Assembly: GCA_000934665.2 (NCBI GenBank)
Contig: KZ538104.1
Location: forward strand, 62,001 to 126,000
Reading direction: 5' to 3'
Source: Catajapyx aquilonaris
Lineage: Eukaryota
Length of the DNA stretch: 64,000 bases
Positions 1 through 64,000 of this stretch are shown one piece after another. The notes beneath the pieces are model-generated. The model did no database searches. It saw nothing but the letters and a program-made list of their open reading frames with translations, and was not told the DNA's origin. The translations under genes and the position numbers were made by a program. Position 1 is the first letter of the stretch, and the number at the start of each line of letters is the position of its first letter.

Positions 1-3000
1 GGTAGGTGGCCAGGCGGTGGGGGCAAAAACAAATAAAAAGTATAATATAAAAAAAGGAGCAACTGTTCATAGCCGGCTGCCAAACTGGTTGGGCTGTCTT
101 TGCATGTGTGCAGGGATATCACGTGATGGCACATATCACGCCTACTTCTGACTATGCCTAAGCCAATAGGATTTTCAGTACTTGCCTTTCTCTGACTTCA
201 TGGGGCCCCACCGGAATGAAAATCCTCGAGTGGGCACCACAAATGAGGTTTTAAATATAGACATGTTTTTTTGGAAAAGGGGGGAGTGGGAGGAGGCAGA
301 GTGTATATAGAGCCGTTTTCTTGGAGTTGTAATTATAAACCGTGATTAACGATTTGGTCCCGGTTGTAATCTGCGTGCCGGTTGTCACTGTCTCACAGAC
401 TCATCATCAAATATTTTTAATATTAAAAATATATAAATAACCTGGTGTTCCACTCATTCTGTCTCCTTCTGGTTCTAAATACAGTTACGCCAAGTCGATA
501 ATTATAACACTTACTTATGGAGCAGGGTTATCCATAATGAGCAGTCCACTCAGAACAAACCATGTGTTTTGTTTTACAGTTAATAATAATAATAATAATA
601 ATTACATACCTTCATCGCATTTTCTCCTATAAGGAGCATAGTCAGAATAATTGTGTGATTTTATAAAGGGGGTTAACTTGCGTCGCTTTCATGGTAACTA
701 ACTGCTCATTATGATCAACACCAATTCAATCATTTTACATATTATTATTGTAGAGGATGACTCTAATGTTTGGACACATGAAATACGAGTAATATTGTAT
801 TGTTGGTTGACAATTGGTATTCTGGCAACCAACTGTGTTTCCAGACCTTAAAGTCACCCTGTAGTAATGAATTCAGGTGATTTTAGAAATGAAACATTGC
901 AGAAAAGTACAGGCCCATGTATACCATTTTTGCAAAAGTCCATTTTCAAGGAGAGACACGTATAACAAAAACCAGCACTCGAAATTTTTTGTCCTCTATC
1001 CACACTATTTTCTGCAGCTTCGAGTGGACAACCCTTTACATCAAGAGCCGATCATTTCTCAAGGAATTCCGTCCGGGATTTCCTTGTGATTACCTCTCCG
1101 ATATAGGCACGTGGGATTCCCCGGTGTGCATGATGCCGGTGCGTTGACCACTCGTCGGTTACTATATATCCCCCACCCCCTCCCCATTGGCACTTCCTAG
1201 AAATACAGTGTCAGAAAGTCGATAAAAGGTTGCAGTCATGGCAATTTCGCCTGTGGGGGGTTGAAAGTCAGTTGGGCCTGCGAAAAAAAAAGTTAAGTCC
1301 CGGAACATTGAGAACTCCGGTTTTTCAATGGAGGTTTGCTGGTGGAAGGAATATCGAGTGATTCCTGCCCGATTCCCTCGGTGCGTGAGGGTTTTTGTAT
1401 ACCTTCCGTCCGCCCACTTTTTATAGTTGAATGTACACCAAACTCGCGGTGGTCCTTTTTGCGAAAACCCCTCCGCCCCCTCCTATACCCCTTCCCCGTC
1501 TTTAGAAGTGGCGGAGTAAAGGCTTCTGGCTCCCGGAAAAGGCAATTACAAGAGTGCAGGGCTGGGTTTCTCTGGTGGGGAGAGGCGAAAAAGGATATGG
1601 AAGCCGCTTACCCACTGGCTTCCTGCCCATGAAAAGCCTTCCCGAGTTTCCTTTTGACAAGGCATCATGGCCAAGGAGATGGAAAATTTTCTTCCCAGGG
1701 GGGCCAGACCAAATTTGACTTTTTTTTCCGGAGCTCATGGGGCAGCAAGGAAGGGGTAGAACCCTCCCTGATTTCTAATCTCCGGATACGTATTCGACTC
1801 CTCTACTTGCTGGGGGATTCAACACTTTTCTGCCAACTATGTCTGCGGGCGGTTCATTAAAACCGAAAGTTTGCAATATTTTTCTTATGTTTGTATTCGG
1901 TGCCAGGAGGGGATGGGGGGTACAGGGCGGCACCGGCGAACTCTTTGCCCTGTAAATACCCCGTAAACCTTGATTAAATCGCGTTAGGTGCGAGCGAACG
2001 CGTATCCAGATTGGGAAGTTCACGCCAATTTGTTTGTTTTAAATTCGGATGCATATTTATTAAAATTTAGTTATGCACCAAAACTGTGCATGCAAATTAA
2101 GATGTAATTAATGTTTTGATGTTCACAAACATTTAAAAAATTGCGATTTTATCAATTACTGTACTGGATGGCGCATAAAAGAGGGAAAAAAACAACTCAT
2201 GTCGACATAATTATGTTGACATCAGGTCTCATAAGGATATATCAATTTCAATGCTTCCAGAGCGGGTTGCTGAAGTAAACAAATTATTTTCCTGAATTGC
2301 GGATGTAGGCAATATGCTTTTGCATCGATACGCCGTACAAATTCTCAATGACTTGATGTGCCCCACCCTGTACACTTGAAGCGATTTTTTTTCCCCTTCA
2401 TTTCCACTCGACCGGATCCGCCCTCTGGGAAACTGATTCTATTTGGAGGCAACCCATTTCCATGTGCATTAGGAAACTTGGCGAAGATTGAATTTTTGCA
2501 CATGTGCTCCACCTCCATCCCCCTATAGCGAAAAACTCCAACCCTTCTCTCTCTGTGTGCCGTACATGCGAATGAGGCAAAAGGGGGTCTGCCGAGCATA
2601 TAGTTGCAGGCCTTGTATCGATCAATTTGTGCTTGAACCAAGATGGTGCCAGCACAAAAGTCTGGCCGATCAGCAATATCGGTCTTTTGTCACGTTATCT
2701 TTCCGGGATGTCAACCTTCCTCCCGGAGTTAGTTTTTGGTCCTCCCCCCCACCCTCCAGCAGCAACCTCTTTTCACAATGGTACTTAAAACCAGAATGAT
2801 CGGCGCTTTCATAATGTATGATGTCATTTTGGACAGCTACTCCACTGATGAATGCGTTTCTCCAGTCCCTCCAAAATCGTTATGACTCTTGAAAGCTCAG
2901 GAGATTGAGTCAAATCTCATTCCGGTTCCTTCTATCTCAACTTGAGGGAGAGAGACAACGGATGCTCCAGGCATTGGCCCAGGAGGTACAAAGGTAGCCA

Positions 3001-3054
3001 CAACTTTATTCTTTGAGACAATGCTGCACCTCAGGAGATTTGGTGCAAAGTGAG

Positions 3055-3490
3055 CAAAAATTTACAGAGGAATCAAGCCGACAGAATTTTCTCCAAAAAA
3101 AAATCTGTTCCAAATCCAAAACCCATTGGGCTTGATGGAAGATTATTCTTGTTATTGTTGTGTTTGTTGTCGACAACAGTTGTTGATATGATCATCTCAG
3201 TGTTTGATCTGTAGTCTTCTTCTCAGTCGATTAGAAGAGATGTAAAGGAAAGAGTCAGTGCTCCTGCGCAAAAATTTACAGAGGAATCAATCCCAGAATC
3301 ATTCCTGTCCGACAAAATTTTCGTCCAAGATTCAAAACTAAAAGAGTAAAACATAAATTGAAGCTTGTTATTGTTATGTTTGTTGTAAACAACAGCTGAT
3401 AATACAATCTCAGTGTTTGATCTGTACATGTGCTAAAGTTAGTTTTCTTATCAGTCACCTAGAAGAGATGTTAAAGGAAATAGTCGGAGA
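3055..3490. repeat. Diverged local tandem duplication (two units of about 215-250 bp)
   Basis: caaaaatttacagaggaatcaa at about 3055 and 3268; atctcagtgtttgatctgta and tagaagagatg also occur twice in the same order. Confidence 0.75.
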
Positions 3491-6400
3491 AAAACTCCGG
3501 ACGGATTTCTCCAGGTTGGTGGCAGCGCCCTGAAACAATGAGATTCAACTCAATTTCCGTCCCCGTGCATCTCGAAATATTGTCTTTTATTTCCTGCGAC
3601 GAAAAAGGTACAAGGGGGCGCCCCGATTCCTTTTTTATTTTTCTTACCCCCCTACCCCAATATTTCCCCACGACAAGGGGTCTGTTACACGTCACTTACA
3701 CGCCATAAAAATGTCGGGTTATAAAACAAGGAGTCAAAAGAGGGAAACCTTGAAGAGAAAACCGGGAAAAGGAAACAAGGCGCCGGCCACAATATTCATG
3801 GATAGCCCTGCACCCACTTCTTTTTTTCTTTATTTTTTTGGTATTCTAATACCCCTCCACAACTTTTTTGTGTGTAGTTTTGTGCTAGCCCCTGTTTCAT
3901 CATGTGGCCTGGCTTAAAATGCGCCTTGGGCAGGAAATGGTTGGCAGTCCGTAGGTTTTCGGAGGCCTCCATCTTAGTCCTGTCCAACTGTTTCCTCCAA
4001 TTAGCAGTGCAATTTGTCTCGAGCCGGGCTTGGGTCTGGGGATGCAAACATTGCAAAGGCTCCCAGGATTTCTAATGTTTTGGAGAAGAAGCCAAGCAGC
4101 AGGGAGGAACATGCATCACCTTTTCGCACTTTTCAGCACAGCCTCTCTCGAAGGGTATTGAAAATCACTCTTTGGAGCTCAGAAATACTTTGGGTGCGTT
4201 CTTTTCAAGTTGCTTTTTTTTTGCATATACGTGTCGAATGTTTGAATATGTTTTCTGCCTGTGTCGTATGTACGTGCTTGTCGGAGGTAATTGAAAATGT
4301 AGTACTCTGTGTGTGACTGCACGTCCTTGGCCTGTCGACCTACTAGGGCTCTTTTGAGAACCTCGTTGCGGAGATGAATGCGACAGATTAAATTGTTGCT
4401 CAACTAACAAACACTGAGGCCGGGTGTTAATATTTAATTTCGGCGGTACATTTAGGCCCGACATAATGCGCGTCGCCGATAGTGAGAATTAAGTTCATTA
4501 CACGGAGCGGAACTATGCTTTCACTAAAACTGTCAATTAATAATTATTTTGTTAGAGTGCGAGTGGGATTGATGCCAAGGATGGTCAAATAATTAGTCAA
4601 TGACACGAAGCAATTAATTTATCGTGTCAGCGGCCAGAAGATATGCCAAAAAAAAGTTTCGCCCAAATTAATATTAATGTTGTTGAAAGAGTGCATACTG
4701 CATATTGTTATGATATCAGTGAACTTGATGGTTTTTCAGTAAACAGAATAAGTAGAGCAAAACAGTGCGCATGAAACAAACTAAAAACTTAAAAATTCAT
4801 CAAAAACGGAGAACAGCAATTATGTCACCCACATTTTAGCGACACTTCTGCTTATAATGTGTATTTTTAGAACCGAGTGGTGTTGCTATTAATAAGTGAT
4901 AAGTATATCGCATCAAAAATTGTGGCTGAATTTTCAGCCATGTTGACACGAATTTTGCCGTCTGCAATCTGTACTGATTCCTCGAATTCAATCTGGAGAG
5001 CACCCATTAATTTGCAAAATAAGGCGTATTGTTAAGGCAATTATTCGTTTAATTCCACGAATTAAACCCTGTGTCGCAAGGCATTGATTGCTAAATTGCT
5101 CCCCTCAGTTCTATACGTGCCTGGTATTTTTTTTTTTTTTTCGTTGGGCGATTGCGACGGTCAAGTGAACCCCAAGTGCTTTCTTGTTGAATCAGAGGCC
5201 CGGCCCCCCCGTGTTTGGAGTGTGGTAATGCAGCAGCGCGACTCCCGACTCCTTTCAGGCCCGTTAATTAATTAATTACTCCCCCACTTGAAAGGAGAAC
5301 AAGCGGAATTTATAGGGAGCTGAGCTGACACAAGAGGCGCCGATTATCCGCTCGGATGGTGATTGAATTCAAACTGTTCTTATTCACCTGGCCCCCTACA
5401 GCAAAATCGATGCTCGGACTCGCCTTTTGTTGGTTTGTGTATATATACGAGTAGCCTACTACAGGGTGAGCCCAAATCATCAGTTTCACCACATCGTTAC
5501 CATGCACAATAGAAGCCAAGTTGAATTTGATTAGTTACTCTCTTTTTTTTTCGGAAACTAGATAGAAGAGGGCATGCTTTTTTTTTGTTTAAAAAAACAT
5601 GGCCTCCAGTTCACTTTCCGCGCACGAACTGGACTCTTTTCATCTCCCGAAGCGCAGGCCGTTTCGTAGCCTTGTTTACGAGAAGAGGGCACAATAGGCT
5701 GGGATTCCGACATTGTCTTGGATGGTAGGGGTTGGTAGGGGGGGGGGGGGGAGGTTTACGGCAACAAGCAGGATTCACGCTTTTATGCCGTACTTTCCGA
5801 CGCAATAAAATCTGCTTGCACCAAGTGGGGGGAAGAGTTGGAAATAGATACCTTTGTTTCCAGTTCTGCGGAGCATATCATTCGGAGATTCCAACCCCCA
5901 ATAAAACCCTCATTGCTCCAGGAACGTTTTGGAGGCTGCGAAATCGGCTCAGAGAGATGTGCCAAAAAAAAAAAGACGTAATTGCTCAACTTGCTAAACT
6001 CCGAACTTTTATTTTTTATTTTTGGAGAGGTGGTGCAGTGTGTGTCTTTTTGTTGTCGTTGTCATCCACGGTGTTTACCCAAACGAGGTTTATGACTAGG
6101 ACCGAAAAGGGGGGGCGTTGTGGCGTGAACAATAGTTTGCTGGATTTTCTGAGGCCCCCTTTTCGGAGGGTTAATTGCCAGGTTTAGGCGCAATTGCGTG
6201 CGATATCTGTGGTGCTAGGGGGACATGTTAGTTAAACCGGATTTCCTGCCATCTGGCTGCAGAACTGATATAATTCGGCTTCTCCGTCGCCGGTTGAGGA
6301 AAATATTTTATAAAATAAAATGTTTGCCCACGTTCGGTTGCTATGGCAGAATCCTAATTTTGTCAAGCGCAGATACAATTTCAGATAATTGCGCCCCCTA

Positions 6401-8329
6401 CAATGATGGTCGCAAGTATACATTTTCAAAAAAACAATGCGTAACGCATTCCCTATCAGGCAGGCAATTTGCAAAACCGGATTTATCCCAGGGCTATCTC
6501 TCAGTCTAAACTATGTTGGTACAGCCTTTCCCCATTGTACTTGTGGATCGCTTGGGACAATATGCTTCATGGAGTTGCTGGGGGGGCCCACCTCTCCCAA
6601 AAAATGGTTGACGCCCTTGTTTCGAGGGCCAAAGGGCGTGTCGGTCGTCAGCCGCCAAAATTGGCTGAAAAATAATACATGTAGGGGGGCAGCGGTTCAC
6701 AAAGGCTAACTGCGACAATTATATGGCTCGAGGTCAGCAATATTACGGGACGACCGCAGAAATAGTCCCATATCGATTGGGCTTAGCCAAAAAATTGTCC
6801 AGGCCTATGAGAAAAGGGGCCGTGCAGAAAATTGCCAGAAAAACACCATACCGCTTGATCGAGGCGATACCATTGGAGCACGGAAAGGATTTCCCCCCAA
6901 TTTTTTTTCTTCTTCTACTGTATATAGGGATCAATTCACAAAAATACTGCATGGATTTCACCATGTACGTTTTTTTTTATTATTATTCATCCTTTCTCAG
7001 AAAATAAATAAGAAGATTCGTTTTACAACAAATACGAGATGACAGCATTTTTCATCATGGTCCTGACTAGCATAGCACTGCCGATACCTCAACAAACTGA
7101 CTTTTACACCTTTTATTTTTTAAGTATATCAAGGAGGTCTAAAAAATTGGGTGGCAAAATTTTCCGTCGTTGTATATACTCTGAAGGTTATGTTTAATTA
7201 ATTAATTGATCGGGAGCTATATAAGTATGCACAATACTGTCGCATATCGATAGGTGGGTTTGTTATTTACCCTCTCCCCGAACAGGAACATTGTTGTTGT
7301 CAACACAAAAATTAAGCCCAAGCCAAACAATGCAACTAACCGAATTTCCTTCTTGTATATGCGCCAAAATTATAGTTAACATAATTTTGTGGGTCAGGAA
7401 AACACATTTATTAGTTCAAGCTGCGCAAATATTTTTGACGACATTTTAATGCAATTCTGGTGGATTTGACACATTTTTAAAGCGTAATTATTATCGTGTT
7501 TGCGTACTTGCCCAAGGTTAGGTTATGACAGGTTAGTCAACAGTTCCTATCGGAGAGGCAGTAAACAGCATCCCAAAAGGTGTAATCAAAAGTGTGAACA
7601 TACAATGAAACATCAACAATTCGATACAAACTTGACCAGATGAATTTTGAAGAACAAATAAAAAATATGTTTGCAAAAAAGTGATAAATACACGGGAGCC
7701 AAGTTTTAATGAACAGGACGGTTTCTCTCTTTTTTTTCATCCTCCCCCACAAAAAAATAATAAATAATAAACGCGTGCAGATAGATCACTTTGGGGCCTA
7801 CCGTATAAGCTCGGTGCTCTGAAGATGAAATAGTGTCACAAAAATTGGTTATTTTTTTCTGTTTTTTTCAAATATATCCCCCGGCCTTTAAGAGTCAGTC
7901 TTGAGGGCAAAGAGGGGGGGTATATATTATATACATAGAGTATGTACAGGCTTCGTCAAAATAAAAAAACAAAAAAATCCAAGGCTGGAACGTAACCATC
8001 ACTTTGAACAGTCAGTCTTTTAAGAGGAGGCGGTCCTCCAAGGTGTAGGGCCAATTTAGCCCAAACAAAAAACACAAAATAACACTATCCGACGCGCATG
8101 CTAAGGCCTGGCGCAAATGAGGCGACATCTGACATTGTTGTTCCTTCCCTACTCCCGCAACAATGTCGCCTCGTTCGCGCCAGGCCTAAGACTAACACTA
8201 AAACGTGTTCTGGGTTAGACACACGCGACAGCACAGGGGATGAAAACTGTCCACTTATTTTTTTCCGGGCCAACAACTTGGTACGAAAATAACTGTGAGC
8301 ACTTTTTTTTTATGTATTGTTGTTGTTTT

Positions 8330-10903
8330 TCACACAAAATGCGTCCTGACATGTAGGTCCTCCGGAAGATCCGGCTCCGGAGCTGAAGGTTCCGGATGGT
8401 GGTAGTAGTCCCTGTTGCCGTCTATGGTCATGTATGTGTGGTGAAGGCAACTGGATGGGTTGTACTGGAAGTTGGCTCCGGGCAGCTCTTCTCTCTTACT
8501 GGAACCTCCGGAGATGTAAGAGGATTGGGTGGAAGGAGTGGCCGAAGAAGGGCAGTTTGTTAGAGGATGATGAAGGTGATGGGGGTGATATGACCAACCG
8601 TTCTGGTATTTTGGCTCCTTGTTGTGGAGGACGTTGAGCTGGGTTGGAGGAAAGGTTGGAAGGGCAAGACTGTGCTGGTGGTGGTGGTGGTGGTGGTGGC
8701 GGTGCTTTCTGGATGTCTGGTCTGGTAGAGAGTACCGCAGCTTCTCCCAGAATCGCTTCTCGCGCCAGACCAACGTGGTGCAGTTCTTCAAGTACAGCTT
8801 GACCTCCGCGTCGATCTCGAAATTCTGGACGCTGTCCAGGAGGATGAATATGACGATCCTCTTCTGCTGGTGCAAGGCGGCGTGGATGGCGCTTCTGAAG
8901 TCCAGGTTGGTCCACTCGCACTGGAGGAAGTTCTTGGACAGCACGATGATGATGCGCCTGCACGAGTCCATGGCGCCCACTATTGTGTCCGCAAGGTATG
9001 ACGTCACGGGGAAGTCCCGGTAGTGCAGGCACAGCCGGCAGGAGGCAGTGGAGTCGCCGTTTTCTAGCTCGGAGGCCAGCACTTGGGTGGCAAACTCCTC
9101 GTCCTTCACGCTGTATATCACATAGGCGTCGAACAGCTTGTCGCCGTCTTCCTTATCCGGCGTCTGGCTGCACAGCCTGAGACCATACTGGCTGTGAGCC
9201 CATACCCGAACATCATGCCGGAAGACAAACACCAGAACGCTGACCAGGAACGTGGCCACGAATATGCCCAGGGTGATGACCAGGACTGGCACGTAGCTGT
9301 GGTTGGCCATGTCTTGGGTGACGAAAGTGGCGATGTAATTGTCGCACGAGGTGCTGAAGTTGCCCAAGTACTGAGTCAGCCCTTTGGTGTCATTGGCGTC
9401 GCATCGGACCTGGTCGTAGTCGGACACCTTGTGGTGGTTCTCGGTCAGCCATATTTTGAAGCTGTTTAGGAAGCTGCAGTGGCAGGACCAACGGTTGCCG
9501 GATAAGGACAGGCTGGTCAGGTAAGGGTTGGATGCAAACTGCCAGACGGATATTTCGACAAGGAGGTTTCCGTCGAGGCGGAGGATCTCGAGGGAATGAA
9601 GGTTCTGGAAGGTACCGTTAGCCACGAACGTGATTCGGTTGTCGTTCAGATACAGCTCCTTCAGCTCCTTCAGCTGGTCGAACTCGAACCCTCTCAGGGC
9701 TGGAAGCCTGTTTCCTTCCAGATGCAGGACCCGCAAGGACTTGAGGCCGTTGAAGGTCCGGTTGCCTATGGATTCAACCTCGCTGTTGTTCAGGTACAGC
9801 ACCTTCAGGTTCTTCTTCCCGATGAAGATGTGGCTGCCCATCTCCCATATCTTGTTTCCGTCCAGATACAGCTCGGTGGCGTCCATCGGCAGACGCTGGG
9901 GAACCTCCAGATAGTTGAGTCCCGAGCAGTCCACGATGTTGGCCGTCCAGGGTTCGTCGTGGTAGCACGTGCAGTTGGTCGGACAGGTCATCTCGCAGTC
10001 GCACGCGTCGAAGTCGCAGCAGTGGCACACGGCGAAACAGTGGCTCTCGTACGTGCACAGGAACTGGGACACGCTCGTGTCCAGCAGCGCCTTGTGGCTG
10101 CCCTCTCTGGAGTGGGCCAATCGACACATGACACTGTCCAGGTCCATGACTCGAGGATGCTGTCTCAAGTGGCTCAAGTGGTTGATCCTCTGGAGCCACT
10201 CCATCCTGCAGTCGCAATAAAACGGATTGCCACCAATGTAGAACTCCGGCAACTTCCGATCGTCCTCCACAGGGTGAAGCCTGAGCGCGTTCAAGTCCAG
10301 CGTCTCGAGCGCGTTTGCATACAGCACCACTCGACTCAGATTGGTCTTCTTGAGGAACGCATTTGGCTTGATGGTCGCGATCTTATTGTTGCCCAAAAAT
10401 ACGCTCTCGACACTGTTGGGCAAACTCAGTTCGTCAATCTCCGTCAACTGGTTGAACCCCACGTCCAGCATCTTGATCCTAAGCTGATCCTGAAGATCGA
10501 AGTAGTTTCCGAGATGACTGATCCGGTTGTGATGGAGGTCCAGCCACTCCAGGCTGCTGGGAAGGAAGGAGTAGTCGAAGGAGGTGAGGCGATTGGCGCT
10601 GAGGTTGAGCCAAAGGAGTTTGGGAAGGGCATGGAGGTTGACCTCTTCCAGGGCGTTGGCGTCCAGGCGGAGGGCCTGCAGTTGGGGGCAGCTGACGTCC
10701 AGGGCGCCGGATTCAACTCGACGCAGACCATTGTGGGCCAGGTTCAGGACACGGAGACCAGGAAGCGAACCCAGGACGCCTCGGTCTATGGACACCAGAC
10801 GGTTGGACACCATCCGCAGACCGGCCAGCTGCGGAAGGCCTTTCAACGCGCCGTCTTCAACTCCAGTAATGCTGTTTTCGCCCATATCCAAAGTCTGCAA
10901 AAA
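8330..10903 (-). CDS. Tollo: Toll-like receptor coding exon 2: LRRs, Cys clusters, transmembrane helix, TIR domain, His-rich tail
   Basis: Acceptor ttttttccgtccAG|TTT joins in frame as NLQ|FLQTLDMGEN, a canonical LRR. Contains GGNPFYCDC and CHCCDFDACDCEMTCP clusters, a second LRR block, TM VPVLVITLGIFVATFLVSVLVFVF, and TIR motifs FDAYVIYS, LCLHYRDF, FWEKLRYSLP. Total about 1291 aa. Confidence 0.95.
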   Translation of the reverse strand, partial: FLQTLDMGENSITGVEDGALKGLPQLAGLRMVSNRLVSIDRGVLGSLPGLRVLNLAHNGLRRVESGALDVSCPQLQALRLDANALEEVNLHALPKLLWLNLSANRLTSFDYSFLPSSLEWLDLHHNRISHLGNYFDLQDQLRIKMLDVGFNQLTEIDELSLPNSVESVFLGNNKIATIKPNAFLKKTNLSRVVLYANALETLDLNALRLHPVEDDRKLPEFYIGGNPFYCDCRMEWLQRINHLSHLRQHPRVMDLDSVMCRLAHSREGSHKALLDTSVSQFLCTYESHCFAVCHCCDFDACDCEMTCPTNCTCYHDEPWTANIVDCSGLNYLEVPQRLPMDATELYLDGNKIWEMGSHIFIGKKNLKVLYLNNSEVESIGNRTFNGLKSLRVLHLEGNRLPALRGFEFDQLKELKELYLNDNRITFVANGTFQNLHSLEILRLDGNLLVEISVWQFASNPYLTSLSLSGNRWSCHCSFLNSFKIWLTENHHKVSDYDQVRCDANDTKGLTQYLGNFSTSCDNYIATFVTQDMANHSYVPVLVITLGIFVATFLVSVLVFVFRHDVRVWAHSQYGLRLCSQTPDKEDGDKLFDAYVIYSVKDEEFATQVLASELENGDSTASCRLCLHYRDFPVTSYLADTIVGAMDSCRRIIIVLSKNFLQCEWTNLDFRSAIHAALHQQKRIVIFILLDSVQNFEIDAEVKLYLKNCTTLVWREKRFWEKLRYSLPDQTSRKHRHHHHHHHQHSLALPTFPPTQLNVLHNKEPKYQNGWSYHPHHLHHPLTNCPSSATPSTQSSYISGGSSKREELPGANFQYNPSSCLHHTYMTIDGNRDYYHHPEPSAPEPDLPEDLHVRTHFV

Positions 10904-13900
10904 CTGGACGGAAAAAAATGCAATTTAATAAACGCATTTCTGAATGCGGTCAGGGACTAGCCAGAGTTTCTGACTAATCCTGCAGTTCAAGGTTGGTCTG
11001 CTCGCGTATATTAGAAGGGTGGAAATTCAGCATGTTTCCTCATCATCGCACTGTTGGATGCAAATGTATGCAGATTGTTAACAGCAAGGAGTCTGTTATG
11101 AGACCCGGGACTATTTTCAGGGAGAAATTAGATTACGTAACCCAAAGGATGGCAGTAATCGGCTGCGTTTGTTGTCGAGACAATGCTGCTGGAGGGGGGA
11201 TTCTGCTCACTCGCATTTATAAGCCCTCTCAGTTCATAATAATATCGCGCTTTCCCGCAAAAATCGTTGCCAACTTTCTTAAGTAGATCCGAACGTATAC
11301 CCCTCCGTTTAATTAAGCGTGGTGAGAATACCGCCTGGAATTGTGATTAAGCTTCTGGACGTAAATTATGCGACGCATCCGGAAGCAGAAATTGGCACGA
11401 AATCTTGCTCAAAAACTGACAATTTCGTGATTGTCTACTAACCATGATTATGTCACCATTCATGTGGAAATCGCTATAAGCGAGGTTTCTGCAATTTGTT
11501 TGAATCTAGTTGTCGCAAAAAAAGAGCTGCAATCGCCGTAATGTTTTTCCCGGAAAAGGCGCAACATTCAATTACCATTTGTCAATAGCAGCCCCACGAG
11601 GTTCACACTTCATGTTGTCATACCGCAGCCGAGTACTGTATAAGGGTCGATACTGTAATTTCATGAAGCGACATGTTTATTCAAAGGATGCGTCTGTCGC
11701 CCACAGCCACTTTGTCAAAAAACTAAAAGCATAGTGAACGCTCGGATCAGTTTCAGCACAGTTAACATTTTATATGGGGGCTGCTGTATTTATCTACTTG
11801 TTTTTCTAACACTATTTGTTACGGTATGTAGCTCTTCGCACCAGTACTGCCAAAAAATAGCGTGCTAATATTTTTTTCAACCGTACTTGTTTACCCTTTT
11901 GCTATATGGCAATTATCTATTTTAGAGTGATAATAGACCTTTTTAGAGTGGCTTTCATCGCAAGGACATTTTGCATTTTATTATTATATAAAAATTTCGA
12001 CAGCGAAGTATTGTAGCATGTTACACGCTCTGTGCGCACACTTCATTTTTCTGAAAGCATTTGAAGACCTGAAATTCATATCGATCTAATTTATATTTTA
12101 GTCGAAATCGAGTCAGGGAGTCGTGCAATAGAGTCCTTGACACGTCAAGTCCTTTTTCGGATAGGCTATATCAAGTCGAGTCCCCCAGAGAAATATTCGG
12201 AAACCGAATGAGGGATAATATAATTTTCAAACAGTAAACCTTCCCACATATCAAAATCATTCGACTGTGACTCTGATCATTATGTGTTTTCAGGCCTTCA
12301 ATTTTATGCTTAGTTGTAGACAAATTAAGGCATATATTAGTCGAATATCCTAGCAGTGTGCAAAAACATAATTTTCGCTGACAAAGCTTGTTATAGTTAA
12401 TTTTATGAAACCTCGCCTGGACATTTCAGTTTCATAAATGTAAAAATTATTTACATAATTAAACCAATATATTTGGATTATGCATATCCGCTTATGTGTA
12501 ATGTTCCAGCCAAATATTATTTCTCTCATTTTGCAATTTCCCGTCCATTTTCACTATATTTGCACTCTTCGTGCTTTTTCAGCCATGTGGCATGCAAATT
12601 AAGAGTCATGTGGCTGGAATATTTGTTTAATGATCATATACAGAGTTGATCAGGGTGAATAATAAGGTCAGGCGTACAGTATACACTATGATCATGTTAT
12701 GAAAATTCTAAAATTAGACCGGTTGGCAACAGAGTTGAAGCTAATTATTATATGACGTTATACTTGTTGAGAAAAAGCGGTTTTGAACCTTCATTCACCG
12801 CGGACATGTTGGAATATGTTTATATCTTCCTTTCAATGAATCTAGTACACACGCATTACAAGTAGAATAATCAAGAATCAGTGTCGTCTGGGCCCACAGT
12901 ATATTACGAACATATTATCCTGTATAGTCAATGAGCCTTCTAGTCCAGACAGTCCCCCAAACAAATTGGCTTAGGCTTTTTAAAATGTCTGGCGATTCTC
13001 CTTGGCGTCATGGAAATGCCCTGGAGAATAGCTGATATTACCCTCATTACTGCAGTAATCATTTATTAACTGCCGCCAACGCGCGCTGTCTCCAAATGAA
13101 TGCTGACGAATACTTGTGTATTCCGATAATAATTAGCTTCCTTAGACCTGGAGGTCGACTTGCTCGTTGCTCTTTTTCCTGACGATAATAACATAATACT
13201 GGCCTCTATTATTGAGTATAAGGCGTGTACAATTCAAGCACATTCCGGTCGCATAATCCGGTCGTTTGATTTCTGTCCTGTTACTAGGCCAGTTTAGAAA
13301 GCCATTTTGGACCAGGAGTCGCCGGCCGCTGTAATCCGAGGCCACCGCGCTTATTCGGAATAATTAACTGTTACGCGTAGGCAGTAACTTATATCGCAGC
13401 CTCGCCCTACGCCGTGCAAATTCTGCCCTGTGACAATGGCAATTCTTCATCGCGAATTCTGATATATTTTTTTGCATTGGAGAGCAGGCAGGGAGAGAGA
13501 GAGAGACAACGGGACGTGAATGCAAATGACCTGCAAATGCATTCCTCAGCAATTTCGACAATTTCCATTGCAGTCGTTTCATTTATATGCATTCATTCAA
13601 ATTTAGATATTAGAGGAGGGAGGTCCAAATATTCATTAATGCAAAACAAGAGTCGTCCTTTTTTTTCAAGCTGATGTCCAAAAAATGTATACGTCATGTA
13701 CTGGCCCGACAATTAGTTCCAAGAAATACGAGTACAATATTTTACATTTATATTATTCAGGCAAACCTCTGTATATAGGGTGATTTTTTGTAATTTGGTC
13801 TCCGCAGCCTCGTTACTCAGGTAATTGGTGTGTCTTGCCTTGTCCCAGTTACAGACTGTACGCTGTTACACCTATTCCGATTACAGCAAACGTTTAAATA

Positions 13901-16900
13901 ATTCAATCTGTGCTTGGTGACATCAATAAAGTTAACCTAAGTCATTACTGTACAGTACCCTCTATAATATGCAGCAGGTTAGGTTTGCGACTACTGAACT
14001 CCCGGACTGTATAATGATGCAGTACACCAGGACAAAGCATGTTTGTGACAACGATGGTAAACATACCAGTATAGTGTACGCAGGTGCGGTGACTCCGCAT
14101 CGCCGGATATTAAATCGCGCTGCCGGCACAACAATCTACTTGCTCAAATCTTAATTCACTTTTCTCTATACTGCAGTAACAAAGTTCGTTCCAATTGTCC
14201 AGGCAATTATCTTTGCATTATTCTGCGTTCTGTTTGAAGCTCTGTGTCGCTTTCATGTGATGTTGCAGAGTAATTCGTTGGCAATGATATCAATTAGCAG
14301 TGGGACAGAACAAAAAATGTGCAGGTTACTGACTCCCACTCCCACTGTAATGCAAGCACTACAAAAATTTAACATGTATGAATAATCTGATTGGACTCAT
14401 TGCACCGTCGAGTTTCGTTAAACGGAGCGTATTCTTCATAGCAAATATTGAATACATTCCATGCAGAGCAAACAGGCACGTTCATAGTCCTATAATTATG
14501 CACAAACCAGAATTTGAACTATTCTAAACGGTTAATTATGAATTAACTTGTTAACCCCTACAAAACCGAAGTGTGCATCAGTCAGTGAGGCAATGTCGAT
14601 GCTGGATTTTCGCCGGTTCGAGAAGTTTTTCAGGCGAATTTTTGTCCAGGGAACCTAATGTCTGAATAATATATTGTAAGTCACAGTGCAGAGTCAAGAT
14701 TACGTTTTTCAATGGGACGCGGTCTATTTGAAGGTAAGCGTGAACTGAGGTTAAATCACTGCATAGTGTGCGAAAGTTTTTCCACAACAAACTCAGTCAC
14801 AAAAGACGACTTTCCATTTCGTTTTTCAATTTCGCTTCAGATGTAAATAATATTCTACGGGTTTCCATCCTTATTAAAATGTATACTGTATCATGAACGT
14901 ATTTCCTCTGTAACGCACTGAAATGCACAAATTATATTGTAATTATACTGTACAGTACCTATAGCCCTATAATGATACAAAAACTGAGTCGGTAAATGAC
15001 TTTGCCTAAAGTAGTAATTCACCATGTGTTTTAATATAAATTTTGCATCAATTTTATTACAAATCAAAATACTGTAGGGAGTAAAAATTACCCGATAGAA
15101 AACTTGAATATTGCGACCCATTTTGAGATTGGGAACTTCACCTGGAGAAAATATCCCGGCAATTACTCATCATGGCAGCATAAATTCTGGGACAGCACAT
15201 AATTATTTTCATAAAGTGATAATAGGCCTATGCATCTTGAGTAATTCTGTTGCAGTTTCCCGTATGACCCTTGGTATGACCGTATCTAGGCAAAAACTAA
15301 ATAAATGACAGAGTTGCATTTTTCCAGAAATTTAGATTACATGTGGTAATCCACAATATTTCGTAAAAGAATTATCAAAATACTACCATGAAGTGTAAAT
15401 TTATGCCCCGTCAATTTATGCCTCCAGTCAAAATTTTCAACCTTAATTCTATCAAAATAAAATTATTTCAGCTGCATTTGCCTGCATAGTTATTGGAACA
15501 ACACACCAATATTTTAATATAAACTCAGTCTATGTGTGTGCAAGTCTACAGAGTAATATCAGGGAGCATATACTACATATAAGATTCTAGACACGCCAAA
15601 CACTACGTCGCTACAAAATGCAAAAAAGAAGAAGAAAAGAAAGTGCGCGAGCACCAAAATAACAAACTCGGAATCCAAGATGGCCGACTCGAGCATTACT
15701 CGCAATTTTTCATATTCTTCTCTTGTACTGCGCTTTTACTTCATTGTTCAAATTGCGGGCAGAGCAGGTAACGCAGGTGACGGATAATTTACCCATCTGA
15801 ATAGACAGTTTCTAAAATATGCGCCTGGCCATTTTAGCGATTGACACACGAGATAATAATTGTGCTGCGCAAAATCCTAAAAATATGCCGCTGGCGTATT
15901 AGCCAAAATAACGTTACCAAAAAAAAATGCCCAAAATTTTTATACGGTCGTAAACCAACAATGGCATCATTAACGTTTTCAGCAAATCCCTCTCGCACAA
16001 AATAATGATAGCAACTTTGCCAAAAAAATTATCCTAATTAGGCCTGCTAATTAATACCTCCTGCGAAACAACACCGCAGTATGGTTACATGAACTGTGAT
16101 TCTTCACATTTTGGAGCACCCTGTGCGCACCAGTGGGAGGGCCTGACTATATCTGCAGGCCCAGTGCTCGTAACATGTGGTTAATTCTCGTACCGACGGG
16201 TATTCAAGCCCGGTAATGACTCCGATTGCCCCTCCAAAAATGCATGTCCTTGTCCACTCAACTCTTCTTCCAGCTTAGAATCAATCTGTCAGGTGAATCC
16301 GAAACCGTGATTCACAGGCTGGTAATTTAGAGGAGCAGAAAAAAAGGCAAATATTTTCTAGGAATGTTTTGTCAGTCATGGGGAGGTATAGTTACTTGAA
16401 CCAAATAAAAAAAGAGGCCACAAGAGGCGGTTGGAAAAGTCGTTTGAGCCAATGAAAGGAGTTAAGATGGTGGCTCAGCGGGTGGCAAAAGGGAGGAGTC
16501 AGCCAAACGCTTCTTTGTTTAGTCATCTTCAACTCAAAAGGAACTGAGAGAAGAAGAAAGAAGGAAAGGAAAAAAAAGGAAAGCACACACACACACAAAC
16601 ACTCGTCAGAAGAAGAAGAAAAAAAAGGTCTTTTTATTGCCACTTCGGCAGACTACATGAGGGGTAATACGATCAGTGTCGTGACAAATTGAGAGAGATG
16701 TCCAACAGATGCGAGAATTTGTCTCTTTTAATTTATCGCGAGAGGAAGGTTTTTTGGCGAGCCAGGAAAAGACCAGGGCTCCTCCTTGTTTGTTTTCTCT
16801 TTATTTTTTTGTGCTTCAGGAAGCCTAGTGTTTTATAGATTTTGCTAACATTTTGGCCCCTAGGACGGAATAGGACGCTTCATATCGCAAATTTTTGCTA

Positions 16901-18214
16901 ACGTTTTAAAAATCCGTTACACACTCGACGATAAGATGTGTGTAGGTGTGAGCTGGAACATTTGTCACCGGGTGTGCACCAGTGTTTTCTAGATGTTCCA
17001 ACACGTTTCTTACCACTTCTTGGGAGCCCCCCTCAGAGCACGCTCCATCGGCCCCCGAAATGTAGGGGTACAAAAAAATGGGGGAAAAGATAATAAAAAA
17101 ATGTGCGTATAGTTGCTGTCGAGCAATAACTGGAGCATCTGTTCGGTATGGCCAACTTCCCATTAAGTTAGCTGACAAGGACATATTCGACGCTAAAATT
17201 GACTCAGCGTAACATTAGAGCTCTTCCCTTCTCAGCGGCAACGACAACAAAAAAAGAGAGAATCTAGTTTAGATAAGCGCATTTTTGGGTGGGAGCCTGT
17301 TGGGCTAATTATGAAACAAATTAATGCGTAATCCACACCGAAATTGTGTCGCACGTGGGCTCGGGAAAAATGTCACAAATTCGCTTGGTCGTCTTGATAG
17401 CTCGATATAACAAAAGATATTTAATTAAAAAGTAATTCGAAATTATGGTGCAACAGAAAAATATATATTTGTGTACATAGCCTAGCTCAACAACCACATG
17501 TGGGAGAGTCATCCCAACAATGGGTGGTAAATTTATGAGGGCAATTCCAAGTGAACAGGTGTATCCTAATATATCAGATTTATTGCCTGGGTCTTTGTCC
17601 CTTGTTGTATTGGGCCATTCAATTAATACGTTTATTAAAAATAAGAGAAAGCAGGTTGAAATTGCGTGGAATTGAAACGTTTACTTCTAATTTAAGGAGA
17701 AAAGAGGGGTCCATTTCCTTTGCCATGTTTCATGCGGGGTGGTACACTGCTCATGTTTACAAGAGAAACAGTGAGATGTTTTAAAAATTCTGTTTGTTAT
17801 TATTGCTTCTTTGTACTCTTGAACTGTAAATTCGGCACGAGTAGGCCTATAATATGAGTTCAAATGCAAATCCTATGCTATATTTAAGTACAGTGCAGCT
17901 AGCAGGCATGCTGAACGTGTTGCTTTGAACTTCCATTATTTTCATATTCAAATTCAAGTGTAACACTGCACAACTAGAGCCACAAATTAAATGTGGGAAA
18001 ATACCTAGCATAACCTGTACTCCGAGCTAATGATAATTAGGATAAAGTTGCTCCAAACTAGCAGAGTCGCGTCCACGTCATTTCCCGGCGATATTTTTGG
18101 CAATATGTTAGTTCCCACGGTAATATTATTTTTGGCAATATGTTAGCTCCCATGGTAATACAAAAATATTACCATGCTGGTAGCTAACATGTTCCCAAAA
18201 ATAGCGGAAATGAA

Positions 18215-18275
18215 ATGCGAAATTTCGGAGCAACTCCTGTTAAATTTTAACAAGAGTTGCTCCGAAATTTCGCAT
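18215..18275. repeat. Near-perfect 61-bp palindrome within a small repeat-rich (MITE-like) patch in the Toll intron
   Basis: atgcgaaatttcggagcaactcctgttaaa / tttaacaagagttgctccgaaatttcgcat. Adjacent 18090-18205 has direct and inverted ggcaatatgttag..ggtaata repeats. Confidence 0.7.
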
Positions 18276-21200
18276 GGTGCATATAATAACGTATCCACAC
18301 CCATCCCATCTCCCTATATACAAATAATATTGATCAGCAGTACACCAAACTCATCAAAATTCATCGTGGGTTTTGCTGATCCAACGCCCGACGACAAAGC
18401 CCCTGTTGCAATCTGGAGATGGCTTATGGAATTCCATGCCGGCTTCCAAAACTGGCACACACCAGTGGAGTCTACACTATACTATAGGGGGTATAAAGGA
18501 GTCGGAGAAAAGGGGGTTAGAGGAGGAGGGGGATATAATACAGAGGGAAATGTTTTACGCCCTGTCCCTGAATCTCCCGAGCATGCTTAACATGAATATT
18601 ACAGGCTCCATATTAAGGGTAATTAACTCGGCCGCATATGTTTTGAGCCATTCGATGTGTCCACTATAAAGAGGGGCGTATATTTTAAAACTAATATTAG
18701 GATTAAGTGGGACAAGAGCGGTAATCTGGATGTATGCAAATTTAGAGAAAATCTCTCATTATTTATTGCAAGCAGTTGAACAAAAATTTGCAGATTTTCT
18801 CATATAATTTGCATTCATACAACCTGGTCTGAGCATATGACTGTGGTTTAACAAGATAGTTGTTTATGGGGCGGATCTTCATTTTTTTTTTTTAAAAAAA
18901 AAGGAAAAGCAGGCACAATTTTCTTGCTGATAAAGTCACAAGCTTGGGGTTTTTTTTGGATGAGGACTAATTTGGGAGTCCTGAAGCGACGCAGTGTGAA
19001 ATATAGAGCGCATTAGTTTGATGAGCGCACTCTTCGAATGGCTAGGGCAATTTAGAAAGCAATAACTGCAGCAATGTCCATACAAACAGGTCTAATTGCT
19101 AATGATTTAGTGCTATTATAGATCAGCCTTGATTAGAGAAGCGATACGACGAAAAAGAAAAGCGCTCTGGCATATGGGTGGCCCCGGAGGCAAAGCAGTT
19201 TTAATATTTTTCCGGATTGGGAGGGGGGGGAGCAGAGGGGGGGGGGCTGATTTCTTCAGAAAAACGTGCCTCGACTAAGCCATGGGGTGGTCGTAAAAAT
19301 CCGTATTAATTAACCTTTTGTCATCGGCCATAAGTGAGGCTATTATCTAAACCTGTCAGTTATCTTCTTTTTTATTTAAGCCTCATATGATCCGTTGGGG
19401 TTGTTATAAAAGTTAAAAATAATTCGCATACTAGTCAGTGCTGTTAAAATGTCCGTAGTAATTAGAATTAAGCTGTTATTTTAATCAGTTATTTTAGGGG
19501 TTATATCATAAGCATGACGGTTTGTACTTGTATAAAGAGGGCACGGTCTGCAAAAATGGATCCTTATATAGACCTCCGATGTTGATTGTTCCAACGGGTT
19601 CATTTTGCAATCGGAAATTCATGGCAATTCAGATCTTGGGTGTACGGTTCAGTTCGGCCTAATATTAGCAGCTAATACTTTTGACAAGGTCCACCAAAAT
19701 GGAAGCATTCATAAGTAAATGCTTAAAGCAGCTTAGTTCCAAAAATAGCTATAGTCGTTACTGACAATGTGCTAAAAATATTTTACTGGCATTTTCGGAA
19801 AAGTCTATTTGCGAATTAATTGATAAGGAGTGGCTATAACATAGTACTGATGCATCTGGTATGAATTAATTGCGATGACATATACTGTTCAAATGGAAAT
19901 AATCGATTTGATTAATAAATTTCAGTGTTTCAAGTGTGTGTTTCCAACGCATAAAGAGTTTTTAAAGTAAAGCAGAAAAAACGATTCAACATAATTCCTG
20001 TGGAATTCAGAGAGGTTATCAACCTTGCATTTCCCGTTTACTAAGTAATTAGGAGCTAAATACCGTCTGAGAGGCGGTTAATTATGACATTTGTTTGTAA
20101 ATTACATCAGACGATCGCATACGGTTTCTGAATTCGTCCCAAGTTGGAGAGTGATTGTTGGGGTAAACAATACGTAACGTGTCTTCACCTCTTGACTTTC
20201 GAGCTCGTTGCAGTGACACGGCCTGCATTTAATTTTTCTTAATGTAAATATCCCCGCGCAGCTTTGTTTTTCTCACCAACAAAAGTGATTTATAAACCAT
20301 ACAGCAGTGTATTATTCGTGGTGTTCTCATAGTTAAAGCCTATATGACATCCTGCATCGGTACATTGGCCTTGCTTCCTGCGGAAATTTTCCTCTGCGCC
20401 GCCGCTTTGTTTTGTATGACTGGCTATGCAATTAGTGGGTCAGGTGACTCAGCAACATTTTCATTTTTCGAGCCAGGAAAAATACGCACCGGGGCTATTA
20501 TATTGCCTGCTTTTCCAGCGAATATTTTATACTAACAAGGGTTGCATACCTATATAGCATGGGGCTCTTTTTTTGTGTGTGTGGCCAGCTACATGGGATA
20601 ATTTACATACAATGCAACTTTGCGTTGTTTCAGCGGAGAAGGTAAAAAAAAGGGGGTCGACTCTAGCAGAAATTGTAAGTTATTGCCTACAAAACCGGAG
20701 TACAATACACGTGTTTAAAAATTTGGGAGGCTTCACAACCGAAACTAGTTGCTCTGACATTTCAAGTAGTTTCTTTCATTTGTGGTGAGTTTTTCGCAAC
20801 ACCAGAGGCGTTAAGCCGCTTATCAAAAATCCTGTAATGTTCAAAAAATGCAAGAGTTAAAAAAAGGAAGACTGCAAATGTGTTGCAAATTATGGCTATT
20901 CACTGTGATGTAGATAGCTTTTGTAATTTAGCTGTGAAATATTGCTTAGTCATATTATCCACAATATGATAGATGCACAAAGATGCACAATGTTATCAGA
21001 AAAACTCTTTCGAATAATAATGACAATCGGCACTGATAAAATTTATGCAAATGTCAGGCGCAAAATTACTTCATCTTTTGATGACTCAGCGTTATCTATA
21101 TTTTTGCATGAAACTCTTTTTTTTCCATTTCATACGACTAAAGCCAGTGTATTTTAAAACGTAAGTAACAGAAGTCATGAACATGCCTGGAAGACGACCA

Positions 21201-22217
21201 ATTAAATTTTATCAGTTTCCTCCCTAATACAACGACGGATTAATTAAAAACTTAACTAGGCCCCCCGAGCGGAGATGAAATATCAAAAGCGGCAAAAGTA
21301 GCCCCATTGCAAAAGCTTACTGCGAATAACAAACGTTTATTCCTTTTGCCCCCCGACTGTTTATTTTCACAGAGCTGAAGGCACCTCATTAACAGGATTA
21401 TGTTGCATCTCGGCTTTTCCCAGATAAGAATACTTGTAACAAAAAATATATATATTACTAGAGCCTGTTGAATGATGCGAGACACAACATGGTTCGATGG
21501 CAGGCCTTTAGGCCACTAGTGTTACACGATTTAGGCGTGAAGTTAATTTGTTTATTGTCGAGAGGAGGGGGTCATTTTTGCTGGCAAATTAACGCAATTA
21601 GCTTGGGCCTAACAGCAATGCCGGATCCAATTGAGCCTTGTAACTACTTTTAGTTTACAATGCGAGATACACCGATTTTCATCTGATAGTTGACAATGTT
21701 ATCAACCATTTTATATTACAAGTTTATCAGGCGACGGACACTGATGGAACAATAATGGTTCAATTTGAAGAATTGTAAAAAAAAAAATTACAAGCAGCCA
21801 TGTTCAGCAGGCATATTAAATTATTCTAATTTCCTATAGGGAAAAATCACGTGCGCTTCGCGAAGTTTTTTGAGAAATTAGTCTAGGCCTGCACGTGCAG
21901 GATACACTGCCTCCATAACGACATTATATTTGCATATTTAGATATTTTTGTACTCATAATCGAATTGGCAAGCTTTCATTTACGATGTAATGAAATAATT
22001 TGTTTTTACAACGCCATTTTGGCAACATGGCGATGTAACGTTCGTTTCTCCAAACGGCATTGTTCTCCACCTTCCCATTTTTCACATTTGAATATTGCCG
22101 AAAAATCTGGCCAGTACTTACATTTGCCTTTTTAAAAAATTTGAACCGTTGGCTGGCAGAACGATGAATTACTTTCACTTTCCGACTATTGTGACACACC
22201 TGCGCCTAGTGCCTTAC

Positions 22218-23519
22218 CTGCAGATTGGAGACTGATGCAGGCACTTTGGTGAGTCTGTTCCCGCTGAGACTGAGGTCCTGCAGATTGGAGCAGTTCCTGA
22301 AGGCCTCCCGATGCACCTCCCCGATCTGGTTGTGGTCCAGGAAGATCTGGTTCAGCACGTAGAGTCCGTCCAGAAGAAAGGCGTCCACTACCACCAAGTT
22401 GTTGTAGGTGAGAGACAGGATGTGGAGGTTGCTCAGGGGCAAGAAGGTGCCGTCACCAATGCTGGATATCTGGTTGTGGTCCAGGTTCAGCACCTGCAGG
22501 CTGTACAGGTCCCTGAAGGAGTTGGCGTCCAGCTTGGTCAGCGAGTTGTAGGCCAGGTTCAGAATCACAAGCCGGATCAGTCCTTTGAACGTGTCCTTAT
22601 GGACCCAAGTGCTGGTCAACGCGTTTGTGGACAGGTCAAGCACCAACAGCTGGTCCATGTCCTCGAACAGTCCTGGAGCCAGCACGCTGATGGTGTTGTT
22701 CTGCAGGTAAATTTCTCGTAGCTCCCTGGAGCTGAGGAACAGCTCTGGAGGTAGAGCCACCAGCTGGTTGCTGGACAGGTTGAGCAGCCTGAGCGAGACC
22801 AGTCCGGACAGGGCCAGATCGCCCACCGTCTTGATCTCGTTATTCTGCAGGTACAGCTCCTGCAGCTTCTTCAACTGGACCAGCGAGTTGTCCTGGAGGC
22901 CCGGCAGCTCGTTTCTGGACAAATCCAGCCGGACCAGAGGCGGCTGGCAACTCGGACCGGCCTGGAAGCCCAAATCATGCGCGTCCTGCAGGTGGTTCTG
23001 GCTCAGGTTAAGAGTGACCAGATTGGACAGCGGACAGAGCAATCCGGCTGGAAGCGTGTAGATGTTATTCCGACTCATGTCCAGCCACTGCAGCTCCTTA
23101 AGTCCGGCCAAACAATCCGGCTCCAGCTCCATGGTCATGGCCGACCAGTCCGAGTTGTGCGTCCTGAGGCTGAGCCTCTTGAGATGGACCAGCCCTCCGA
23201 AGCTGCCCCAGGGCACGCTTCTGATCTTGCAAAAGTCCACATGCAGCTCCCGGAGGTTGACCAGCCTGGTGAAGCTCTGGTTGCCCAAGCTGCTCTCGAA
23301 GAAGAGGACGTCGCTGCATCGGAGGCTAAGCTTCCAAGCGTGGTCCACCTGGTACTGGCTGAAGTTGTAGAATTGAAAGTCTCCAGCCAGAGTCCTGAGA
23401 TGGCAACCCAAGGCCTGCTTCCCTTCCTCCGAGTCCAGCCTGGTCCAGAGGCAGTTGGGAGGAGGATCTTTGCTGGAGGACACCACTCGCAGCAGGAGGA
23501 AGAGCAACCAGAGGCCCAT
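22218..23519 (-). CDS. Tollo: Toll-like receptor (long Toll, Toll-8/Tollo-like), coding exon 1: signal peptide and N-terminal LRRs
   Basis: ATG at 23519 starts the hydrophobic signal peptide MGLWLLFLLLRVVSS. Many LxxLxLxxN repeats follow, including LRTHNSDWSAMTMEL typical of the Toll-6/7/8 group. The exon ends CAG|GTAAGG (phase-0 donor at 22217). Subfamily name is from motif recognition, not phylogeny. Confidence 0.9.
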
Positions 23520-23656
23520 CTTCCCCCGCCAAAACACTGGTCTCAACAACGCATCGCGGATACTTCACTTATTTGGAAATAACAACTAGAGAGACGAATA
23601 TAGCGCACACAACCGAACTGGGAGCTACACACGTGTCGTCTGTTGGAGCCGGCAGC

Positions 23657-23695
23657 ACTGAATGGAAGCCAGAGCCGGTGCCGGTTTGCCTTATA
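23657..23695 (-). promoter_or_regulatory. Candidate core promoter of the Toll gene (TATA-like plus arthropod Inr)
   Basis: Minus-strand TATAA at 23695-23691 and TCAGT at 23661-23657, about 140 nt upstream of the ATG. Spacing of about 36 nt is slightly longer than canonical. Confidence 0.45.
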
Positions 23696-24010
23696 CGCCC
23701 CGCTTCTTAGCTGGATGGGGGACGGGGGAGGAGGAGGAGGGTAGATGGGAAAAGCTGGTTGGTTGGTTTCAGGGGATGTGAATATGTTTCGAGGGGTTTC
23801 AGGCAGGGGGCAGGCCCTCTCGCATCGCTCTCGGGCTGCCATGTGCTCCACGTGATGCAGACGCCTGCTGTCGGACGATCACACTGCTTCATCTCCCAGC
23901 CCCGAATGTACTATCCGGGATGAAAATGTTGGGACACTCCTCTTTGGCGACAGTACAAGAGAAGAAGAAGGAGAAAAAAATCATAAGTTCATTACTTGCG
24001 GAGTGCTGGA

Positions 24011-24135
24011 CATTAATGGTGTCGTATTGGTGGCGCCACGAGCCACCAGCGACAAAAGTGGGGATCGAAGTGATGAATTAGCACCAATTTTTGTCGCCAT
24101 CGGCTAGTGGCGCCACCAGTACGACACAATTAATG
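24011..24135. repeat. Imperfect 125-bp inverted repeat upstream of the Toll gene
   Basis: cattaatggtgtcgtattggtggcgccac pairs with gtggcgccaccagtacgacacaattaatg; inner gcgacaaaa pairs with ttttgtcgc. Confidence 0.75.
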
Positions 24136-27100
24136 CAAATCTGACAGATACTGTAGTTCTGAATATACCCAGAGCACAATAATAAGGCGACGATCTTCCC
24201 TGCTTATGCAGCTTCCCGAATCTTCAGAGAATAAACTTTGATCCTATACGCTCGGGAATAATAGGGAGTGCTCTTCTTTCTCCTTATAGCACAAACTAGG
24301 CCCAGTTCAGGAGCCCTGAATCGTTATTGTTTCCAGTCAGAGTCGACTTTGTGTGCCAGGCATGATTTAAGGCTAAAGGGATAAAATTGTTGGCATGACA
24401 ACAGATTGCGCGAGGATTATGTGCTGTATACATATTGTAGGCCCCGCAAATCACGGTCGGGGCTCATCCGTGCTGAGAGATAGACTCGATAAGTGTAATA
24501 TTGAGTCAGGCGTCGACACTATAGCTGGTCTTATAACCGGGTTGTGGGGGAAAGGGATTATTTATATGACTTGCTTTTGTGCGTGTGTGCTGCCTTTTTG
24601 CTCAAATTATTGATCAGGGGTTTACCTCCAAACTGTTCATTACATAAAATGGGAAGACAAATCTGCAATAAACGCTGTGTTACACCTGCTGGTCAAAATT
24701 ATTGGTCTGCTCTTTTTTTGCCGAAGTTTTAGAAGTGATGTGGTTCGTCCATTATATTTTGTAGGCTTCACTTAATTTAAAGCCACTAATAATGTGAAAT
24801 TCTGATGCGAGTGTATTAAAATCTGCTTTACATTTATTGCAGTAATAATCCTGTGCCTAATCCCTATAATGAAGTGGGATTTTAATATTATCATCAGACA
24901 TTATAAATTATAAATTATATAATCTGAAAAACCTGAAAATAAACATTTAATCCCATACATATGTAGGAATATATTCAGCGTCCTTGTTTAATTAAATTCA
25001 ACCCATTCTCAGCAGGATTCAAGTTGTAAAATTCGGATTTCATTTGACAAAATCCGTTTAAATTTAATTTCATGATCCTGTTTCAAGTTGCCCATTAAAA
25101 GATTTGATTTTACTGTATAATTTATATGCTTTTAGTAATAGAAACTACAGCCGTTTTTATATTTACCGTGTTACACTACGGATATCTGAAACTAAATGTG
25201 AAATCCGAGTTTGAATTCATGAAAATCCTGTAATATCCTGATCAAGTTGATGAACACTAATTAATGAAATATCTCCGATTAAACGTTAATCCAAATGCAT
25301 TTAATCGGAAGTTTTCCCTCGCCGTGTGTGTTGCGCATTCATAAACAAACGGCCCTAAATCCTTATTTACCCAACATAATCTGTGATATTCATCATTCTA
25401 AGGATGCACGGGACCAGAACCTAACTGTCTCGACCTGACAAGTCCAGCTATGACGTATGTTTTTATCGCATGACAGGCGCGTCCAGCCGGGACATAAAAG
25501 CCTTATTAATATAATAAGGCCTTCCCTCTATTTATTAGTTCCTAGCAATAACCACGATATTACCTGGCCACTCAGCACATCAACCTGAATTGCCCCATAT
25601 CTCATTCCTAGATCACAAAAAAATTAAGCACCATATCTTTTTTATATTCAATCTCATTTTGTGTATTATTCTTGAGAAAACTTCCTACGCCTGATCTTGA
25701 TTCGCTCGACGTCAATTGCGCAATTATCGTCCAGGAGGGCCGGAAAAAACAATTATTGTTTTTTTTCTTCTTCTTAAACAACTTCCACAGCCTCAGAGAA
25801 ATATCCGTGACAGGTCAGCATTTGAACCAAAGTGACGAGATAAAGACCACCAGCTTGGCCGCCCAAAAACTGGCCCCAAAATTAGTTCCCATTCAGCTGA
25901 GTGACACACAACAGGCCGATTTTCTGAAGAACATATATTTTTTTTTGTGGAACAGTAAAGGTCCCAATTACCATATAACAATCTCTCGTGCACCAAATTG
26001 ATTGTTTATTCTCATCAGTGCAAATAAGGCTTGTTTTGCCAAAAAAATGTTGTCAGTACAGGCAAGACATTTTGATGTGGGCGTGACTGTTTGTGAACGT
26101 TTCAACGGGTTTACCTGACCCTCCAATACTCTTTTTTTTCTTTCTCTAAAGGAGTAGCTAACCGGCCTGAAAGCACGCAGTAAGTCACATGCAACCTGAA
26201 GCTAATTACCTACCGCAGGTAATTACCGGGGGTGATGCGTAGGATTTTCTACATTTTTGTAAATACATACTGTCATCATCTGAAACGATGTAATTAACCA
26301 GAGAGAGAGGATTAATAGAATAGTTTGGCCGGTTGCACCTGCCTCATGTCCAAGGAGACGTAATCAAGATGGTTCCTTAGTTTTATTTTTTTTGTGTTTT
26401 ATTTTTTGGGCCGGGAGGAAGGCTCGTGATAGGTTTTCGTGCAATGATTGATTTATTGGGACTCCTCCAGTCTGATTCCAGTTGACCAATCGTGATTCGT
26501 GTGCGTGCTGTGCTGGATTATTTCCGAGTAGTTCAGGTGACGGCTCAGAGGTTCCAACCCACCTTTGCTCTTTCTTTTGTGTGTGTAAGTGTGTGTTGAT
26601 ATAGTCGATATTGCTCGACACACTAAAGTTGATTGCATATTGCTGCGTACTGCATGCACTGCGTATGAATTTAAAATTTCCATCTGCACAGTGCACTGTG
26701 TGTTTGTTGTACAGTATATTTGGCAGAAAATTAATTGAATATATTATGTACAATCCCATCTGAAAATAACATTAAACATTTAACCCGTTTACAAATTTAA
26801 AAATATTATATAGCAACCGTGCAAATTCAACACAAACTCGCAGCCAGATATTCTAGTGAGAATTTTCAACAAACCTGCAGTGGAACCATCACAGCATGAC
26901 AAAATCAATGGAAAATGCGGTGTGCACGACTTTTTAACAAAATTTTATCTGCACAATAATACGGTACACATGAATTGAAACCAACCTGAGACGAGCGTAA
27001 CAAAGGAGAAAGAAAAGGATGTGAGCAAGTCAAGTTGTGCTCAGCGGGGGCAAGAGAATGGAGGAGGCCACCATGATAATAACTCCCGAGCGCACTTCGC

Positions 27101-28762
27101 ATGCTAGCCAGACCAAAGAGCAGGTGAGCGTGAAATATAAAACACAACGTATATAAAAATAAAATAAAGCAATTATCAGGCGGGGCTAGCCACATAAGTA
27201 GGCGGCTTGTGATTCGCCAACGAATGCGAACCAATCCAGGGATGGACAGATGGCGGAAGCGGGCTTTTTGTCAGCCAACAAATGTTGCCAAGTGAATGGA
27301 CATAGGGGGTTAAGGCTTGTGTCAACCAGGCAGGGGGTCAGGGGGATACTGTGGAGAAGCCGAAAAGCAACAAAGGACCAAGTGGAAAGAATAAAAAAAA
27401 ATTGGGAGGGAGACTTACGTGTCAAGCCGATTAACGCCTCGGTCCCCATAATTGGCCACGCACACACTCATTCATGTTTTAACAATATGCGTCCCATCTG
27501 ACAAGATGAAAGACACGCTGCTTTGCAATCGATATAGAGTCAGGATGGGTTGGGGATCAATTGTTGTAGCTGGAGTTCCCAAGTAGGTATGACAAAATGG
27601 GTCCAATTGGACGGCCATTTTGGGACCACACAACTAGAGTGTTGGTATGAATAAAATATGGCAACGTGTAGAGGGCAGAAGCGGAAGGAGGCGGTGCATG
27701 TCAATAACGGCCATTCGCGTGTCCGTGTCCCGGATAATTGAAGCGAAAGAAACTGGTTACATTGGGGCGGTGCTGACGTCACATCCTGCCCGCTTATTAA
27801 GCCTTCACGCTTCACGTATGTCTCGAAACGCATGGGAAGAACCAGCAAGGCACACACACCAAAAAAAAATAATTATAATATAAAAAAGAGGAAGAGCCAG
27901 GGACTGCATATGCAAGTCAAGTTTTTCTCACACAATGTCAGGTGTCACTACTTTTTTTCTTCTTCGACAATAAATAATGGGTTGACACATTTGCATACGC
28001 GCCTTGTGGGGATCCATGCGTGACGTGTAGTACCTAGACGTGTTTTGTGGTGGTCGGCAGCTGACAAGAAACCTCTGGATGTTGCATGCGAAATCGGACG
28101 CATAATTTCGCATATTTTCCTAGCCGATGACTTGTTTGGTTCCTGGGTGCCAAAAGGTTTTATCAGATCCATATCAATTGAAATCTCCCCTAAGTGCTAA
28201 ATTTGTAATAAACAAGCAAGCAAGCAAATAAATAAATAAATAATCGATAGTAATAATTACATAATAACAAGTGCACTGCTGTATAATAAGGCTGCATTAT
28301 TATTATTATATGCCATTATGCATTTATTATATGCATTATTATATGCCAACTCTTCTGGAGACACCCGGAACAATAATATTCGGTAGCCATCAATGCATAT
28401 GTAATTTCAAACCGTCTGTCTACATCGATCAGAGGCAATCGGGCTGTCAATAACCCGAGAGAAAGGCAAAAAGAGGGGAGATTGACGTGTGCCATTGTTA
28501 TTTATGAGGCGCGTGACGTGTTGACAAACAGTGCTGTTAATAAAGGGTGCCCACGCGTTGGTGGCAACCAGGAAAACAAATAACGGCGACATGTGAGGGC
28601 CTCCGAATCAAATATGACTATCCTTTCACCGGATGAATGCATAAACTAGACGCGATCGAGACGTGTTCGAGACGGTATCGTATCAGACCGGCTTGTGCTG
28701 CCATCTTTGGAGCGAATATTCAACCCGAGATACAGCCATCGGAATGTGTCATACTACAGCTC

Positions 28763-28836
<74 letters not shown>
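28763..28836. repeat. (TTA)n microsatellite directly before ZNF unit 1
   Basis: Pure TTA run. Confidence 0.97.
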
Positions 28837-28837
<1 letters not shown>

Positions 28838-28847
28838 GTTGCTCAAA

Positions 28848-28915
28848 TGACGTCACTAGAGCAGTTCCCAGCACACCAGTCGGAATGAGCCCGAATCAGA
28901 ATTCAAGATGGCGAC
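28848..28915 (+). promoter_or_regulatory. Conserved promoter cassette of ZNF unit 1 (CRE TGACGTCA, CAGTTCCC box, YY1/Pho-like CAAGATGGCG)
   Basis: Same cassette at 32724-32799, 35662-35730, 38462-38530, 41992-42060 and partially 47185-47240, always ahead of a non-coding exon and a short GT-AG intron. Confidence 0.65.
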
Positions 28916-29185
28916 TGTTCTATCCTGCATTGTTCTTGGTTCTTGGGAAGAATTATTTGGAGTGATTTCCGTCACCGACGGGGACATATTCGTCCCTAGT
29001 TGTACCGCCGCCGGTTTGCTGGGCAGGTCCTGAATCCATCTTGGTCCATCAGCAGGTCCATCAGCAGAGCATCTGTGTAAAGGAGAGTGTCGTGAGTGCA
29101 TGTGAGTAAAGAGAGAGCAATTTCAGTTTCATTTTCCAATAAAAATACTAATAACATATTTCTGATCTCAATAGGTCGTCTAACT

Positions 29186-30292
29186 ATGGAGGAAGGAGAC
29201 TCTTCCTTCGTCAAGGAGGAGGCTTGGAAGGTTGACGTGAAGCAAGAAGCGGAGATAGATGAAGTCGCCTTACCACTAGAGAACATTCCGACGGTGGATC
29301 AAGTGATTCAGGAGGTGAAGAAATGTGAGGAGGAAATGGTGGCGGCAATGCCCGATGTGACTGAAGGTGCGGACGATCCTCTCGGCATCAGTGTCTGTGA
29401 CAAGTTGAGGTATGAGAATACGTCGATGCCTTCAGGTGACAAATTTGTTGGACAGTCAGTGCAGGCTGATGTTAAAAAATTTAAGACGACTTATTTGTGT
29501 GAATTCTGTGGAGAGGCATGCAGTAGCTCCGGCAAGATGTGGAATCATGTGCGGACATTTCATGCTGAAGAAGAGCTGTTTACTTGCTCTTATTGCCAGA
29601 AGGTTTTTTGTACAAGCTACACCTTACGCAGTCATGTGAAGAGACATAATCCCAAAGAGAATGGGAACGTCACACTTGAAGCTAATTCAACCAACATGCC
29701 AATCTTGCCGCATATGACTCTAGGCAATAAGTTATCAGTAGTAAGGTTAGCAAAAACCAGTAATGTTATGATTTTGAATTGTGAATTTTGCAGAGCAGAA
29801 TTGTCCACATCCAGTGAATTAGAGGAACACATTAAGGCAGTTCATGTTGGTGACAAAAAATTAATATGCAAGCTCTGCCCGAGAGCATTTCGAAGCAATC
29901 AGGGTTTGAGTAGTCACATTAGGTGGCATGATCGAGACAGTGCTGCATATTTGGACAACTCAACTGAAGACAATAATTTGAACAAGTCCTGCAAAAAACT
30001 GTGTAAAGCTCACTATGACACCTGGGCTGTTAAGTGTGACTTCTGCCCAGCCTCATTGTCCCATCCAAGTAACTTATGGAAGCATGTGAGGTCATTTCAT
30101 AATGAACAGCCACTGTACAAATGCAAATATTGCCAAAAAGAATTTTGTGCACATTCGATCCTAAAGACTCACATGAAGAGGCATAATCCCAAGTTTGTGT
30201 GTTACAATGACTGTGGAGAATATTTTGACACAAGTGATGAATTGCTTGCACACATGAACGCTTCTCATGGTTGTGCTGTTGCGCCAGTGTGA
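29186..30292 (+). CDS. C2H2 zinc-finger protein, array copy 1 (acidic leader plus 7 fingers arranged 2+2+3)
   Basis: ATG at 29186 follows the acceptor at 29173-29174 (the ORF track's upstream 30 aa are intronic). Seven CxxC...HxxxH fingers, e.g. CEFCGEACSSSGKMWNHVRTFH and CKYCQKEFCAHSILKTHMKRH. Confidence 0.9.
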   Translation: MEEGDSSFVKEEAWKVDVKQEAEIDEVALPLENIPTVDQVIQEVKKCEEEMVAAMPDVTEGADDPLGISVCDKLRYENTSMPSGDKFVGQSVQADVKKFKTTYLCEFCGEACSSSGKMWNHVRTFHAEEELFTCSYCQKVFCTSYTLRSHVKRHNPKENGNVTLEANSTNMPILPHMTLGNKLSVVRLAKTSNVMILNCEFCRAELSTSSELEEHIKAVHVGDKKLICKLCPRAFRSNQGLSSHIRWHDRDSAAYLDNSTEDNNLNKSCKKLCKAHYDTWAVKCDFCPASLSHPSNLWKHVRSFHNEQPLYKCKYCQKEFCAHSILKTHMKRHNPKFVCYNDCGEYFDTSDELLAHMNASHGCAVAPV

Positions 30293-30520
30293 TGCATTTG
30301 TGAAGTATATTCTTTTTAGTGGTGACCAATTTCATACAGGTCATTCACGTGGTTTGTGTGGTCATATGGCACAGATGAAATATTTTTTACTTGCCATGTA
30401 TGTAGAACACTTGGCAAATGCACCATTTTTGACAAGTAAAGTTTGAATACTGATTTTGTTGAACTGCATTTTTGTGAATCCCTATGTTTCAAGTATAGCC
30501 TACATTTGTTTTTATTTCAG

Positions 30521-32273
30521 TACATACACACTCAATGACATTTTGACGTTATTGGAAGGCAAGGGAATACATGTGCAGGATGATAAGCAGATAGACGTGT
30601 ACATCCAGCCTCCAACTAATGCAAATGCAGATTTAACAGATGAGGACTCTGGTGATGAAGAGGCTTTCACTTTGGAGGACCTACCTGGATCACAGCTCTT
30701 AGAACCTGCTGAATTGCTGAATGAATTTCAAAATGATGACATCAATGAAGAGGAGGAAATGTGTACTGCTAATGAAAGGAGAGATCAACCTCCAAAGAAG
30801 GTACGCAAGAAAGAAAACAAGAAGACTTACGATTGGTGTCACCATCCCTTAAAATCTGATTTGATTGACTGGCCAGAAAACGTGAATGTTGAGAGTGAGT
30901 TGAGTCCCATGGAGTCATTTTTCCTATTCTTTGATGAGCACATAATTTCTTTCATAGTGGATAAAACCAATTGGTATGCTGTCCTGCATAATAGGGTAGG
31001 TGACGTTACTGCTAATGAACTCTATTGCTTTATTGGCATACTTTTATTGAGTGGATACGTCCAAGTACCACAAAGACGAATGTTCTGGGAAACCGTGTGT
31101 GATACTCGTAATGAGCTTGTCTCCGCATCCATTTCTAGGAATCGCTTTGAATTTATCCTGGCAAATATTCACGTTTGTCAAAATGACAAGCTGAATGAAG
31201 AAGACAAGTTTGCGAAGGTCCGCCCTCTGTATGACGCACTGAACTATAATTTCTTACGACATGCCCCATTTGAGGAAAACCATTCAATTGGCGAGTCAGT
31301 GGTGCCTTACTATGGTTGCCGTGTTCTGAAGCGATTAATTAGGGGAAAGGCCATAGGATATGGCTACAAAGTGTGGGTTGGTGCTACCTCGAAGGGCTAT
31401 GTAATTTGGAAGGATCCTTACCAATGTAAATCCACCACTGTAAACCCTGCTTATAACAATTTTGGTCTGGGTGCAAGTATTGTCCTGCAGTACTGTGACA
31501 CTTTGACCTCAGCTGCTGCACTGCCTTATCACTTGTTCTTTTACAACTTTTTTGGGAGCCTTCCTTTGTTGGAGGAACTGAAAAACAGACATATTAGGGC
31601 ATCGTGTACATTGAGCGAAAATTCCATTGCAGACTGCCCTTTGAAGGATAGTGCTGCTATGAAGAAAACTGACCCAGGCGCTTTTGATTTCAAAACTGAT
31701 TCAAAGGGGAACTTGATTGTCATGAAATGGAATGACCACAGTGTTGTCACAGCAGCATCTAATGCTATCGGAATTAGTCCATTCCATGAAATAACTCGTT
31801 ATTCTGAAAAGGAAAAGAAATTGGTGAAAATTCCCCAGCCCCACCTCATACATGAGTTGAACCAATATGCTGGTGGAGTTGAAAAGTATGACCAAAACAT
31901 GAGTTTATATCGTGTTACCATCAGAGGAAAGAAGTGGTATTACCCTCTGATAGTCGACTGCATTGAAAGTGCAGAACAAAATGCTTGGCACTTGCATTGC
32001 ATTAATGGGGGTAAGTTAGACTTCTTAACTTTCAGAAGAAGACTTGTTTGCAACTTGCTTGAAACCTTTGGGAAAGGTAGTGGTTCAAGACCCAGAAGGC
32101 CGCATAAAAACCAGCTAATAGATTCAAGATATGATCGTGTAGATCATTTAGTTGCTCCCCAAGAGAAACAAACCAGATGCAGGCAATGCCACATGAAATG
32201 CACAACACGATGCGTGAAATGTGACGTAGGACTTCACACTAGATGTTTCATAGGATTTCATACAAAACCATAA
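30521..32273 (+). CDS. piggyBac transposase-derived exon (PGBD2/PGBD3-like), intact ORF with substituted catalytic triad
   Basis: PGBD3-like N-terminus TLNDILTLLE..IQPPTNANADLTDEDSGDEE, ISRNRFEFIL, DKFAKVRPL, RGKKWYYPL and a C-terminal Cys-rich domain CRQC..CVKC..LH..CF..FH. Preceded by acceptor ttgtttttatttcAG (30519-30520); AATAAA at 32388. No TTAA-flanked TIRs recognised. Confidence 0.9.
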
Positions 32274-32519
32274 ATTTCAGGAATTGTAATAATAATTGTG
32301 ATTGTTGTAAGTTATTGCAAGAGCTGGTTATTGTAGTGGGAAACATATGTTCATATAATTATTTTCATGCTCTATGTTATTTTGATGAATAAAGTCAATG
32401 GACACTGTGATTCACTTATCAGTGCCTTATTGCTCCATGAATTCTGGCTCCGTATCATTTTCAGCAATACTTGTGTGTGTCAAAGTTCAGCCTCCCACCC
32501 AAGAAGTGGTAGTTGACCA

Positions 32520-32595
32520 TTATTATTATCATTATCATTATCATCATCATCATCATTATCATCATCATCGCTGACTACCCCTTATAGGGAAATGC

Positions 32596-32664
<69 letters not shown>

Positions 32665-32712
32665 CATTATTATTATTACCCTATTATTGTTATTGTTGTT
32701 ATCATCATCATC
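32520..32712. repeat. Compound (TTA/TCA/TGA)n microsatellite before ZNF unit 2
   Basis: Mixed trinucleotide runs. Confidence 0.9.
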
Positions 32713-33062
32713 AGGGCAACATGTGACGTCACCGTGACAGTTCCCTGCACACCAGTCGGAATGAGCCCGTCAAGCGTCAACAGAATTCAAGATGGCGACT
32801 CTTCTTGGCTGGTTTGTTCGTTGTTCCTGAGAAGTTGAGATTTCCTTGCTGATTTCCAACACCGAGGGAGGACAGATTCGTCTCTGGTTGTATCGCAGGA
32901 GAGCAGAAGGGAAGGCCCCTGAATCCATCTGGGTCCAACAGCATCTGTGGAAAGGAGGGTGGGCACTGCAGGTGAGTAGAGAGAGAGAGAGAGAAATATC
33001 AGCCCATCATTCAATCTGATTTGCTAATCAAAAGGCTAATCAAAACTTTCCCATCTCTCTAG

Positions 33063-34028
33063 ATGTCCACTATGAAGGAAGAGGACGCTACCGTCATCAA
33101 GGAGGAGGCTTGGGAGGTGGAAGTGAAGCAAGAAGTGGAGACAGATGAAGTCCTGTTACCACCAGAGAACATTCCGATGGTGGAGGTGAAGGAATGTGAG
33201 GAGGAAATGGTGGTGGCAATGCCTGTTGTGACTGAAGGTGCTGACGATCCCCTTGGCATCACTTCGTGTGACAAGAGGAAGTATGAGAATGTGTCAATGC
33301 CTTCAGGTGACAAACTAGTCACCCAGTCAGTGCAGAGTGGTGTATGCGAATTCTGTGGAAAGGCGTACCGTAACTCGAGGGACTTGTGGAATCATGTGCG
33401 GACAGTTCATGCTGAAGAAAAGCTGTATACTTGCTCTTATTGCCATGAAGTTTTTTGTACAAGCTACGCCTTATGCAATCATGTGAAGAGACATAAACCC
33501 AAAGATAGTGGGTACGTCACACTTGAAGCTCCTTCAGCCAACGTGCCAGTATTGCGCAACATGACTGAAGGTAGTAAGATTCCAGTAGTAAGGTTAGCAA
33601 AAACAACCAATGAAATGCCTTTCAAGTGTGGATTTTGCAGAACAAAATTTTCCACCTCCAGTGATTTAGAGGAACACATTAAGGCAGATCATGTTGGTGA
33701 TAATAAATTAACATGCACAGTATGCCAGAGAACATTTCAAAACTTGCAGGGTTTAAGCAGTCACATTAAGGCAATTCATGGTGAGAAATTAAAATGCAAG
33801 GTCTGCCAGAGAGAATTTAGAAATATTCAGGCTTTGTGGAGTCACATTAAGGCAGTTCATGGTGAGAAATTAAAATGCAAGGTCTGCCAGAGAGAATTTA
33901 GAAATATTCAGGATTTGACCAGTCACGTTATGTGGCATGATCGAGAGAGGGCTGCACTTTTGGACAACTCAACTGAAGCCGAGTCAAACGAGTCCTGCAA
34001 AAAGATGTGCAAGGAGCATGCAACATAA
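33063..34028 (+). CDS. C2H2 zinc-finger protein, copy 2 (6 fingers, C-terminally truncated)
   Basis: 5'UTR intron 32972-33062. Internal 81-bp finger duplication (33780/33861). A frameshift gives TAA at 34026; the decayed last fingers remain visible at 34030-34270. Confidence 0.75.
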   Translation: MSTMKEEDATVIKEEAWEVEVKQEVETDEVLLPPENIPMVEVKECEEEMVVAMPVVTEGADDPLGITSCDKRKYENVSMPSGDKLVTQSVQSGVCEFCGKAYRNSRDLWNHVRTVHAEEKLYTCSYCHEVFCTSYALCNHVKRHKPKDSGYVTLEAPSANVPVLRNMTEGSKIPVVRLAKTTNEMPFKCGFCRTKFSTSSDLEEHIKADHVGDNKLTCTVCQRTFQNLQGLSSHIKAIHGEKLKCKVCQREFRNIQALWSHIKAVHGEKLKCKVCQREFRNIQDLTSHVMWHDRERAALLDNSTEAESNESCKKMCKEHAT

Positions 34029-35149
34029 AGGCAAGCAAATTTGACTGATGCCAAGCCTCAATCTCCCATCCAAGTAACTTATGGAAGCATGTGAGCATAG
34101 TGGACAGCCATTGTATCAATGCAAACATTCACAAAAACAATTTTGTGCACATTCCATCCTAAAGACTCGCATCAAGTTTGTGTGTTCTGACTGGGGAGAA
34201 CATTTTGACAAAAGTGAAGAATTGATGCAACATTTGGATGTTTCTCATGGTTCAGCTGTTTCACCAGTGTGGTGCATTTGTGAAGTTTTTTGTTTTTTTG
34301 TTCATACTATTAATATTAACAAGACATAATTTAGGTTGCATAAATGAAGAACGGTTCTTCATAGTTTGTTTTTGCCAACATTCATGTCACTTTTGTTCTC
34401 TTGACTAGTATGTTGTGATACTTCCTCCCAATCTATTACGCTGTAAGTGCCCCTTTGCGTACAGTTTATTCAACTTGTGGTATATGCACCTGAATCAGGT
34501 GATGACCAATTTCATTCAAAAGATTTGTGTACTTGTACAGCAAAGATTATTAAAGACAGTTTATCCGCAGGTGGAGTGTAAATCAGACAGTAGCTTTGCA
34601 ATGACCCCTTTACTACCCGCTAGGGTTTGAGGGGGAGGACATCTTCGACTATCTTACTCTAACATATCATTTTCTTAATCACATTAGCAAAGAAATTGTA
34701 CGAATTATTATAAATGTATACTTGCAAAGGATCTACAAATAAACAAAACATGTCATAACTGGGAACAGTTGAGGGCATAATTTTAAGAAATATTTCTACT
34801 TGGTGTGCCATAAATGGGACAGCTGTGTACATGATATGGGCCAATGTAAAGTTTTCCTGCACATTACAATTTGGGCAAGTCATCTCTGAGTCTAATGTAA
34901 GTGAACCAGTTTTAGTGTAAATACGGAGCTATTGATTTCTCAGATTCACCAACAATCTAGTAAGATAATAAGGGCATATTTAACGCTAAATACTGTTCCT
35001 GGTTAAAATATTTTTTCACTGCGGAGTAGTCACCATATGTGTGGGATACAGAAAGCCTTTGCAAATCAATGTCTTGGCAGTGGTCTTGGTAGTGGAGAAT
35101 TAAAGAATGAGTATATCTTGGCAAATTTTCAATCACAAGATCGATTGTT

Positions 35150-35549
35150 CTGCAGTTGTACTGTATGGTGACATGTTGACCTCAGATGCTGCACTGCCTT
35201 ATCACATGTTCTTTGATAACTTTTTTGGAGCCTTCCTTTGTTATTGGAGGAACTTGGCAACAAAAAATATTAGGGCATTGTGTACATTGCGTGAAAATTA
35301 CATTGCAAGAGTGCCCTTTGAAATATGAACGGATAGGGCTGCTATGAAGAAAACTGAGCTATAGGCACTTTTGATTTCAGAACTGATTCATAAAGATACT
35401 TGATTGCCATCATGATATATAATTACCACGGCGTTGTCACAGCAGCATCTAATGCCATTGGAATATTCCCACTCCATAACGTAACTTTTTTTTTTCTGAA
35501 AAGGAAAAGAAATATGCGAAAATTCCCCAGCTCCACCACATAAAGGAGC
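35150..35549 (+). pseudogene. Decayed fragment of the piggyBac-derived ORF
   Basis: Collinear with about 31480-31858 (LTSDAALPYHMFFDNFF, gctgctatgaagaaaactga, gttgtcacagcagcatctaatgc), with frameshifts and stops; ends at the (TTA)n tract. Confidence 0.88.

Positions 35550-35633
<84 letters not shown>
35550..35633. repeat. (TTA)n microsatellite before ZNF unit 3
   Basis: Pure TTA run. Confidence 0.97.
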
Positions 35634-35964
35634 TACGGTATTATGCAGGTGTGCATGATTGTGACGTCACCGTGACAGTTCCCGGCACACCAGTCGGAAT
35701 GGGCCCGTCGCCAGAATTCAAGATGGCGACTCTTCTTGGCTGGTTTGTTCCTGCGACGATTTGGGTTGAGGAGATTTCCAGCAACGAGGGGGGACAGCTT
35801 CGTCCCTGGTTGCATCGCAGGAGAGCAGAAGGGAAGGCCCCTGAAGCCATCCGTGGAAAGGAGGGTGGGCACTGCCGGTGAGTAGAGAGAGAGAAATATC
35901 AGCCCATCATTTTCATTATAATTTTCCAATCAAAAGGCTAATCAAAACTTTCCCATCTCTCTAG

Positions 35965-37101
35965 ATGTCCACTATGAAGGAAGAGGACGCTACCGTCATC
36001 AAGGAGGAGGCTTGGGAGGTGGAAGTGAAGCAAGAAGTGGAGACAGATGAAGTCCCCTTACCACCAGAGAACATTCCGATGGTGGATCAAGTGATTCTGG
36101 AAGTGAAGCAATGCGATGAAGAAATGATTCAGGAGGTGAAGAAATGTGAAGAGGAAATGGTGGTGGCAATGCCTGATGTGACTGAAGGTGTGGATGATCC
36201 CCTTGGCATCACTTTGTGTGACAACTTGAGGGTTGAGAGTTCGTCGATGCCTTCAGGTGACAAACTAGTCACACGGTCAGTGCAGAGAGGTGTTAAGAAA
36301 CGTAAGACGACTCAGTTATGTGAATTTTGTGGAGTGTGGTACAGTACCTCGACCAACCTGTGGAATCATGTGCGGACATTTCATACTGGAGAAGGCCTGT
36401 TTACTTGCCCTTATTGCCATAAAGTTTGTAGTATGATCTCTAGCTTTTACAGACATGTGAAGAGTCATAATCCAACTAGTAATGGGTATGTCACTATTGA
36501 AGTTAATTCAACTGATGTGGCAATCTTGCAGCGTATGACTGAAGACAGTAAGATACCAGTAGTATGGGTTGCTAAAACAAGCAATGCAATGACTTTCAAG
36601 TGTGCATTTTGCAACACACAATTTTCCACTTCCAGTGAATTAGAAGAACACTTTCAGGCAGTTCATGTTGGCGAGAAGAAATATAAATGCAAGCTGTGCT
36701 GGAGAGTATTCCGAAAGAGATACACTTTGAGTTCTCATTTGAAGTGGCATTCTAATCTAGAGATGGTGGTGCATTTGAGAAATGCTGATTCAAACACGTC
36801 CTGCAAAAAAATGCATAAAGAGCACTACAACAAAATGGCAAGTAAATGCGATTTCTGCCAAGCCTCAGTCACCCATTCAAAGTACTTAATGAGACACGTG
36901 AGGAAATTTCATAGTGACCAGCCATTATTCAAATGCAGATATTGCCAAAAAGAATTTAGCTCAAGTTTCGTACGAAACACTCACATGAAGAGACATAATC
37001 CAAAGGGAATGTGTTCTAACTGTGGAAAACAATTTGACAAAAGTGATGAATTGCTTGCACACATGGGTGTTTCTCACGGTTCAGCTGTTTCACCATTGTG
37101 A
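35965..37101 (+). CDS. C2H2 zinc-finger protein, copy 3 (7 fingers)
   Basis: 5'UTR intron 35878-35964; intact 378-aa ORF paralogous to copy 1. Confidence 0.9.
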   Translation: MSTMKEEDATVIKEEAWEVEVKQEVETDEVPLPPENIPMVDQVILEVKQCDEEMIQEVKKCEEEMVVAMPDVTEGVDDPLGITLCDNLRVESSSMPSGDKLVTRSVQRGVKKRKTTQLCEFCGVWYSTSTNLWNHVRTFHTGEGLFTCPYCHKVCSMISSFYRHVKSHNPTSNGYVTIEVNSTDVAILQRMTEDSKIPVVWVAKTSNAMTFKCAFCNTQFSTSSELEEHFQAVHVGEKKYKCKLCWRVFRKRYTLSSHLKWHSNLEMVVHLRNADSNTSCKKMHKEHYNKMASKCDFCQASVTHSKYLMRHVRKFHSDQPLFKCRYCQKEFSSSFVRNTHMKRHNPKGMCSNCGKQFDKSDELLAHMGVSHGSAVSPL

Positions 37102-37139
37102 TGCACTTGTAAAGTATTTTTTGTTCATTTCATACCAAT

Positions 37140-37485
37140 AATAATTGTGGGTTGTGCTTATCTGACCCCTTGGGTACGAGGACTTTGACCTTTATTTATT
37201 TTTTATTGATCGGTGTTACATTTTTTGGTGCCTATTCATTTGAATCACCCAGGCCCACGGGCAGGATGACAGGAGGGTATGTGCAATGTGCAGTGCAAAG
37301 TTTCCAAGATGGTACATAATTTGTGAACTCCCCTGGGTGGATATATCTTGCGGAAATTCCACCCGAGATGAAGCCAGAGACGACCCAACTTTACACGAGA
37401 TGAAGGGGGTGTCCCCGGCTGGGATCAAACCTGGGACCTTAACACCCGTGGGCGCATACATTACCGCAGTGTCACTTCGCCTCCC
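37140..37485 (-). mobile_element. tRNA-derived SINE with 15-bp target-site duplication
   Basis: Flanked by tcatttcataccaat at 37125-37139 and 37486-37500. Minus-strand head GGGAGGCGAAG..GGTAA..GGTTTGATCCC (B-box-like). Confidence 0.75.
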
Positions 37486-37540
37486 TCATTTCATACCAAT
37501 GAGCAATGACACAGACAGGTGTACATTAATTAACAATACC

Positions 37541-37896
37541 TTTTTTTAAAAAAATTTGCTACCCCATGCTAGAGCCATTGGCTCTCTTAGGGGGGTAGGT
37601 CAGGGTAGGACACCACTATATTTTCTGTATTAGTTTTCCATTTTTCTTTGAACTCCGGTGCAGGGAATCAAGATCATTGGGTAAGGATAGGGATTTTTGG
37701 GGACGGAACATGGGTGCAAGTAGGTCTGTAAAGGGTCATGTGCTGTTCCCCAGGAGGTTAGGTTGCCAGACACCTCCAAGGGGCGGATCAGAGACCCACT
37801 GACGCAGGGGAAAGGGAACTCCCAGGCGGGGATCGAACCTGGGACCTTCCACTCAGCAAGCCGAGGCGTTACCATCTCGGCAACCTCACCTCCCCG
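37541..37896 (-). mobile_element. Second related tRNA-derived SINE
   Basis: Minus-strand head GGGGAGGTGAGG-TTGCCGAGATGG (A box)..GGTTCGATCCC (B box), A-rich tail, imperfect TSD attaacaatac/atttacaagac; absent from paralogous 3' flanks. Confidence 0.7.
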
Positions 37897-38796
37897 ATTT
37901 ACAAGACATCATTTTAGGTTGCATAAAGAAAAATGGTTCTCTGTGGTTTGTTTATGCCAAGATTCATCTCACTTTTGTTCTTTTGACTAGTATGTGCTGA
38001 TACTTCCTCTCAACCTATGAATCTGTGAGTGCCCACCTTTGCTGTGTTTATTGAACTTGTGTTAAATATAAACCTGAATTTCATTAACAAGGTATGTGTA
38101 CTCATATGGCACAGATTATTATTAGAGACAGTTTACCCTCAGTTTGCTTATCAGGAATGATGACACCTTCTTTATTGCTCCATGATTTCTGGCCCCTATC
38201 ATATATTGCAATACTTGTGTTTGTCTCATTTCAGCCTCCAAGATGTGACCATTTTGCTTCTCTTAACATAATGTTGCTTTCTTCAGCATATTAGCATTAG
38301 CTACAAAAGGCTCTCAGGTAATGATAAAATTTTAAAAAGCTTCATGAAATTTCCACTGTCATCTTTCGTCATATTAAAAACATCGCGGCATTGTTAGGAT
38401 TGTTGTTCCAAACAAAATGATTGAAAATGTGCATTGTTGCTGTAATTTACAGGTGTGCAAGTGACGTCACAGCGACAGTTCCCGGCACACCAGTCGGAAT
38501 GGGCCCGGCAGCAGAATTCAAGATGGCGACCGTTCTTTCCTGACTTGGTTCCTTCGAAAAAATTATTTGGGAGTGATTTCCAGTGTCGACGGGGACAGAT
38601 TCGTCTCTGGTTGCATCGCCGGAGAGCAGAAGGGAAGGCCCCCCCTGAATCCACCGGGAGGTTCATAAGCATCTGTGGAAAGGAGGGTGGGCACTGCAGG
38701 TGAGTAGCAAGAGAAAAATTCCAGCCCATTACTTTTATTATAATTTTCCACTCAAAATGCTAATCTAATCTTTACGAACCCTGTAGGCCGTCCACT

Positions 38797-39894
38797 ATGG
38801 AGGAAGGAGACGCCAACTTCGTCAAGGAGGAGACTTGGAAGGTTGAAGTGAAGCAAGAATTGGAGATTGAAGAACCGTCCATACTGCCGGAGGACATTCC
38901 GACGGTGGATGAAGTGATTCAGGAGGTGAAGGAATGTGAAGAGGAAATGTTGGTGGCAATGCCCGATGGGACTGAAGGTGCGGACGATCCCCTTGGCATC
39001 ACTTCGTGTGACAAGCGGAGGTATGAGAATGTGCCTTCAAGTGGCACATTAGTCGGACAGTCCGTGTCGCAGAGAGGTAGTAAGAAATGTAAGATGACTA
39101 ATTTGTGTGAATTCTGTGGAGAGGTATGCAGCAACTCGACCAAGTTGTGGAATCATGTGCAGACATTTCATACTGGAGAAGAGCTGTTTACGTGCCCTTA
39201 TTGCAAGACAGTTTTTAGTATGATATCTAACTTATGCAATCATATGAAGAGACATAATTCCAATGGGAGTAGACTTGTCACTCTTGAAGTTAATTCAACC
39301 GATGTGCCAATCTTGCAGCGTATGACTGAAGGCAGTAATATACCGGTGGTATGGGTTGCAAAAACAAGCAACGCAATGACTTTCAAGTGCGGATTTTGTG
39401 AAACAAAATTTTTCACATCCAGGGAATTAGAGGAACACATTAAGGCAGATCACGTTACTGGTAAGAAGAAATACAAATGCAAGCTGTGCCGGAGAACATT
39501 TCCAACCAGTCAGGGTTTGAATAGTCACGTTAGGTGGCATTGTGATCAGGAGAGGGCTGCACGTGTGGACAACTCAACTGAAGCTGATAAGTCCTGCAAA
39601 GAGATGCGTAAAGCGCATTTCAAATCAAGGGCAGTTAAATGTGACTTCTGCTCAGCCTCAGCCTGCAATCCAAGTACCTTAAGGTTGCATGTGATGAAAT
39701 TTCATAGTGAACAGCCATTGTACAAATGCAAATATTGCCAAAAAGAATTTGGTTCTCGTTCCATCCTAAACAATCACATAAAGCGGCATAATCCCAAGTT
39801 TATGTGCTCTGACTGTGGTGAACATTTTGACAAAAGTGAAGAATTGCTTGCACACATGGATGTTTCTCACGGTGCTGCTCTTATGCCAGTGTGA
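38797..39894 (+). CDS. C2H2 zinc-finger protein, copy 4 (7 fingers)
   Basis: 5'UTR intron 38700-38786; intact 365-aa ORF. Confidence 0.9.
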   Translation: MEEGDANFVKEETWKVEVKQELEIEEPSILPEDIPTVDEVIQEVKECEEEMLVAMPDGTEGADDPLGITSCDKRRYENVPSSGTLVGQSVSQRGSKKCKMTNLCEFCGEVCSNSTKLWNHVQTFHTGEELFTCPYCKTVFSMISNLCNHMKRHNSNGSRLVTLEVNSTDVPILQRMTEGSNIPVVWVAKTSNAMTFKCGFCETKFFTSRELEEHIKADHVTGKKKYKCKLCRRTFPTSQGLNSHVRWHCDQERAARVDNSTEADKSCKEMRKAHFKSRAVKCDFCSASACNPSTLRLHVMKFHSEQPLYKCKYCQKEFGSRSILNNHIKRHNPKFMCSDCGEHFDKSEELLAHMDVSHGAALMPV

Positions 39895-41460
39895 TGCGTT
39901 TGTAAGGGGTTTTTTTTCCATACCATTGTGCATTAATATATATAAGACATAATTTAGGGTGCATAAACAGTTCTTCTTAGTTTGTTTCTGCCAACATTCA
40001 TCTCACTTTCGTTCTTTTGACTGATATGTTCTCATACTTCATGTCAATGAATGGGAGAGGGGGGTTGAAAGGAGCACCATTATAATTATAATGGTTCACT
40101 AAATGTGCTGAAAAAATCAGAAATATTTAATGCACATGGAGTATGTGCCTCACTTTGCATTAAACTTGAAGATAGGGTATAGGATACATTTTGGCCCTCA
40201 TATATTTTTCACTGTGTGACTCATCGACCTGTGTCATGACAGTTGCTGATTGTTTTCTGCTATTGTTGTCTCATTTGTAAGTTTTGTAGAAGTAGACACT
40301 CCTGTATAATTGGGGCCAATATGAATGCACTACCTTTAGGCAATACTCCACGACCATATAAAAGTAAAACAGGCGGGATTAGGCCCAACCTTTTGGACAT
40401 TGTGGTAGCTATTGAGGGTGTGTGAGGGACAATCTGTAAGTTCAGTGGCGTAAGAATGTAACATTGTTGTCCTTTTCCACCCCGCAGCTGGAGTTGAAAG
40501 GAGTGGACAACTTGGTCTCAAATATTATTATTTTTTTGTCAAAATGGTGATTAATTAAAGAACCTGGTTTGTCGCATTGAAAGATGAAGGACCATGTTTA
40601 AGACGAGTATAATAAATGATCAATCAAAGTTAATCAGAAATTACATGGAAAGGTTGTCAAAATCCCCTTTTTCATCCCCGCTCTCCCTTGCTATGAGAGC
40701 ACCTTTGCGTACAGTTTATTCCAGTTAATTCAACTTGTGGTATATGAATGTGAATTAAGTGATGACCATTATTTTTGCAGTTCAGGTCTCTGCTTCAAAT
40801 CTAATGCTTGTCTTTGAGTCCGTTTATTCAACAGCCAGTGTCACTGACAGGAAATGTGACTTGGTTACAGTCAATCTAATGCGAATATTGTAAAATACCA
40901 TCATTAACATGAGCGCTTCAGGTACCCAATTTGACCCATATGAAAGTCAAATTCTAATGATTTAATTCAGCAGCACTCAGCAAATTATGGACGAAAAATT
41001 CCTTAATTACATATTGGTCATCATTCCTTCAAGTGTCATAACTCAAGGGGTCAAATTTTCGCCCCATGGCTAGATACTGCTAACTTAGCAGTAACCATCT
41101 CCAGCACTCGTACTTCTAAGTTAGCAGCACGGTTAGCAGTTACTACGTATCAGTGGGACGAAAAATTCCACCCAAGGTGTTTTCATCGTTAGTAATTGAG
41201 TTTTACTTGTTGTATTTTGTGAAGTGAACTTGATGGCTGAATGGGATCAATAATGAAATCTCAAAGATGTTCACTTTCAAAATAATTTTTTTAAAATATA
41301 TTCAGGATGTTTGTTTTTAAAAAATAGGTTGTATATCTAGTGTTTCCACTAATATAACGGCTGAGATCATTGACTAATATTTCACTTTTTTTAAAGTTAA
41401 TTCTTAAAATACCGTATCCACAGCACTTTACACACAACAGAGCTACTAAAGTGAGTAAAG
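39895..41460 (+). repeat. 3' flank of copy 4, duplicated as 43399-46270 behind copy 5
   Basis: Long collinear identity, e.g. gaatgtaacattgttgtcctttt..aaaatcccctttttcatccccgctctccc at 40454-40689 and 45102-45336. Confidence 0.9.
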
Positions 41461-41924
41461 TCACCTGACCTTTCAGAACTAACATGTAAACCTAACGAAC
41501 AAACCTGACAGGATACAGAATGAAACCAAGTATTAGCACAATCTGTAATATAATGCAAGTAATATACTTCAAATGCAATGATAGCAGCTGTAGTGGAAGA
41601 AGTCCCCTCAGCATGGCTGGCCCTGGGTGGGTGCAGGGCGGTGCAGGGCCTACGTCAAAAACCAAATGCGGGGCCTATTCTCAACTAGGGAATTTCTGTA
41701 TACAGCACCAAGAGCTCTTGACAGCACGAATTATATGTATCACATACCAATAATTTGGTCAGCTGAAAGCGTGACATAGCCTGCCGCAGGCAACAATTTT
41801 GTGTGTTCAAGGTCACACAGGCTAAGGTGAATGCTGTGACCCCACTGAGAGAGAATCATCCATTATTTACAGCATATTATTACTATTACTTTATTAGTAT
41901 TATTGTTGTTATTTTATAATTGTC

Positions 41925-41955
<31 letters not shown>

Positions 41956-42294
41956 CGGTATTATTGGGTATTATGCAGGTGTGCATGATTATGACGTCAC
42001 CGTGACAGTTCCCGGCACACCAGTCGGAATGGGCCCGTCGCCAGAATTCAAGATGGCGACTCTTCTTGGCTGGTTTGTTCCTGCGACGATTTGAGTTGAG
42101 GAGATTTCCAGCGACGAGGGGGGACAGCTTCGTCCCTGGTTGCATCGCAGGAGAGCAGAAGGGAAGGCCCCTGAAGCCATCCGTGGAAAGGAGGGTGGGC
42201 ACTGCCGGTGAGTAGAGAGAGAGAGAAATATCAGCCCATCATTCAATCTGATTTTCCAATCAAAAGACTAATCAAAACTTTCCCATCTCTCTAG

Positions 42295-43398
42295 ATGTCC
42301 ACTATGAAGGAAGAGGACGCTACCGTCATCAAGGAGGAGGCTTGGGAGGTTGAAGTGAAGCAAGAAGTGGAGACAGATGAAGTCCCGTTACCACCAGAGA
42401 ACATTCCGATGGTGGATCAAGTGATTCTGGAAGTGAAGCAATGCGATGAAGAAATGATTCAGGAGGTGAAGAAATGTGAAGAGGAAATGGTGGTGGCAAT
42501 GCCTGATGTGACTGAAGGTGTGGATGATCCCCTTGGCATCACTTTGTGTGACAACTTGAGGTATGAGAATGTGTCGATGCCTTCAGATGACAAACTAGTC
42601 ACACGGTCAGTGCAGAGAAGTGTTAAGAAGTGTAAGACAACTCAGCTATGTGAATTTTGTGGAGAGGTATGCAGTAACTGGACCAAGTTGTGGAATCATG
42701 TGCGGACATTTCATACTGGAGAAGATCTGTTTACTTGCCCTTATTGCCAGAAAGTTTGTAGTGCGATCTATAAATTTTGCAAGCATGTTAAGACTCATAA
42801 TGGTAATGAGTATGTCACTCTTGAAGCTAATTCAACTGATGTGGCAATCTTGCAGCGTATGACTGAAGACAGTAAGATACCAGTAGTATGGGTTGCAAAA
42901 ACAAGCAGAGGAATGACTTTCAAGTGTACATTTTGCGAAACAAAATTTTCCACTTCCAGTGAATTAGAGGAACACTTTCAGGCAGTTCATGTTGGCGAGA
43001 GGAAATATAAATGCAAGCAGTGCCAGAGAACATTTCCAAACAGGCAGGGTTTGAGCAATCACATGAAGTGGCATTGTCGAGGGAGTGATGCATGTTCAGA
43101 CAACTCTACTGAAGCCAATTCAAACGACACAAATGAAGTTAAATGCGACTTCTGCCCAGCCACAATCTGCCGTCCAAGTAACTTGTGGCAGCATGTGAGG
43201 AAATTTCATAGTGAACAGCCATTGCACAAATGCAAATATTGCCAAAAAGAATTTAGTGCACGGTCCATCCTAAACAACCATATACAGCGGCACAATCCCA
43301 AGTTTATGTGCTCTGACTGTGGTGAACATTTTGACAAAAGTGAAGAATTACTTGCACACATGGATGTTTCTCACGGTTCGGCTGTTATGCCAGTGTGA
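42295..43398 (+). CDS. C2H2 zinc-finger protein, copy 5 (7 fingers)
   Basis: Degenerate (TTA)n at about 41875-41955, promoter cassette, intron 42208-42294, intact 367-aa ORF. Confidence 0.9.
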   Translation: MSTMKEEDATVIKEEAWEVEVKQEVETDEVPLPPENIPMVDQVILEVKQCDEEMIQEVKKCEEEMVVAMPDVTEGVDDPLGITLCDNLRYENVSMPSDDKLVTRSVQRSVKKCKTTQLCEFCGEVCSNWTKLWNHVRTFHTGEDLFTCPYCQKVCSAIYKFCKHVKTHNGNEYVTLEANSTDVAILQRMTEDSKIPVVWVAKTSRGMTFKCTFCETKFSTSSELEEHFQAVHVGERKYKCKQCQRTFPNRQGLSNHMKWHCRGSDACSDNSTEANSNDTNEVKCDFCPATICRPSNLWQHVRKFHSEQPLHKCKYCQKEFSARSILNNHIQRHNPKFMCSDCGEHFDKSEELLAHMDVSHGSAVMPV

Positions 43399-43654
43399 TG
43401 CATATTATGAGTTTTTAAAATTATTTCATAACATTGTGCATTGATTTGTAAACAAGTCCTCATTTAGGGTGCATAAACAGTTCTTCGTAGTTTGTTTCTG
43501 CCAACATTCATCTCACTTTTGTTCTTTTGACTAATATGTTCTCATACTTCCTGACAATGAAGGGAAGAGTGGGGTTGAAATGGGCACCATTATATATTAT
43601 AATGGTTCTCTAAATGTGCTGAAAAAATTAGAAATATTTACAGCACATGGAGTA

Positions 43655-44519
43655 CGAGGGCTGTTCAAAAAGAAACCGAACTTTTTCTATACAGACTCTA
43701 TTGCTCAATTTGCCCTCTACTGGCGATAGACAGTTTTTAATTTTTTCTTCCATTGTTAGAATGCTTCCTGGTACGCACTTTCTGTGATGGCGTTCAATGC
43801 TCTTGTCGCATTGACCTGAATATCCTATGGTTAGGAAATGACGTCATTTCAAATTGGTTTTATGTTTTGAATATAGAAAAATGTCTGCTGGGGCTAAGTC
43901 CAGAGAATAGGGTAGATTGGCACAACAAATGTCTGATGTTTTGCCAGATAATGATGACGAGGAGCAATGTGTGAGCCGGCGCATTGCCATGGGCCAATAT
44001 CCAAGTCTGGCCTTCCTACAATTTAGGTCTTTCCTAGGCACAGCAGCTCTCAAACGCACTAAAACATTCTGGTACAACACTGTTTGTCTGCCAATCTGAC
44101 ATGGTCCAAATTATTCATAAAGAAAAATCCTTTTCCAATCCAAAAACACAACCAACATCACCTTGACCTTTGACCGACTGATCTGTGCCTCTTTTGGTCG
44201 AGGAGACCCTTCCCAAGTATGCTTGGTAAAGCAATTGAAATGTCTCTGTAAATTCTTTACCAATTTTTTAGCAAAATTTCACACAAACACTTTGTTTTTC
44301 AAGCTCTCTCATTTTCACTTTCTCACTAATTCGACAAACAGCTCGTCCAAGTGCTCACTTAAGTATATGTATCTCAATGACCTAGGGTCATATGGGAACG
44401 TGGCAAATGGCAATTTGTTGTCAAGACATGTCACTAGGTGCTGTCAGTAGCCTCAATATGCTCTTTGTGCTGGTTGACGCCTTATTTAAAAAGTTTGGTT
44501 TCTTTTTGAACAGCCCTCG
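43655..44519 (-). mobile_element. Internally deleted mariner (Tc1/mariner) element
   Basis: TIRs cgagggctgttcaaaaagaaacc / ggtttctttttgaacagccctcg with TA TSDs. Minus-strand remnants HGNAPAH (cf. HDNA) and PYSLDLAPADIFL (cf. YSPDLAP). Empty site atggagTAtgtgcc at about 40136-40149. Confidence 0.92.
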
Positions 44520-44778
44520 TATGTGCCTCACTTTGCATGAAACTTGAAGATAGGGGTGTATGATACATGATAAAGATGTCATTGTGCAGAGAAGATTTTG
44601 CTGCTCATAAGTTTTTCACTGTGAATCATCGACCTGTGTTATCTGCCGTTGTCGTCTCATTTGTAAGTTTATATAGACATTATCATTATGTATCCACTAC
44701 CTTCAGGCAATATGCCACGAGTTTATAAAAGTAAAACAGGCCGGACTAGACCCAATCTTTTGGACATTGCGGCAGCTA

Positions 44779-45057
44779 CTCTCCGATTCACATAAGAGTG
44801 AACCTTTTTGGATATCCATATGCCCGAGGGGTTGGTGAGCCACTGCAAAATTAGTCCCCAGTATCTCTAGCTTTCTCGAAGAAACAGTGCTGGTACATGT
44901 AATTCGAATGTCTAATTATCCTGGGCAACCCATGCGGTCGCTGCAGCGCTACACAAACTGCACATTTTGTTAGGAGGAGCGGTAGACCCGTCATGGTGGG
45001 CACTACTTTCGGGCGTATGTATATCCAAAACGGTTCACTCTTATGTGAATCGGAGAA
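44779..45057. mobile_element. MITE with about 50-bp TIRs and TA TSD
   Basis: ctctccgattcacataagagtgaacc / ggttcactcttatgtgaatcggagaa; paralogous empty site gtagcTAttgagggtg near 40410. Confidence 0.88.
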
Positions 45058-45865
45058 TATTGAGGGTGTGTGAGGGACAATCTATAAGTTCAGTTGGGTA
45101 AGAATGTAACATTGTTGTCCTTTTCAACCCCGCAGCTGGAGTTGAAAGGGGTGGACAACTTGGTCTCAAATATTATTATTTTTTTGTCAAAATGGTGATT
45201 AATTAAAGAACCTGGTTTGTCGCATTGAAAGATGAAGGACCATGTTTAAGACGAGTATAATAAATGATCAATCAAAGTTAATCAGAAATTACATGGAAAG
45301 GTTGTCAAAATCCCCTTTTTCATCCCCGCTCTCCCTTACTATAAGAGCCCCTTTGTGTACAGTTTATTCCAGTTAATTCAACTTGTGGTATATGAATCTG
45401 AATTAAGTGATGACCATTATTTTTGCAGTTCAGGTCTTTGCTTCCAATCTAATGCTTGCCTTTGAGTCCATTTATTCAACACCCAGTGTCACTGACAGGA
45501 AAAGTGACATGGTTACAGACTTACAGTCAATCTAATGCGAATATTGTAAAATAGAAAAATACCATCATTAACATGAGCTCTGCAGGTACCAAATTTGACC
45601 AATTTGAAAGCCAAATTCTAATTATTTAATTCAGCAGCACCCAGCAAATTATGGACCAAAAATTCCTTAATTACATACTGCATCCATTCTGGTCAGCATT
45701 CCTTCAAGTACCATAACTCAAGTGGTCGAATATTCGTCCCATGGCTGGATATTGCTTACTTAACAGTAATCATCTCCAGCATTGGTACTGCTGAGTTAGC
45801 AGCACTGTTAGCAGTAACTACGTTGCAGTGGGAAGAAAACCACGCCCAAGGTGTTTTCATCCTTA

Positions 45866-45991
45866 GGGCCAGTTTCACAGAGCTCGGTATATGATAAAAC
45901 CAGGTTTCTTTAGGAAAATCCATACAAATATGTAGGGATTTTCCCAAAGAAACCTGGTTTTATCATGTACCGAGCTCAGTGAAACCAGCTC
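45866..45991. mobile_element. Hairpin MITE, PIF/Harbinger-like (TTA TSD)
   Basis: Almost fully palindromic 126 bp starting GGGCC and flanked by TTA; empty site catcgTTAgtaattgag near 41189. Confidence 0.85.
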
Positions 45992-46272
45992 TTAGTAATT
46001 GAGTTTTATTTGAGGTTTTATTCTGTGAAGTGAACTTGATGGCTGAATGGGATCAATAGTCAAATATCGAAGATTTTCACTCTCAAAATAATTTTGAAAA
46101 AATATAGGTATTAAGAATTTTTTTTTAAAAAATAGGTTGTACCTCTAGTGTTTCCACTAATATAACGGCTGTGATCGTTGACTAGTATTTCGCATTTTTT
46201 TTTTGTTAATAATTCTTAAAATGCCTTGTCCACAGCACCACACAGCACTATACACAAAACAGAGCTACTAAC

Positions 46273-46275
<3 letters not shown>

Positions 46276-46357
<82 letters not shown>
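46276..46357. repeat. (TTA)n microsatellite before ZNF unit 6
   Basis: Pure TTA run. Confidence 0.97.
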
Positions 46358-46358
<1 letters not shown>

Positions 46359-46467
46359 GGTAAGAATTATTATAGGTAAGAATATTATGACTTAAGAGCA
46401 ATCATTTATTCTAATTTTCTAATCAAAATGCTAATCAAATCTTTCTGATCTCTGTAGGCCGTCCACT

Positions 46468-47140
46468 ATGGAGGAAGGAGACGCCAACTTCGTCAAGGAG
46501 GAAGCTTGGAAGGTGGAAGTGAAGCAAGAAGTGGAGATAGACGATGCGGCCTTTCTGCTGGAGAACATTCCGAAGGTGGATGAAGTGATTCTGGAAGTGA
46601 AGCGAAGTGAAGAGGAAATGGTCTTGGCAATATACCTGATGTGACTGAAGGTGCAGACGTTCCCCTCAGTTTGTGCGACAAGTTGAAGTATAAGAATGTG
46701 TTGAAGCCTCCAAGTGACAAATTAGTTGGACAGTCGCTGCAGAGAGGTGTTAAGAAATTTAAGGTGGCTGATTTATGTGAATTTTGTGGAGAGATATGCA
46801 GTAGTTCAGCCGAGATGTGGAATCATGTGCAGACATTTCATATACTGGAAAAGATCTGTTTACATGCCTTTATTGCCAGAAAGTTTGTATTATGTTCTTT
46901 AACTTCTGCACACATGTGAAGAGTCATAATCTCAAAGATAGTGGGCATGTCACTATTGAAGTTAATTCAACTGATGTGCCAATCTTGCAGCGTATGACTG
47001 AAGGCAATAAGATATACCGGGTTGCAAAAACAAGCAATGCAATGACTTTCAAGTGTAGATTTTGTGACACAAAATTTTTCACCTCCACGGAATTAGAGGA
47101 ACACATTAAGGCAGTTCATGTTGGTGAGAAGAAATGTTAA
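46468..47140 (+). pseudogene. C2H2 zinc-finger copy 6, pseudogene
   Basis: Starts ATGGAGGAAGGAGAC like copies 1 and 4, but homology is split over several frames. It lacks the promoter cassette and first exon and is truncated after finger 3. Confidence 0.88.
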
Positions 47141-47469
47141 TGCAAGACTATATAAAAATGTTTTAATTCATTTCATACAAAATCGCAGTTCCTCGCGCAC
47201 CGGTCGGAATGCGCCCGACACCAGAATTCAAGATGGCGACTGTTCTTCTCTGAGTTGGTTCCTTCGGCGGATTATTTGGAGAGATTTCCACCACCGAAGG
47301 GGACCGATTCGTCCCTGGTTGCATCGCAGGAGAGCAGAAGGGAAGGCCCCGGAAGCCATCCGGGTCCAACAGCATCCGTGGAAAGGTGAGTAGAGAGAGA
47401 GAGAGAGAAATATCAGCCCATCATTTTCGTGATAATTTTCCAATCAAAAGGCTAATCACATCTCTCTAG

Positions 47470-48555
47470 ATGTCCACTATGAAGGAAGAGGACGCTACCG
47501 TCATCAAGGAGGAGGCTTGGGAGGTGGAAGTGAAGCAAGAAGGGGAGATAGACGAAGCGCCCTTACTGCCGGAGGACATACCTACGGTGGATCAAGTGAT
47601 TCAGGAGGTGAAGGAATGTGAGGAAGAAATGGTGGTGGCAATGCCCGATGGGACTGAAAGTGCGGACGATCCCCTTGGCATCACTTCGTGTGACATGCGG
47701 AGGTATGAGAATGTGCCTTCAAGTGGCAAATTATTTGAAGAGTACCTGCAGATAGGTGTCAAGAAATTTAAGGTGGCGGATTTATGTGAATATTGTGGAG
47801 AGGTAAGCAGTAGCCCGGCCAAGTTGTGGGATCATGTGCGGACAGTTCATATTGGAGAAGAGTTGTTTACGTGCTCTTATTGCCGGAAAGTTTGTAGTAC
47901 AATCCATACCTTACGCAGACATGTGAAGGCTCATAATCCCAATGATAGTGGGCATGTCACTCTTGAAGCTAATTCAACCGACATCCCAATCTTGCAGCGT
48001 ATGACTGAAGACAGTAAGATACCAGTAGTGTGGGTTGCAAAAACAAGCAGAGGAATGACTTTCAAGTGTACATTTTGCGACACAAAATTTTCCACCTCCA
48101 GTGAATTAGAGGAACACATTAAGGTAGTTCATGTCACTGGTAAGAAGAAATATAAATGCAAGCAATGCCTGAGAACATTTCCGAACAGTCAGGGTTTGAG
48201 CAATCACATGAAGTGGCATTTTCGAGGGAGTGATGCATGTTCGGACGACTCAACTGAAGCCGATTCAAACGACACAAATGAAGTTAAATGCGACTTCTGC
48301 CCAGCCACAGTCTGCCGTCCAGGTAACTTGTGGCGGCATGTGAGGAACGTTCATAGTGGGCAGGCATTGTACAAATGCAAACATTGCCAAAAAGAATTTT
48401 GTGCACGCTTCATCCTAAACACTCACATGAAGGAGAGGCATAACAATCCAAAGCGAAAGGGTAAGTGTGCTGACTGTGGAGAACATTTTGACAAATGTGA
48501 TGAACTGCTTGCGCACATGGACGTTTGTCAGGGTCGGGCCGTTCCACAAGTGTGA
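47470..48555 (+). CDS. C2H2 zinc-finger protein, copy 7 (last finger ends HxxxC)
   Basis: Intron 47386-47469; intact 361-aa ORF; promoter cassette lacks the CRE. Confidence 0.88.
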   Translation: MSTMKEEDATVIKEEAWEVEVKQEGEIDEAPLLPEDIPTVDQVIQEVKECEEEMVVAMPDGTESADDPLGITSCDMRRYENVPSSGKLFEEYLQIGVKKFKVADLCEYCGEVSSSPAKLWDHVRTVHIGEELFTCSYCRKVCSTIHTLRRHVKAHNPNDSGHVTLEANSTDIPILQRMTEDSKIPVVWVAKTSRGMTFKCTFCDTKFSTSSELEEHIKVVHVTGKKKYKCKQCLRTFPNSQGLSNHMKWHFRGSDACSDDSTEADSNDTNEVKCDFCPATVCRPGNLWRHVRNVHSGQALYKCKHCQKEFCARFILNTHMKERHNNPKRKGKCADCGEHFDKCDELLAHMDVCQGRAVPQV

Positions 48556-49246
48556 TGCATTTGTGAAGTATTTTATGTTTTGTTCATACCAACAGCACTG
48601 GCAACTGGGCATTATTTAACAAGACGTAATTTAGGTTGCATAAAGGAATAATGGATCTCCATCTCATTTTTGTACTTTTGACGAGTATGTTCTGATACTT
48701 CCTCTCAATCTACTACTCCATAACTTGGTCTCATCCGACAGCTGCTGTGCCTGTGCATAGGCTGCAAGATGGCCTGTCCTATATAAAGTACTGGAATGAT
48801 AGCCATCTTTGCTAATGTTCATATTTACTTTGTCCATCGCATGACCTGGAAACTGTAGCATTGCAAAACTTATTTTCTGACTGACCCTGGAAATCAAATT
48901 TATCTGAGAGTGCAAAAACAATTTGGTCGTTCAGTGTGTCTAACAGTAACAAGTCCGTGAGTGGTGTAAAAAAAATAATTGCGGCCCTATTCTTCTGTCC
49001 TAGCCCACAGGCGCATGTGACAGACAAGTTTCACATCTTGGAAATATTTTTACACGTAATCCCAAGATTTTGTGCATTGTTTGCAGAGAACATTGTTTGA
49101 TTTATGATTTACTTGGTGGCTGTAAGGCACATGGCAAATGCATATTATGCTTTCATTCTCTGATTACTCTTGATCGATGTTAGAAATCAAGTGAAGCCTG
49201 CCGGTTCCTGAAGTGGCTATTCCACGTGTCCGTCCCTATTCTGCCC

Positions 49247-49320
49247 TAGATCATTTAGTTGCTGTCCCCAAGAGAAACAAACCAGATTCAGCCAATGACA
49301 CGTGAAATGTCACACAGCAA
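49247..49320 (+). pseudogene. Short remnant of the piggyBac C-terminal Cys-rich region
   Basis: gatcatttagttgctgtccccaagagaaacaaaccagattcagccaatgacacgtgaaatg matches 32142-32200. Confidence 0.8.
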
Positions 49321-49559
49321 ACTCTGCAAACATGGGTGTGTCTCTCATTTCAGGTGAGATGCATTGACTCATTTTAAAATTTTGTGACCATTTCAAATGC
49401 TTAAAAAATTGAACATTATCATGTGTCAAGCCCAGCAAAATCTAACTACTCTGGAAACATATTGATAAAATAAAAATCTCACGAAAAATGCTCAAGTGAC
49501 ATTGGAATTCATTTTCTAACATTGCATTTTATTTTTGGGGGGATGTAAAATTCCACAAT

Positions 49560-50525
49560 TCGTAGCGAAATTCGGGAAAAACAAAAGCGTGACCTTGGAA
49601 TCCATTTTCCGACCTTGAAAGTCATTTTGTGACCTTGAGACTTTTCGCCATTTGCAGCCAAATTCGGGAAAAACAAAAGCGTGACCTTGGAATCCATTTT
49701 CCGACCTTGAAAGTCATTTTGTGACCTTGAGACTTTTCGCCATTTGCAGCCAAATTCTGGAAAAATAAAAGCGTGACCTTGGAAACAATTTTCCGACCTT
49801 GAAAGTCATTTTGTGACCTTGAGACTTTTCACCATTTGCAGCCAAATTCTGGCAAAATAAAAGCGTGACCTTGGAAACCATTTTCCGACCTTGAAAGTCA
49901 TTTTGTGACCTTCAGACTTTTCACCATTTGCAGCCAAATTCGGGAAAAAGAAAAACGTGACCTTGGAATCCATTTTCCGACCTTGAAAGTCATTTTGTGA
50001 CCTTGAGACTTTTCTCCATTTGCAGCCAAATTCGGGAAAAATAAAAGCGTGACCTTGGAATCCATTTTCCGACCTTGAAAGTCATTTTGTGACCTTGAGA
50101 CTTTTCGCCATTTGCAGCCAAATTCGGGAAAAATAAAAGCGTGACCTTGGAAACCATTTTCCGACCTTGAAAGTCATTTTGTGACCATGAGACTTTTCAA
50201 CATTTGCAGCCAAATTCTGGAAAAATAAAAGCGTGACCTTGGAAACCATTTTCCGACCTTGAAAGTCATTTTGTGACCTTGAGACTTTTCTCCATTTGCA
50301 GTCAAATTCGGGAAAAATAAAAGCGTGACCTTGGAATCCATTTTTTGACCTTGAGACTTTTCACAATTTGTAGGGAAATTCGGGAAAAATAAAAGCGTGA
50401 CCTTGGAGTCAATTTTCCGACCTTGAAAATCATTTTGTGACCTTGAAATCTGTTTTTCGACATTTATTCCCCAATTTGTAACGAAATTCTGGGAAAAAAA
50501 TAAACGTGTGACTTTGGATATCATT
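49560..50525. repeat. 92-bp tandem repeat (about 10 units)
   Basis: Unit starts aaattc(g/t)gg at 49568, 49660, 49752, 49844, 49936, 50028, 50120, 50212, 50304, then shorter or degenerate units; each full unit has three GACCTTG sub-repeats. Confidence 0.95.
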
Positions 50526-50814
50526 TTCTGATATGGAACATTGTTGTTTTACACTTAAAATTGCAGTTCTTGTAGCAAAAGTCTAAAGAAAAATATTATC
50601 GTGACCTTGGACTGTTTTTTTTTTTTTCGGCCGACAATTTATAACTTACAACCCACATGGGAATAATTATTTTGTAAGCTTAAAAATAGTTCAAGCAGCT
50701 TTCAAACTGCTCCTGCTGAATATCTGCTACAAAATGCAGGAAAGACCAAATAAAGTTACATGAAATACCCTGGTAAATAATGGTCAATTCAAAACTATAC
50801 TCGTGACACAATTG

Positions 50815-51347
50815 CTAGTAAAACGATAATGGCCTACACGGAATGCATGATGCAGGCCTCCCCGAGTTACAAAATTTGCCACTCCATTGTGTGTGTCCGT
50901 GTATGAGCAGTTTGTTTAATGCTCCTGGTGCTAGACGGCTGGCAATGCTTGAATTGCAGGATGCCATAAATTCTGTCGGAATCCCACAGTTACACAGCTT
51001 GAAATGCAATCCAATTATTTTCCTAGCTGCAGAAAAATACATGGTTATCCTGGTAAATACTTCTTGATTGCTGTTACAGTTGGTGCGAAAACTGCAATAG
51101 CAATTTGGATCACCTTGCAATTTTTGGACCATGATACACTATTGTCTGACACTACCTTCATCATATTTATAATGAAATCAGCACCTAATGCTCTGTGGAA
51201 TGCTTCCTCTTTGACCCATCGCATTTCCACAGGCAATAACTGTCACATTCTCAGCCAGCTCTGGAGAAACAACATGCACCCTTTGCGCACGCTTTTTCTC
51301 CTGAACAGCTTGTTTGTGAGGCACAGTTAGTCGAATGCCTTTTTTCA
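50815..51347 (-). pseudogene. Frameshifted DDE-domain remnant of a pogo/Tigger-like transposase
   Basis: After IYN the sequence reads across frameshifts DEK-GIRLTVPHKQ..-VHVVSPELAENVTVIACGNAMGQ, the typical start of a pogo DDE domain; the distal boundary is approximate. Confidence 0.7.
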
Positions 51348-51796
51348 TCAGTTATAAATATTATTTGCGCTGTACATTATTTCCATCTCATCCATGATTG
51401 CCTTCAGCTTCCAAAAATATTTATTGACAATAGCCTGGTTCAACTTTTGTCCCCGTCCTGTATTCAGATGTAGTGCTCTCCTCTTTTGGATCTCTGGTTG
51501 CCTCCTGTAGAATTCCTTCAACCAATGCGTACCTGCCATTTTTTCTGTAGTGCTGAAGTTGTGGGGAATATGGTACGATTCAGCAAATGCATACACACTA
51601 CGTCGCAGAAGTTTTGCAGTGAGTGGAATTCCCAAATATTCTAGTCTGAGCAATTCACTGACAAGTCTCTTCTCTTGGTCCATGTCTAGCATGCAGTGTC
51701 GACCCAGTTTCTTGATGCACTTGCCAGAGGTGACGTGATTCCGGAGAGTTCGTCGTGGTATCCCGTACTGATTTGCTGCTTGCAACACTGGGACAC
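51348..51796 (-). CDS. pogo-derived DNA-binding protein, exon B (rest of HTH_psq plus CENP-B-type HTH)
   Basis: Acceptor cccacAG|GT (phase 1); VPVLQAANQYGIPRRTLRNHV, QEKRLVSELLRLEYLGIPLTAKLLRR, AGTHWLKEFYRRQPEI. Confidence 0.8.
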
Positions 51797-52102
51797 CTGT
51801 GGGTTACAACAGCACATTCTTATTAATATGAGAGAGAGGTTGTTGGTACCTTGACATTTAACTAATTCGTGATAATCGTGAAAAGTGATAACTACCTTAT
51901 AATCAATATTTTGGGACCATGAATATGATGAAGTGGAAAAAAATTAAGTCATTGCTTCGATTATAATCCAGCTAAATTTTCCTTTGTGCAAGCCACTTAT
52001 TGCTATGTCCAAAATTGCTCGATTTGGACTCAGCTCTGTACCCCCAGGAGGGCCACTTTGTACCCCTGGTTGGGAACTCCTGCTGTAGAGGATGGTATCA
52101 AT

Positions 52103-52236
52103 AACTTTATTACGGAGAAGGGACTTGAAGTAGCCATCGGTTCACTAAAGGTGAAATAGTCTCCCGGAATCGACGGAATCCCCAACATCATCCTAAAAAA
52201 TGCAGGCCCAAGGCTACGAGAGCTGATGATCTCGGT
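52103..52236 (+). mobile_element. Non-LTR retrotransposon reverse-transcriptase fragment (intronic)
   Basis: Translates NFITEKGLEVAIGSLKVK*SPGIDGIPNIILKNAGPRLRELM, the K(S/A)PGxDG(I/L)P motif of LINE ORF2. Confidence 0.75.
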
Positions 52237-52417
52237 AATTACTCCTACTACAAATATTCATTCAGAAAGAGAAAAACCTCCCAAAAAACTCCGCCGTCAA
52301 AGAGTTAAATTCTCCTCATCAGGTCTATTTAATAGTGCATTATCTGATGGACTTAACAAACTTTGGCATTAAATGCATCATGGCCAACATTATTACAGGC
52401 AAAATTTCCGACAATAA

Positions 52418-52754
52418 AGGTGCGTTTACATGTGAGCGATTTGACAATAACAACGCTGAGTAATCCGAGTATTGTTTGAGGCGAAAATCGATTGTTACTT
52501 TCACCTCAAGCAATATTGGCTACATCACTTGGCGATGATTTAGCTCCGCTTCGCTTGTCAAATTGCTCACATGTAAACGGGGCTTTAAGGTGCGTTTACA
52601 TGTGAGCGATGTCATCGCCGAGCGCCGAGTCCCAAACAATTGGATTCATCACTCGGCGATCAAAAGGCTCACATTAATATGGATAAACATTATCCATCTT
52701 GGCTGGAACAACTGAAGACTTCACTCGTCAAATCGCTCACATGTAAATGCGGAT
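52418..52754. mobile_element. Two adjacent PIF/Harbinger-like MITEs (52418-52584 and 52588-52754)
   Basis: Each begins aggtgcgtttacatgtgagcgat and ends gctcacatgtaaa(c/t)g..; bounded by TAA/TTA/TTA. Confidence 0.75.
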
Positions 52755-52796
52755 TTAGACATAACAACTTCTTCAAGCTTCATAAATATTACATAC

Positions 52797-52902
52797 CTCT
52801 TTTAACAGCCTTCATAGCACACTCCATGGTACGGATGTCCCACGTAGCATATTTTGGTCTGGACGCCATGCTCAAAATAAGCTGCATATATATTTCCATC
52901 CT
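52797..52902 (-). CDS. pogo-derived DNA-binding protein, exon A (start of HTH_psq)
   Basis: Acceptor tctaatttttcttttcAG; MASRPKYATWDIRTMECAMKAVKRG; donor AG|GTATGT (phase 1) matches exon B. About 173 aa from ATG 52869. Confidence 0.75.
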
Positions 52903-53191
52903 CTGAAAAGAAAAATTAGATAAGCATAAGCAACTGGCTCATACCATAGACACTGCACCTTACACAAACATTACCAAATAAAAGTTATGGTGTATACTAC
53001 CCCAAGTCGGAGAAAAAGAATGCAGGTGAGTTAGTTTGTATGCGCAGGAATTATTTTCCAATTAGGCTCTTCTTCAGCTTCAGCGGTGCAGAAGAACAGC
53101 TTCCAGATGTAGCCTCTTGGCCTGCACTGTGGTTTTATGTAACGAAGTGGGTAATGATAAACATGATTATGTCCGAAACCTGTCCAATGTT

Positions 53192-55399
53192 TTATTTCCG
53201 TATCTCCGACACTGTCACTTCGTTGCCTAACGAGTAGCTTTGAACTAGGGCAATAAGCTGTCTCTCACACTGTAGTTTCAGATGTGTTGGGACATCTTCT
53301 CTTAAAATTCCCATCAGATAATCTCCTAACCTTGAGTAGCGGTCTGCTTGCGGAGGCTGAACCGCAAGTGCTCTAAAATAAAGGAAAATGCAAGTGTAAG
53401 GACACGAATGCAGAAATGGGTGAAAATATTACTGGTTGTAAGTTTGGTTTGGTTCACTGAAGCAAATATCACCAATACCATGAAGCATAAATTGATTTAT
53501 CACTATTAATTATGCGGATAGCATGAAGAGTATGTCTGTAGCAGATGGGGAAAATGCAGCTGTTGATATGTGGGCTAGTCTAAATACACTAATATCTAAT
53601 GTCTATTAGAGCTTTTTTGTCTGTCCTCGTCAGCTGTGAATAATGTGCATTTCTCACTTGTTCAGTTGATCAAGTTCATAGTCAATTTTTTGGACCATCT
53701 CCTCCTCTTGATCTGCAGTCCTGGTGTTCGGCCTCTTTTTTGGGCTCCGGTTTGCAGTGGGAGAAGACTTGGGAGACATAAAAGGGGCCTGGGATGAGGG
53801 ACAAGGAGTGGGTCTCAATGAATTGGACGAGCTTGGAATGACAACCAAATATGAGGTAGGTGCAGGGGTCACTGTATGTCCTGCAGTGGGAGGAATTTCT
53901 TCATTCTTCTCTTCTTGTTCTTCTTCACCGTCCCCCGTAGTCAACTCAACCACAGGTTCTATTGAGAGCTCCTGAGATTCAACTTGAGGCTCCCCCAAGT
54001 CCAGCGGCTCAGCAAAGATGCCTTCCTTCTGGCAGGATAACACTGACTGCTCTCGGTTCTTCATTCTAGGCTGCAAACTGCCCATCGTCCTGAAAATGAC
54101 GATGCCATTAAAAACCACAGAGCAAGGTGGACAGTAAGAGTGCCTCTGAAACCTGGCAACATATTAAATTTTAAAATTATGTATCAAAAAATATGGCACA
54201 TTTCTTGTGCATTGTAAAACTGCCGACAAAAACATGTCGCAACATTTGACATATACCAAAATGTCTCACAATGAAGTGTCCCACCAATTTGATACTTACT
54301 TCCTGGATCCAACCCTGTTCCGCATGAAGAGCATGTCCTGAAAGTGGGCCCACTTCACACCAACCGCACCATGCGATTTAGAAGCATTGTGGTAGGCAAC
54401 GCGAAACTGGTCCACCAAATTCTTCCAGCTCGTTTTGCATTGGTAACCTGCAATGAAATAATTCAGATGTATACAGTACTACTAATGGCACGTGTCTTAT
54501 ACCAATTCGAGCAGAAGACGCTCTAGTGGAAAATGTGCTTGTAGGAACGAGACTGATACTCACTGGTCATTCCCATTTCCTTTGCGACCTGTGACCACAG
54601 TAGGTCACCAAGTGCTTTGTCCCTGTAGTCCTGGCGGCACTTGTCCCATAGAGTGGGCCTGGCGTGTACCTCCCGAATGAGTTTTTCCTTCTTCAGTTTT
54701 TCTTGGGCGCGTAGCATTGCTCGTTCCGCCTTCGTCTTTGCCCTGTCGAGTCTGCCTGGAGTGGGAAATGAAGAGGAGAGGAGGTGGTTGGGGAAGCTGG
54801 AAAGTGGAGGGACTGGTCCAGGGGGCCGCTTGTGATTGCAAGTGGCAGTGAGGGCTTCAAATCACACTTTCAGAGCAGTTAGAAAATTAATCTTTTGCTC
54901 ACAGTGTGTCCAAACTTTGCACAAAAGAGCCCGAATTTTCTTGCTACGACCAGTCCTTCACGTGAGTGTCATGCGTCCCAAGTTTTTGCTTACAATTCGA
55001 ATCTGCCTACATTGTTGCCGACAATAAACTTCAACGTACATTTCAACTTTTCCTTCGCTACGTCCTATGAACAAAATAATTGTTGTCCAAACTTAATTTT
55101 ACAGACCATTTTACATCAGTCAGCTTACCATGAGTATTGGCCATCTTGTGTCCAAGAGTATGCGTCACCATTGACAAGGCAGATTTGGACGTCATCTGAG
55201 ACGTTAGTTTGTCAGTCCCCGTCGTAGTGGATTCAGGCGAGTCAGCTCTGGGTTCAGAAGATTCCATTTCGGCTGTCACCATATTCTCAGGAACAGCATC
55301 CATCATCGGCTCTTCCTTCACCTCCATGTTCCAAAACGCCTCAGACTCCATCATCTCCTCCTCTGTCTTCATAGCATAGCCTGCCACCTCCAATGCCAT
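53192..55399 (-). CDS. MADF-BESS (Adf1/Dip3-like) transcription factor, 5 coding exons, about 407 aa
   Basis: Exons 55399-55129, 54755-54564, 54447-54300, 54089-53658 and 53372-53192 all have GT-AG sites with compatible phases (1,1,2,2). MADF: LIREVHARPTLWDK..YRDK..LWSQVAKEMG..CKTSWKNLVDQFR..KWAHFQDMLFM. BESS-like C-terminus DRYSRLGDYLMGILREDVPTHLKLQCERQLIALV. Confidence 0.85.
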
Positions 55400-55690
55400 G
55401 GGTCTGTCAAAAATTCTAACATTAGCGCCAAGCGCATGAAACGGAACTGGGCGGCAAGACTGGTCACTCATAAATGGACATTAGTATGGGCAGTTGCTTT
55501 TACCTGCTGTGCAAATACTCTTCCTTGTTCCGTTGCCTTTGACCTGAGGAAAGGAGGAGTCGGCCAGGTACACCTCAGCGGGCATGTAGGTCAACCTCCA
55601 GCAGGCTGATAGAAGCTGTCTGCTGCAAATGCCAGGAAATGGGTCCTGCTCAGATACTAATTACTCTCTAATAATTACAAAGCTTATTAC

Positions 55691-55800
55691 CGCCATGTGA
55701 GCAGGCCTTAACAGACTCTCGTTTCGGCTGGTTGGAGATGATGAAAAAGAACAAGCTTGACAGTCGGCCATCTTTGACGATGGGCTCATTCCGACCCCTG
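55691..55800 (-). promoter_or_regulatory. Probable TSS/first exon of the minus-strand locus
   Basis: YY1-like CAAAGATGGCCGAC on the minus strand near 55762-55775; exon ends ATGGCG|GTAATA (donor at 55690). A further probable UTR exon ends CAG|GTAAAA near 55504. Confidence 0.5.
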
Positions 55801-56659
55801 CTCTCTTCAGAACCGTTTCGAGTCATCTCCACACAGGTGGCAGCACTGATCGATACCGTATTCGCAATGTTACCGTATATTCCCACCAAATATAGAACAA
55901 TTAGCAAAAGCTCAGGTGAATCACATTATTGTAAACGCACAATTCGGACAACAATATTCCGCTTCATTTTGCCTGCATGTTGCCGATTGTATGAACCACA
56001 AATTAAGCCATTGTTTCCATAAGAGCATAACCAGGCGGGGGTTATTCTTGCAGAAATCTACGGTATACCGTATTCGTAAAATGTTCTATTTCGTTCGAAC
56101 CTCATTCTATTTAATCAGTTTGTTTGGAACACAAGCTCTTATGGTTTCCATGGCACCCACATGCTACATGCGTTCCAAACATATCCGTCTCCATGGCGAT
56201 TCGAATGGGAGTCAACAACAGCAGCAGCCAAGACAGCAAAGCGTGTCCATTGGCAACCGATCGAATGTGTTCTCGAGTGTTGTCAACAACAATCGGTCAG
56301 TCTTGCTCCGGCCGAGGTAGGGTTCGGTTGTGTCTGTCCGTGTCTCTCCTTCCAGTGTATATCGCAACTGTGTTGCCAAACATATATAGGTCAGGGCTGG
56401 TCAGGGGGTATCTTCTCAAATACTGTCTGCTCTTATTGTCGGTGTATATTTCTTCTTTCCCGACCTTCATGTGGTGGGGTTTATGGCATGCGAGGCACTC
56501 TTTCGTCACAGCCTGCTTCTAAAAATGGTTTAAAATGGTCTCGTCCTTATAACATAATATCGTGTGACGTGACGTCTCAATGTGTGCTGTTTTGTGCTGG
56601 TTGTACAGTCAGTATTTCATGTAAGAAGAATATTACTTTGTGAATGTAGAATGGAAAAC

Positions 56660-56745
56660 GAGAGAACGATCTGACGTCATCGTTTCTTCCATTGTTGCTT
56701 TTGAATGTTTCCATGGAAACTGTGATGACGTCAGATCGTTCTCTC
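56660..56745. repeat. Hairpin/MITE-like insertion with a perfect 22-bp stem
   Basis: gagagaacgatctgacgtcatc / gatgacgtcagatcgttctctc; missing from the homologous segment near 62640. Confidence 0.75.
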
Positions 56746-57610
56746 ACTTTCAGTAGGTACATTATCTTGTATCACATATTCGGTGCTGGTATAAGGTGCG
56801 TGTACTATATTGTATCGCACAATTACGCGCCTGATTATATTTTATAATACCCTAGCCTTCCTTGGGTGCTTTGTATCATCCGCATTAAAAAATTAATGGT
56901 AATGATATTATGGACGGGGGTTTCCTGAAGCTTCTCTGTTATGACGTATTTCTCCACTATTTCAATGTAAGTCTTATGATTGAGCATTAATATTGAGTGA
57001 TGCTTTTGTACTGTGTGTGCAAATATCATTGGATGCAATGAAAAGATGGATTGGATTGGTTGCTGATTTTTGTCTCCAACATTTCTGTTGCTCGGGGAGG
57101 GCACTGGTGAAAGAAAGCTGTTCACTTGCTCATTGTCAAGATCGAAGAATATTACCCGCAAGGAGGTTTCCTCTCATTTTTCTGTAATATTAGAGTAACT
57201 AAAATCTCGTGTCATCTGAAACTTTGTTCGCAGATTCATCTGGATCAATGCAAATTTACACACAGATTACTGTTACACGGAATCCTATTCTGCTTGGCGG
57301 ATTCACCGATTTGTTTACATTATTGTTGACCTATAAGGTAATGGAAATCATTACAATAGAGTATAATATCTTGACCATATTGATCTCTGTGTGCAATGAT
57401 GCGTATCGCGCACTGGCTGTGTGATTATTCCGGTCAATGTTACGGTTTCGTAATGCAAACGTATATCAAGCATCACTCACATCTCTCTTCACAGAGTCAG
57501 TCGAAATGCACCCTCGGCCCACGGTTTTAACGCTGGAGTGTGTCTCATCCATAAAGTTTCGATACACAAGGACTCCTAGATCATATCTATAGTGTAACAT
57601 AACTATACTG

Positions 57611-57671
57611 AACCCGTCTTACAATATCAATTTCGGCCAGCCAGGCCGAAATTGATATTGTAAGACGGGTT
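57611..57671. repeat. Perfect 28-bp-stem palindrome
   Basis: aacccgtcttacaatatcaatttcggcc-agcca-ggccgaaattgatattgtaagacgggtt. Confidence 0.9.
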
Positions 57672-58689
57672 TCACATTAATAGTCTATAGCGTCTTGTAC
57701 AGTTCAGTGTCACGCAAGATTTTTGGAGCATATATTTTATAAGGGAATTTTTCCTCAATCGTTTCACTCTGATCTCCCTTGACAGAGGAGGAGCATTAAT
57801 TTTTAGGGAGCTTCTTTAGTTATTAACATACATATATGCACATGAGGCCTTTCAGGTCTGCACGTGTCCATCTGGTTGTTATAACATAACAATAATAGAG
57901 TAATAATGAAATGACATAATAGTAGAATACATGAGTAGAATACACCGTGAAGGGTTTACTGGAGGCCTTTTAGGTCAATGTCTTTCAATTACTGACGATG
58001 TGGGGACTTGGAATAGCTGCAGGAATGCAATACCGGAATATTTCCAGTGCATGGTGCTACCCGTAATGTTGTAGCAATACCAAAAGCATGGGGTTTATGT
58101 CTCACTCTTGGGCCAGGTGGGTGGTGGTCGTTGAAATCGGCATTTGAAACCGCTGCGCTGGTTGGCTAGGCCACCATGACAAACCTCTACTTACTGTATG
58201 TACAGTACCACCATATACGGCCCAAGCTTCTGGTTGTTGCGCCTCGACATGCTCAACAATGAGACTTCTGAAGGCCAGTGTAAAGAAATAATTACTCTCG
58301 TCATTATACCTTCTTCCTCTGCCTTCCCGACACAAATAGTATAGCCTACAAGAAAAATGATTTTTTTAAAAATTACGCAGTGTTGAAAACAAAATTTCCC
58401 ACCAGGCATCTGTATGTACATTTCTCAAGTTCTTCAGGGCAAACAGTTGGAACGAGGTGGGGGTGTGAGGTAGGGGTGAGGGGTCATGGGGTCAAATATT
58501 CTGGGGAAAAACATGATGGCTGTGCAGTCTTTTCCTGGACCAACTCCATCCCCATTCCTCTTTTTACACATCCAATCAGAATTGACTACGCTATAACCAA
58601 AGCAGGCAATCTATCACAGATAGTGACAAACTTTGGCTTATTGTAACTTGGCCTTATTTTAAGGTGTATCGAGTTCCAGTGTACGGAAC

Positions 58690-58779
58690 GCAAATTTTAC
58701 AAACAAACAAACTTCCAAAAATATACCCGTACCTTTAACAGCATCCCAACATACCCGGGCAACGCCGGGTAACCTGCTA

Positions 58780-58781
<2 letters not shown>
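58690..58781 (+). mobile_element. Helitron-like 3' terminus
   Basis: Hairpin acccgggcaacgccgggt followed a few nt later by CTAG|T, preceded by (acaa)n; the 5' end is not defined. Confidence 0.6.
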
Positions 58782-58826
<45 letters not shown>

Positions 58827-59329
58827 CAGTATAGTCTTTGCCTGTCGCTGTTAAAAAGGGCAAGTAAGTTCAAGGGATCAGAATTCGTCTACATCACGCA
58901 TATGCTTTTTGGATATGGAATGTTGAAATCTGAGTCCTGAGTCTCCTGACACTGCCTTTTGAAGTTTTGATACCAAATCGGCGGGGTTTCAGTTGTGCGT
59001 GGTTCCTGTCGATGGTTCATATTTCGATTAATTTGTGCATGCACAAGTTCCTATTGCCGTAGTACAATTATTGAATAATTAAATAGGCTAACTACTGTAT
59101 ATTGCTTCGGCATGGGATGATGTGTAACATTTGGTCGTCCAGGTGTAACTAAGTCTGTAGTTCCTCTCCATGTACAGTGTTGCATCGTCCAGAAACCACT
59201 TTTCTAGGTCCCATAAAGGTTGTTTCAGTACAAAATTGTCATGATTACTGGATGCGTACAGTACGCAGTAGGTTAATGAAAGTAATTTATTGTGTCTAAT
59301 TTAGTCACGTTCATCAATCAGCATTACTG

Positions 59330-60243
<914 letters not shown>

Positions 60244-61099
60244 GTTTGTTTGGAACAAGCTGGGGTCGCCATGGCACCAGATTGTCTCCCCTGGCAACCG
60301 TCGTTCCAAACGACCGTCTTGTTCTCGTTTACATGCCTTACAACCATGTGGTTTACAATGTAAAGCGTCAATAAGTGTTCAACAAGCCGAGTCCGAGTCT
60401 GCGGTCGATTGCATTGCATCTATCAGTGTTGCAAAGCTTATCACAACTGTGGTTAGTGAAGCCTACTCAAAGGTTATCTTCTTCCAAATACGTCTGCTTT
60501 CCTGATGCTTTTCGGATGCTTTCCTTGTGCTCTGGGTACCTGCTTCCTCCGCTCATGGTGCAGTCAACTATATGTCATCGGGTTGTTGAAGTCAGTATAG
60601 GTCGGTGTCTGTTTTTTGGGAAACGATATATATGAACCCTCATTGTCATCTGCCAACCATACGAGTAACTGATAAATGGCATGAGGCACTCATTGTCACA
60701 GCCGGCTTCTGAAAATGGTTTTAAATGGTCTTGTCCTTACTCATAAGCTCTAATGTATACGTAATGGTGCGTCAATGTAATCTGTTCCTTGTGATCCATC
60801 AAACGACGGTGTGTTGGAAACAGAGTGGCCGGGGGCAATGGAAATACTTCAACCACTTCAACTACTTGTTGCTATACGTCATTACAATGTAGTGCCACTT
60901 GTTTGTTCTCTGTCGGTCTATAGTCTCCAAACAGGTTCCACAGCATTGACAGCATTGCACCGCACTTCTTGGAGTTGTCCGCAATATTATGGTGCCTCGT
61001 ATCTGCGTCCTTCTTCTCTCGTCACTGCATCGCGTATGGTTTTTAGAACCTCGGCAGATTTCTTTTTTGCCAAACCTCTTCACCTATATCATTGTTTTC

Positions 61100-61100
<1 letters not shown>

Positions 61101-61173
<73 letters not shown>
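61101..61173. repeat. (TAA)n microsatellite
   Basis: Pure run; a similar run lies at 58781-58825. Confidence 0.97.
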
Positions 61174-63658
61174 GCTATCAAGTGACAGTCGCATGCAAAT
61201 GGGTCCTACCGCAGAGCCAATATGACCGATACTATTTGATGATTTATGTGACTGAGATGCTGACGAACAGTCCTGGTTGGAGGACTGTGGCTGGGGCATA
61301 AATTATAACTTCGACGTAAGAGTGTCTTCCTCACAATGCCAGACAATGTTATAGTAAACTAGACGATAAATGGAGAGGCTGAAGTATACTTTATCTTGAC
61401 AGGCAGGGTGTGAGTTCTGTGTGGTGGTTTTTCTGTGTGGTGGTTTATGAGTGGTTAAGTTCACATGCCACAATGTGCACGGCTTCCAGTGCAATCCTGT
61501 TGGGTTCTTCATCATGTCGTGGACTCATTGCAATAACCCATAACATGAACCAGAATGTGTATATTCCAACAGGTGCGAGGAAGTTGCATTGCAGCACCGG
61601 AGCAGGAGTTCAGGTTCGATAGACGTTCTTGATATAATTTTGGTGTTATCCCAGGCGGTTGACTCAGGTTTGGTCTCATAGAGCTCTGCTACAATAGTCG
61701 TAGAATTGCTTCTTTTGACTTCAAATGAAGCTGCGTCGGTCTGACGGTCTTACAATATCTTATACAGGTGTAATGTAGAACTTGATCAATTCCGTCACAT
61801 CTTTATGGGGCAGCATCTTTCAATTCCAGTTCGTGGATTTCACAGCGTGGATCACTTAACGTTTCCAGTGTCCAATGGTCGCGTGTGAGTCATGCCTTCG
61901 TCAGTGGCTATAAATTGTGTCAAGGCTATATCAGAGATTCAAGGATAATAATACTACTACAATGAGAGAGAGAGAGAGAGTGGTAGAGGCCGGTTGACCG
62001 CCTAATATATTGTGAGACGTGCAGTGTAATCATTTTGGGTAGCACTAGAAGATGTTCGGAAGTGTTATTGCAATTATCTGGGAGACCATTCATATCAATG
62101 TGTATGTAGGAGGCCTCAAATGTATGAATCAAGCAACCACTTTGCTTTCTCCGGCACACCAGCATGTGCAGAATTTGGTCCGAGTGTGTGCTGATCTTGA
62201 CGATCTTACAATAGCAGCATTAGCATTGATCCTTCCTAGCCAGCATGGGCATTTTAGGAGTTTGGAGCAGAAATGGTCACTTTTTTACAAAACAGTACGT
62301 CAACAAAATGACGGCAGCACCCGACTTTTTCCTTCTCGGGTATAATCATAATGTAAAATATCCATTTAACAAGTGAAACACTCGACCTGTGTAGGGTAGT
62401 CCTTGGGTTATAGTCAGAGTGACACACATCCGACATATTTTTTGTAACTTCTTTGCACATGACCAAGCCACGAAAAATTGTTGGCAAGATTTATTTGCCC
62501 AGCCTCAGGCGAGGCTCGGGATTTATTATGATGCTTCACCCTAACATTTCCTAGACGTTCTATATGTTCTGTGTTTTATCCCGGTTTTGTGCTGGTTGTC
62601 CTGTCAGAATAATTTCATGCAAGAAGTTATGAATGTGTAGAAGCTATCTTACATCACATATTATGTGACTAAGGTGTTATATTGTAGCGCATAAGAATTT
62701 ATTATGCGCCTGGTTATTATTTTAATATTCGAGCCCTTGTGTTCCTTTGGCGCTTTGTATAATTCACACTCAGGGCACCTATACTGAGATGCATATAAGC
62801 GTAATGTTAAGAATAAGTATCCAGTAACCAACTTCGGTTTGCAGGGCGGTTCATTGGTATCCTCGTGGGAACCGAAGTTTGCGAGATCTCTATATAGTTG
62901 CGACAAAGTTCATTATGGGATCACTCATCTCTCGCTACCTGGATGTGTTCTCGGCACCACAAAACTGGCGAAAAGGCTGAAAAGGGTTTTACAAAAGTGG
63001 TGGAGGGTGAGAAAAGTTGACATTTTTGCAAGCCATGTTCACTAGCAATAATTTATTACCGCAGGACTCGCCAGCCTGCGAATCCACGTTTAACTCTGGC
63101 ACAATATTCAGTGTTCCTCTATTAAAATTGCTGGCGCCTAGCTGCATTATTTAATTTCTTCTGTTTATGGCTTGTGACACCATCAAATATTAGTAAGTTA
63201 TAAGTTTCTCTCTGTCACTAAGTTGTTTCTGACTTAGTGTAGCCACAGCATGCTGCTGTTGCTGCTCCACAACGAGCCTATTAACTATGTGGCTAACCAC
63301 TAGTAGTAGTTATAAGTATTATAATTTCCCAAACGTCAGGTGGGTGCCTGAGTGCCTCTCGTACGATTCTCAATAGATTAGAAGCCTGAATAAAGAGCGA
63401 GACGACATTATTTTTTCATCGCCCGTGACACACGAAAGACTATCCTTCGAGATTTGCTTTGCCCAACTCTTCACGGGTCATTGTTTTCGAACAGTGTTCT
63501 AAGCTTGGGTCCTCTCTGTGCGCATGCCAAATGTTTCATCTTAGCTCGTCTTCATTCGAGGGAGTCTACTTCTAGTGTGAATAAAGCAGTGCCTGTATAG
63601 TGCAAACCAATGATGTTGTGGTATGATTGGTACACTAAGTGCAACTACTTAACCAGTT

Positions 63659-63695
63659 AATAATAATAATAACAATAACAATAATAATAATAATA

Positions 63696-63775
<80 letters not shown>

Positions 63776-63776
63776 A
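63659..63776. repeat. (TAA)n(TGA)n compound microsatellite
   Basis: Pure runs. Confidence 0.97.
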
Positions 63777-64000
63777 AGGGGCCTCAAAGCATTCCCAGGC
63801 CTAGAAGTGCGGTTGAGATGAGGTGATGTTCGTGATAATTTTGGAGCTTTGGCGTTATTCCGCGTGAAATTAGCACTTGGTCTCTGTAAATATGTACGTG
63901 CCACAGTGTGTCATATAGACCCGTATTTATCTCCTGCTCAAAGGCTTTTTCCAAGCCTTCATGCGGGATTCTATAATATTTGCTGCAAGTATACCAACTT

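What the first reader, a model, noticed from the sequence alone, without database searches (positions are those of the whole stretch)
29186..48555. Birth-and-death C2H2 array with divergence focused on recognition helices
Seen: seven paralogues. Finger 2 helices read TSYTLRSH, TSYALCNH, MISSFYRH, MISNLCNH, AIYKFCKH, TIHTLRRH; finger 1 reads SSGKMWNH, NSRDLWNH, TSTNLWNH, NWTKLWNH, SPAKLWDH. Finger 3 (TSSELEEH) and the last finger (FDKS.ELLAH) are almost fixed. Known: helix positions -1, 2, 3 and 6 set specificity, and KRAB- and ZAD-ZNF clusters evolve this way. Inference: diversifying selection on targets, possibly TEs, in a family with no KRAB or ZAD domain.
Basis: partly seen in the sequence, partly recalled or inferred. 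Interest (0 to 1): 0.7.

Follow-up and report, generated by a model that had tools for sequence, protein, structure and literature searches.

The report
Fast-evolving arthropod zinc-finger gene cluster
Seven side-by-side copies of a zinc-finger gene in an arthropod (five intact, two broken) change fastest at the positions that normally read DNA, a pattern already known from vertebrates, and the first copy may also be spliced onto a disabled jumping-gene enzyme that lies just behind it.

Summary
The array is real and the quoted helices are correct. Only five of the seven copies are intact: G2 is truncated and G6 is frameshifted and lacks exon 1. The copies are mosaics (PHI p=2e-4). Zinc ligands are conserved (ω=0.03); the rest drifts almost freely (ω≈0.6–0.95). 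Contact positions carry more amino-acid change than other positions of the same finger (p=0.0035). Contact ω is 1.67, 1.54 or 1.21 with 1, 3 or 8 trees; only the first two exceed 1 significantly. Most top-ranked sites lie outside the contact positions. Diversifying selection is likely but not proven; TE targets were not tested. KRAB and ZAD are absent, but the proteins carry the acidic, SUMO-motif head shared by many zinc-finger genes of this genome (noted before by this scan on other DNA). Those other genes show the same contact-site excess on better-conserved fingers, so this array is a relaxed offshoot. An intact, triad-dead piggyBac ORF follows G1; its splice acceptor is in frame with G1's strongest donor, predicting a head–transposase isoform. 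Contigs of one run hold G1, spliced G3, G4 and the ORF, but no fusion junction.

The parts
28848..29174 (+). G1 5' region: TGACGTCA (28848), CAAGATGGCG (28904), non-coding exon 1, intron 29102-29174
   Evidence: Alignment of the 5' regions, motif and splice positions. The names CRE and YY1-like are recalled. The same cassette precedes G2-G5; G7 keeps only the second motif; G6 has neither.
29186..30292 (+). G1, intact: 368 aa, acidic head (about residues 1-72) plus 7 C2H2 fingers grouped 2+2+3
   Evidence: A contig of run X1 matches 29579-30088 with no differences.
29410..30520 (+). Predicted alternative intron, GTATGA...TTTCAG, that holds the whole finger array of G1; removing it joins the head in frame to the piggyBac ORF (659 aa)
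   Evidence: Best-scoring donor of all GT in 29190-30500 (8.9, equal to the median of 41 family-derived donors), phase 2; joint-best acceptor by pyrimidine content in 29450-30800 and open frame. Junction not seen in RNA.
30521..32393 (+). piggyBac-derived exon: 583-codon open frame (30522-32273), first ATG at codon 80, G/Y/E at the three catalytic Asp positions, no terminal repeats, AATAAA at 32388
   Evidence: Pfam DDE_Tnp_1_7 E=4e-72; 79% identical to a decayed complete element with TTAA ends and D/D/D (L032); three X1 contigs with no differences.
33072..34270 (+). G2, truncated: head, fingers 1-3, three finger-4-like copies, stop at 34028, decayed fingers 5-7
35144..35548 (+). Decayed piggyBac fragment behind G2
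   Evidence: 79.6% identity to 31479-31856, with a stop and frameshifts.
35974..37101 (+). G3, intact, 375 aa; intron 35878-35964
   Evidence: An X1 contig carries the exon 1-exon 2 junction and matches G3 at 13 of 13 diagnostic sites.
38797..39894 (+). G4, intact, 365 aa
   Evidence: An X1 contig matches G4 at 19 of 19 diagnostic sites and runs into its 3' UTR.
42304..43398 (+). G5, intact, 364 aa; mosaic: 5' part like G3, fingers 4-5 like G7, 3' end like G4
46468..47140 (+). G6, pseudogene: two +2 frameshifts, ends after finger 3, no exon 1 or promoter motifs
47479..48555 (+). G7, intact, 358 aa; last finger ends in Cys instead of His
49247..49314 (+). Remnant of the piggyBac C-terminal region behind G7
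   Evidence: 89.7% identity to 32140-32204; an X1 contig carries this region.

Best explanation
A young, lineage-restricted offshoot of this genome's large family of acidic-head C2H2 genes. A unit of promoter, non-coding exon, one coding exon (head plus 2+2+3 fingers) and a downstream piggyBac remnant was duplicated in tandem; the copies exchange sequence and die (shown). The living copies keep their zinc ligands, so folded fingers are still selected (shown). The helices of fingers 1, 2, 4, 5 and 6 change fastest, most likely because they read DNA and new specificities were favoured in some copies (moderately supported). Fingers 3 and 7 have conserved acidic helices and probably serve structure or protein contacts (inferred). 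The acidic head with VKEE/VKQE SUMO-type motifs is the likely effector, probably repressive (inferred by analogy). Targets are unknown; transposons are one candidate.
For: Zinc-ligand ω 0.03 against about 0.8 overall. Contact excess within fingers p=0.0035. Variable-finger contact ω 1.82; when the choice of the five most variable fingers was repeated in simulations with mosaic genealogies and contact ω=1, the observed likelihood ratio was reached in 0, 0 and 5 of 185 runs (all fingers neutral) and in 1 of 191 runs under each analysis (fingers 3 and 7 constrained). The result is unchanged with double and triple substitutions. M8 beats M8a, p≤5e-5 under all partitions. In 22 disjoint paralogue pairs from elsewhere in the genome, contact ω is 1.72 against 0.47 for finger framework. 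A head model built from other loci scores all six tested array proteins at E 1e-10 to 1e-15. G1, G3 and G4 are in contigs of run X1, G3 spliced.
Against: Over all 28 contact codons ω is 1.21, p=0.34, with 8 trees (simulation 40 of 185). With a separate synonymous rate for contact codons ω falls to 1.23 in the array and to 1.30 (p=0.07) in the 22 other pairs; raw pN and pS at contact codons are 0.279 and 0.283. Top M2a sites are mostly linker or framework. The fingers are non-canonical: 0 of 19 short linkers are TGE[KR]P against 275 of 530 elsewhere, and a basic residue two after the second Cys occurs in 44% against 86%, so DNA binding itself is not shown. Pairs that include the two broken copies show the same contact excess. 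Five genes give little power.
Confidence: 0.55

Rival explanations
1. Relaxed redundancy. The copies need only stay folded; exposed helix positions drift neutrally (ω≈1) while other positions are weakly constrained. The apparent ω>1 comes from uneven gene conversion (a homogenised 5' end lowers the shared dS) and locally higher mutation.
For: Whole-protein pairwise ω 0.54-0.90; framework ω 0.82-0.96 against 0.47 in the canonical family; contact ω falls as trees are added; simulations show a single tree lifts a true 1.0 to 1.21 on average; 2 of 7 copies are dead; contact pN equals pS.
Against: Calibrated simulations still reject ω=1 for the five variable fingers; helices of fingers 3 and 7 are conserved (ω about 0.2), so constraint is finger-specific (heterogeneity p=0.003); the same contact pattern holds across the family.
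Confidence: 0.3
2. The selection is real but the ligand is not double-stranded DNA read in the usual way: the paired, non-canonical fingers bind RNA or proteins, and diversification is spread over their surface.
For: No TGEKP linkers, fingers split by 22-44 residue spacers, 26% of fingers with two or more acidic contact residues against 3% elsewhere; top sites include beta-hairpin and linker positions.
Against: The excess falls on -1, +2 and +6 more than on neighbouring positions (position profile), as DNA reading predicts; the part after the head has net charge +6 to +22 in the intact genes.
Confidence: 0.15

Closest known systems
Poly-ZF / KRAB-ZNF lineage-specific expansions (Emerson and Thomas 2009, PMC2604467; passages and section 8 read)
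   Same: Tandem paralogues, finger gain and loss, gene conversion, site-model support for positive selection.
   Different: No KRAB; seven dispersed, non-canonical fingers in the same exon as the head; much weaker constraint outside the zinc ligands. That paper found no selection in the Drosophila or Anopheles expansions.
FiNZ-ZNF genes of cyprinid fish (Wells et al. 2023, PMC10547256; passages read)
   Same: Lineage-specific family with an acidic N-terminal piece unknown to Pfam; some clades show positive selection enriched at base-contacting residues.
   Different: FiNZ is 28 aa on its own exon and knockdown de-represses TEs; here the head is about 70 aa, is read through into the fingers in this array, and no function has been tested.
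ZF271-like (APEZ) genes of Oncopeltus and pea aphid (PMC6444547; passages read)
   Same: Arthropod tandem clusters of 4-8 genes with pseudogenes, expressed, without KRAB.
   Different: Those are reported to have no domain besides linked finger arrays; this array has an acidic head and no canonical linkers.
ZAD-ZNF genes of Drosophila (PMC7655104; passages read)
   Same: Dynamic arthropod clusters; Oddjob uses a PxVxL motif in its linker, and a PxVx[LV] sequence lies in the finger 2-3 spacer of five of six copies examined here.
   Different: No ZAD in these proteins, although the genome has ZAD matches elsewhere (9); ZAD-ZNF selection is mainly in linkers.
CSB-PGBD3 (PMC2268245; passages read) and KRABINER-type host-transposase fusions (bioRxiv 10.1101/2020.05.07.082677; passages read)
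   Same: A piggyBac ORF with its own upstream acceptor and downstream AATAAA, in frame with a host donor, catalytic triad altered.
   Different: Here the skipped segment would be the gene's own finger array, lying inside the intron; the junction is predicted, not observed.

Membership tests
Birth-and-death tandem gene family | Tandem duplicates with both living and dead members | tested here: met
   5 intact, 1 truncated, 1 frameshifted of 7; shared promoter cassette.
Birth-and-death tandem gene family | Copies diverge independently rather than in concert | tested here: inconclusive
   Pairwise dS 0.17-0.36, but clear mosaicism: PHI p=2e-4, three segments preferred by about 47 BIC units.
KRAB-ZNF | N-terminal KRAB domain | tested here: not met
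   No KRAB match in 6 of 6 array proteins scanned against Pfam at E≤0.01.
KRAB-ZNF | Continuous finger array with TGEKP linkers | tested here: not met
   0 of 19 short linkers; fingers grouped 2+2+3.
KRAB-ZNF | Positive selection at base-contacting residues | tested here: inconclusive
   Excess over other finger positions significant; ω>1 depends on the partition and on the synonymous-rate model.
ZAD-ZNF | N-terminal ZAD (zf-AD) | tested here: not met
   None in the array proteins; 9 matches on other contigs.
FiNZ-like system (works like) | Conserved acidic N-terminal module shared across a large ZNF family | tested here: met
   136 places outside the window at E≤1, 28 of them at E≤1e-3; 54 of 70 head sequences in fetched loci have two or more fingers within 3 kb downstream (loci were chosen for head or finger matches).
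FiNZ-like system (works like) | Module encoded on its own exon | tested here: not met
   Most other members show an in-frame GT donor after the head; in this array head and fingers form one open frame.
FiNZ-like system (works like) | Represses transposable elements | not testable with these tools
   No binding, knockdown or motif-prediction data.
piggyBac exon-trap host-transposase fusion | Acceptor just upstream of the ORF, poly(A) signal downstream, in frame with a host donor | tested here: met
   Acceptor 30520, conserved in the free element L032; donor 29410; AATAAA 32388; 659-aa open frame.
piggyBac exon-trap host-transposase fusion | Spliced fusion transcript | tested here: inconclusive
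   The ORF is in X1 contigs, but no contig joins it to G1.
piggyBac exon-trap host-transposase fusion | Purifying selection after immobilisation | tested here: inconclusive
   Frame open over 583 codons while sister pieces decayed; branch ω 0.27 (p=0.07 against 1, saturated outgroups) but 1.76 on the 116 codons comparable with the G2-side fragment.

The most novel reading that the evidence does not exclude
G1 is a two-output gene: unspliced it makes head plus seven zinc fingers; spliced at 29410-30520 it drops the entire finger array and makes the same acidic head fused to a catalytically dead piggyBac transposase. One promoter would then aim one lineage-specific effector module either at fast-evolving finger targets or at piggyBac ends, in an arthropod family that evolved KRAB-like behaviour (contact-site selection, transposase capture) independently.
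Probability: 0.35. Interest if true: 0.62.

Novelty: new member of a known kind. Interest (0 to 1): 0.37.

Why it matters
Contact-site diversification of zinc-finger paralogues is well documented in vertebrates, but the one broad test I read found none in fly or mosquito expansions (PMC2604467). A probable non-insect arthropod family showing it, with its own acidic head, would extend the pattern and give a small set of genes in which to map helix changes to targets. The array is not the strongest example even in its own genome. The G1-piggyBac arrangement, if spliced, would be an arthropod counterpart of CSB-PGBD3 and KRABINER and can be tested by one RT-PCR.

Tried and rejected
Single-tree site models as the final answer: rejected because the copies are mosaic and one tree inflates ω in simulation. 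Multi-nucleotide mutation as the cause of the contact signal: modelled; contact ω unchanged, M2a p weakened to 0.002-0.03. Exon 1 as coding sequence: rejected, its length varies by non-triplet indels. Orthologues: one weak hit among 643 candidates of 200-639 aa; the profile search returned only long generic poly-finger proteins among the 150 listed; the Atlas gave no usable hit for residues 1-100. None of this proves absence. AlphaFold model of G1: mean pLDDT 47, shows only finger-like elements, not used for a fold search. Pseudogenes as a neutral control: not discriminating, since pairs include living branches. Run search: no RNA holder listed by record; one run of unrecorded kind. No X1 cover at 30316-30438, 28840-29085 and 29455-29577; this is not evidence either way. 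Only G1 and the piggyBac ORF (3.7 kb of the 21-kb array) were laid; G3, G4 and the region behind G7 were seen only through cross-matching contigs; G2, G5 and G6 are unexamined. Terminal repeats of L032 near the window ORF: none at up to 2 mismatches apart from one stray match at 34752. HP1 docking of the PxVx[LV] spacer was not run: the genome's chromoshadow matches are partial or split across exons. The bacterial promoter scan was irrelevant. Literature searches listed no paper on this family; most subscription journals and preprint supplements are outside the library.
Full report
Observation. Self-comparison shows seven units about 70-87% alike. G1-G5 have TGACGTCA and CAAGATGGCG motifs, a non-coding exon, a 73-91 nt intron and one coding exon; G7 lacks the first motif and G6 lacks both motifs and exon 1. 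G1, G3, G4, G5 and G7 encode 358-375 aa proteins with seven fingers grouped 2+2+3. G2 triplicates finger 4 and stops early; G6 is frameshifted. The closely related copies are confined to this contig; other finger genes of the genome match at 27-45%. The neighbouring Toll gene places the host among arthropods, best hit a millipede.

Expression. One run of unrecorded kind holds the stretch. Its contigs match G1 exactly, match G4 at 19 of 19 diagnostic sites, and include a contig that matches G3 at 13 of 13 sites and joins exon 1 to exon 2 without the intron. I take the run to be RNA on the strength of that junction (inference). It is one run and contigs only.

Recombination. PHI on 128 informative sites gives p=2e-4. 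Segmenting by likelihood gives three segments by BIC and eight by AIC. All selection tests were therefore run with 1, 3 and 8 trees, on the five intact genes and 328 of 386 codon columns (gap-ambiguous columns dropped; G2 and G6 left out). The codon models are my own GY94-type code, not codeml.

Selection. Overall ω is 0.8; zinc ligands 0.03; head 0.59-0.79; linkers 0.79-0.88; finger framework 0.83-0.96; contact positions (-1, 2, 3, 6; 28 codons) 1.67, 1.54, 1.21, with p against 1 of 0.004, 0.026 and 0.34. Fingers differ (p=0.003): contact ω is 0.23 in fingers 3 and 7 and 1.82 in the other five (p=0.007, chosen after seeing the data). To correct for that choice I simulated mosaic genealogies with contact ω=1 and repeated the choice: the observed statistic was reached in 0, 0 and 5 of 185 runs, and in 1 of 191 under each analysis when fingers 3 and 7 were constrained; for all 28 codons the counts were 8, 8 and 40 of 185. 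A permutation within each finger, which shares genealogy, gives p=0.0035. M2a beats M1a and M8 beats M7 and M8a under every partition, less strongly with multi-nucleotide changes allowed. Against: the top sites are mostly not contact residues (7 of 29, 5 of 22, 1 of 13); raw pN equals pS at contact codons; a separate synonymous rate lowers ω to about 1.2. Conclusion: divergence is enriched at contact positions (shown); that it exceeds the neutral rate is likely, not settled.

Context in the genome. The first 70 residues are not orphan sequence. They match 136 places outside the window at E≤1. A model built from other loci finds all six tested array heads, and 54 of 70 head sequences have fingers within 3 kb; loci were picked for such matches, so this is not a genome-wide rate. 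Earlier scan notes describe the same head on other DNA. From 61 finger arrays in the fetched loci I took 22 disjoint pairs: contact ω 1.72 (p=2e-15), framework 0.47, linkers 0.35; with a separate synonymous rate 1.30, p=0.07, and finger shuffling may misalign some pairs. So the contact pattern belongs to the family, and this array stands out for lax constraint and odd fingers: no TGE[KR]P linker in 19, against 275 of 530 (34 of 35 fingers matched the pattern).

Mechanism. Most likely these are transcription factors whose fingers 1, 2, 4, 5 and 6 read DNA and are diversifying, whose acidic fingers 3 and 7 do something constant, and whose head (net charge -14 to -19, two or three SUMO-consensus motifs; motif definition recalled) recruits chromatin partners. 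A PxVx[LV] sequence in the finger 2-3 spacer is a weak lead to HP1: exact PxVxL only in truncated G2, PxVxV in G3, G4, G5 and G7, absent in G1. None of these functions is tested. Nothing here bears on transposons as targets.

The piggyBac exon. Behind G1 is a 583-codon piggyBac frame without an early ATG, without terminal repeats, and with G/Y/E where a decayed complete relative has D/D/D. Its acceptor at 30520 is shared with that relative. G1's best donor (29410) lies where other family members end their head exon, one base shifted, and is in frame with the acceptor; chance of matching phase is one in three. The only AATAAA after G1's start and before G2 is at 32388, behind the ORF. Decayed pieces of the same element follow G2 and G7, so it was probably part of the duplicated unit. 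Neutral survival of the frame is 0.02 at 5% and 0.001 at 10% divergence, stops only; G1-G2 dS is about 0.21. Against: the same donor sequence persists in G4, G5 and G7, which have no intact ORF behind them; branch ω is inconclusive; RNA cover could be G1's 3' UTR; no junction was seen. Scan notes report spliced head-transposase genes elsewhere in this genome (not checked by me).

Comparison and verdict. It works like the KRAB, FiNZ and ZF271-like expansions and is a member of none by their defining domains. Papers were seen as search listings and as passages or one section; no supplements were read. New member of a known kind, interest 0.37; the predicted splice switch (probability about 0.35) would raise it to about 0.6.

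Noticed in passing
window 8330-10924 and 22206-23564, minus strand: A Toll-6/7/8-like receptor in two open frames about 11 kb apart. Best hit is a millipede protein (666 bits, next 643; all about 50% identical), which places the host among arthropods and no closer.
   Followed up: partly
window 43654-44521: An 0.87-kb insertion with about 30-bp terminal inverted repeats and a TA duplication; the matching site behind G4 (about 40140) is empty (sequence). Looks like a non-autonomous Tc1/mariner element (recalled).
   Followed up: no
window 40410-41449 and 45058-46271: Spacers behind G4 and G5 are 82-90% identical, with small inverted-repeat insertions at 44777-45059 and 45872-45985: a recent duplication or conversion tract.
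   Followed up: no
window 49496-50611: Tandem repeat with a period of about 92 bp.
   Followed up: no
window 53654-55480, minus strand: A MADF-domain gene whose upstream open frame weakly resembles the acidic head (E=0.0014; Pfam).
   Followed up: partly
window 51348-51803, minus strand: Psq/Tc5 transposase DNA-binding fragment.
   Followed up: no
L032:208-3317 (G000:C4246): A complete but decayed piggyBac with TTAA, 12-bp terminal repeats, D/D/D and the same splice acceptor ahead of the ORF.
   Followed up: yes
L087:441-3488 and L102 minus strand 5167-7017: Two more places where an acidic head is followed on the same strand by a piggyBac-like frame instead of fingers.
   Followed up: no
L050:1490-1740 and L051:1399-1683: Dispersed broken pieces of the array's head exon and of its promoter/exon 1 on two other contigs.
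   Followed up: partly
G3 fingers 4-6 (36688-36996): About three times the branch length of the other copies here (0.31 against 0.03-0.09) with ω near 0.8: possibly an older segment brought in by recombination.
   Followed up: partly

What the first reader, a model, noticed from the sequence alone, without database searches (positions are those of the whole stretch)
29186..55399. Shared acidic SUMO-motif leader linked to different DNA-binding modules across the cluster
Seen: the ZNF leader MKEE..IKEEAWEVEVKQE..LPPENIPMV resembles the MADF gene's separate leader exon MKTEEE..SEAFWNMEVKEE..VPENMV (EA-W-x2-EVK[QE]E..PEN). Both carry several hydrophobic-K-x-E motifs and end at a splice donor. Known: that motif is the SUMOylation consensus, and SUMO recruits SetDB1-type silencing. 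Inference: a KRAB/ZAD-analogous effector cassette attached to C2H2 arrays, a dead piggyBac and MADF-BESS, i.e. a candidate modular repressor or TE-control system. The similarity is short and compositionally biased.
Basis: partly seen in the sequence, partly recalled or inferred. Interest (0 to 1): 0.78.

Follow-up and report, generated by a model that had tools for sequence, protein, structure and literature searches.

The report
Acidic SUMO-motif leader on zinc-finger genes
A young cluster of insect zinc-finger genes shares an acidic front end dense in SUMO-attachment motifs, and similar front ends head a neighbouring MADF gene and, in a cockroach relative, a tamed piggyBac transposase, which hints at a portable regulatory module whose function is untested.

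Summary
The motif is real. Seven tandem C2H2 genes (five intact, one truncated, one pseudogene) start with an acidic leader carrying 2-3 [VIM]KxE sites, one invariant Trp and PEN/PED. The first coding exon of the MADF gene has the same layout. Their similarity beats composition-preserving shuffles (3 of 20000; 12-13 of 20000 with the KxE blocks kept), but a ZNF-only HMM scores it only E=4.1 at window scale.

The "ends at a splice donor" claim fails. ZNF leaders run into the fingers in one ORF.

The piggyBac ORF is catalytically dead (D268G, D346Y, D447E), has no start codon and begins at an acceptor. Its 74%-identical Periplaneta americana relative is annotated with an acidic KxE-rich leader exon spliced at the homologous position.

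Three DNA-binding classes therefore carry this kind of leader. The cockroach and window leaders do not align better than shuffles, no relatives appeared among 1.84 billion proteins, and no RNA data were available. SUMO-dependent repression is inference only.

Closest analogues are FiNZ/KRAB zinc-finger genes and KRAB-transposase fusions. I rate it a new variant of a known kind, of moderate interest.

The parts
29186..30292 (+). Z1: intact C2H2 gene, 368 codons. Leader type B (MEEGD..FVKEEAWKVDVKQE..LENIPTV) at 29186-29311.
29404..29415 (+). Candidate internal donor GAG|GTATGA (exon end 29409, phase 2). Joined to the piggyBac exon it gives a Ser junction codon.
   Evidence: 20 phase-2 GT sites lie in the Z1 CDS, and this one fits the donor consensus best. 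The same AGGTATGAG occurs in Z4, Z5 and Z7. Inferred; no RNA support.
30521..32273 (+). piggyBac-derived exon (PGBD), 584 codons plus stop. It starts at acceptor tttatttcag| (30520|30521, phase 2) and has no in-frame ATG before codon ~105 of the stop-to-stop ORF. Catalytic triad is G/Y/E. AATAAA lies at 32388.
33063..34028 (+). Z2: truncated or rearranged ZNF gene (321 codons, internal finger duplication). The remaining fingers are degenerate in another frame at 34078-34329. Leader type A.
35131..35531 (+). Decayed piggyBac fragment (about 52% aa identity, with stops). It still has Asp at the second catalytic position (FFDNFF).
35717..35877 (+). Inferred 5' UTR exon of Z3, holding the conserved 14-mer TTCAAGATGGCGAC. 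Donor CCG|GTGAGT at 35877|35878. An 87-nt intron ends at ctctctag|ATG (35964|35965).
   Evidence: Inferred from sequence; no RNA.
35965..37101 (+). Z3: intact ZNF gene, 378 codons. Leader type A (MSTMKEEDATVIKEEAWEVEVKQE..PPENIPMV) at 35965-36090. Predicted helix at residues 40-68.
38797..39894 (+). Z4: intact ZNF gene, 365 codons, leader type B.
42295..43398 (+). Z5: intact ZNF gene, 367 codons. Its leader and upstream 330 nt are 98% identical to Z3, while the finger part has diverged.
46468..47140 (+). Z6: pseudogene. The leader is followed by a stop after 58 codons, the fingers are frameshifted, and there is no upstream 14-mer.
47470..48555 (+). Z7: intact ZNF gene, 361 codons, leader type A.
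55129..55399 (-). MADF gene, first coding exon (90 codons + 1 nt). Acidic core MKTEEEMMESEAFWNMEVKEEPMMDAVPENMV, then a Ser/Thr-rich tail. Donor CATG|GTAAGC.
54564..54755 (-). MADF exon 2: N-terminal half of the MADF domain (profile positions 1-43).
54300..54447 (-). MADF exon 3: C-terminal half of the MADF domain (profile positions 44-84).
53658..54089 (-). MADF exon 4: low-complexity acidic and Pro/Ser-rich region. It ends either at TGA (53656-53654) or at donor CAA|GTGAGA.
   Evidence: inferred
53192..53372 (-). Probable last MADF exon. It is in frame after a strong acceptor, has a BESS-like C-terminal pattern, and its TAA overlaps AATAAA (53196-53191). Pfam does not call BESS.
   Evidence: inferred

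Best explanation
The region is a young tandem array of lineage-specific C2H2 zinc-finger genes in an insect genome. The closest database relative of a neighbouring gene is from the cockroach Periplaneta americana.

All copies inherited the same two-part N-terminal region by duplication and gene conversion:
(i) a roughly 40-residue acidic stretch, predicted unstructured, with 2-3 [VIM]KxE sites (the SUMO-acceptor consensus), one invariant Trp and a PEN/PED motif;
(ii) a conserved acidic helix.

The same kind of leader, and probably a related one, opens the neighbouring MADF gene. A leader of the same motif class, though not alignable, is spliced onto the cockroach relative of the domesticated, catalytically dead piggyBac ORF that sits directly behind Z1.

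I read the leader as a lineage-specific effector region of the FiNZ/KRAB type, attached to interchangeable DNA-binding modules. Its most likely mode of action is SUMO conjugation by Ubc9 at the KxE lysines, which then recruits SUMO-reading co-repressors.

Shown: the sequences, the motif enrichment, the dead triad and the cockroach exon join. Inferred: the window's gene models, the leader-to-PGBD join in this genome, SUMOylation and repression.
For: Leader copies.
- Seven ZNF leaders and one MADF leader were found.

ZNF-MADF similarity.
- It exceeds composition shuffles: 3 of 20000, 12-13 of 20000 with the KxE blocks kept, and 11 of 5000 by HMM.
- It is the top non-ZNF hit among 1318 segments.
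- Both leaders start right behind a probable acceptor, after a short intron.

Motif enrichment and structure.
- KxE is enriched in every leader, including the cockroach ones (6 observed against 0.33-0.39 expected, 0 of 20000 shuffles).
- AF2 gives residues 1-39 no secondary structure (block pLDDT 50-63) and a confident helix at 40-68 (block pLDDT 86-91). Consensus SUMO sites lie preferentially in disordered regions and prefer Ile/Val (PMC10363806, passages).

Selection among paralogues.
- Block 43-85 has the lowest dN (0.03-0.10, against 0.12-0.47 in the finger part).
- The Z3 and Z5 leaders are identical while their fingers differ (dN 0.23), which points to gene conversion.
- Finger contact positions -1, 2, 3 and 6 are less conserved than other finger positions (0.525 against 0.695, P=0.006).

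The piggyBac ORF.
- Full-length DDE_Tnp_1_7 match.
- D268G, D346Y and D447E against PDB 6x67.
- No in-frame ATG ahead of the conserved N-terminus, and an acceptor at 30520|30521.
- No terminal inverted repeats.
- Periplaneta P0002 (74% identity over 96% of the query) begins MKCEIKEEVITVKEEW..AQLN and joins the homologous region exactly at that acceptor.
- Three more Periplaneta isoforms carry the same exon, with R or S at the junction, so that exon ends in phase 2.
- Z1 offers a phase-2 GAG|GTATGA donor that gives Ser at the junction.
Against: - A ZNF-only HMM scores the MADF leader at only E=4.1 at window scale.
- The window leader profile scores the Periplaneta leaders no better than shuffles: 673, 1613 and 646 of 2000 shuffles reach the real score. 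The Z3 leader against the P0002 leader by Smith-Waterman is also at chance (1783 of 5000). The three classes therefore share a motif class, not a demonstrably homologous cassette.
- The profile search of 1.84 billion proteins gave 1 hit at E<=0.001, a spurious repeat protein. The word-index search of the leader found nothing.
- The leader core (residues 1-42) shows mixed dN/dS, 0.15-1.65, on very small counts.
- Z1 contains 20 phase-2 GT sites, so frame compatibility alone is weak evidence.
- KxE sites in acidic disordered regions are common in transcription factors of every kind. An acidic stretch with Trp or Phe also looks like an activation domain.
- There is no RNA, SUMO or repression evidence of any kind.
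Confidence: 0.45

Rival explanations
1. There is no cassette. The ZNF leaders are alike only because the genes are recent tandem copies. The MADF and cockroach leaders resemble them only because acidic disordered N-termini of transcription factors commonly carry KxE sites. On this view the resemblance is compositional or convergent and has no shared function.
For: - HMM E=4.1 at window scale.
- The cockroach leaders score no better than shuffles.
- No relatives were found in the two large protein searches, and no Pfam family matches.
- The match covers only about 28-35 residues.
Against: - The pairwise ZNF-MADF score is reached by only 3 of 20000 shuffles, and by 12-13 of 20000 when the KxE blocks are kept.
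- The position (N-terminus, directly behind an acceptor) and the order M-K-x-E .. W .. EVKxE .. D.VP .. PEN are the same in both.
- KxE density is far above composition expectation in all three classes.
Confidence: 0.35
2. The leader is an acidic transactivation domain: acidic residues around Trp/Phe and hydrophobic residues, followed by an amphipathic helix. The KxE lysines would at most damp its activity. The cluster would then encode activators, not silencers.
For: - Composition: 10 Glu in 45 residues, an invariant Trp flanked by acidic residues, and a confident acidic helix at residues 40-68.
- From general knowledge (recalled): acidic-plus-aromatic stretches are typical of activation domains, and SUMO sites often sit beside them as 'synergy control' motifs (paper titles seen only in the listing).
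Against: - Every lysine in the Z3 leader core (3 of 3) and the MADF core (2 of 2) sits in a KxE context. That argues the lysines themselves are the selected feature.
- The analogous Glu-rich FiNZ and KRAB domains belong to repressor families (PMC10547256, passages).
Confidence: 0.2
3. Physical exon sharing. In this genome the Z1 leader (up to 29409) is alternatively spliced to the piggyBac exon at 30521. One promoter and one leader would then yield either a zinc-finger protein or a leader-PGBD fusion, as in CSB-PGBD3 or KRABINER.
For: - The PGBD ORF has no start codon of its own ahead of its conserved N-terminus, and it begins at a phase-2 acceptor.
- Homology to the Periplaneta protein starts exactly there.
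- The Periplaneta leader exon ends in phase 2, with S or R at the junction.
- Z1 has GAG|GTATGA in phase 2, giving Ser.
- No AATAAA or ATTAAA lies between the Z1 stop and the PGBD exon, whereas AATAAA follows the PGBD stop.
Against: - No transcript data exist.
- 20 phase-2 GT sites lie in Z1.
- AGGTATGAG encodes the conserved R-Y-E, so it may be kept for coding reasons.
- The Periplaneta leader is only 29 residues and does not align with the Z1 leader.
- The true upstream exon could lie outside what I examined.
Confidence: 0.3

Closest known systems
FiNZ zinc-finger genes of cyprinid fish (Wells et al. 2023, PMC10547256; passages read)
   Same: A short, Glu-rich N-terminal sequence with no similarity to known domains. 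It heads a large, fast-evolving, clustered, lineage-specific C2H2 family proposed to silence TEs. Its cofactor is unknown.
   Different: - FiNZ is 28 aa and sits on its own exon upstream of the finger exon. Here the leader and fingers share one exon.
- The taxon differs (an insect), and only seven copies were seen.
- I did not compare the sequences with the FiNZ consensus.
- FiNZ genes have knock-down evidence for TE repression. Nothing comparable exists here.
KRAB zinc-finger genes and KRAB-transposase host-transposase fusions (KRABINER; Cosby et al., bioRxiv 10.1101/2020.05.07.082677; passages read), and CSB-PGBD3
   Same: One effector region is found on zinc-finger arrays and also on captured transposase ORFs. 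[quoted passage not shown] The transposase part has lost catalysis here, yet its ORF is kept.
   Different: - There is no KRAB domain (no Pfam hit).
- The leader is predicted disordered rather than folded.
- The fusion is annotated in Periplaneta only and is inferred for this window.
- The whole transposase, not just its DNA-binding part, is retained.
ZAD zinc-finger genes of insects
   Same: An insect-lineage N-terminal module on clustered, rapidly duplicating C2H2 genes.
   Different: ZAD is a folded, zinc-binding C4 dimerisation domain (recalled). The leader has no such cysteines and no zf-AD Pfam hit.
SUMO-dependent repression motifs in transcription factors ('synergy control' motifs; Sp3 IKEE, recalled) and SUMO-SetDB1 silencing in Drosophila (Su(var)2-10 papers; titles and abstract starts only)
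   Same: [IV]KxE sites in disordered regions. The literature links SUMO on chromatin-bound factors to co-repressor and SetDB1 recruitment.
   Different: Those are single regulatory sites inside otherwise unrelated proteins, not a family-defining leader. No SUMOylation is shown here.
MADF-BESS proteins of insects
   Same: The MADF domain is present, split over two exons. A C-terminal exon has a BESS-like pattern.
   Different: BESS is not detected by Pfam. An N-terminal KxE leader is not a described feature of this family, as far as I recall.

Membership tests
C2H2 zinc-finger proteins | Repeated C-x2-C-x12-H-x3-5-H fingers matching Pfam zf-C2H2 | tested here: met
   E from 1e-22 to 5e-26 for six ORFs; seven fingers per gene.
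MADF DNA-binding domain (PF10545) | Match to the whole 84-position profile above the gathering score | tested here: met
   Exon 2 covers profile positions 1-43 (31.9 bits) or 1-37 (31.1 bits). Exon 3 covers 44-84 (26.5 bits). The cut-off is 22 bits.
BESS motif (PF02944) | Pfam BESS match C-terminal to MADF | tested here: not met
   No BESS hit for 53192-53428(-) at E<=0.01 or at E<=10. The C-terminal pattern only looks BESS-like by eye.
piggyBac transposase (DDE_Tnp_1_7) | Full-length match to the transposase core | tested here: met
   E=4.4e-72 over profile positions 1-349 of 349; matches to piggyBat and T. ni piggyBac structures.
Active piggyBac transposase | Catalytic DDD triad (D268, D346, D447 of T. 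ni piggyBac; the identity of the triad is recalled) | tested here: not met
   alignment to 6x67: G, Y and E at the three positions. Periplaneta P0002 has D, N, D.
Mobile piggyBac element | Terminal inverted repeats flanking the ORF | tested here: not met
   the only inverted pairs around 30250-32700 are microsatellite or short chance pairs.
Host-transposase fusion gene | The transposase ORF lacks its own start and is entered through an acceptor just upstream | tested here: met
   acceptor at 30520|30521. Homology to P0002 begins at that base. The first in-frame ATG comes about 100 codons later.
Host-transposase fusion gene | A host exon is spliced in frame onto the transposase ORF (transcript evidence) | tested here: inconclusive
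   Annotated in Periplaneta (P0002). In this window there is only a frame-compatible donor. No RNA run was available.
KRAB / ZAD / SCAN / BTB zinc-finger-associated domains | Pfam match in the N-terminal region | tested here: not met
   no such family for any ZNF ORF, nor for Z3 residues 1-118 at E<=10.
FiNZ domain | Similarity to the 28-aa cyprinid FiNZ consensus, encoded on its own exon | not tested
   The consensus lies in a supplement that I did not open. The exon structure differs: here the leader and fingers share one exon.
SUMO substrates | psi-K-x-E consensus sites | tested here: met
   2-3 sites per window leader and 6 in the cockroach leaders, all above shuffle expectation.
SUMO substrates | Lysines actually conjugated to SUMO | not testable with these tools
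   This needs mass spectrometry or in-vitro Ubc9 assays.

The most novel reading that the evidence does not exclude
Polyneopteran insects may have their own portable silencing cassette: a disordered, SUMO-acceptor-dense acidic leader. By tandem duplication, exon shuffling and alternative splicing it would be placed in front of C2H2 arrays, MADF domains and captured dead transposases. That would make it a functional counterpart of KRAB, including KRAB-transposase fusions, which works through direct SUMO conjugation instead of a folded cofactor-binding domain.
Probability: 0.15. Interest if true: 0.75.

Novelty: new variant of a known kind. Interest (0 to 1): 0.45.

Why it matters
How zinc-finger families outside tetrapods recruit silencing machinery is an open question. 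The authors of FiNZ say its cofactor is unknown (PMC10547256). A leader that works simply by being SUMOylated would be a simple, testable answer for one insect lineage.

The leader-PGBD join, conserved between this genome's ORF and a cockroach gene, would extend the 'effector plus captured transposase' rule from vertebrates to insects.

If the leader is only a generic acidic tail, the locus is an ordinary young ZNF cluster beside a domesticated piggyBac gene.

Tried and rejected
Searches that found nothing useful:
- Word-index search with Z3 residues 1-100: 36 candidates, none at E<=0.001.
- HMMER profile of eight leaders against 1.84 billion proteins: 1 hit, an unrelated 1034-aa repeat protein matched through 11 weak stretches.
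- Leader alignment A2 against longer proteins at E<=10: 4 hits, all Periplaneta. All came in through the Periplaneta row I had put into the profile, so they are not independent support for ZNF-cockroach homology.
- Window leader profiles against the cockroach leaders: no better than shuffles.
- ESM Atlas: no usable hit.
- Pfam on the leaders: nothing meaningful.
- BESS: not detected.
- tblastn of the cockroach leader isoforms against the window: only weak hits with E>=0.2, the best of them on the ZNF leaders.

RNA evidence:
- No RNA holder is listed.
- The one run laid (X1, contigs) covers intergenic DNA and shows no splice joints. Its single joint (42206 to 35964) matches the Z3/Z5 repeat.

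Unavailable:
- Whole genome.
- Earlier findings.
- Cluster members of P0002, so the other Periplaneta isoform (X1) could not be seen.

Considered and rejected:
- A lola/mod(mdg4)-type locus with one shared N-terminal exon: each ZNF copy has its own leader and its own upstream 14-mer.
One search lists 20 in the CDS, four of them within codons 72-89.
Full report
WHAT IS IN THE WINDOW

The window is animal DNA at about 41% G+C. On the - strand lie two large exons of a Toll-type receptor with LRR and TIR domains (8330-10924 and 22206-23564).

Between 29 and 49 kb the + strand holds seven tandem copies of a C2H2 zinc-finger gene.
- Z1 (29186-30292), Z3 (35965-37101), Z4 (38797-39894), Z5 (42295-43398) and Z7 (47470-48555) are intact ORFs of 361-378 codons, each with seven fingers.
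- Z2 (33063-34028) is truncated and rearranged.
- Z6 (from 46468) is a pseudogene.

An exact 14-mer, TTCAAGATGGCGAC, lies 243-284 nt upstream of the ATG of six copies; Z6 is the exception. There are 6 matches against 0.44 expected. In Z3 a GTGAGT donor (35877|35878) and a ctctctag|ATG acceptor (35964|35965) suggest a 5' UTR exon and an 87-nt intron. This is inferred, with no RNA support.

Directly behind Z1 lies a piggyBac-derived ORF (30447-32273). On the - strand at 55399-53192 lies a MADF gene.

THE OBSERVATION

A six-frame motif scan finds the leader eight times: the seven ZNF copies and the MADF gene. The finding's coordinates are the ATGs of Z1 and of the MADF gene.

There are two leader subtypes. 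Z2, Z3, Z5 and Z7 begin MSTMKEEDATVIKEEAWEVEVKQE. Z1, Z4 and Z6 begin MEEGD..FVKEEAWKV[DE]VKQE.

The MADF core reads MKTEEEMMESEAFWNMEVKEEPMMDAVPENMV. Its match to the ZNF leader was tested several ways.
- The Smith-Waterman score against Z3 residues 1-42 is 58. Shuffling only the acidic core reaches that in 3 of 20000 trials. Shuffles that keep the two KxE blocks reach it in 12 and 13 of 20000.
- Among 1318 six-frame segments of at least 30 aa, the MADF leader is the best non-ZNF match (58 against a next best of 34).
- A ZNF-only HMM scores it 7.3 bits, reached by 11 of 5000 shuffles.
- Against this, the same HMM gives only E=4.1 at window scale.

I conclude that the resemblance goes beyond composition but remains suggestive rather than proven homology.

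[VILMF]KxE sites are enriched over own-composition shuffles in every leader. Z3 has 3 against 0.23 expected (P=0.0003). MADF has 2 against 0.17 (P=0.006). All three lysines of the Z3 core and both lysines of the MADF core sit in such sites.

The leaders do not end at splice donors.

In the ZNF genes the leader runs on in frame, through a conserved acidic block, into the fingers. The block reads IQEVK[KE]CEEEMVVAMPD.TEGADDPLGI.

In the MADF gene the first coding exon continues 49 codons beyond PENMV to CATG|GTAAGC (55129|55128, phase 1). Only that donor is in frame with the acceptor of exon 2 (54756|54755).

My model of the MADF gene has five coding exons: 55399-55129, 54755-54564, 54447-54300, 54089-53658 and 53372-53192. 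Exons 2 and 3 carry the two halves of the MADF profile. The last exon looks BESS-like by eye and ends in a TAA that overlaps AATAAA, but Pfam finds no BESS.

THE piggyBac ORF

The ORF matches the whole transposase core (E=4.4e-72). Aligned to T. ni piggyBac (PDB 6x67), it has Gly, Tyr and Glu at D268, D346 and D447. That these three form the catalytic triad is recalled knowledge. No terminal inverted repeats flank it.

A decayed second fragment at 35131-35531 still has Asp at the middle position.

The ORF has no in-frame ATG ahead of its conserved N-terminus and starts at a good acceptor (tttatttcag|, 30520|30521, phase 2).

Its best database relative is a Periplaneta americana protein named 'piggyBac transposable element-derived protein 3-like isoform X2'. 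It is 613 aa, with 74% identity over 96% of the query.
- That protein begins MKCEIKEEVITVKEEWNDTKILEPEAQLN and then S-TYSLNEIL.
- Homology to the window starts exactly at the window's acceptor.
- Its triad reads D, N, D.

Three further Periplaneta 'uncharacterized protein' isoforms on the same 170-Mb contig carry the same exon behind still more KxE-rich acidic sequence. They have R or S at the junction, so that exon ends in phase 2.

So in a second species an acidic KxE leader is annotated as spliced onto this domesticated transposase. In the window, Z1 offers a phase-2 donor, GAG|GTATGA (29409|29410), that would give the same Ser junction. It is one of 20 phase-2 GT sites in Z1, and there is no transcript evidence.

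LIMITS OF THE 'SHARED CASSETTE' IDEA

The window leader profile scores the cockroach leaders no better than shuffles: 673, 1613 and 646 of 2000 shuffles reach the real score. Z3 against the P0002 leader by Smith-Waterman is at chance (1783 of 5000). Only a stretch further upstream in P0124 gives a weak match (64 of 5000).

The leader has no detectable relatives in any search.
- The word-index search found none.
- The HMMER profile search of 1.84 billion proteins gave one spurious repeat protein.
- The ESM Atlas gave no usable hit.
- Pfam gave nothing meaningful.

What the three classes demonstrably share is a motif class: acidic, unstructured and KxE-dense, with a Trp.

EVOLUTION WITHIN THE ARRAY

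Z3 and Z5 have identical leaders and 98% identical upstream DNA, but their finger regions have diverged (dN 0.23, dS 0.35). That points to gene conversion or mosaic duplication of the promoter-leader segment.

Block 43-85 has the lowest dN (0.03-0.10). The leader core gives mixed dN/dS values on very small counts.

Finger positions -1, 2, 3 and 6 are less conserved between paralogues than other finger positions (mean pairwise identity 0.525 against 0.695, Mann-Whitney P=0.006). This is the pattern seen in fast-evolving ZNF clusters.

STRUCTURE

AlphaFold2 was run on Z3 residues 1-118 with the shallow alignment A1. Residues 1-39 get no secondary structure, with 10-residue block pLDDT of 50-63. 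Residues 40-68 form a confident helix, with block pLDDT of 86 and 91 for residues 41-60. The rest is poorly predicted.

KxE sites in a disordered segment fit what is reported for consensus SUMO sites in Drosophila, including the preference for Ile and Val (PMC10363806, passages).

MECHANISM

The most likely mechanism is inferred, not shown. The leader would be an effector region whose lysines are SUMO-conjugated, and SUMO-reading co-repressors would then be recruited to the sites bound by the fingers, the MADF domain or the dead transposase. The literature link from SUMO to SetDB1 silencing in flies I saw only as titles and abstract starts.

The main rivals are a generic acidic tail with no shared function, and an acidic activation domain.

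COMPARISON WITH KNOWN SYSTEMS

The nearest analogue is FiNZ, a 28-aa Glu-rich N-terminal sequence of cyprinid ZNF genes with an unknown cofactor (PMC10547256).

The leader-PGBD arrangement parallels KRAB-transposase fusions and CSB-PGBD3. In 8 of 9 fusions examined there, an acceptor just upstream of the transposase ORF mediates capture (bioRxiv 10.1101/2020.05.07.082677).

The leader is not KRAB or ZAD, and no other Pfam ZNF-associated domain matches.

My paper searches found no description of such a leader in insects. I read passages of one Blattodea transcription-factor paper, which does not mention it (PMC13433471). That is only weak evidence that it is not in print.

VERDICT

I rate it a new variant of a known kind, with interest 0.45.

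Noticed in passing
window 8330-10924 (-) and 22206-23564 (-): Two large exons of a Toll-type receptor: many LRRs, an internal LRRNT, a TIR domain and a His-rich tail. They are separated by an intron of about 11 kb.
   Followed up: partly
window 28902, 32786, 35717, 38517, 42047, 47227 (+): An exact 14-mer, TTCAAGATGGCGAC, lies 243-284 nt upstream of six ZNF start codons (6 matches against 0.44 expected) and is absent upstream of pseudogene Z6. It is probably a promoter or 5'-exon element. The AAGATGGCG core recalls YY1/Pho-type sites (recalled, not tested).
   Followed up: partly
window 35637-36211 vs 41967-42541: The promoter-plus-leader segments of Z3 and Z5 are 98% identical, while their finger regions differ (dN 0.23). 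This points to gene conversion or mosaic duplication confined to the 5' part.
   Followed up: partly
window 35131-35531 (+): A decayed piggyBac fragment with stops. It keeps Asp at the second catalytic position (FFDNFF), whereas the intact ORF has Tyr there.
   Followed up: partly
window 51348-51803 (-): An ORF with HTH_psq and HTH_Tnp_Tc5 matches (the N-terminus of a pogo/CENP-B-type transposase) that ends at ..NIYN. It lies downstream of the MADF gene on the same strand and is probably a decayed pogo element.
   Followed up: no
window about 49500-50550 (-): Several overlapping ORFs repeat the same ~30-residue peptide (..KVSRSQNDFQGRKMDSKVT..), so the DNA holds a tandem repeat with a unit of about 92 nt. 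It was not examined with the repeat tools.
   Followed up: no
window 28760-28835, 32519-32680, 35540-35640, 60100-60300: Long trinucleotide microsatellites (ATT/GAT-type) sit just upstream of several ZNF promoter segments and elsewhere. In the ORF lists they appear as poly-Leu, poly-Ile, poly-Asp and similar runs.
   Followed up: no
Z3 residues 40-68 (window 36082-36168): An acidic helix predicted with high confidence (block pLDDT 86-91). Z3 and Z5 carry an 11-residue insertion here (ILEVKQCDEEM) that resembles the adjacent IQEVKKCEEEM. This block, not the KxE core, has the lowest dN among the paralogues. MADF lacks it.
   Followed up: partly
proteins P0122-P0124 (Periplaneta americana): Short annotated isoforms (109-144 aa) that consist almost wholly of acidic KxE-rich leader sequence with different short tails. 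This suggests a locus with several alternative 3' exons behind common leader exons.
   Followed up: partly

What the first reader, a model, noticed from the sequence alone, without database searches (positions are those of the whole stretch)
31290..32273. piggyBac transposase with all three catalytic aspartates replaced but the ORF and Cys-rich domain intact
Seen: SIGES (GGC 31290; family SIDES), LFFYNFF (TAC 31542; family FFDNFF) and GGVEKYDQ (GAA 31881; family GGVD). The frame of about 580 codons is unbroken, the terminal Zn-binding domain is complete and no TIRs were recognised. Inference: domestication with selective loss of catalysis, leaving a DNA-binding or dominant-negative protein that could recognise piggyBac ends.
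Basis: partly seen in the sequence, partly recalled or inferred. Interest (0 to 1): 0.72.

Follow-up and report, generated by a model that had tools for sequence, protein, structure and literature searches.

The report
Tamed, catalytically dead piggyBac terminal exon
An arthropod keeps a single, transcribed, end-less copy of a piggyBac jumping-gene enzyme that has lost its cutting residues but kept its DNA-binding parts, probably as a spliced tail of the neighbouring zinc-finger gene, a new example of a kind of capture already known from primates and bats.

Summary
Observation confirmed. The T. ni D268/D346/D447 positions read G/Y/E (31290, 31542, 31881), the frame is open for 583 codons, the Cys-rich domain is intact and no TIR flanks it. 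It is the only intact copy found; its nearest paralogue is a dead full element with TTAA+TIRs and DDD. Selection is shown within the genome: a sister fragment next door took 7 frameshifts in 380 bp against 0 in 1749 here, and branch pN/pS is 0.37. Losses at conserved sites fall in the catalytic/insertion domains (15 of 62, against 2 of 67 elsewhere). Exact contigs of one RNA-like run cover 1342 ORF bases. Hundreds of cognate TIR ends remain as possible targets. The splice junction, DNA binding, orthologues and function were not shown. Triad loss and exon trapping are known (PGBD2, CSB-PGBD3, PgmL, KRABINER): a new member of a known kind.

The parts
28874..29101 (+). Promoter-proximal block and probable non-coding exon 1 of zinc-finger gene 1 (start approximate; donor at 29102); the nearest same-strand promoter-like block upstream of the transposase frame
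   Evidence: Block repeated before each ZnF unit; the homologous exon1-exon2 splice of a paralogue is seen in run X1; no donor here gives an ATG-started frame into the transposase
29186..30292 (+). Zinc-finger gene 1 coding exon: acidic N-terminal region, then C2H2 fingers; probable host gene
   Evidence: exact X1 contig 29579-30088
29410..29415 (+). Candidate phase-2 donor: would fuse 74 acidic host residues to the transposase (658 aa), replacing the finger array. Inferred only
   Evidence: one of five phase-2 GT sites scoring at least 4 of 7 on a crude consensus count
29746..29751 (+). Alternative candidate phase-2 donor (best crude score, 5 of 7): would keep 186 host residues including the first fingers (770 aa). 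Inferred only
30399..32400 (+). Transposon-derived block, trimmed at both ends (no TIRs, no terminal palindromes) and lacking about 351 nt of the parental 5' region that hold the native start candidates
   Evidence: Alignments to dead full element L002
30501..30520 (+). 3' splice acceptor inherited from the element (13 of 17 pyrimidines, AG at 30519-30520, phase 2)
   Evidence: AG at the same place in L002 and in the distant element L092; Periplaneta isoforms join host exons at the same residue
30521..32273 (+). PGBD2/PGBD3-branch piggyBac transposase exon, 583 codons, unbroken
31290..31292 (+). D268 equivalent, now Gly
31320..31358 (+). Omega-loop region with several replaced conserved residues (H267R, Q271R, F272L, P277A, R279G in ORF numbering; 272 and 279 align to T. 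ni Y283 and K290, hairpin/target contacts)
   Evidence: roles from PMC7351741 passages
31542..31544 (+). D346 equivalent, now Tyr; still Asp in the sister fragment at 35144-35548, so lost after that duplication
31881..31883 (+). D447 equivalent, now Glu; the T. ni Y439 equivalent (31857) is Leu; D450 equivalent (31890) kept
32178..32261 (+). C-terminal cysteine-rich zinc domain, all conserved Cys/His kept
32388..32393 (+). AATAAA poly(A) signal, homologous to that of the parental element
35144..35548 (+). Decayed sister fragment of the same frame behind ZnF unit 2 (9 indels, 7 frameshifting); neutral control
   Evidence: 5 derived residues shared with the ORF against 0 and 1 for the other groupings
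38081..38247 (+). Empty site in ZnF unit 3: host DNA that flanks the element on the left (30341-30387) and right (32427-32495) lies contiguous
49247..49314 (+). 68-bp fragment of the CRD-proximal coding region behind the last ZnF unit

Best explanation
A PGBD2/3-branch piggyBac element entered the 3' flank of the first gene of a tandem C2H2 zinc-finger cluster in sense orientation (shown: empty site in unit 3). It lost both ends and its own start but kept its splice acceptor, frame and poly(A) signal (shown). The frame is translated and selected (shown by internal controls). With no ATG before codon 80, translation most likely comes from splicing of a phase-2 donor in zinc-finger gene 1 to the acceptor at 30521, giving an acidic host N-terminus fused to the transposase (inferred; donor not identified). 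Catalytic and hairpin/target residues were lost stepwise while the dimerisation/DNA-binding domain and CRD were kept (shown), so the protein cannot cut and most likely acts as a sequence-specific DNA-binding regulator at the TIR/palindrome ends of its own family, as CSB-PGBD3 does at MER85 (inferred). Rough odds: domesticated 0.9; spliced to a host exon given that 0.7; binds cognate ends given that 0.6. The confidence below is for domestication plus host splicing.
For: Single intact copy: 7 DNA matches in G000, the only other full-length one the broken L002 at 79%; other open piggyBac frames at most 32% identical. Frame: 0 frameshifts in 1749 bp against 7 in 380 bp of the sister fragment, P 6e-6; for the 238 nt before the first ATG P 0.03. 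ORF vs L002 dN/dS 0.41 (95% 0.32-0.54; 565 codons), codons 1-79 0.50 (0.24-0.95). With outgroup L097, 243 codons: ORF branch 21 syn/31 nonsyn, pN/pS 0.37, P 6e-4; dead L002 branch 0.70, not significant. Sites of at least 90% conservation lost: 15 of 62 catalytic+insertion, 2 of 67 elsewhere, Fisher P 4e-4. Acceptor conserved in the family at the same phase; Periplaneta relative (74%) annotated with host exons joined at that residue. Exact X1 contigs cover 30531-30878, 31097-31348, 31441-32182, and X1 holds a spliced ZnF junction absent from the window. Targets: 346 exact TTAA+TIR ends, 61 TIR+palindrome left ends, 0 in reversed controls. Model folds as piggyBac.
Against: No contig joins a host exon to 30521. 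RNA cover could be the 3' UTR of ZnF gene 1, since no AATAAA/ATTAAA lies between its stop and the acceptor; X1's type is not on record and it may be the assembly's own sample. The candidate donors are mediocre on a crude score and the 29410 site is simply a conserved R-Y-E codon run in the paralogues. No orthologue found, so Bouallegue's cross-species criterion is unmet for want of data. Relaxation of the catalytic domain is uneven: codons 253-330 give pN/pS 0.24 (7 syn/6 nonsyn) but 110 codons of the later catalytic/insertion part give 0.95 (3/11). Private changes overall (13 of 59 at highly conserved sites; 129 of 568 sites are such) are as many as a neutral spread would give. The 346 ends mix subfamilies; a 42%-identical element shares the TIR. 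The outgroup is near saturation at silent sites. In humans, MER85 binding did not correlate with regulation of nearby genes (PMC3459987 passages).
Confidence: 0.6

Rival explanations
1. Domesticated stand-alone product: translated from the internal ATG at 30759 (504 aa) or a near-cognate start at about 30474, on a read-through or cryptic-promoter transcript, with no host fusion.
For: ATG at 30759 is in frame and shared with L002; the frame is open 25 codons upstream of the acceptor; no junction seen.
Against: The 79 codons before that ATG stay open (P 0.03) with dN/dS 0.50 and 0 of 13 conserved N-terminal sites lost; acceptor is family-conserved and used in the Periplaneta annotation; downstream cistrons are poorly translated in animals (general knowledge).
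Confidence: 0.14
2. Dominant-negative inhibitor or non-catalytic subunit: it was kept to poison or assist an active piggyBac transposase by heterodimerising or by occupying TIRs (PgmL-like).
For: Dimerisation domain and CRD kept; Paramecium PgmL1, 2, 3, 5 carry no conserved D and partner PiggyMac (PMC6143343 passages); the family was active when the copy was captured.
Against: Best-scoring non-autonomous copies differ by only 0.5-2%, younger than the capture, so mobility was not shut off; no close DDD-intact frame found in the assembly (lower-bound search).
Confidence: 0.1
3. Selected protein whose function no longer involves cognate transposon ends (scaffold or new targets, PGBD1-like).
For: Omega-loop and TIR-proximal minor-groove region altered; PGBD1 no longer recognises piggyBac-like inverted repeats (bioRxiv 2021.05.19.444448, abstract start only).
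Against: CRD wholly conserved and only 2 of 44 conserved DDBD sites changed; divergence from the parental family is modest.
Confidence: 0.1
4. Neutral relic: a decaying copy inside a zinc-finger 3' UTR whose frame is open by chance.
For: Many radical substitutions; overall share of changes at conserved sites matches a neutral spread; pN/pS 0.95 in one 110-codon stretch; no orthologue.
Against: 0 against about 32 expected frameshifts; branch pN/pS 0.37; domain-biased losses; 14 substitutions against 32 in the sister fragment over the same codons, P 0.011.
Confidence: 0.06

Closest known systems
CSB-PGBD3 (primates; PMC2268245 and PMC3459987, passages read)
   Same: piggyBac of the same branch acting as acceptor + ORF + poly(A) terminal exon; acidic host N-terminus; triad damaged while dead paralogues keep DDD; CRD kept; large family of non-autonomous elements with TIR and internal palindrome.
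   Different: PGBD3 is DND and keeps its TIRs and its own ATG; here all three positions are changed, both ends and the native start are gone, the host is a C2H2 cluster gene, the element lies behind the host stop codon, and the fusion and binding are not demonstrated.
Mammalian PGBD2 and PGBD1 (PMC5381638 parts 2-5)
   Same: TIR-less single-exon transposase with upstream host exons; PGBD2 triad GDG shares the D268G change; about 40% identical; CRD kept in PGBD2.
   Different: Independent origin (separate clade); the second Asp is also lost here; PGBD1/2 have cross-species orthology and Ka/Ks data.
Periplaneta americana PGBD3-like XP_069699423/4
   Same: 74% identical over the full length; host acidic exons annotated at the same junction; second Asp lost (N) and the Y439-equivalent changed.
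   Different: Keeps D268 and D447 equivalents; its host exon shows no similarity to the window's ZnF protein; window, L002 and Periplaneta form an unresolved trio; orthology against independent capture is open.
KRAB-transposase fusions, e.g. KRABINER (bioRxiv 2020.05.07.082677, passages)
   Same: Transposase captured by a zinc-finger gene through a pre-existing acceptor, the transposase taking the place of the DNA-binding part.
   Different: Tetrapods, KRAB domain, TIR-specific repression shown; here an arthropod, an uncharacterised acidic region, nothing shown functionally.
Paramecium PgmL1, 2, 3, 5 (PMC6143343, passages)
   Same: Domesticated piggyBac proteins with no catalytic Asp left.
   Different: They serve an active partner in programmed DNA elimination; no such partner or process is evident here.

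Membership tests
piggyBac superfamily transposase | DDE_Tnp_1_7 core and piggyBac fold | tested here: met
   Pfam E 4e-72; PDB sequence hits are only piggyBat and T. ni PB; Foldseek top three are the same
piggyBac superfamily transposase | C-terminal cysteine-rich domain | tested here: met
   14 of 14 conserved positions kept
Active piggyBac-like element (PBLE) | DDD triad | tested here: not met
   G/Y/E
Active piggyBac-like element (PBLE) | Two TIRs with TTAA duplication | tested here: not met
   No parental TIR within 2 mismatches beside the ORF; block ends at about 30399 and 32400
Domesticated PGBD gene (criteria of PMC5381638) | Single copy | tested here: met
   One intact copy among 7 DNA matches; search counts are lower bounds and the assembly is fragmented
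Domesticated PGBD gene (criteria of PMC5381638) | Ka/Ks showing selection | tested here: met
   Paralogue-based only: 0.41 pairwise, 0.37 on the branch, frameshift test P 6e-6
Domesticated PGBD gene (criteria of PMC5381638) | Orthologous position in different species | not testable with these tools
   No related genome is held; no protein hit closer than 74%; Periplaneta synteny could not be read
Host-transposase fusion by exon trap (CSB-PGBD3 type) | Acceptor before and poly(A) signal after the ORF, inside a host transcription unit, same strand | tested here: met
Host-transposase fusion by exon trap (CSB-PGBD3 type) | Spliced in-frame fusion transcript | tested here: inconclusive
   One low-depth contig set; cover starts 10 nt inside the exon, no joint; five candidate phase-2 donors
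Host-transposase fusion by exon trap (CSB-PGBD3 type) | Binding to cognate non-autonomous element ends | not testable with these tools
   Candidate sites exist; binding needs EMSA or ChIP
Vertebrate PGBD2 or PGBD3 orthologue | Groups with the mammalian genes | tested here: not met
   Groups with L002, Periplaneta and P0003 (SH-aLRT 99-100), apart from three PGBD2 rows in a quick 36-row tree; human PGBD3 was not among the rows

The most novel reading that the evidence does not exclude
Invertebrate counterpart of KRAB-transposase fusions, arising repeatedly: one horizontally spread piggyBac lineage was captured independently by acidic-domain zinc-finger-type genes in two distant arthropods (this genome and Periplaneta), each time swapping the finger array for a transposase DNA-binding module and losing the second catalytic Asp by a different mutation, which gives a new transcription factor wired to some hundreds of dispersed element ends. 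Here the steps (capture, local duplication, later loss of D346) can be ordered from neighbouring fossils.
Probability: 0.3. Interest if true: 0.62.

Novelty: new member of a known kind. Interest (0 to 1): 0.4.

Why it matters
Well-supported piggyBac domestications are described mainly from vertebrates and ciliates; in the survey read here the two arthropod PGBD3-like relatives were judged not domesticated (PMC5381638 part 5), and six full-text searches (listings and abstract starts only) showed no report of a zinc-finger-cluster piggyBac fusion in an arthropod. The locus comes with its dead parent, an empty site, a neutral sister fragment and candidate target sites, so the exon-trap route to a new DNA-binding regulator is directly testable. 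The loss of the triad itself is not surprising.

Tried and rejected
Processed (retro)copy origin: the block starts inside the 5' UTR, lacks a 351-nt stretch that can be read as GT..AG and ends just after AATAAA, but L002 and 17 of the 19 family rows printed carry a stop six codons after the upstream ATG in that frame (the other two have indels there or lack the ATG), so such a splice would not give the natural mRNA; kept at about 0.2 against TTAA insertion plus trimming (a TTAA lies at the homologous empty site of unit 2, 34550-34553). Direct splice of exon 1 to the acceptor: no ATG-started frame from 3 donors. End of an X1 contig at 29410 as a sign of donor use: rejected, it is a paralogue's contig and two paralogues diverge at that base. 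No RNA holder listed; parts without X1 cover are no evidence. Synteny with Periplaneta through the neighbouring Toll gene: best hits only about 50% in millipede, beetles and cockroaches alike, so no orthologue could be fixed; this suggests, weakly, that the host is not a close cockroach relative. Longer fused forms: 2 distant hits, no zinc-finger fusion, weak evidence. First metagenome scan found nothing; the second gave 18 loci, one usable as outgroup. The careful tree did not finish; the quick tree leaves the trio open. Informative sites: window+Periplaneta 8, window+L002 11, L002+Periplaneta 8. No complex prediction was run. Earlier scan notes near this place or like this sequence: none. 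Supplements of the cited papers were not read and may list further arthropod PGBD-like genes.

Full report
Observation. The frame 30447-32273 (+) is open for 608 codons and has no ATG before 30759. It matches the piggyBac core model over its whole length, and its only PDB sequence hits are piggyBat and T. ni piggyBac, whose alignments place G, Y and E on D268, D346 and D447. Among 101 aligned sequences (99 of the 120 listed hits, those of at least 520 aa, plus the window and its dead paralogue) the window alone has all three replaced; 30 have the PGBD2-type G-D-x pattern and the Periplaneta protein is D-N-D. The CRD is complete. An AlphaFold model (pLDDT 71, 12-row alignment) matches piggyBac structures first; its omega loop (265-279) is low-confidence.

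Copies and parent. A DNA search of the genome gave 7 matches: the locus, one full-length paralogue (L002, 79%), three pieces within the window and two short hits. L002 is a complete dead element of 3.1 kb with TTAA, 12-bp TIRs, internal palindromes, DDD, one stop and three frameshifts. A protein search gave 59 matches; the open frames I examined (10 loci) are at most 32% identical and show D at every triad position they cover. The ends of the family are abundant: 346 exact TTAA+TIR ends and 61 left ends with TIR plus palindrome, 0 in reversed controls. They mix subfamilies, since a 42%-identical element shares the TIR. The best-scoring copies include a group 0.5-2% apart (19 distinct ends per side examined, median 9-12%), and none of the fetched ones carries transposase coding sequence.

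Context. The frame lies behind the first gene of a tandem cluster of six intact C2H2 zinc-finger frames and one broken one, each preceded by the same promoter-like block; a Toll-like gene on the other strand lies upstream. In unit 3 the host DNA that flanks the element on both sides is contiguous, which marks the empty site. The transposon-derived block runs from about 30399 to 32400. It lacks about 390 nt of the left end, about 320 nt of the right end and 351 nt of the 5' region that hold the parent's candidate start codons. What remains is acceptor (AG 30519-30520, phase 2), frame and the element's own AATAAA at 32388. The same phase-2 acceptor stands in L002 and in a 49%-identical element from a metagenome. 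The closest protein, Periplaneta PGBD3-like (74%), is annotated in two isoforms with acidic host exons joined at this residue; that host part is not similar to the window's zinc-finger protein.

Selection. No orthologue was available, so I used internal controls. The fragment at 35144-35548 is a sister of the ORF (5 shared derived residues in 113 codons, against 0 and 1 for the alternatives) and still has Asp at the D346 position, so that loss came after the duplication. It took 9 indels, 7 frameshifting, in 380 bp; the ORF has none in 1749 bp (P 6e-6), nor in the 238 nt before its first ATG (P 0.03). Pairwise dN/dS to L002 is 0.41 (0.32-0.54). With L097 as outgroup over 243 codons the ORF branch gives pN/pS 0.37 (P 6e-4) and the dead copy 0.70 (not significant); the outgroup is close to saturation at silent sites. 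Against 68 DDD relatives the ORF departs at 15 of 62 highly conserved catalytic/insertion sites and 2 of 67 elsewhere (P 4e-4; at the 80% threshold 15 of 79 against 5 of 96, P 0.007) (domain limits mapped by me from PMC7351741). The losses include equivalents of T. ni Y283, K290 and Y439, which contact the hairpin and target. Against a simple picture: the overall share of private changes at conserved sites (13 of 59) equals a neutral spread; codons 253-330 still show pN/pS 0.24 on 13 changes, while 110 later codons show 0.95 on 14. The fold seems constrained and the transposition chemistry released.

Expression. No RNA run was listed; one run of unrecorded kind held 40% of the words. Laid on 28850-32500, 10 contigs fitted, 5 at 99% or more; three listed ones cover 1342 ORF bases without a difference, beginning 10 nt inside the predicted exon, and one covers part of the zinc-finger exon. 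A paralogue contig carries an exon1-exon2 junction that is absent from the window, so the run is RNA-like. No contig bridges a host donor and the acceptor. Because no canonical poly(A) hexamer lies between the zinc-finger stop and the acceptor, the cover could also be read-through 3' UTR; translation rests on the selection tests.

Mechanism. Shown: insertion behind zinc-finger gene 1, trimming to acceptor-frame-poly(A), selection on the frame including its ATG-less start, targeted loss of catalytic residues, retention of DDBD and CRD. Inferred: splicing from a phase-2 donor inside the zinc-finger exon (five candidates; 29410 gives 74 acidic residues, 29746 gives 186 with the first fingers; exon-1 donors give no started frame), and binding of the product to the TIR/palindrome ends, by analogy with the T. 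ni CRD on its palindromic repeat and CSB-PGBD3 on MER85. A pure repressor role is less likely because cognate ends moved after the capture.

Comparison and novelty. Triad loss in domesticated piggyBacs is documented: PGBD2 GDG, PGBD3 DND (PMC5381638 parts 2-5 of 8; PMC2268245 passages), and four PgmLs with no Asp (PMC6143343 passages). The need for the aspartates is from PMC2533014 (abstract). Exon-trap capture, often by zinc-finger genes, is documented in vertebrates. It works like CSB-PGBD3 or a KRAB-transposase fusion; it is not an active element and not an orthologue of PGBD2; it meets two of three PGBD criteria, the third untestable. Whether the Periplaneta gene is an orthologue or a parallel capture is open: the tree is unresolved, three derived residues near 482-493 are shared with it, yet the host exons are unrelated and the neighbouring Toll protein is no closer to cockroach Tolls than to those of other arthropods. 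Unchecked notes of this scan report other start-less or end-less piggyBac units in the same genome; I did not test them.

Verdict. Real, selected, catalytically dead piggyBac gene, most likely an exon-trap fusion: new member of a known kind, interest 0.40.

Noticed in passing
window 29186-48555: Young tandem cluster of six intact acidic-N-terminus C2H2 frames plus a broken one (about 46395-47146); each unit is preceded by a conserved promoter-like block with an AAGATGGCG motif (YY1/Pho-like, recalled) and a short 5' UTR intron; units 3 and 5 are near-identical in the N-terminal part.
   Followed up: partly
window 8330-10924 and 22206-23564 (-): Long Toll-like receptor apparently split by an intron of about 11 kb, only about 50% identical to its best hits in any arthropod group.
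   Followed up: partly
L002 = G000:C4246, element at L002 634-3735: Complete dead parental piggyBac with TTAA, 12-bp TIRs and three copies of a 16-20 bp palindrome; hairpin-like repeats in its 5' region.
   Followed up: yes
L039-L081: Large family of non-autonomous elements (examples about 0.9-2 kb) sharing the TIR, some only 0.5-2% apart, with no matching autonomous transposase found in the assembly.
   Followed up: partly
L031 = G000:C5146: Another open piggyBac frame (542 aa) with D at all three triad positions, CRD present, first Met at residue 86 and an acceptor-like start; possibly a further start-less captured exon.
   Followed up: no
L018 = G000:C1960: Open 596-aa piggyBac frame with DDD and CRD, 26% identical; a different family, possibly intact.
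   Followed up: no
window 49247-49314: An X1 contig that fits 32140-32200 only in part, with a 2-nt insertion like that of this fragment, suggests the fragment behind the last zinc-finger unit is transcribed.
   Followed up: no
window 51348-51803 (-): Fragment with Psq HTH and Tc5 DNA-binding domains (pogo/Tigger-like transposase remnant).
   Followed up: no
P0102, P0103, P0105, P0109, P0111, P0112: Six unnamed proteins with the PGBD2-type GDG triad, probably mammalian PGBD2 fragments from sequencing runs.
   Followed up: no
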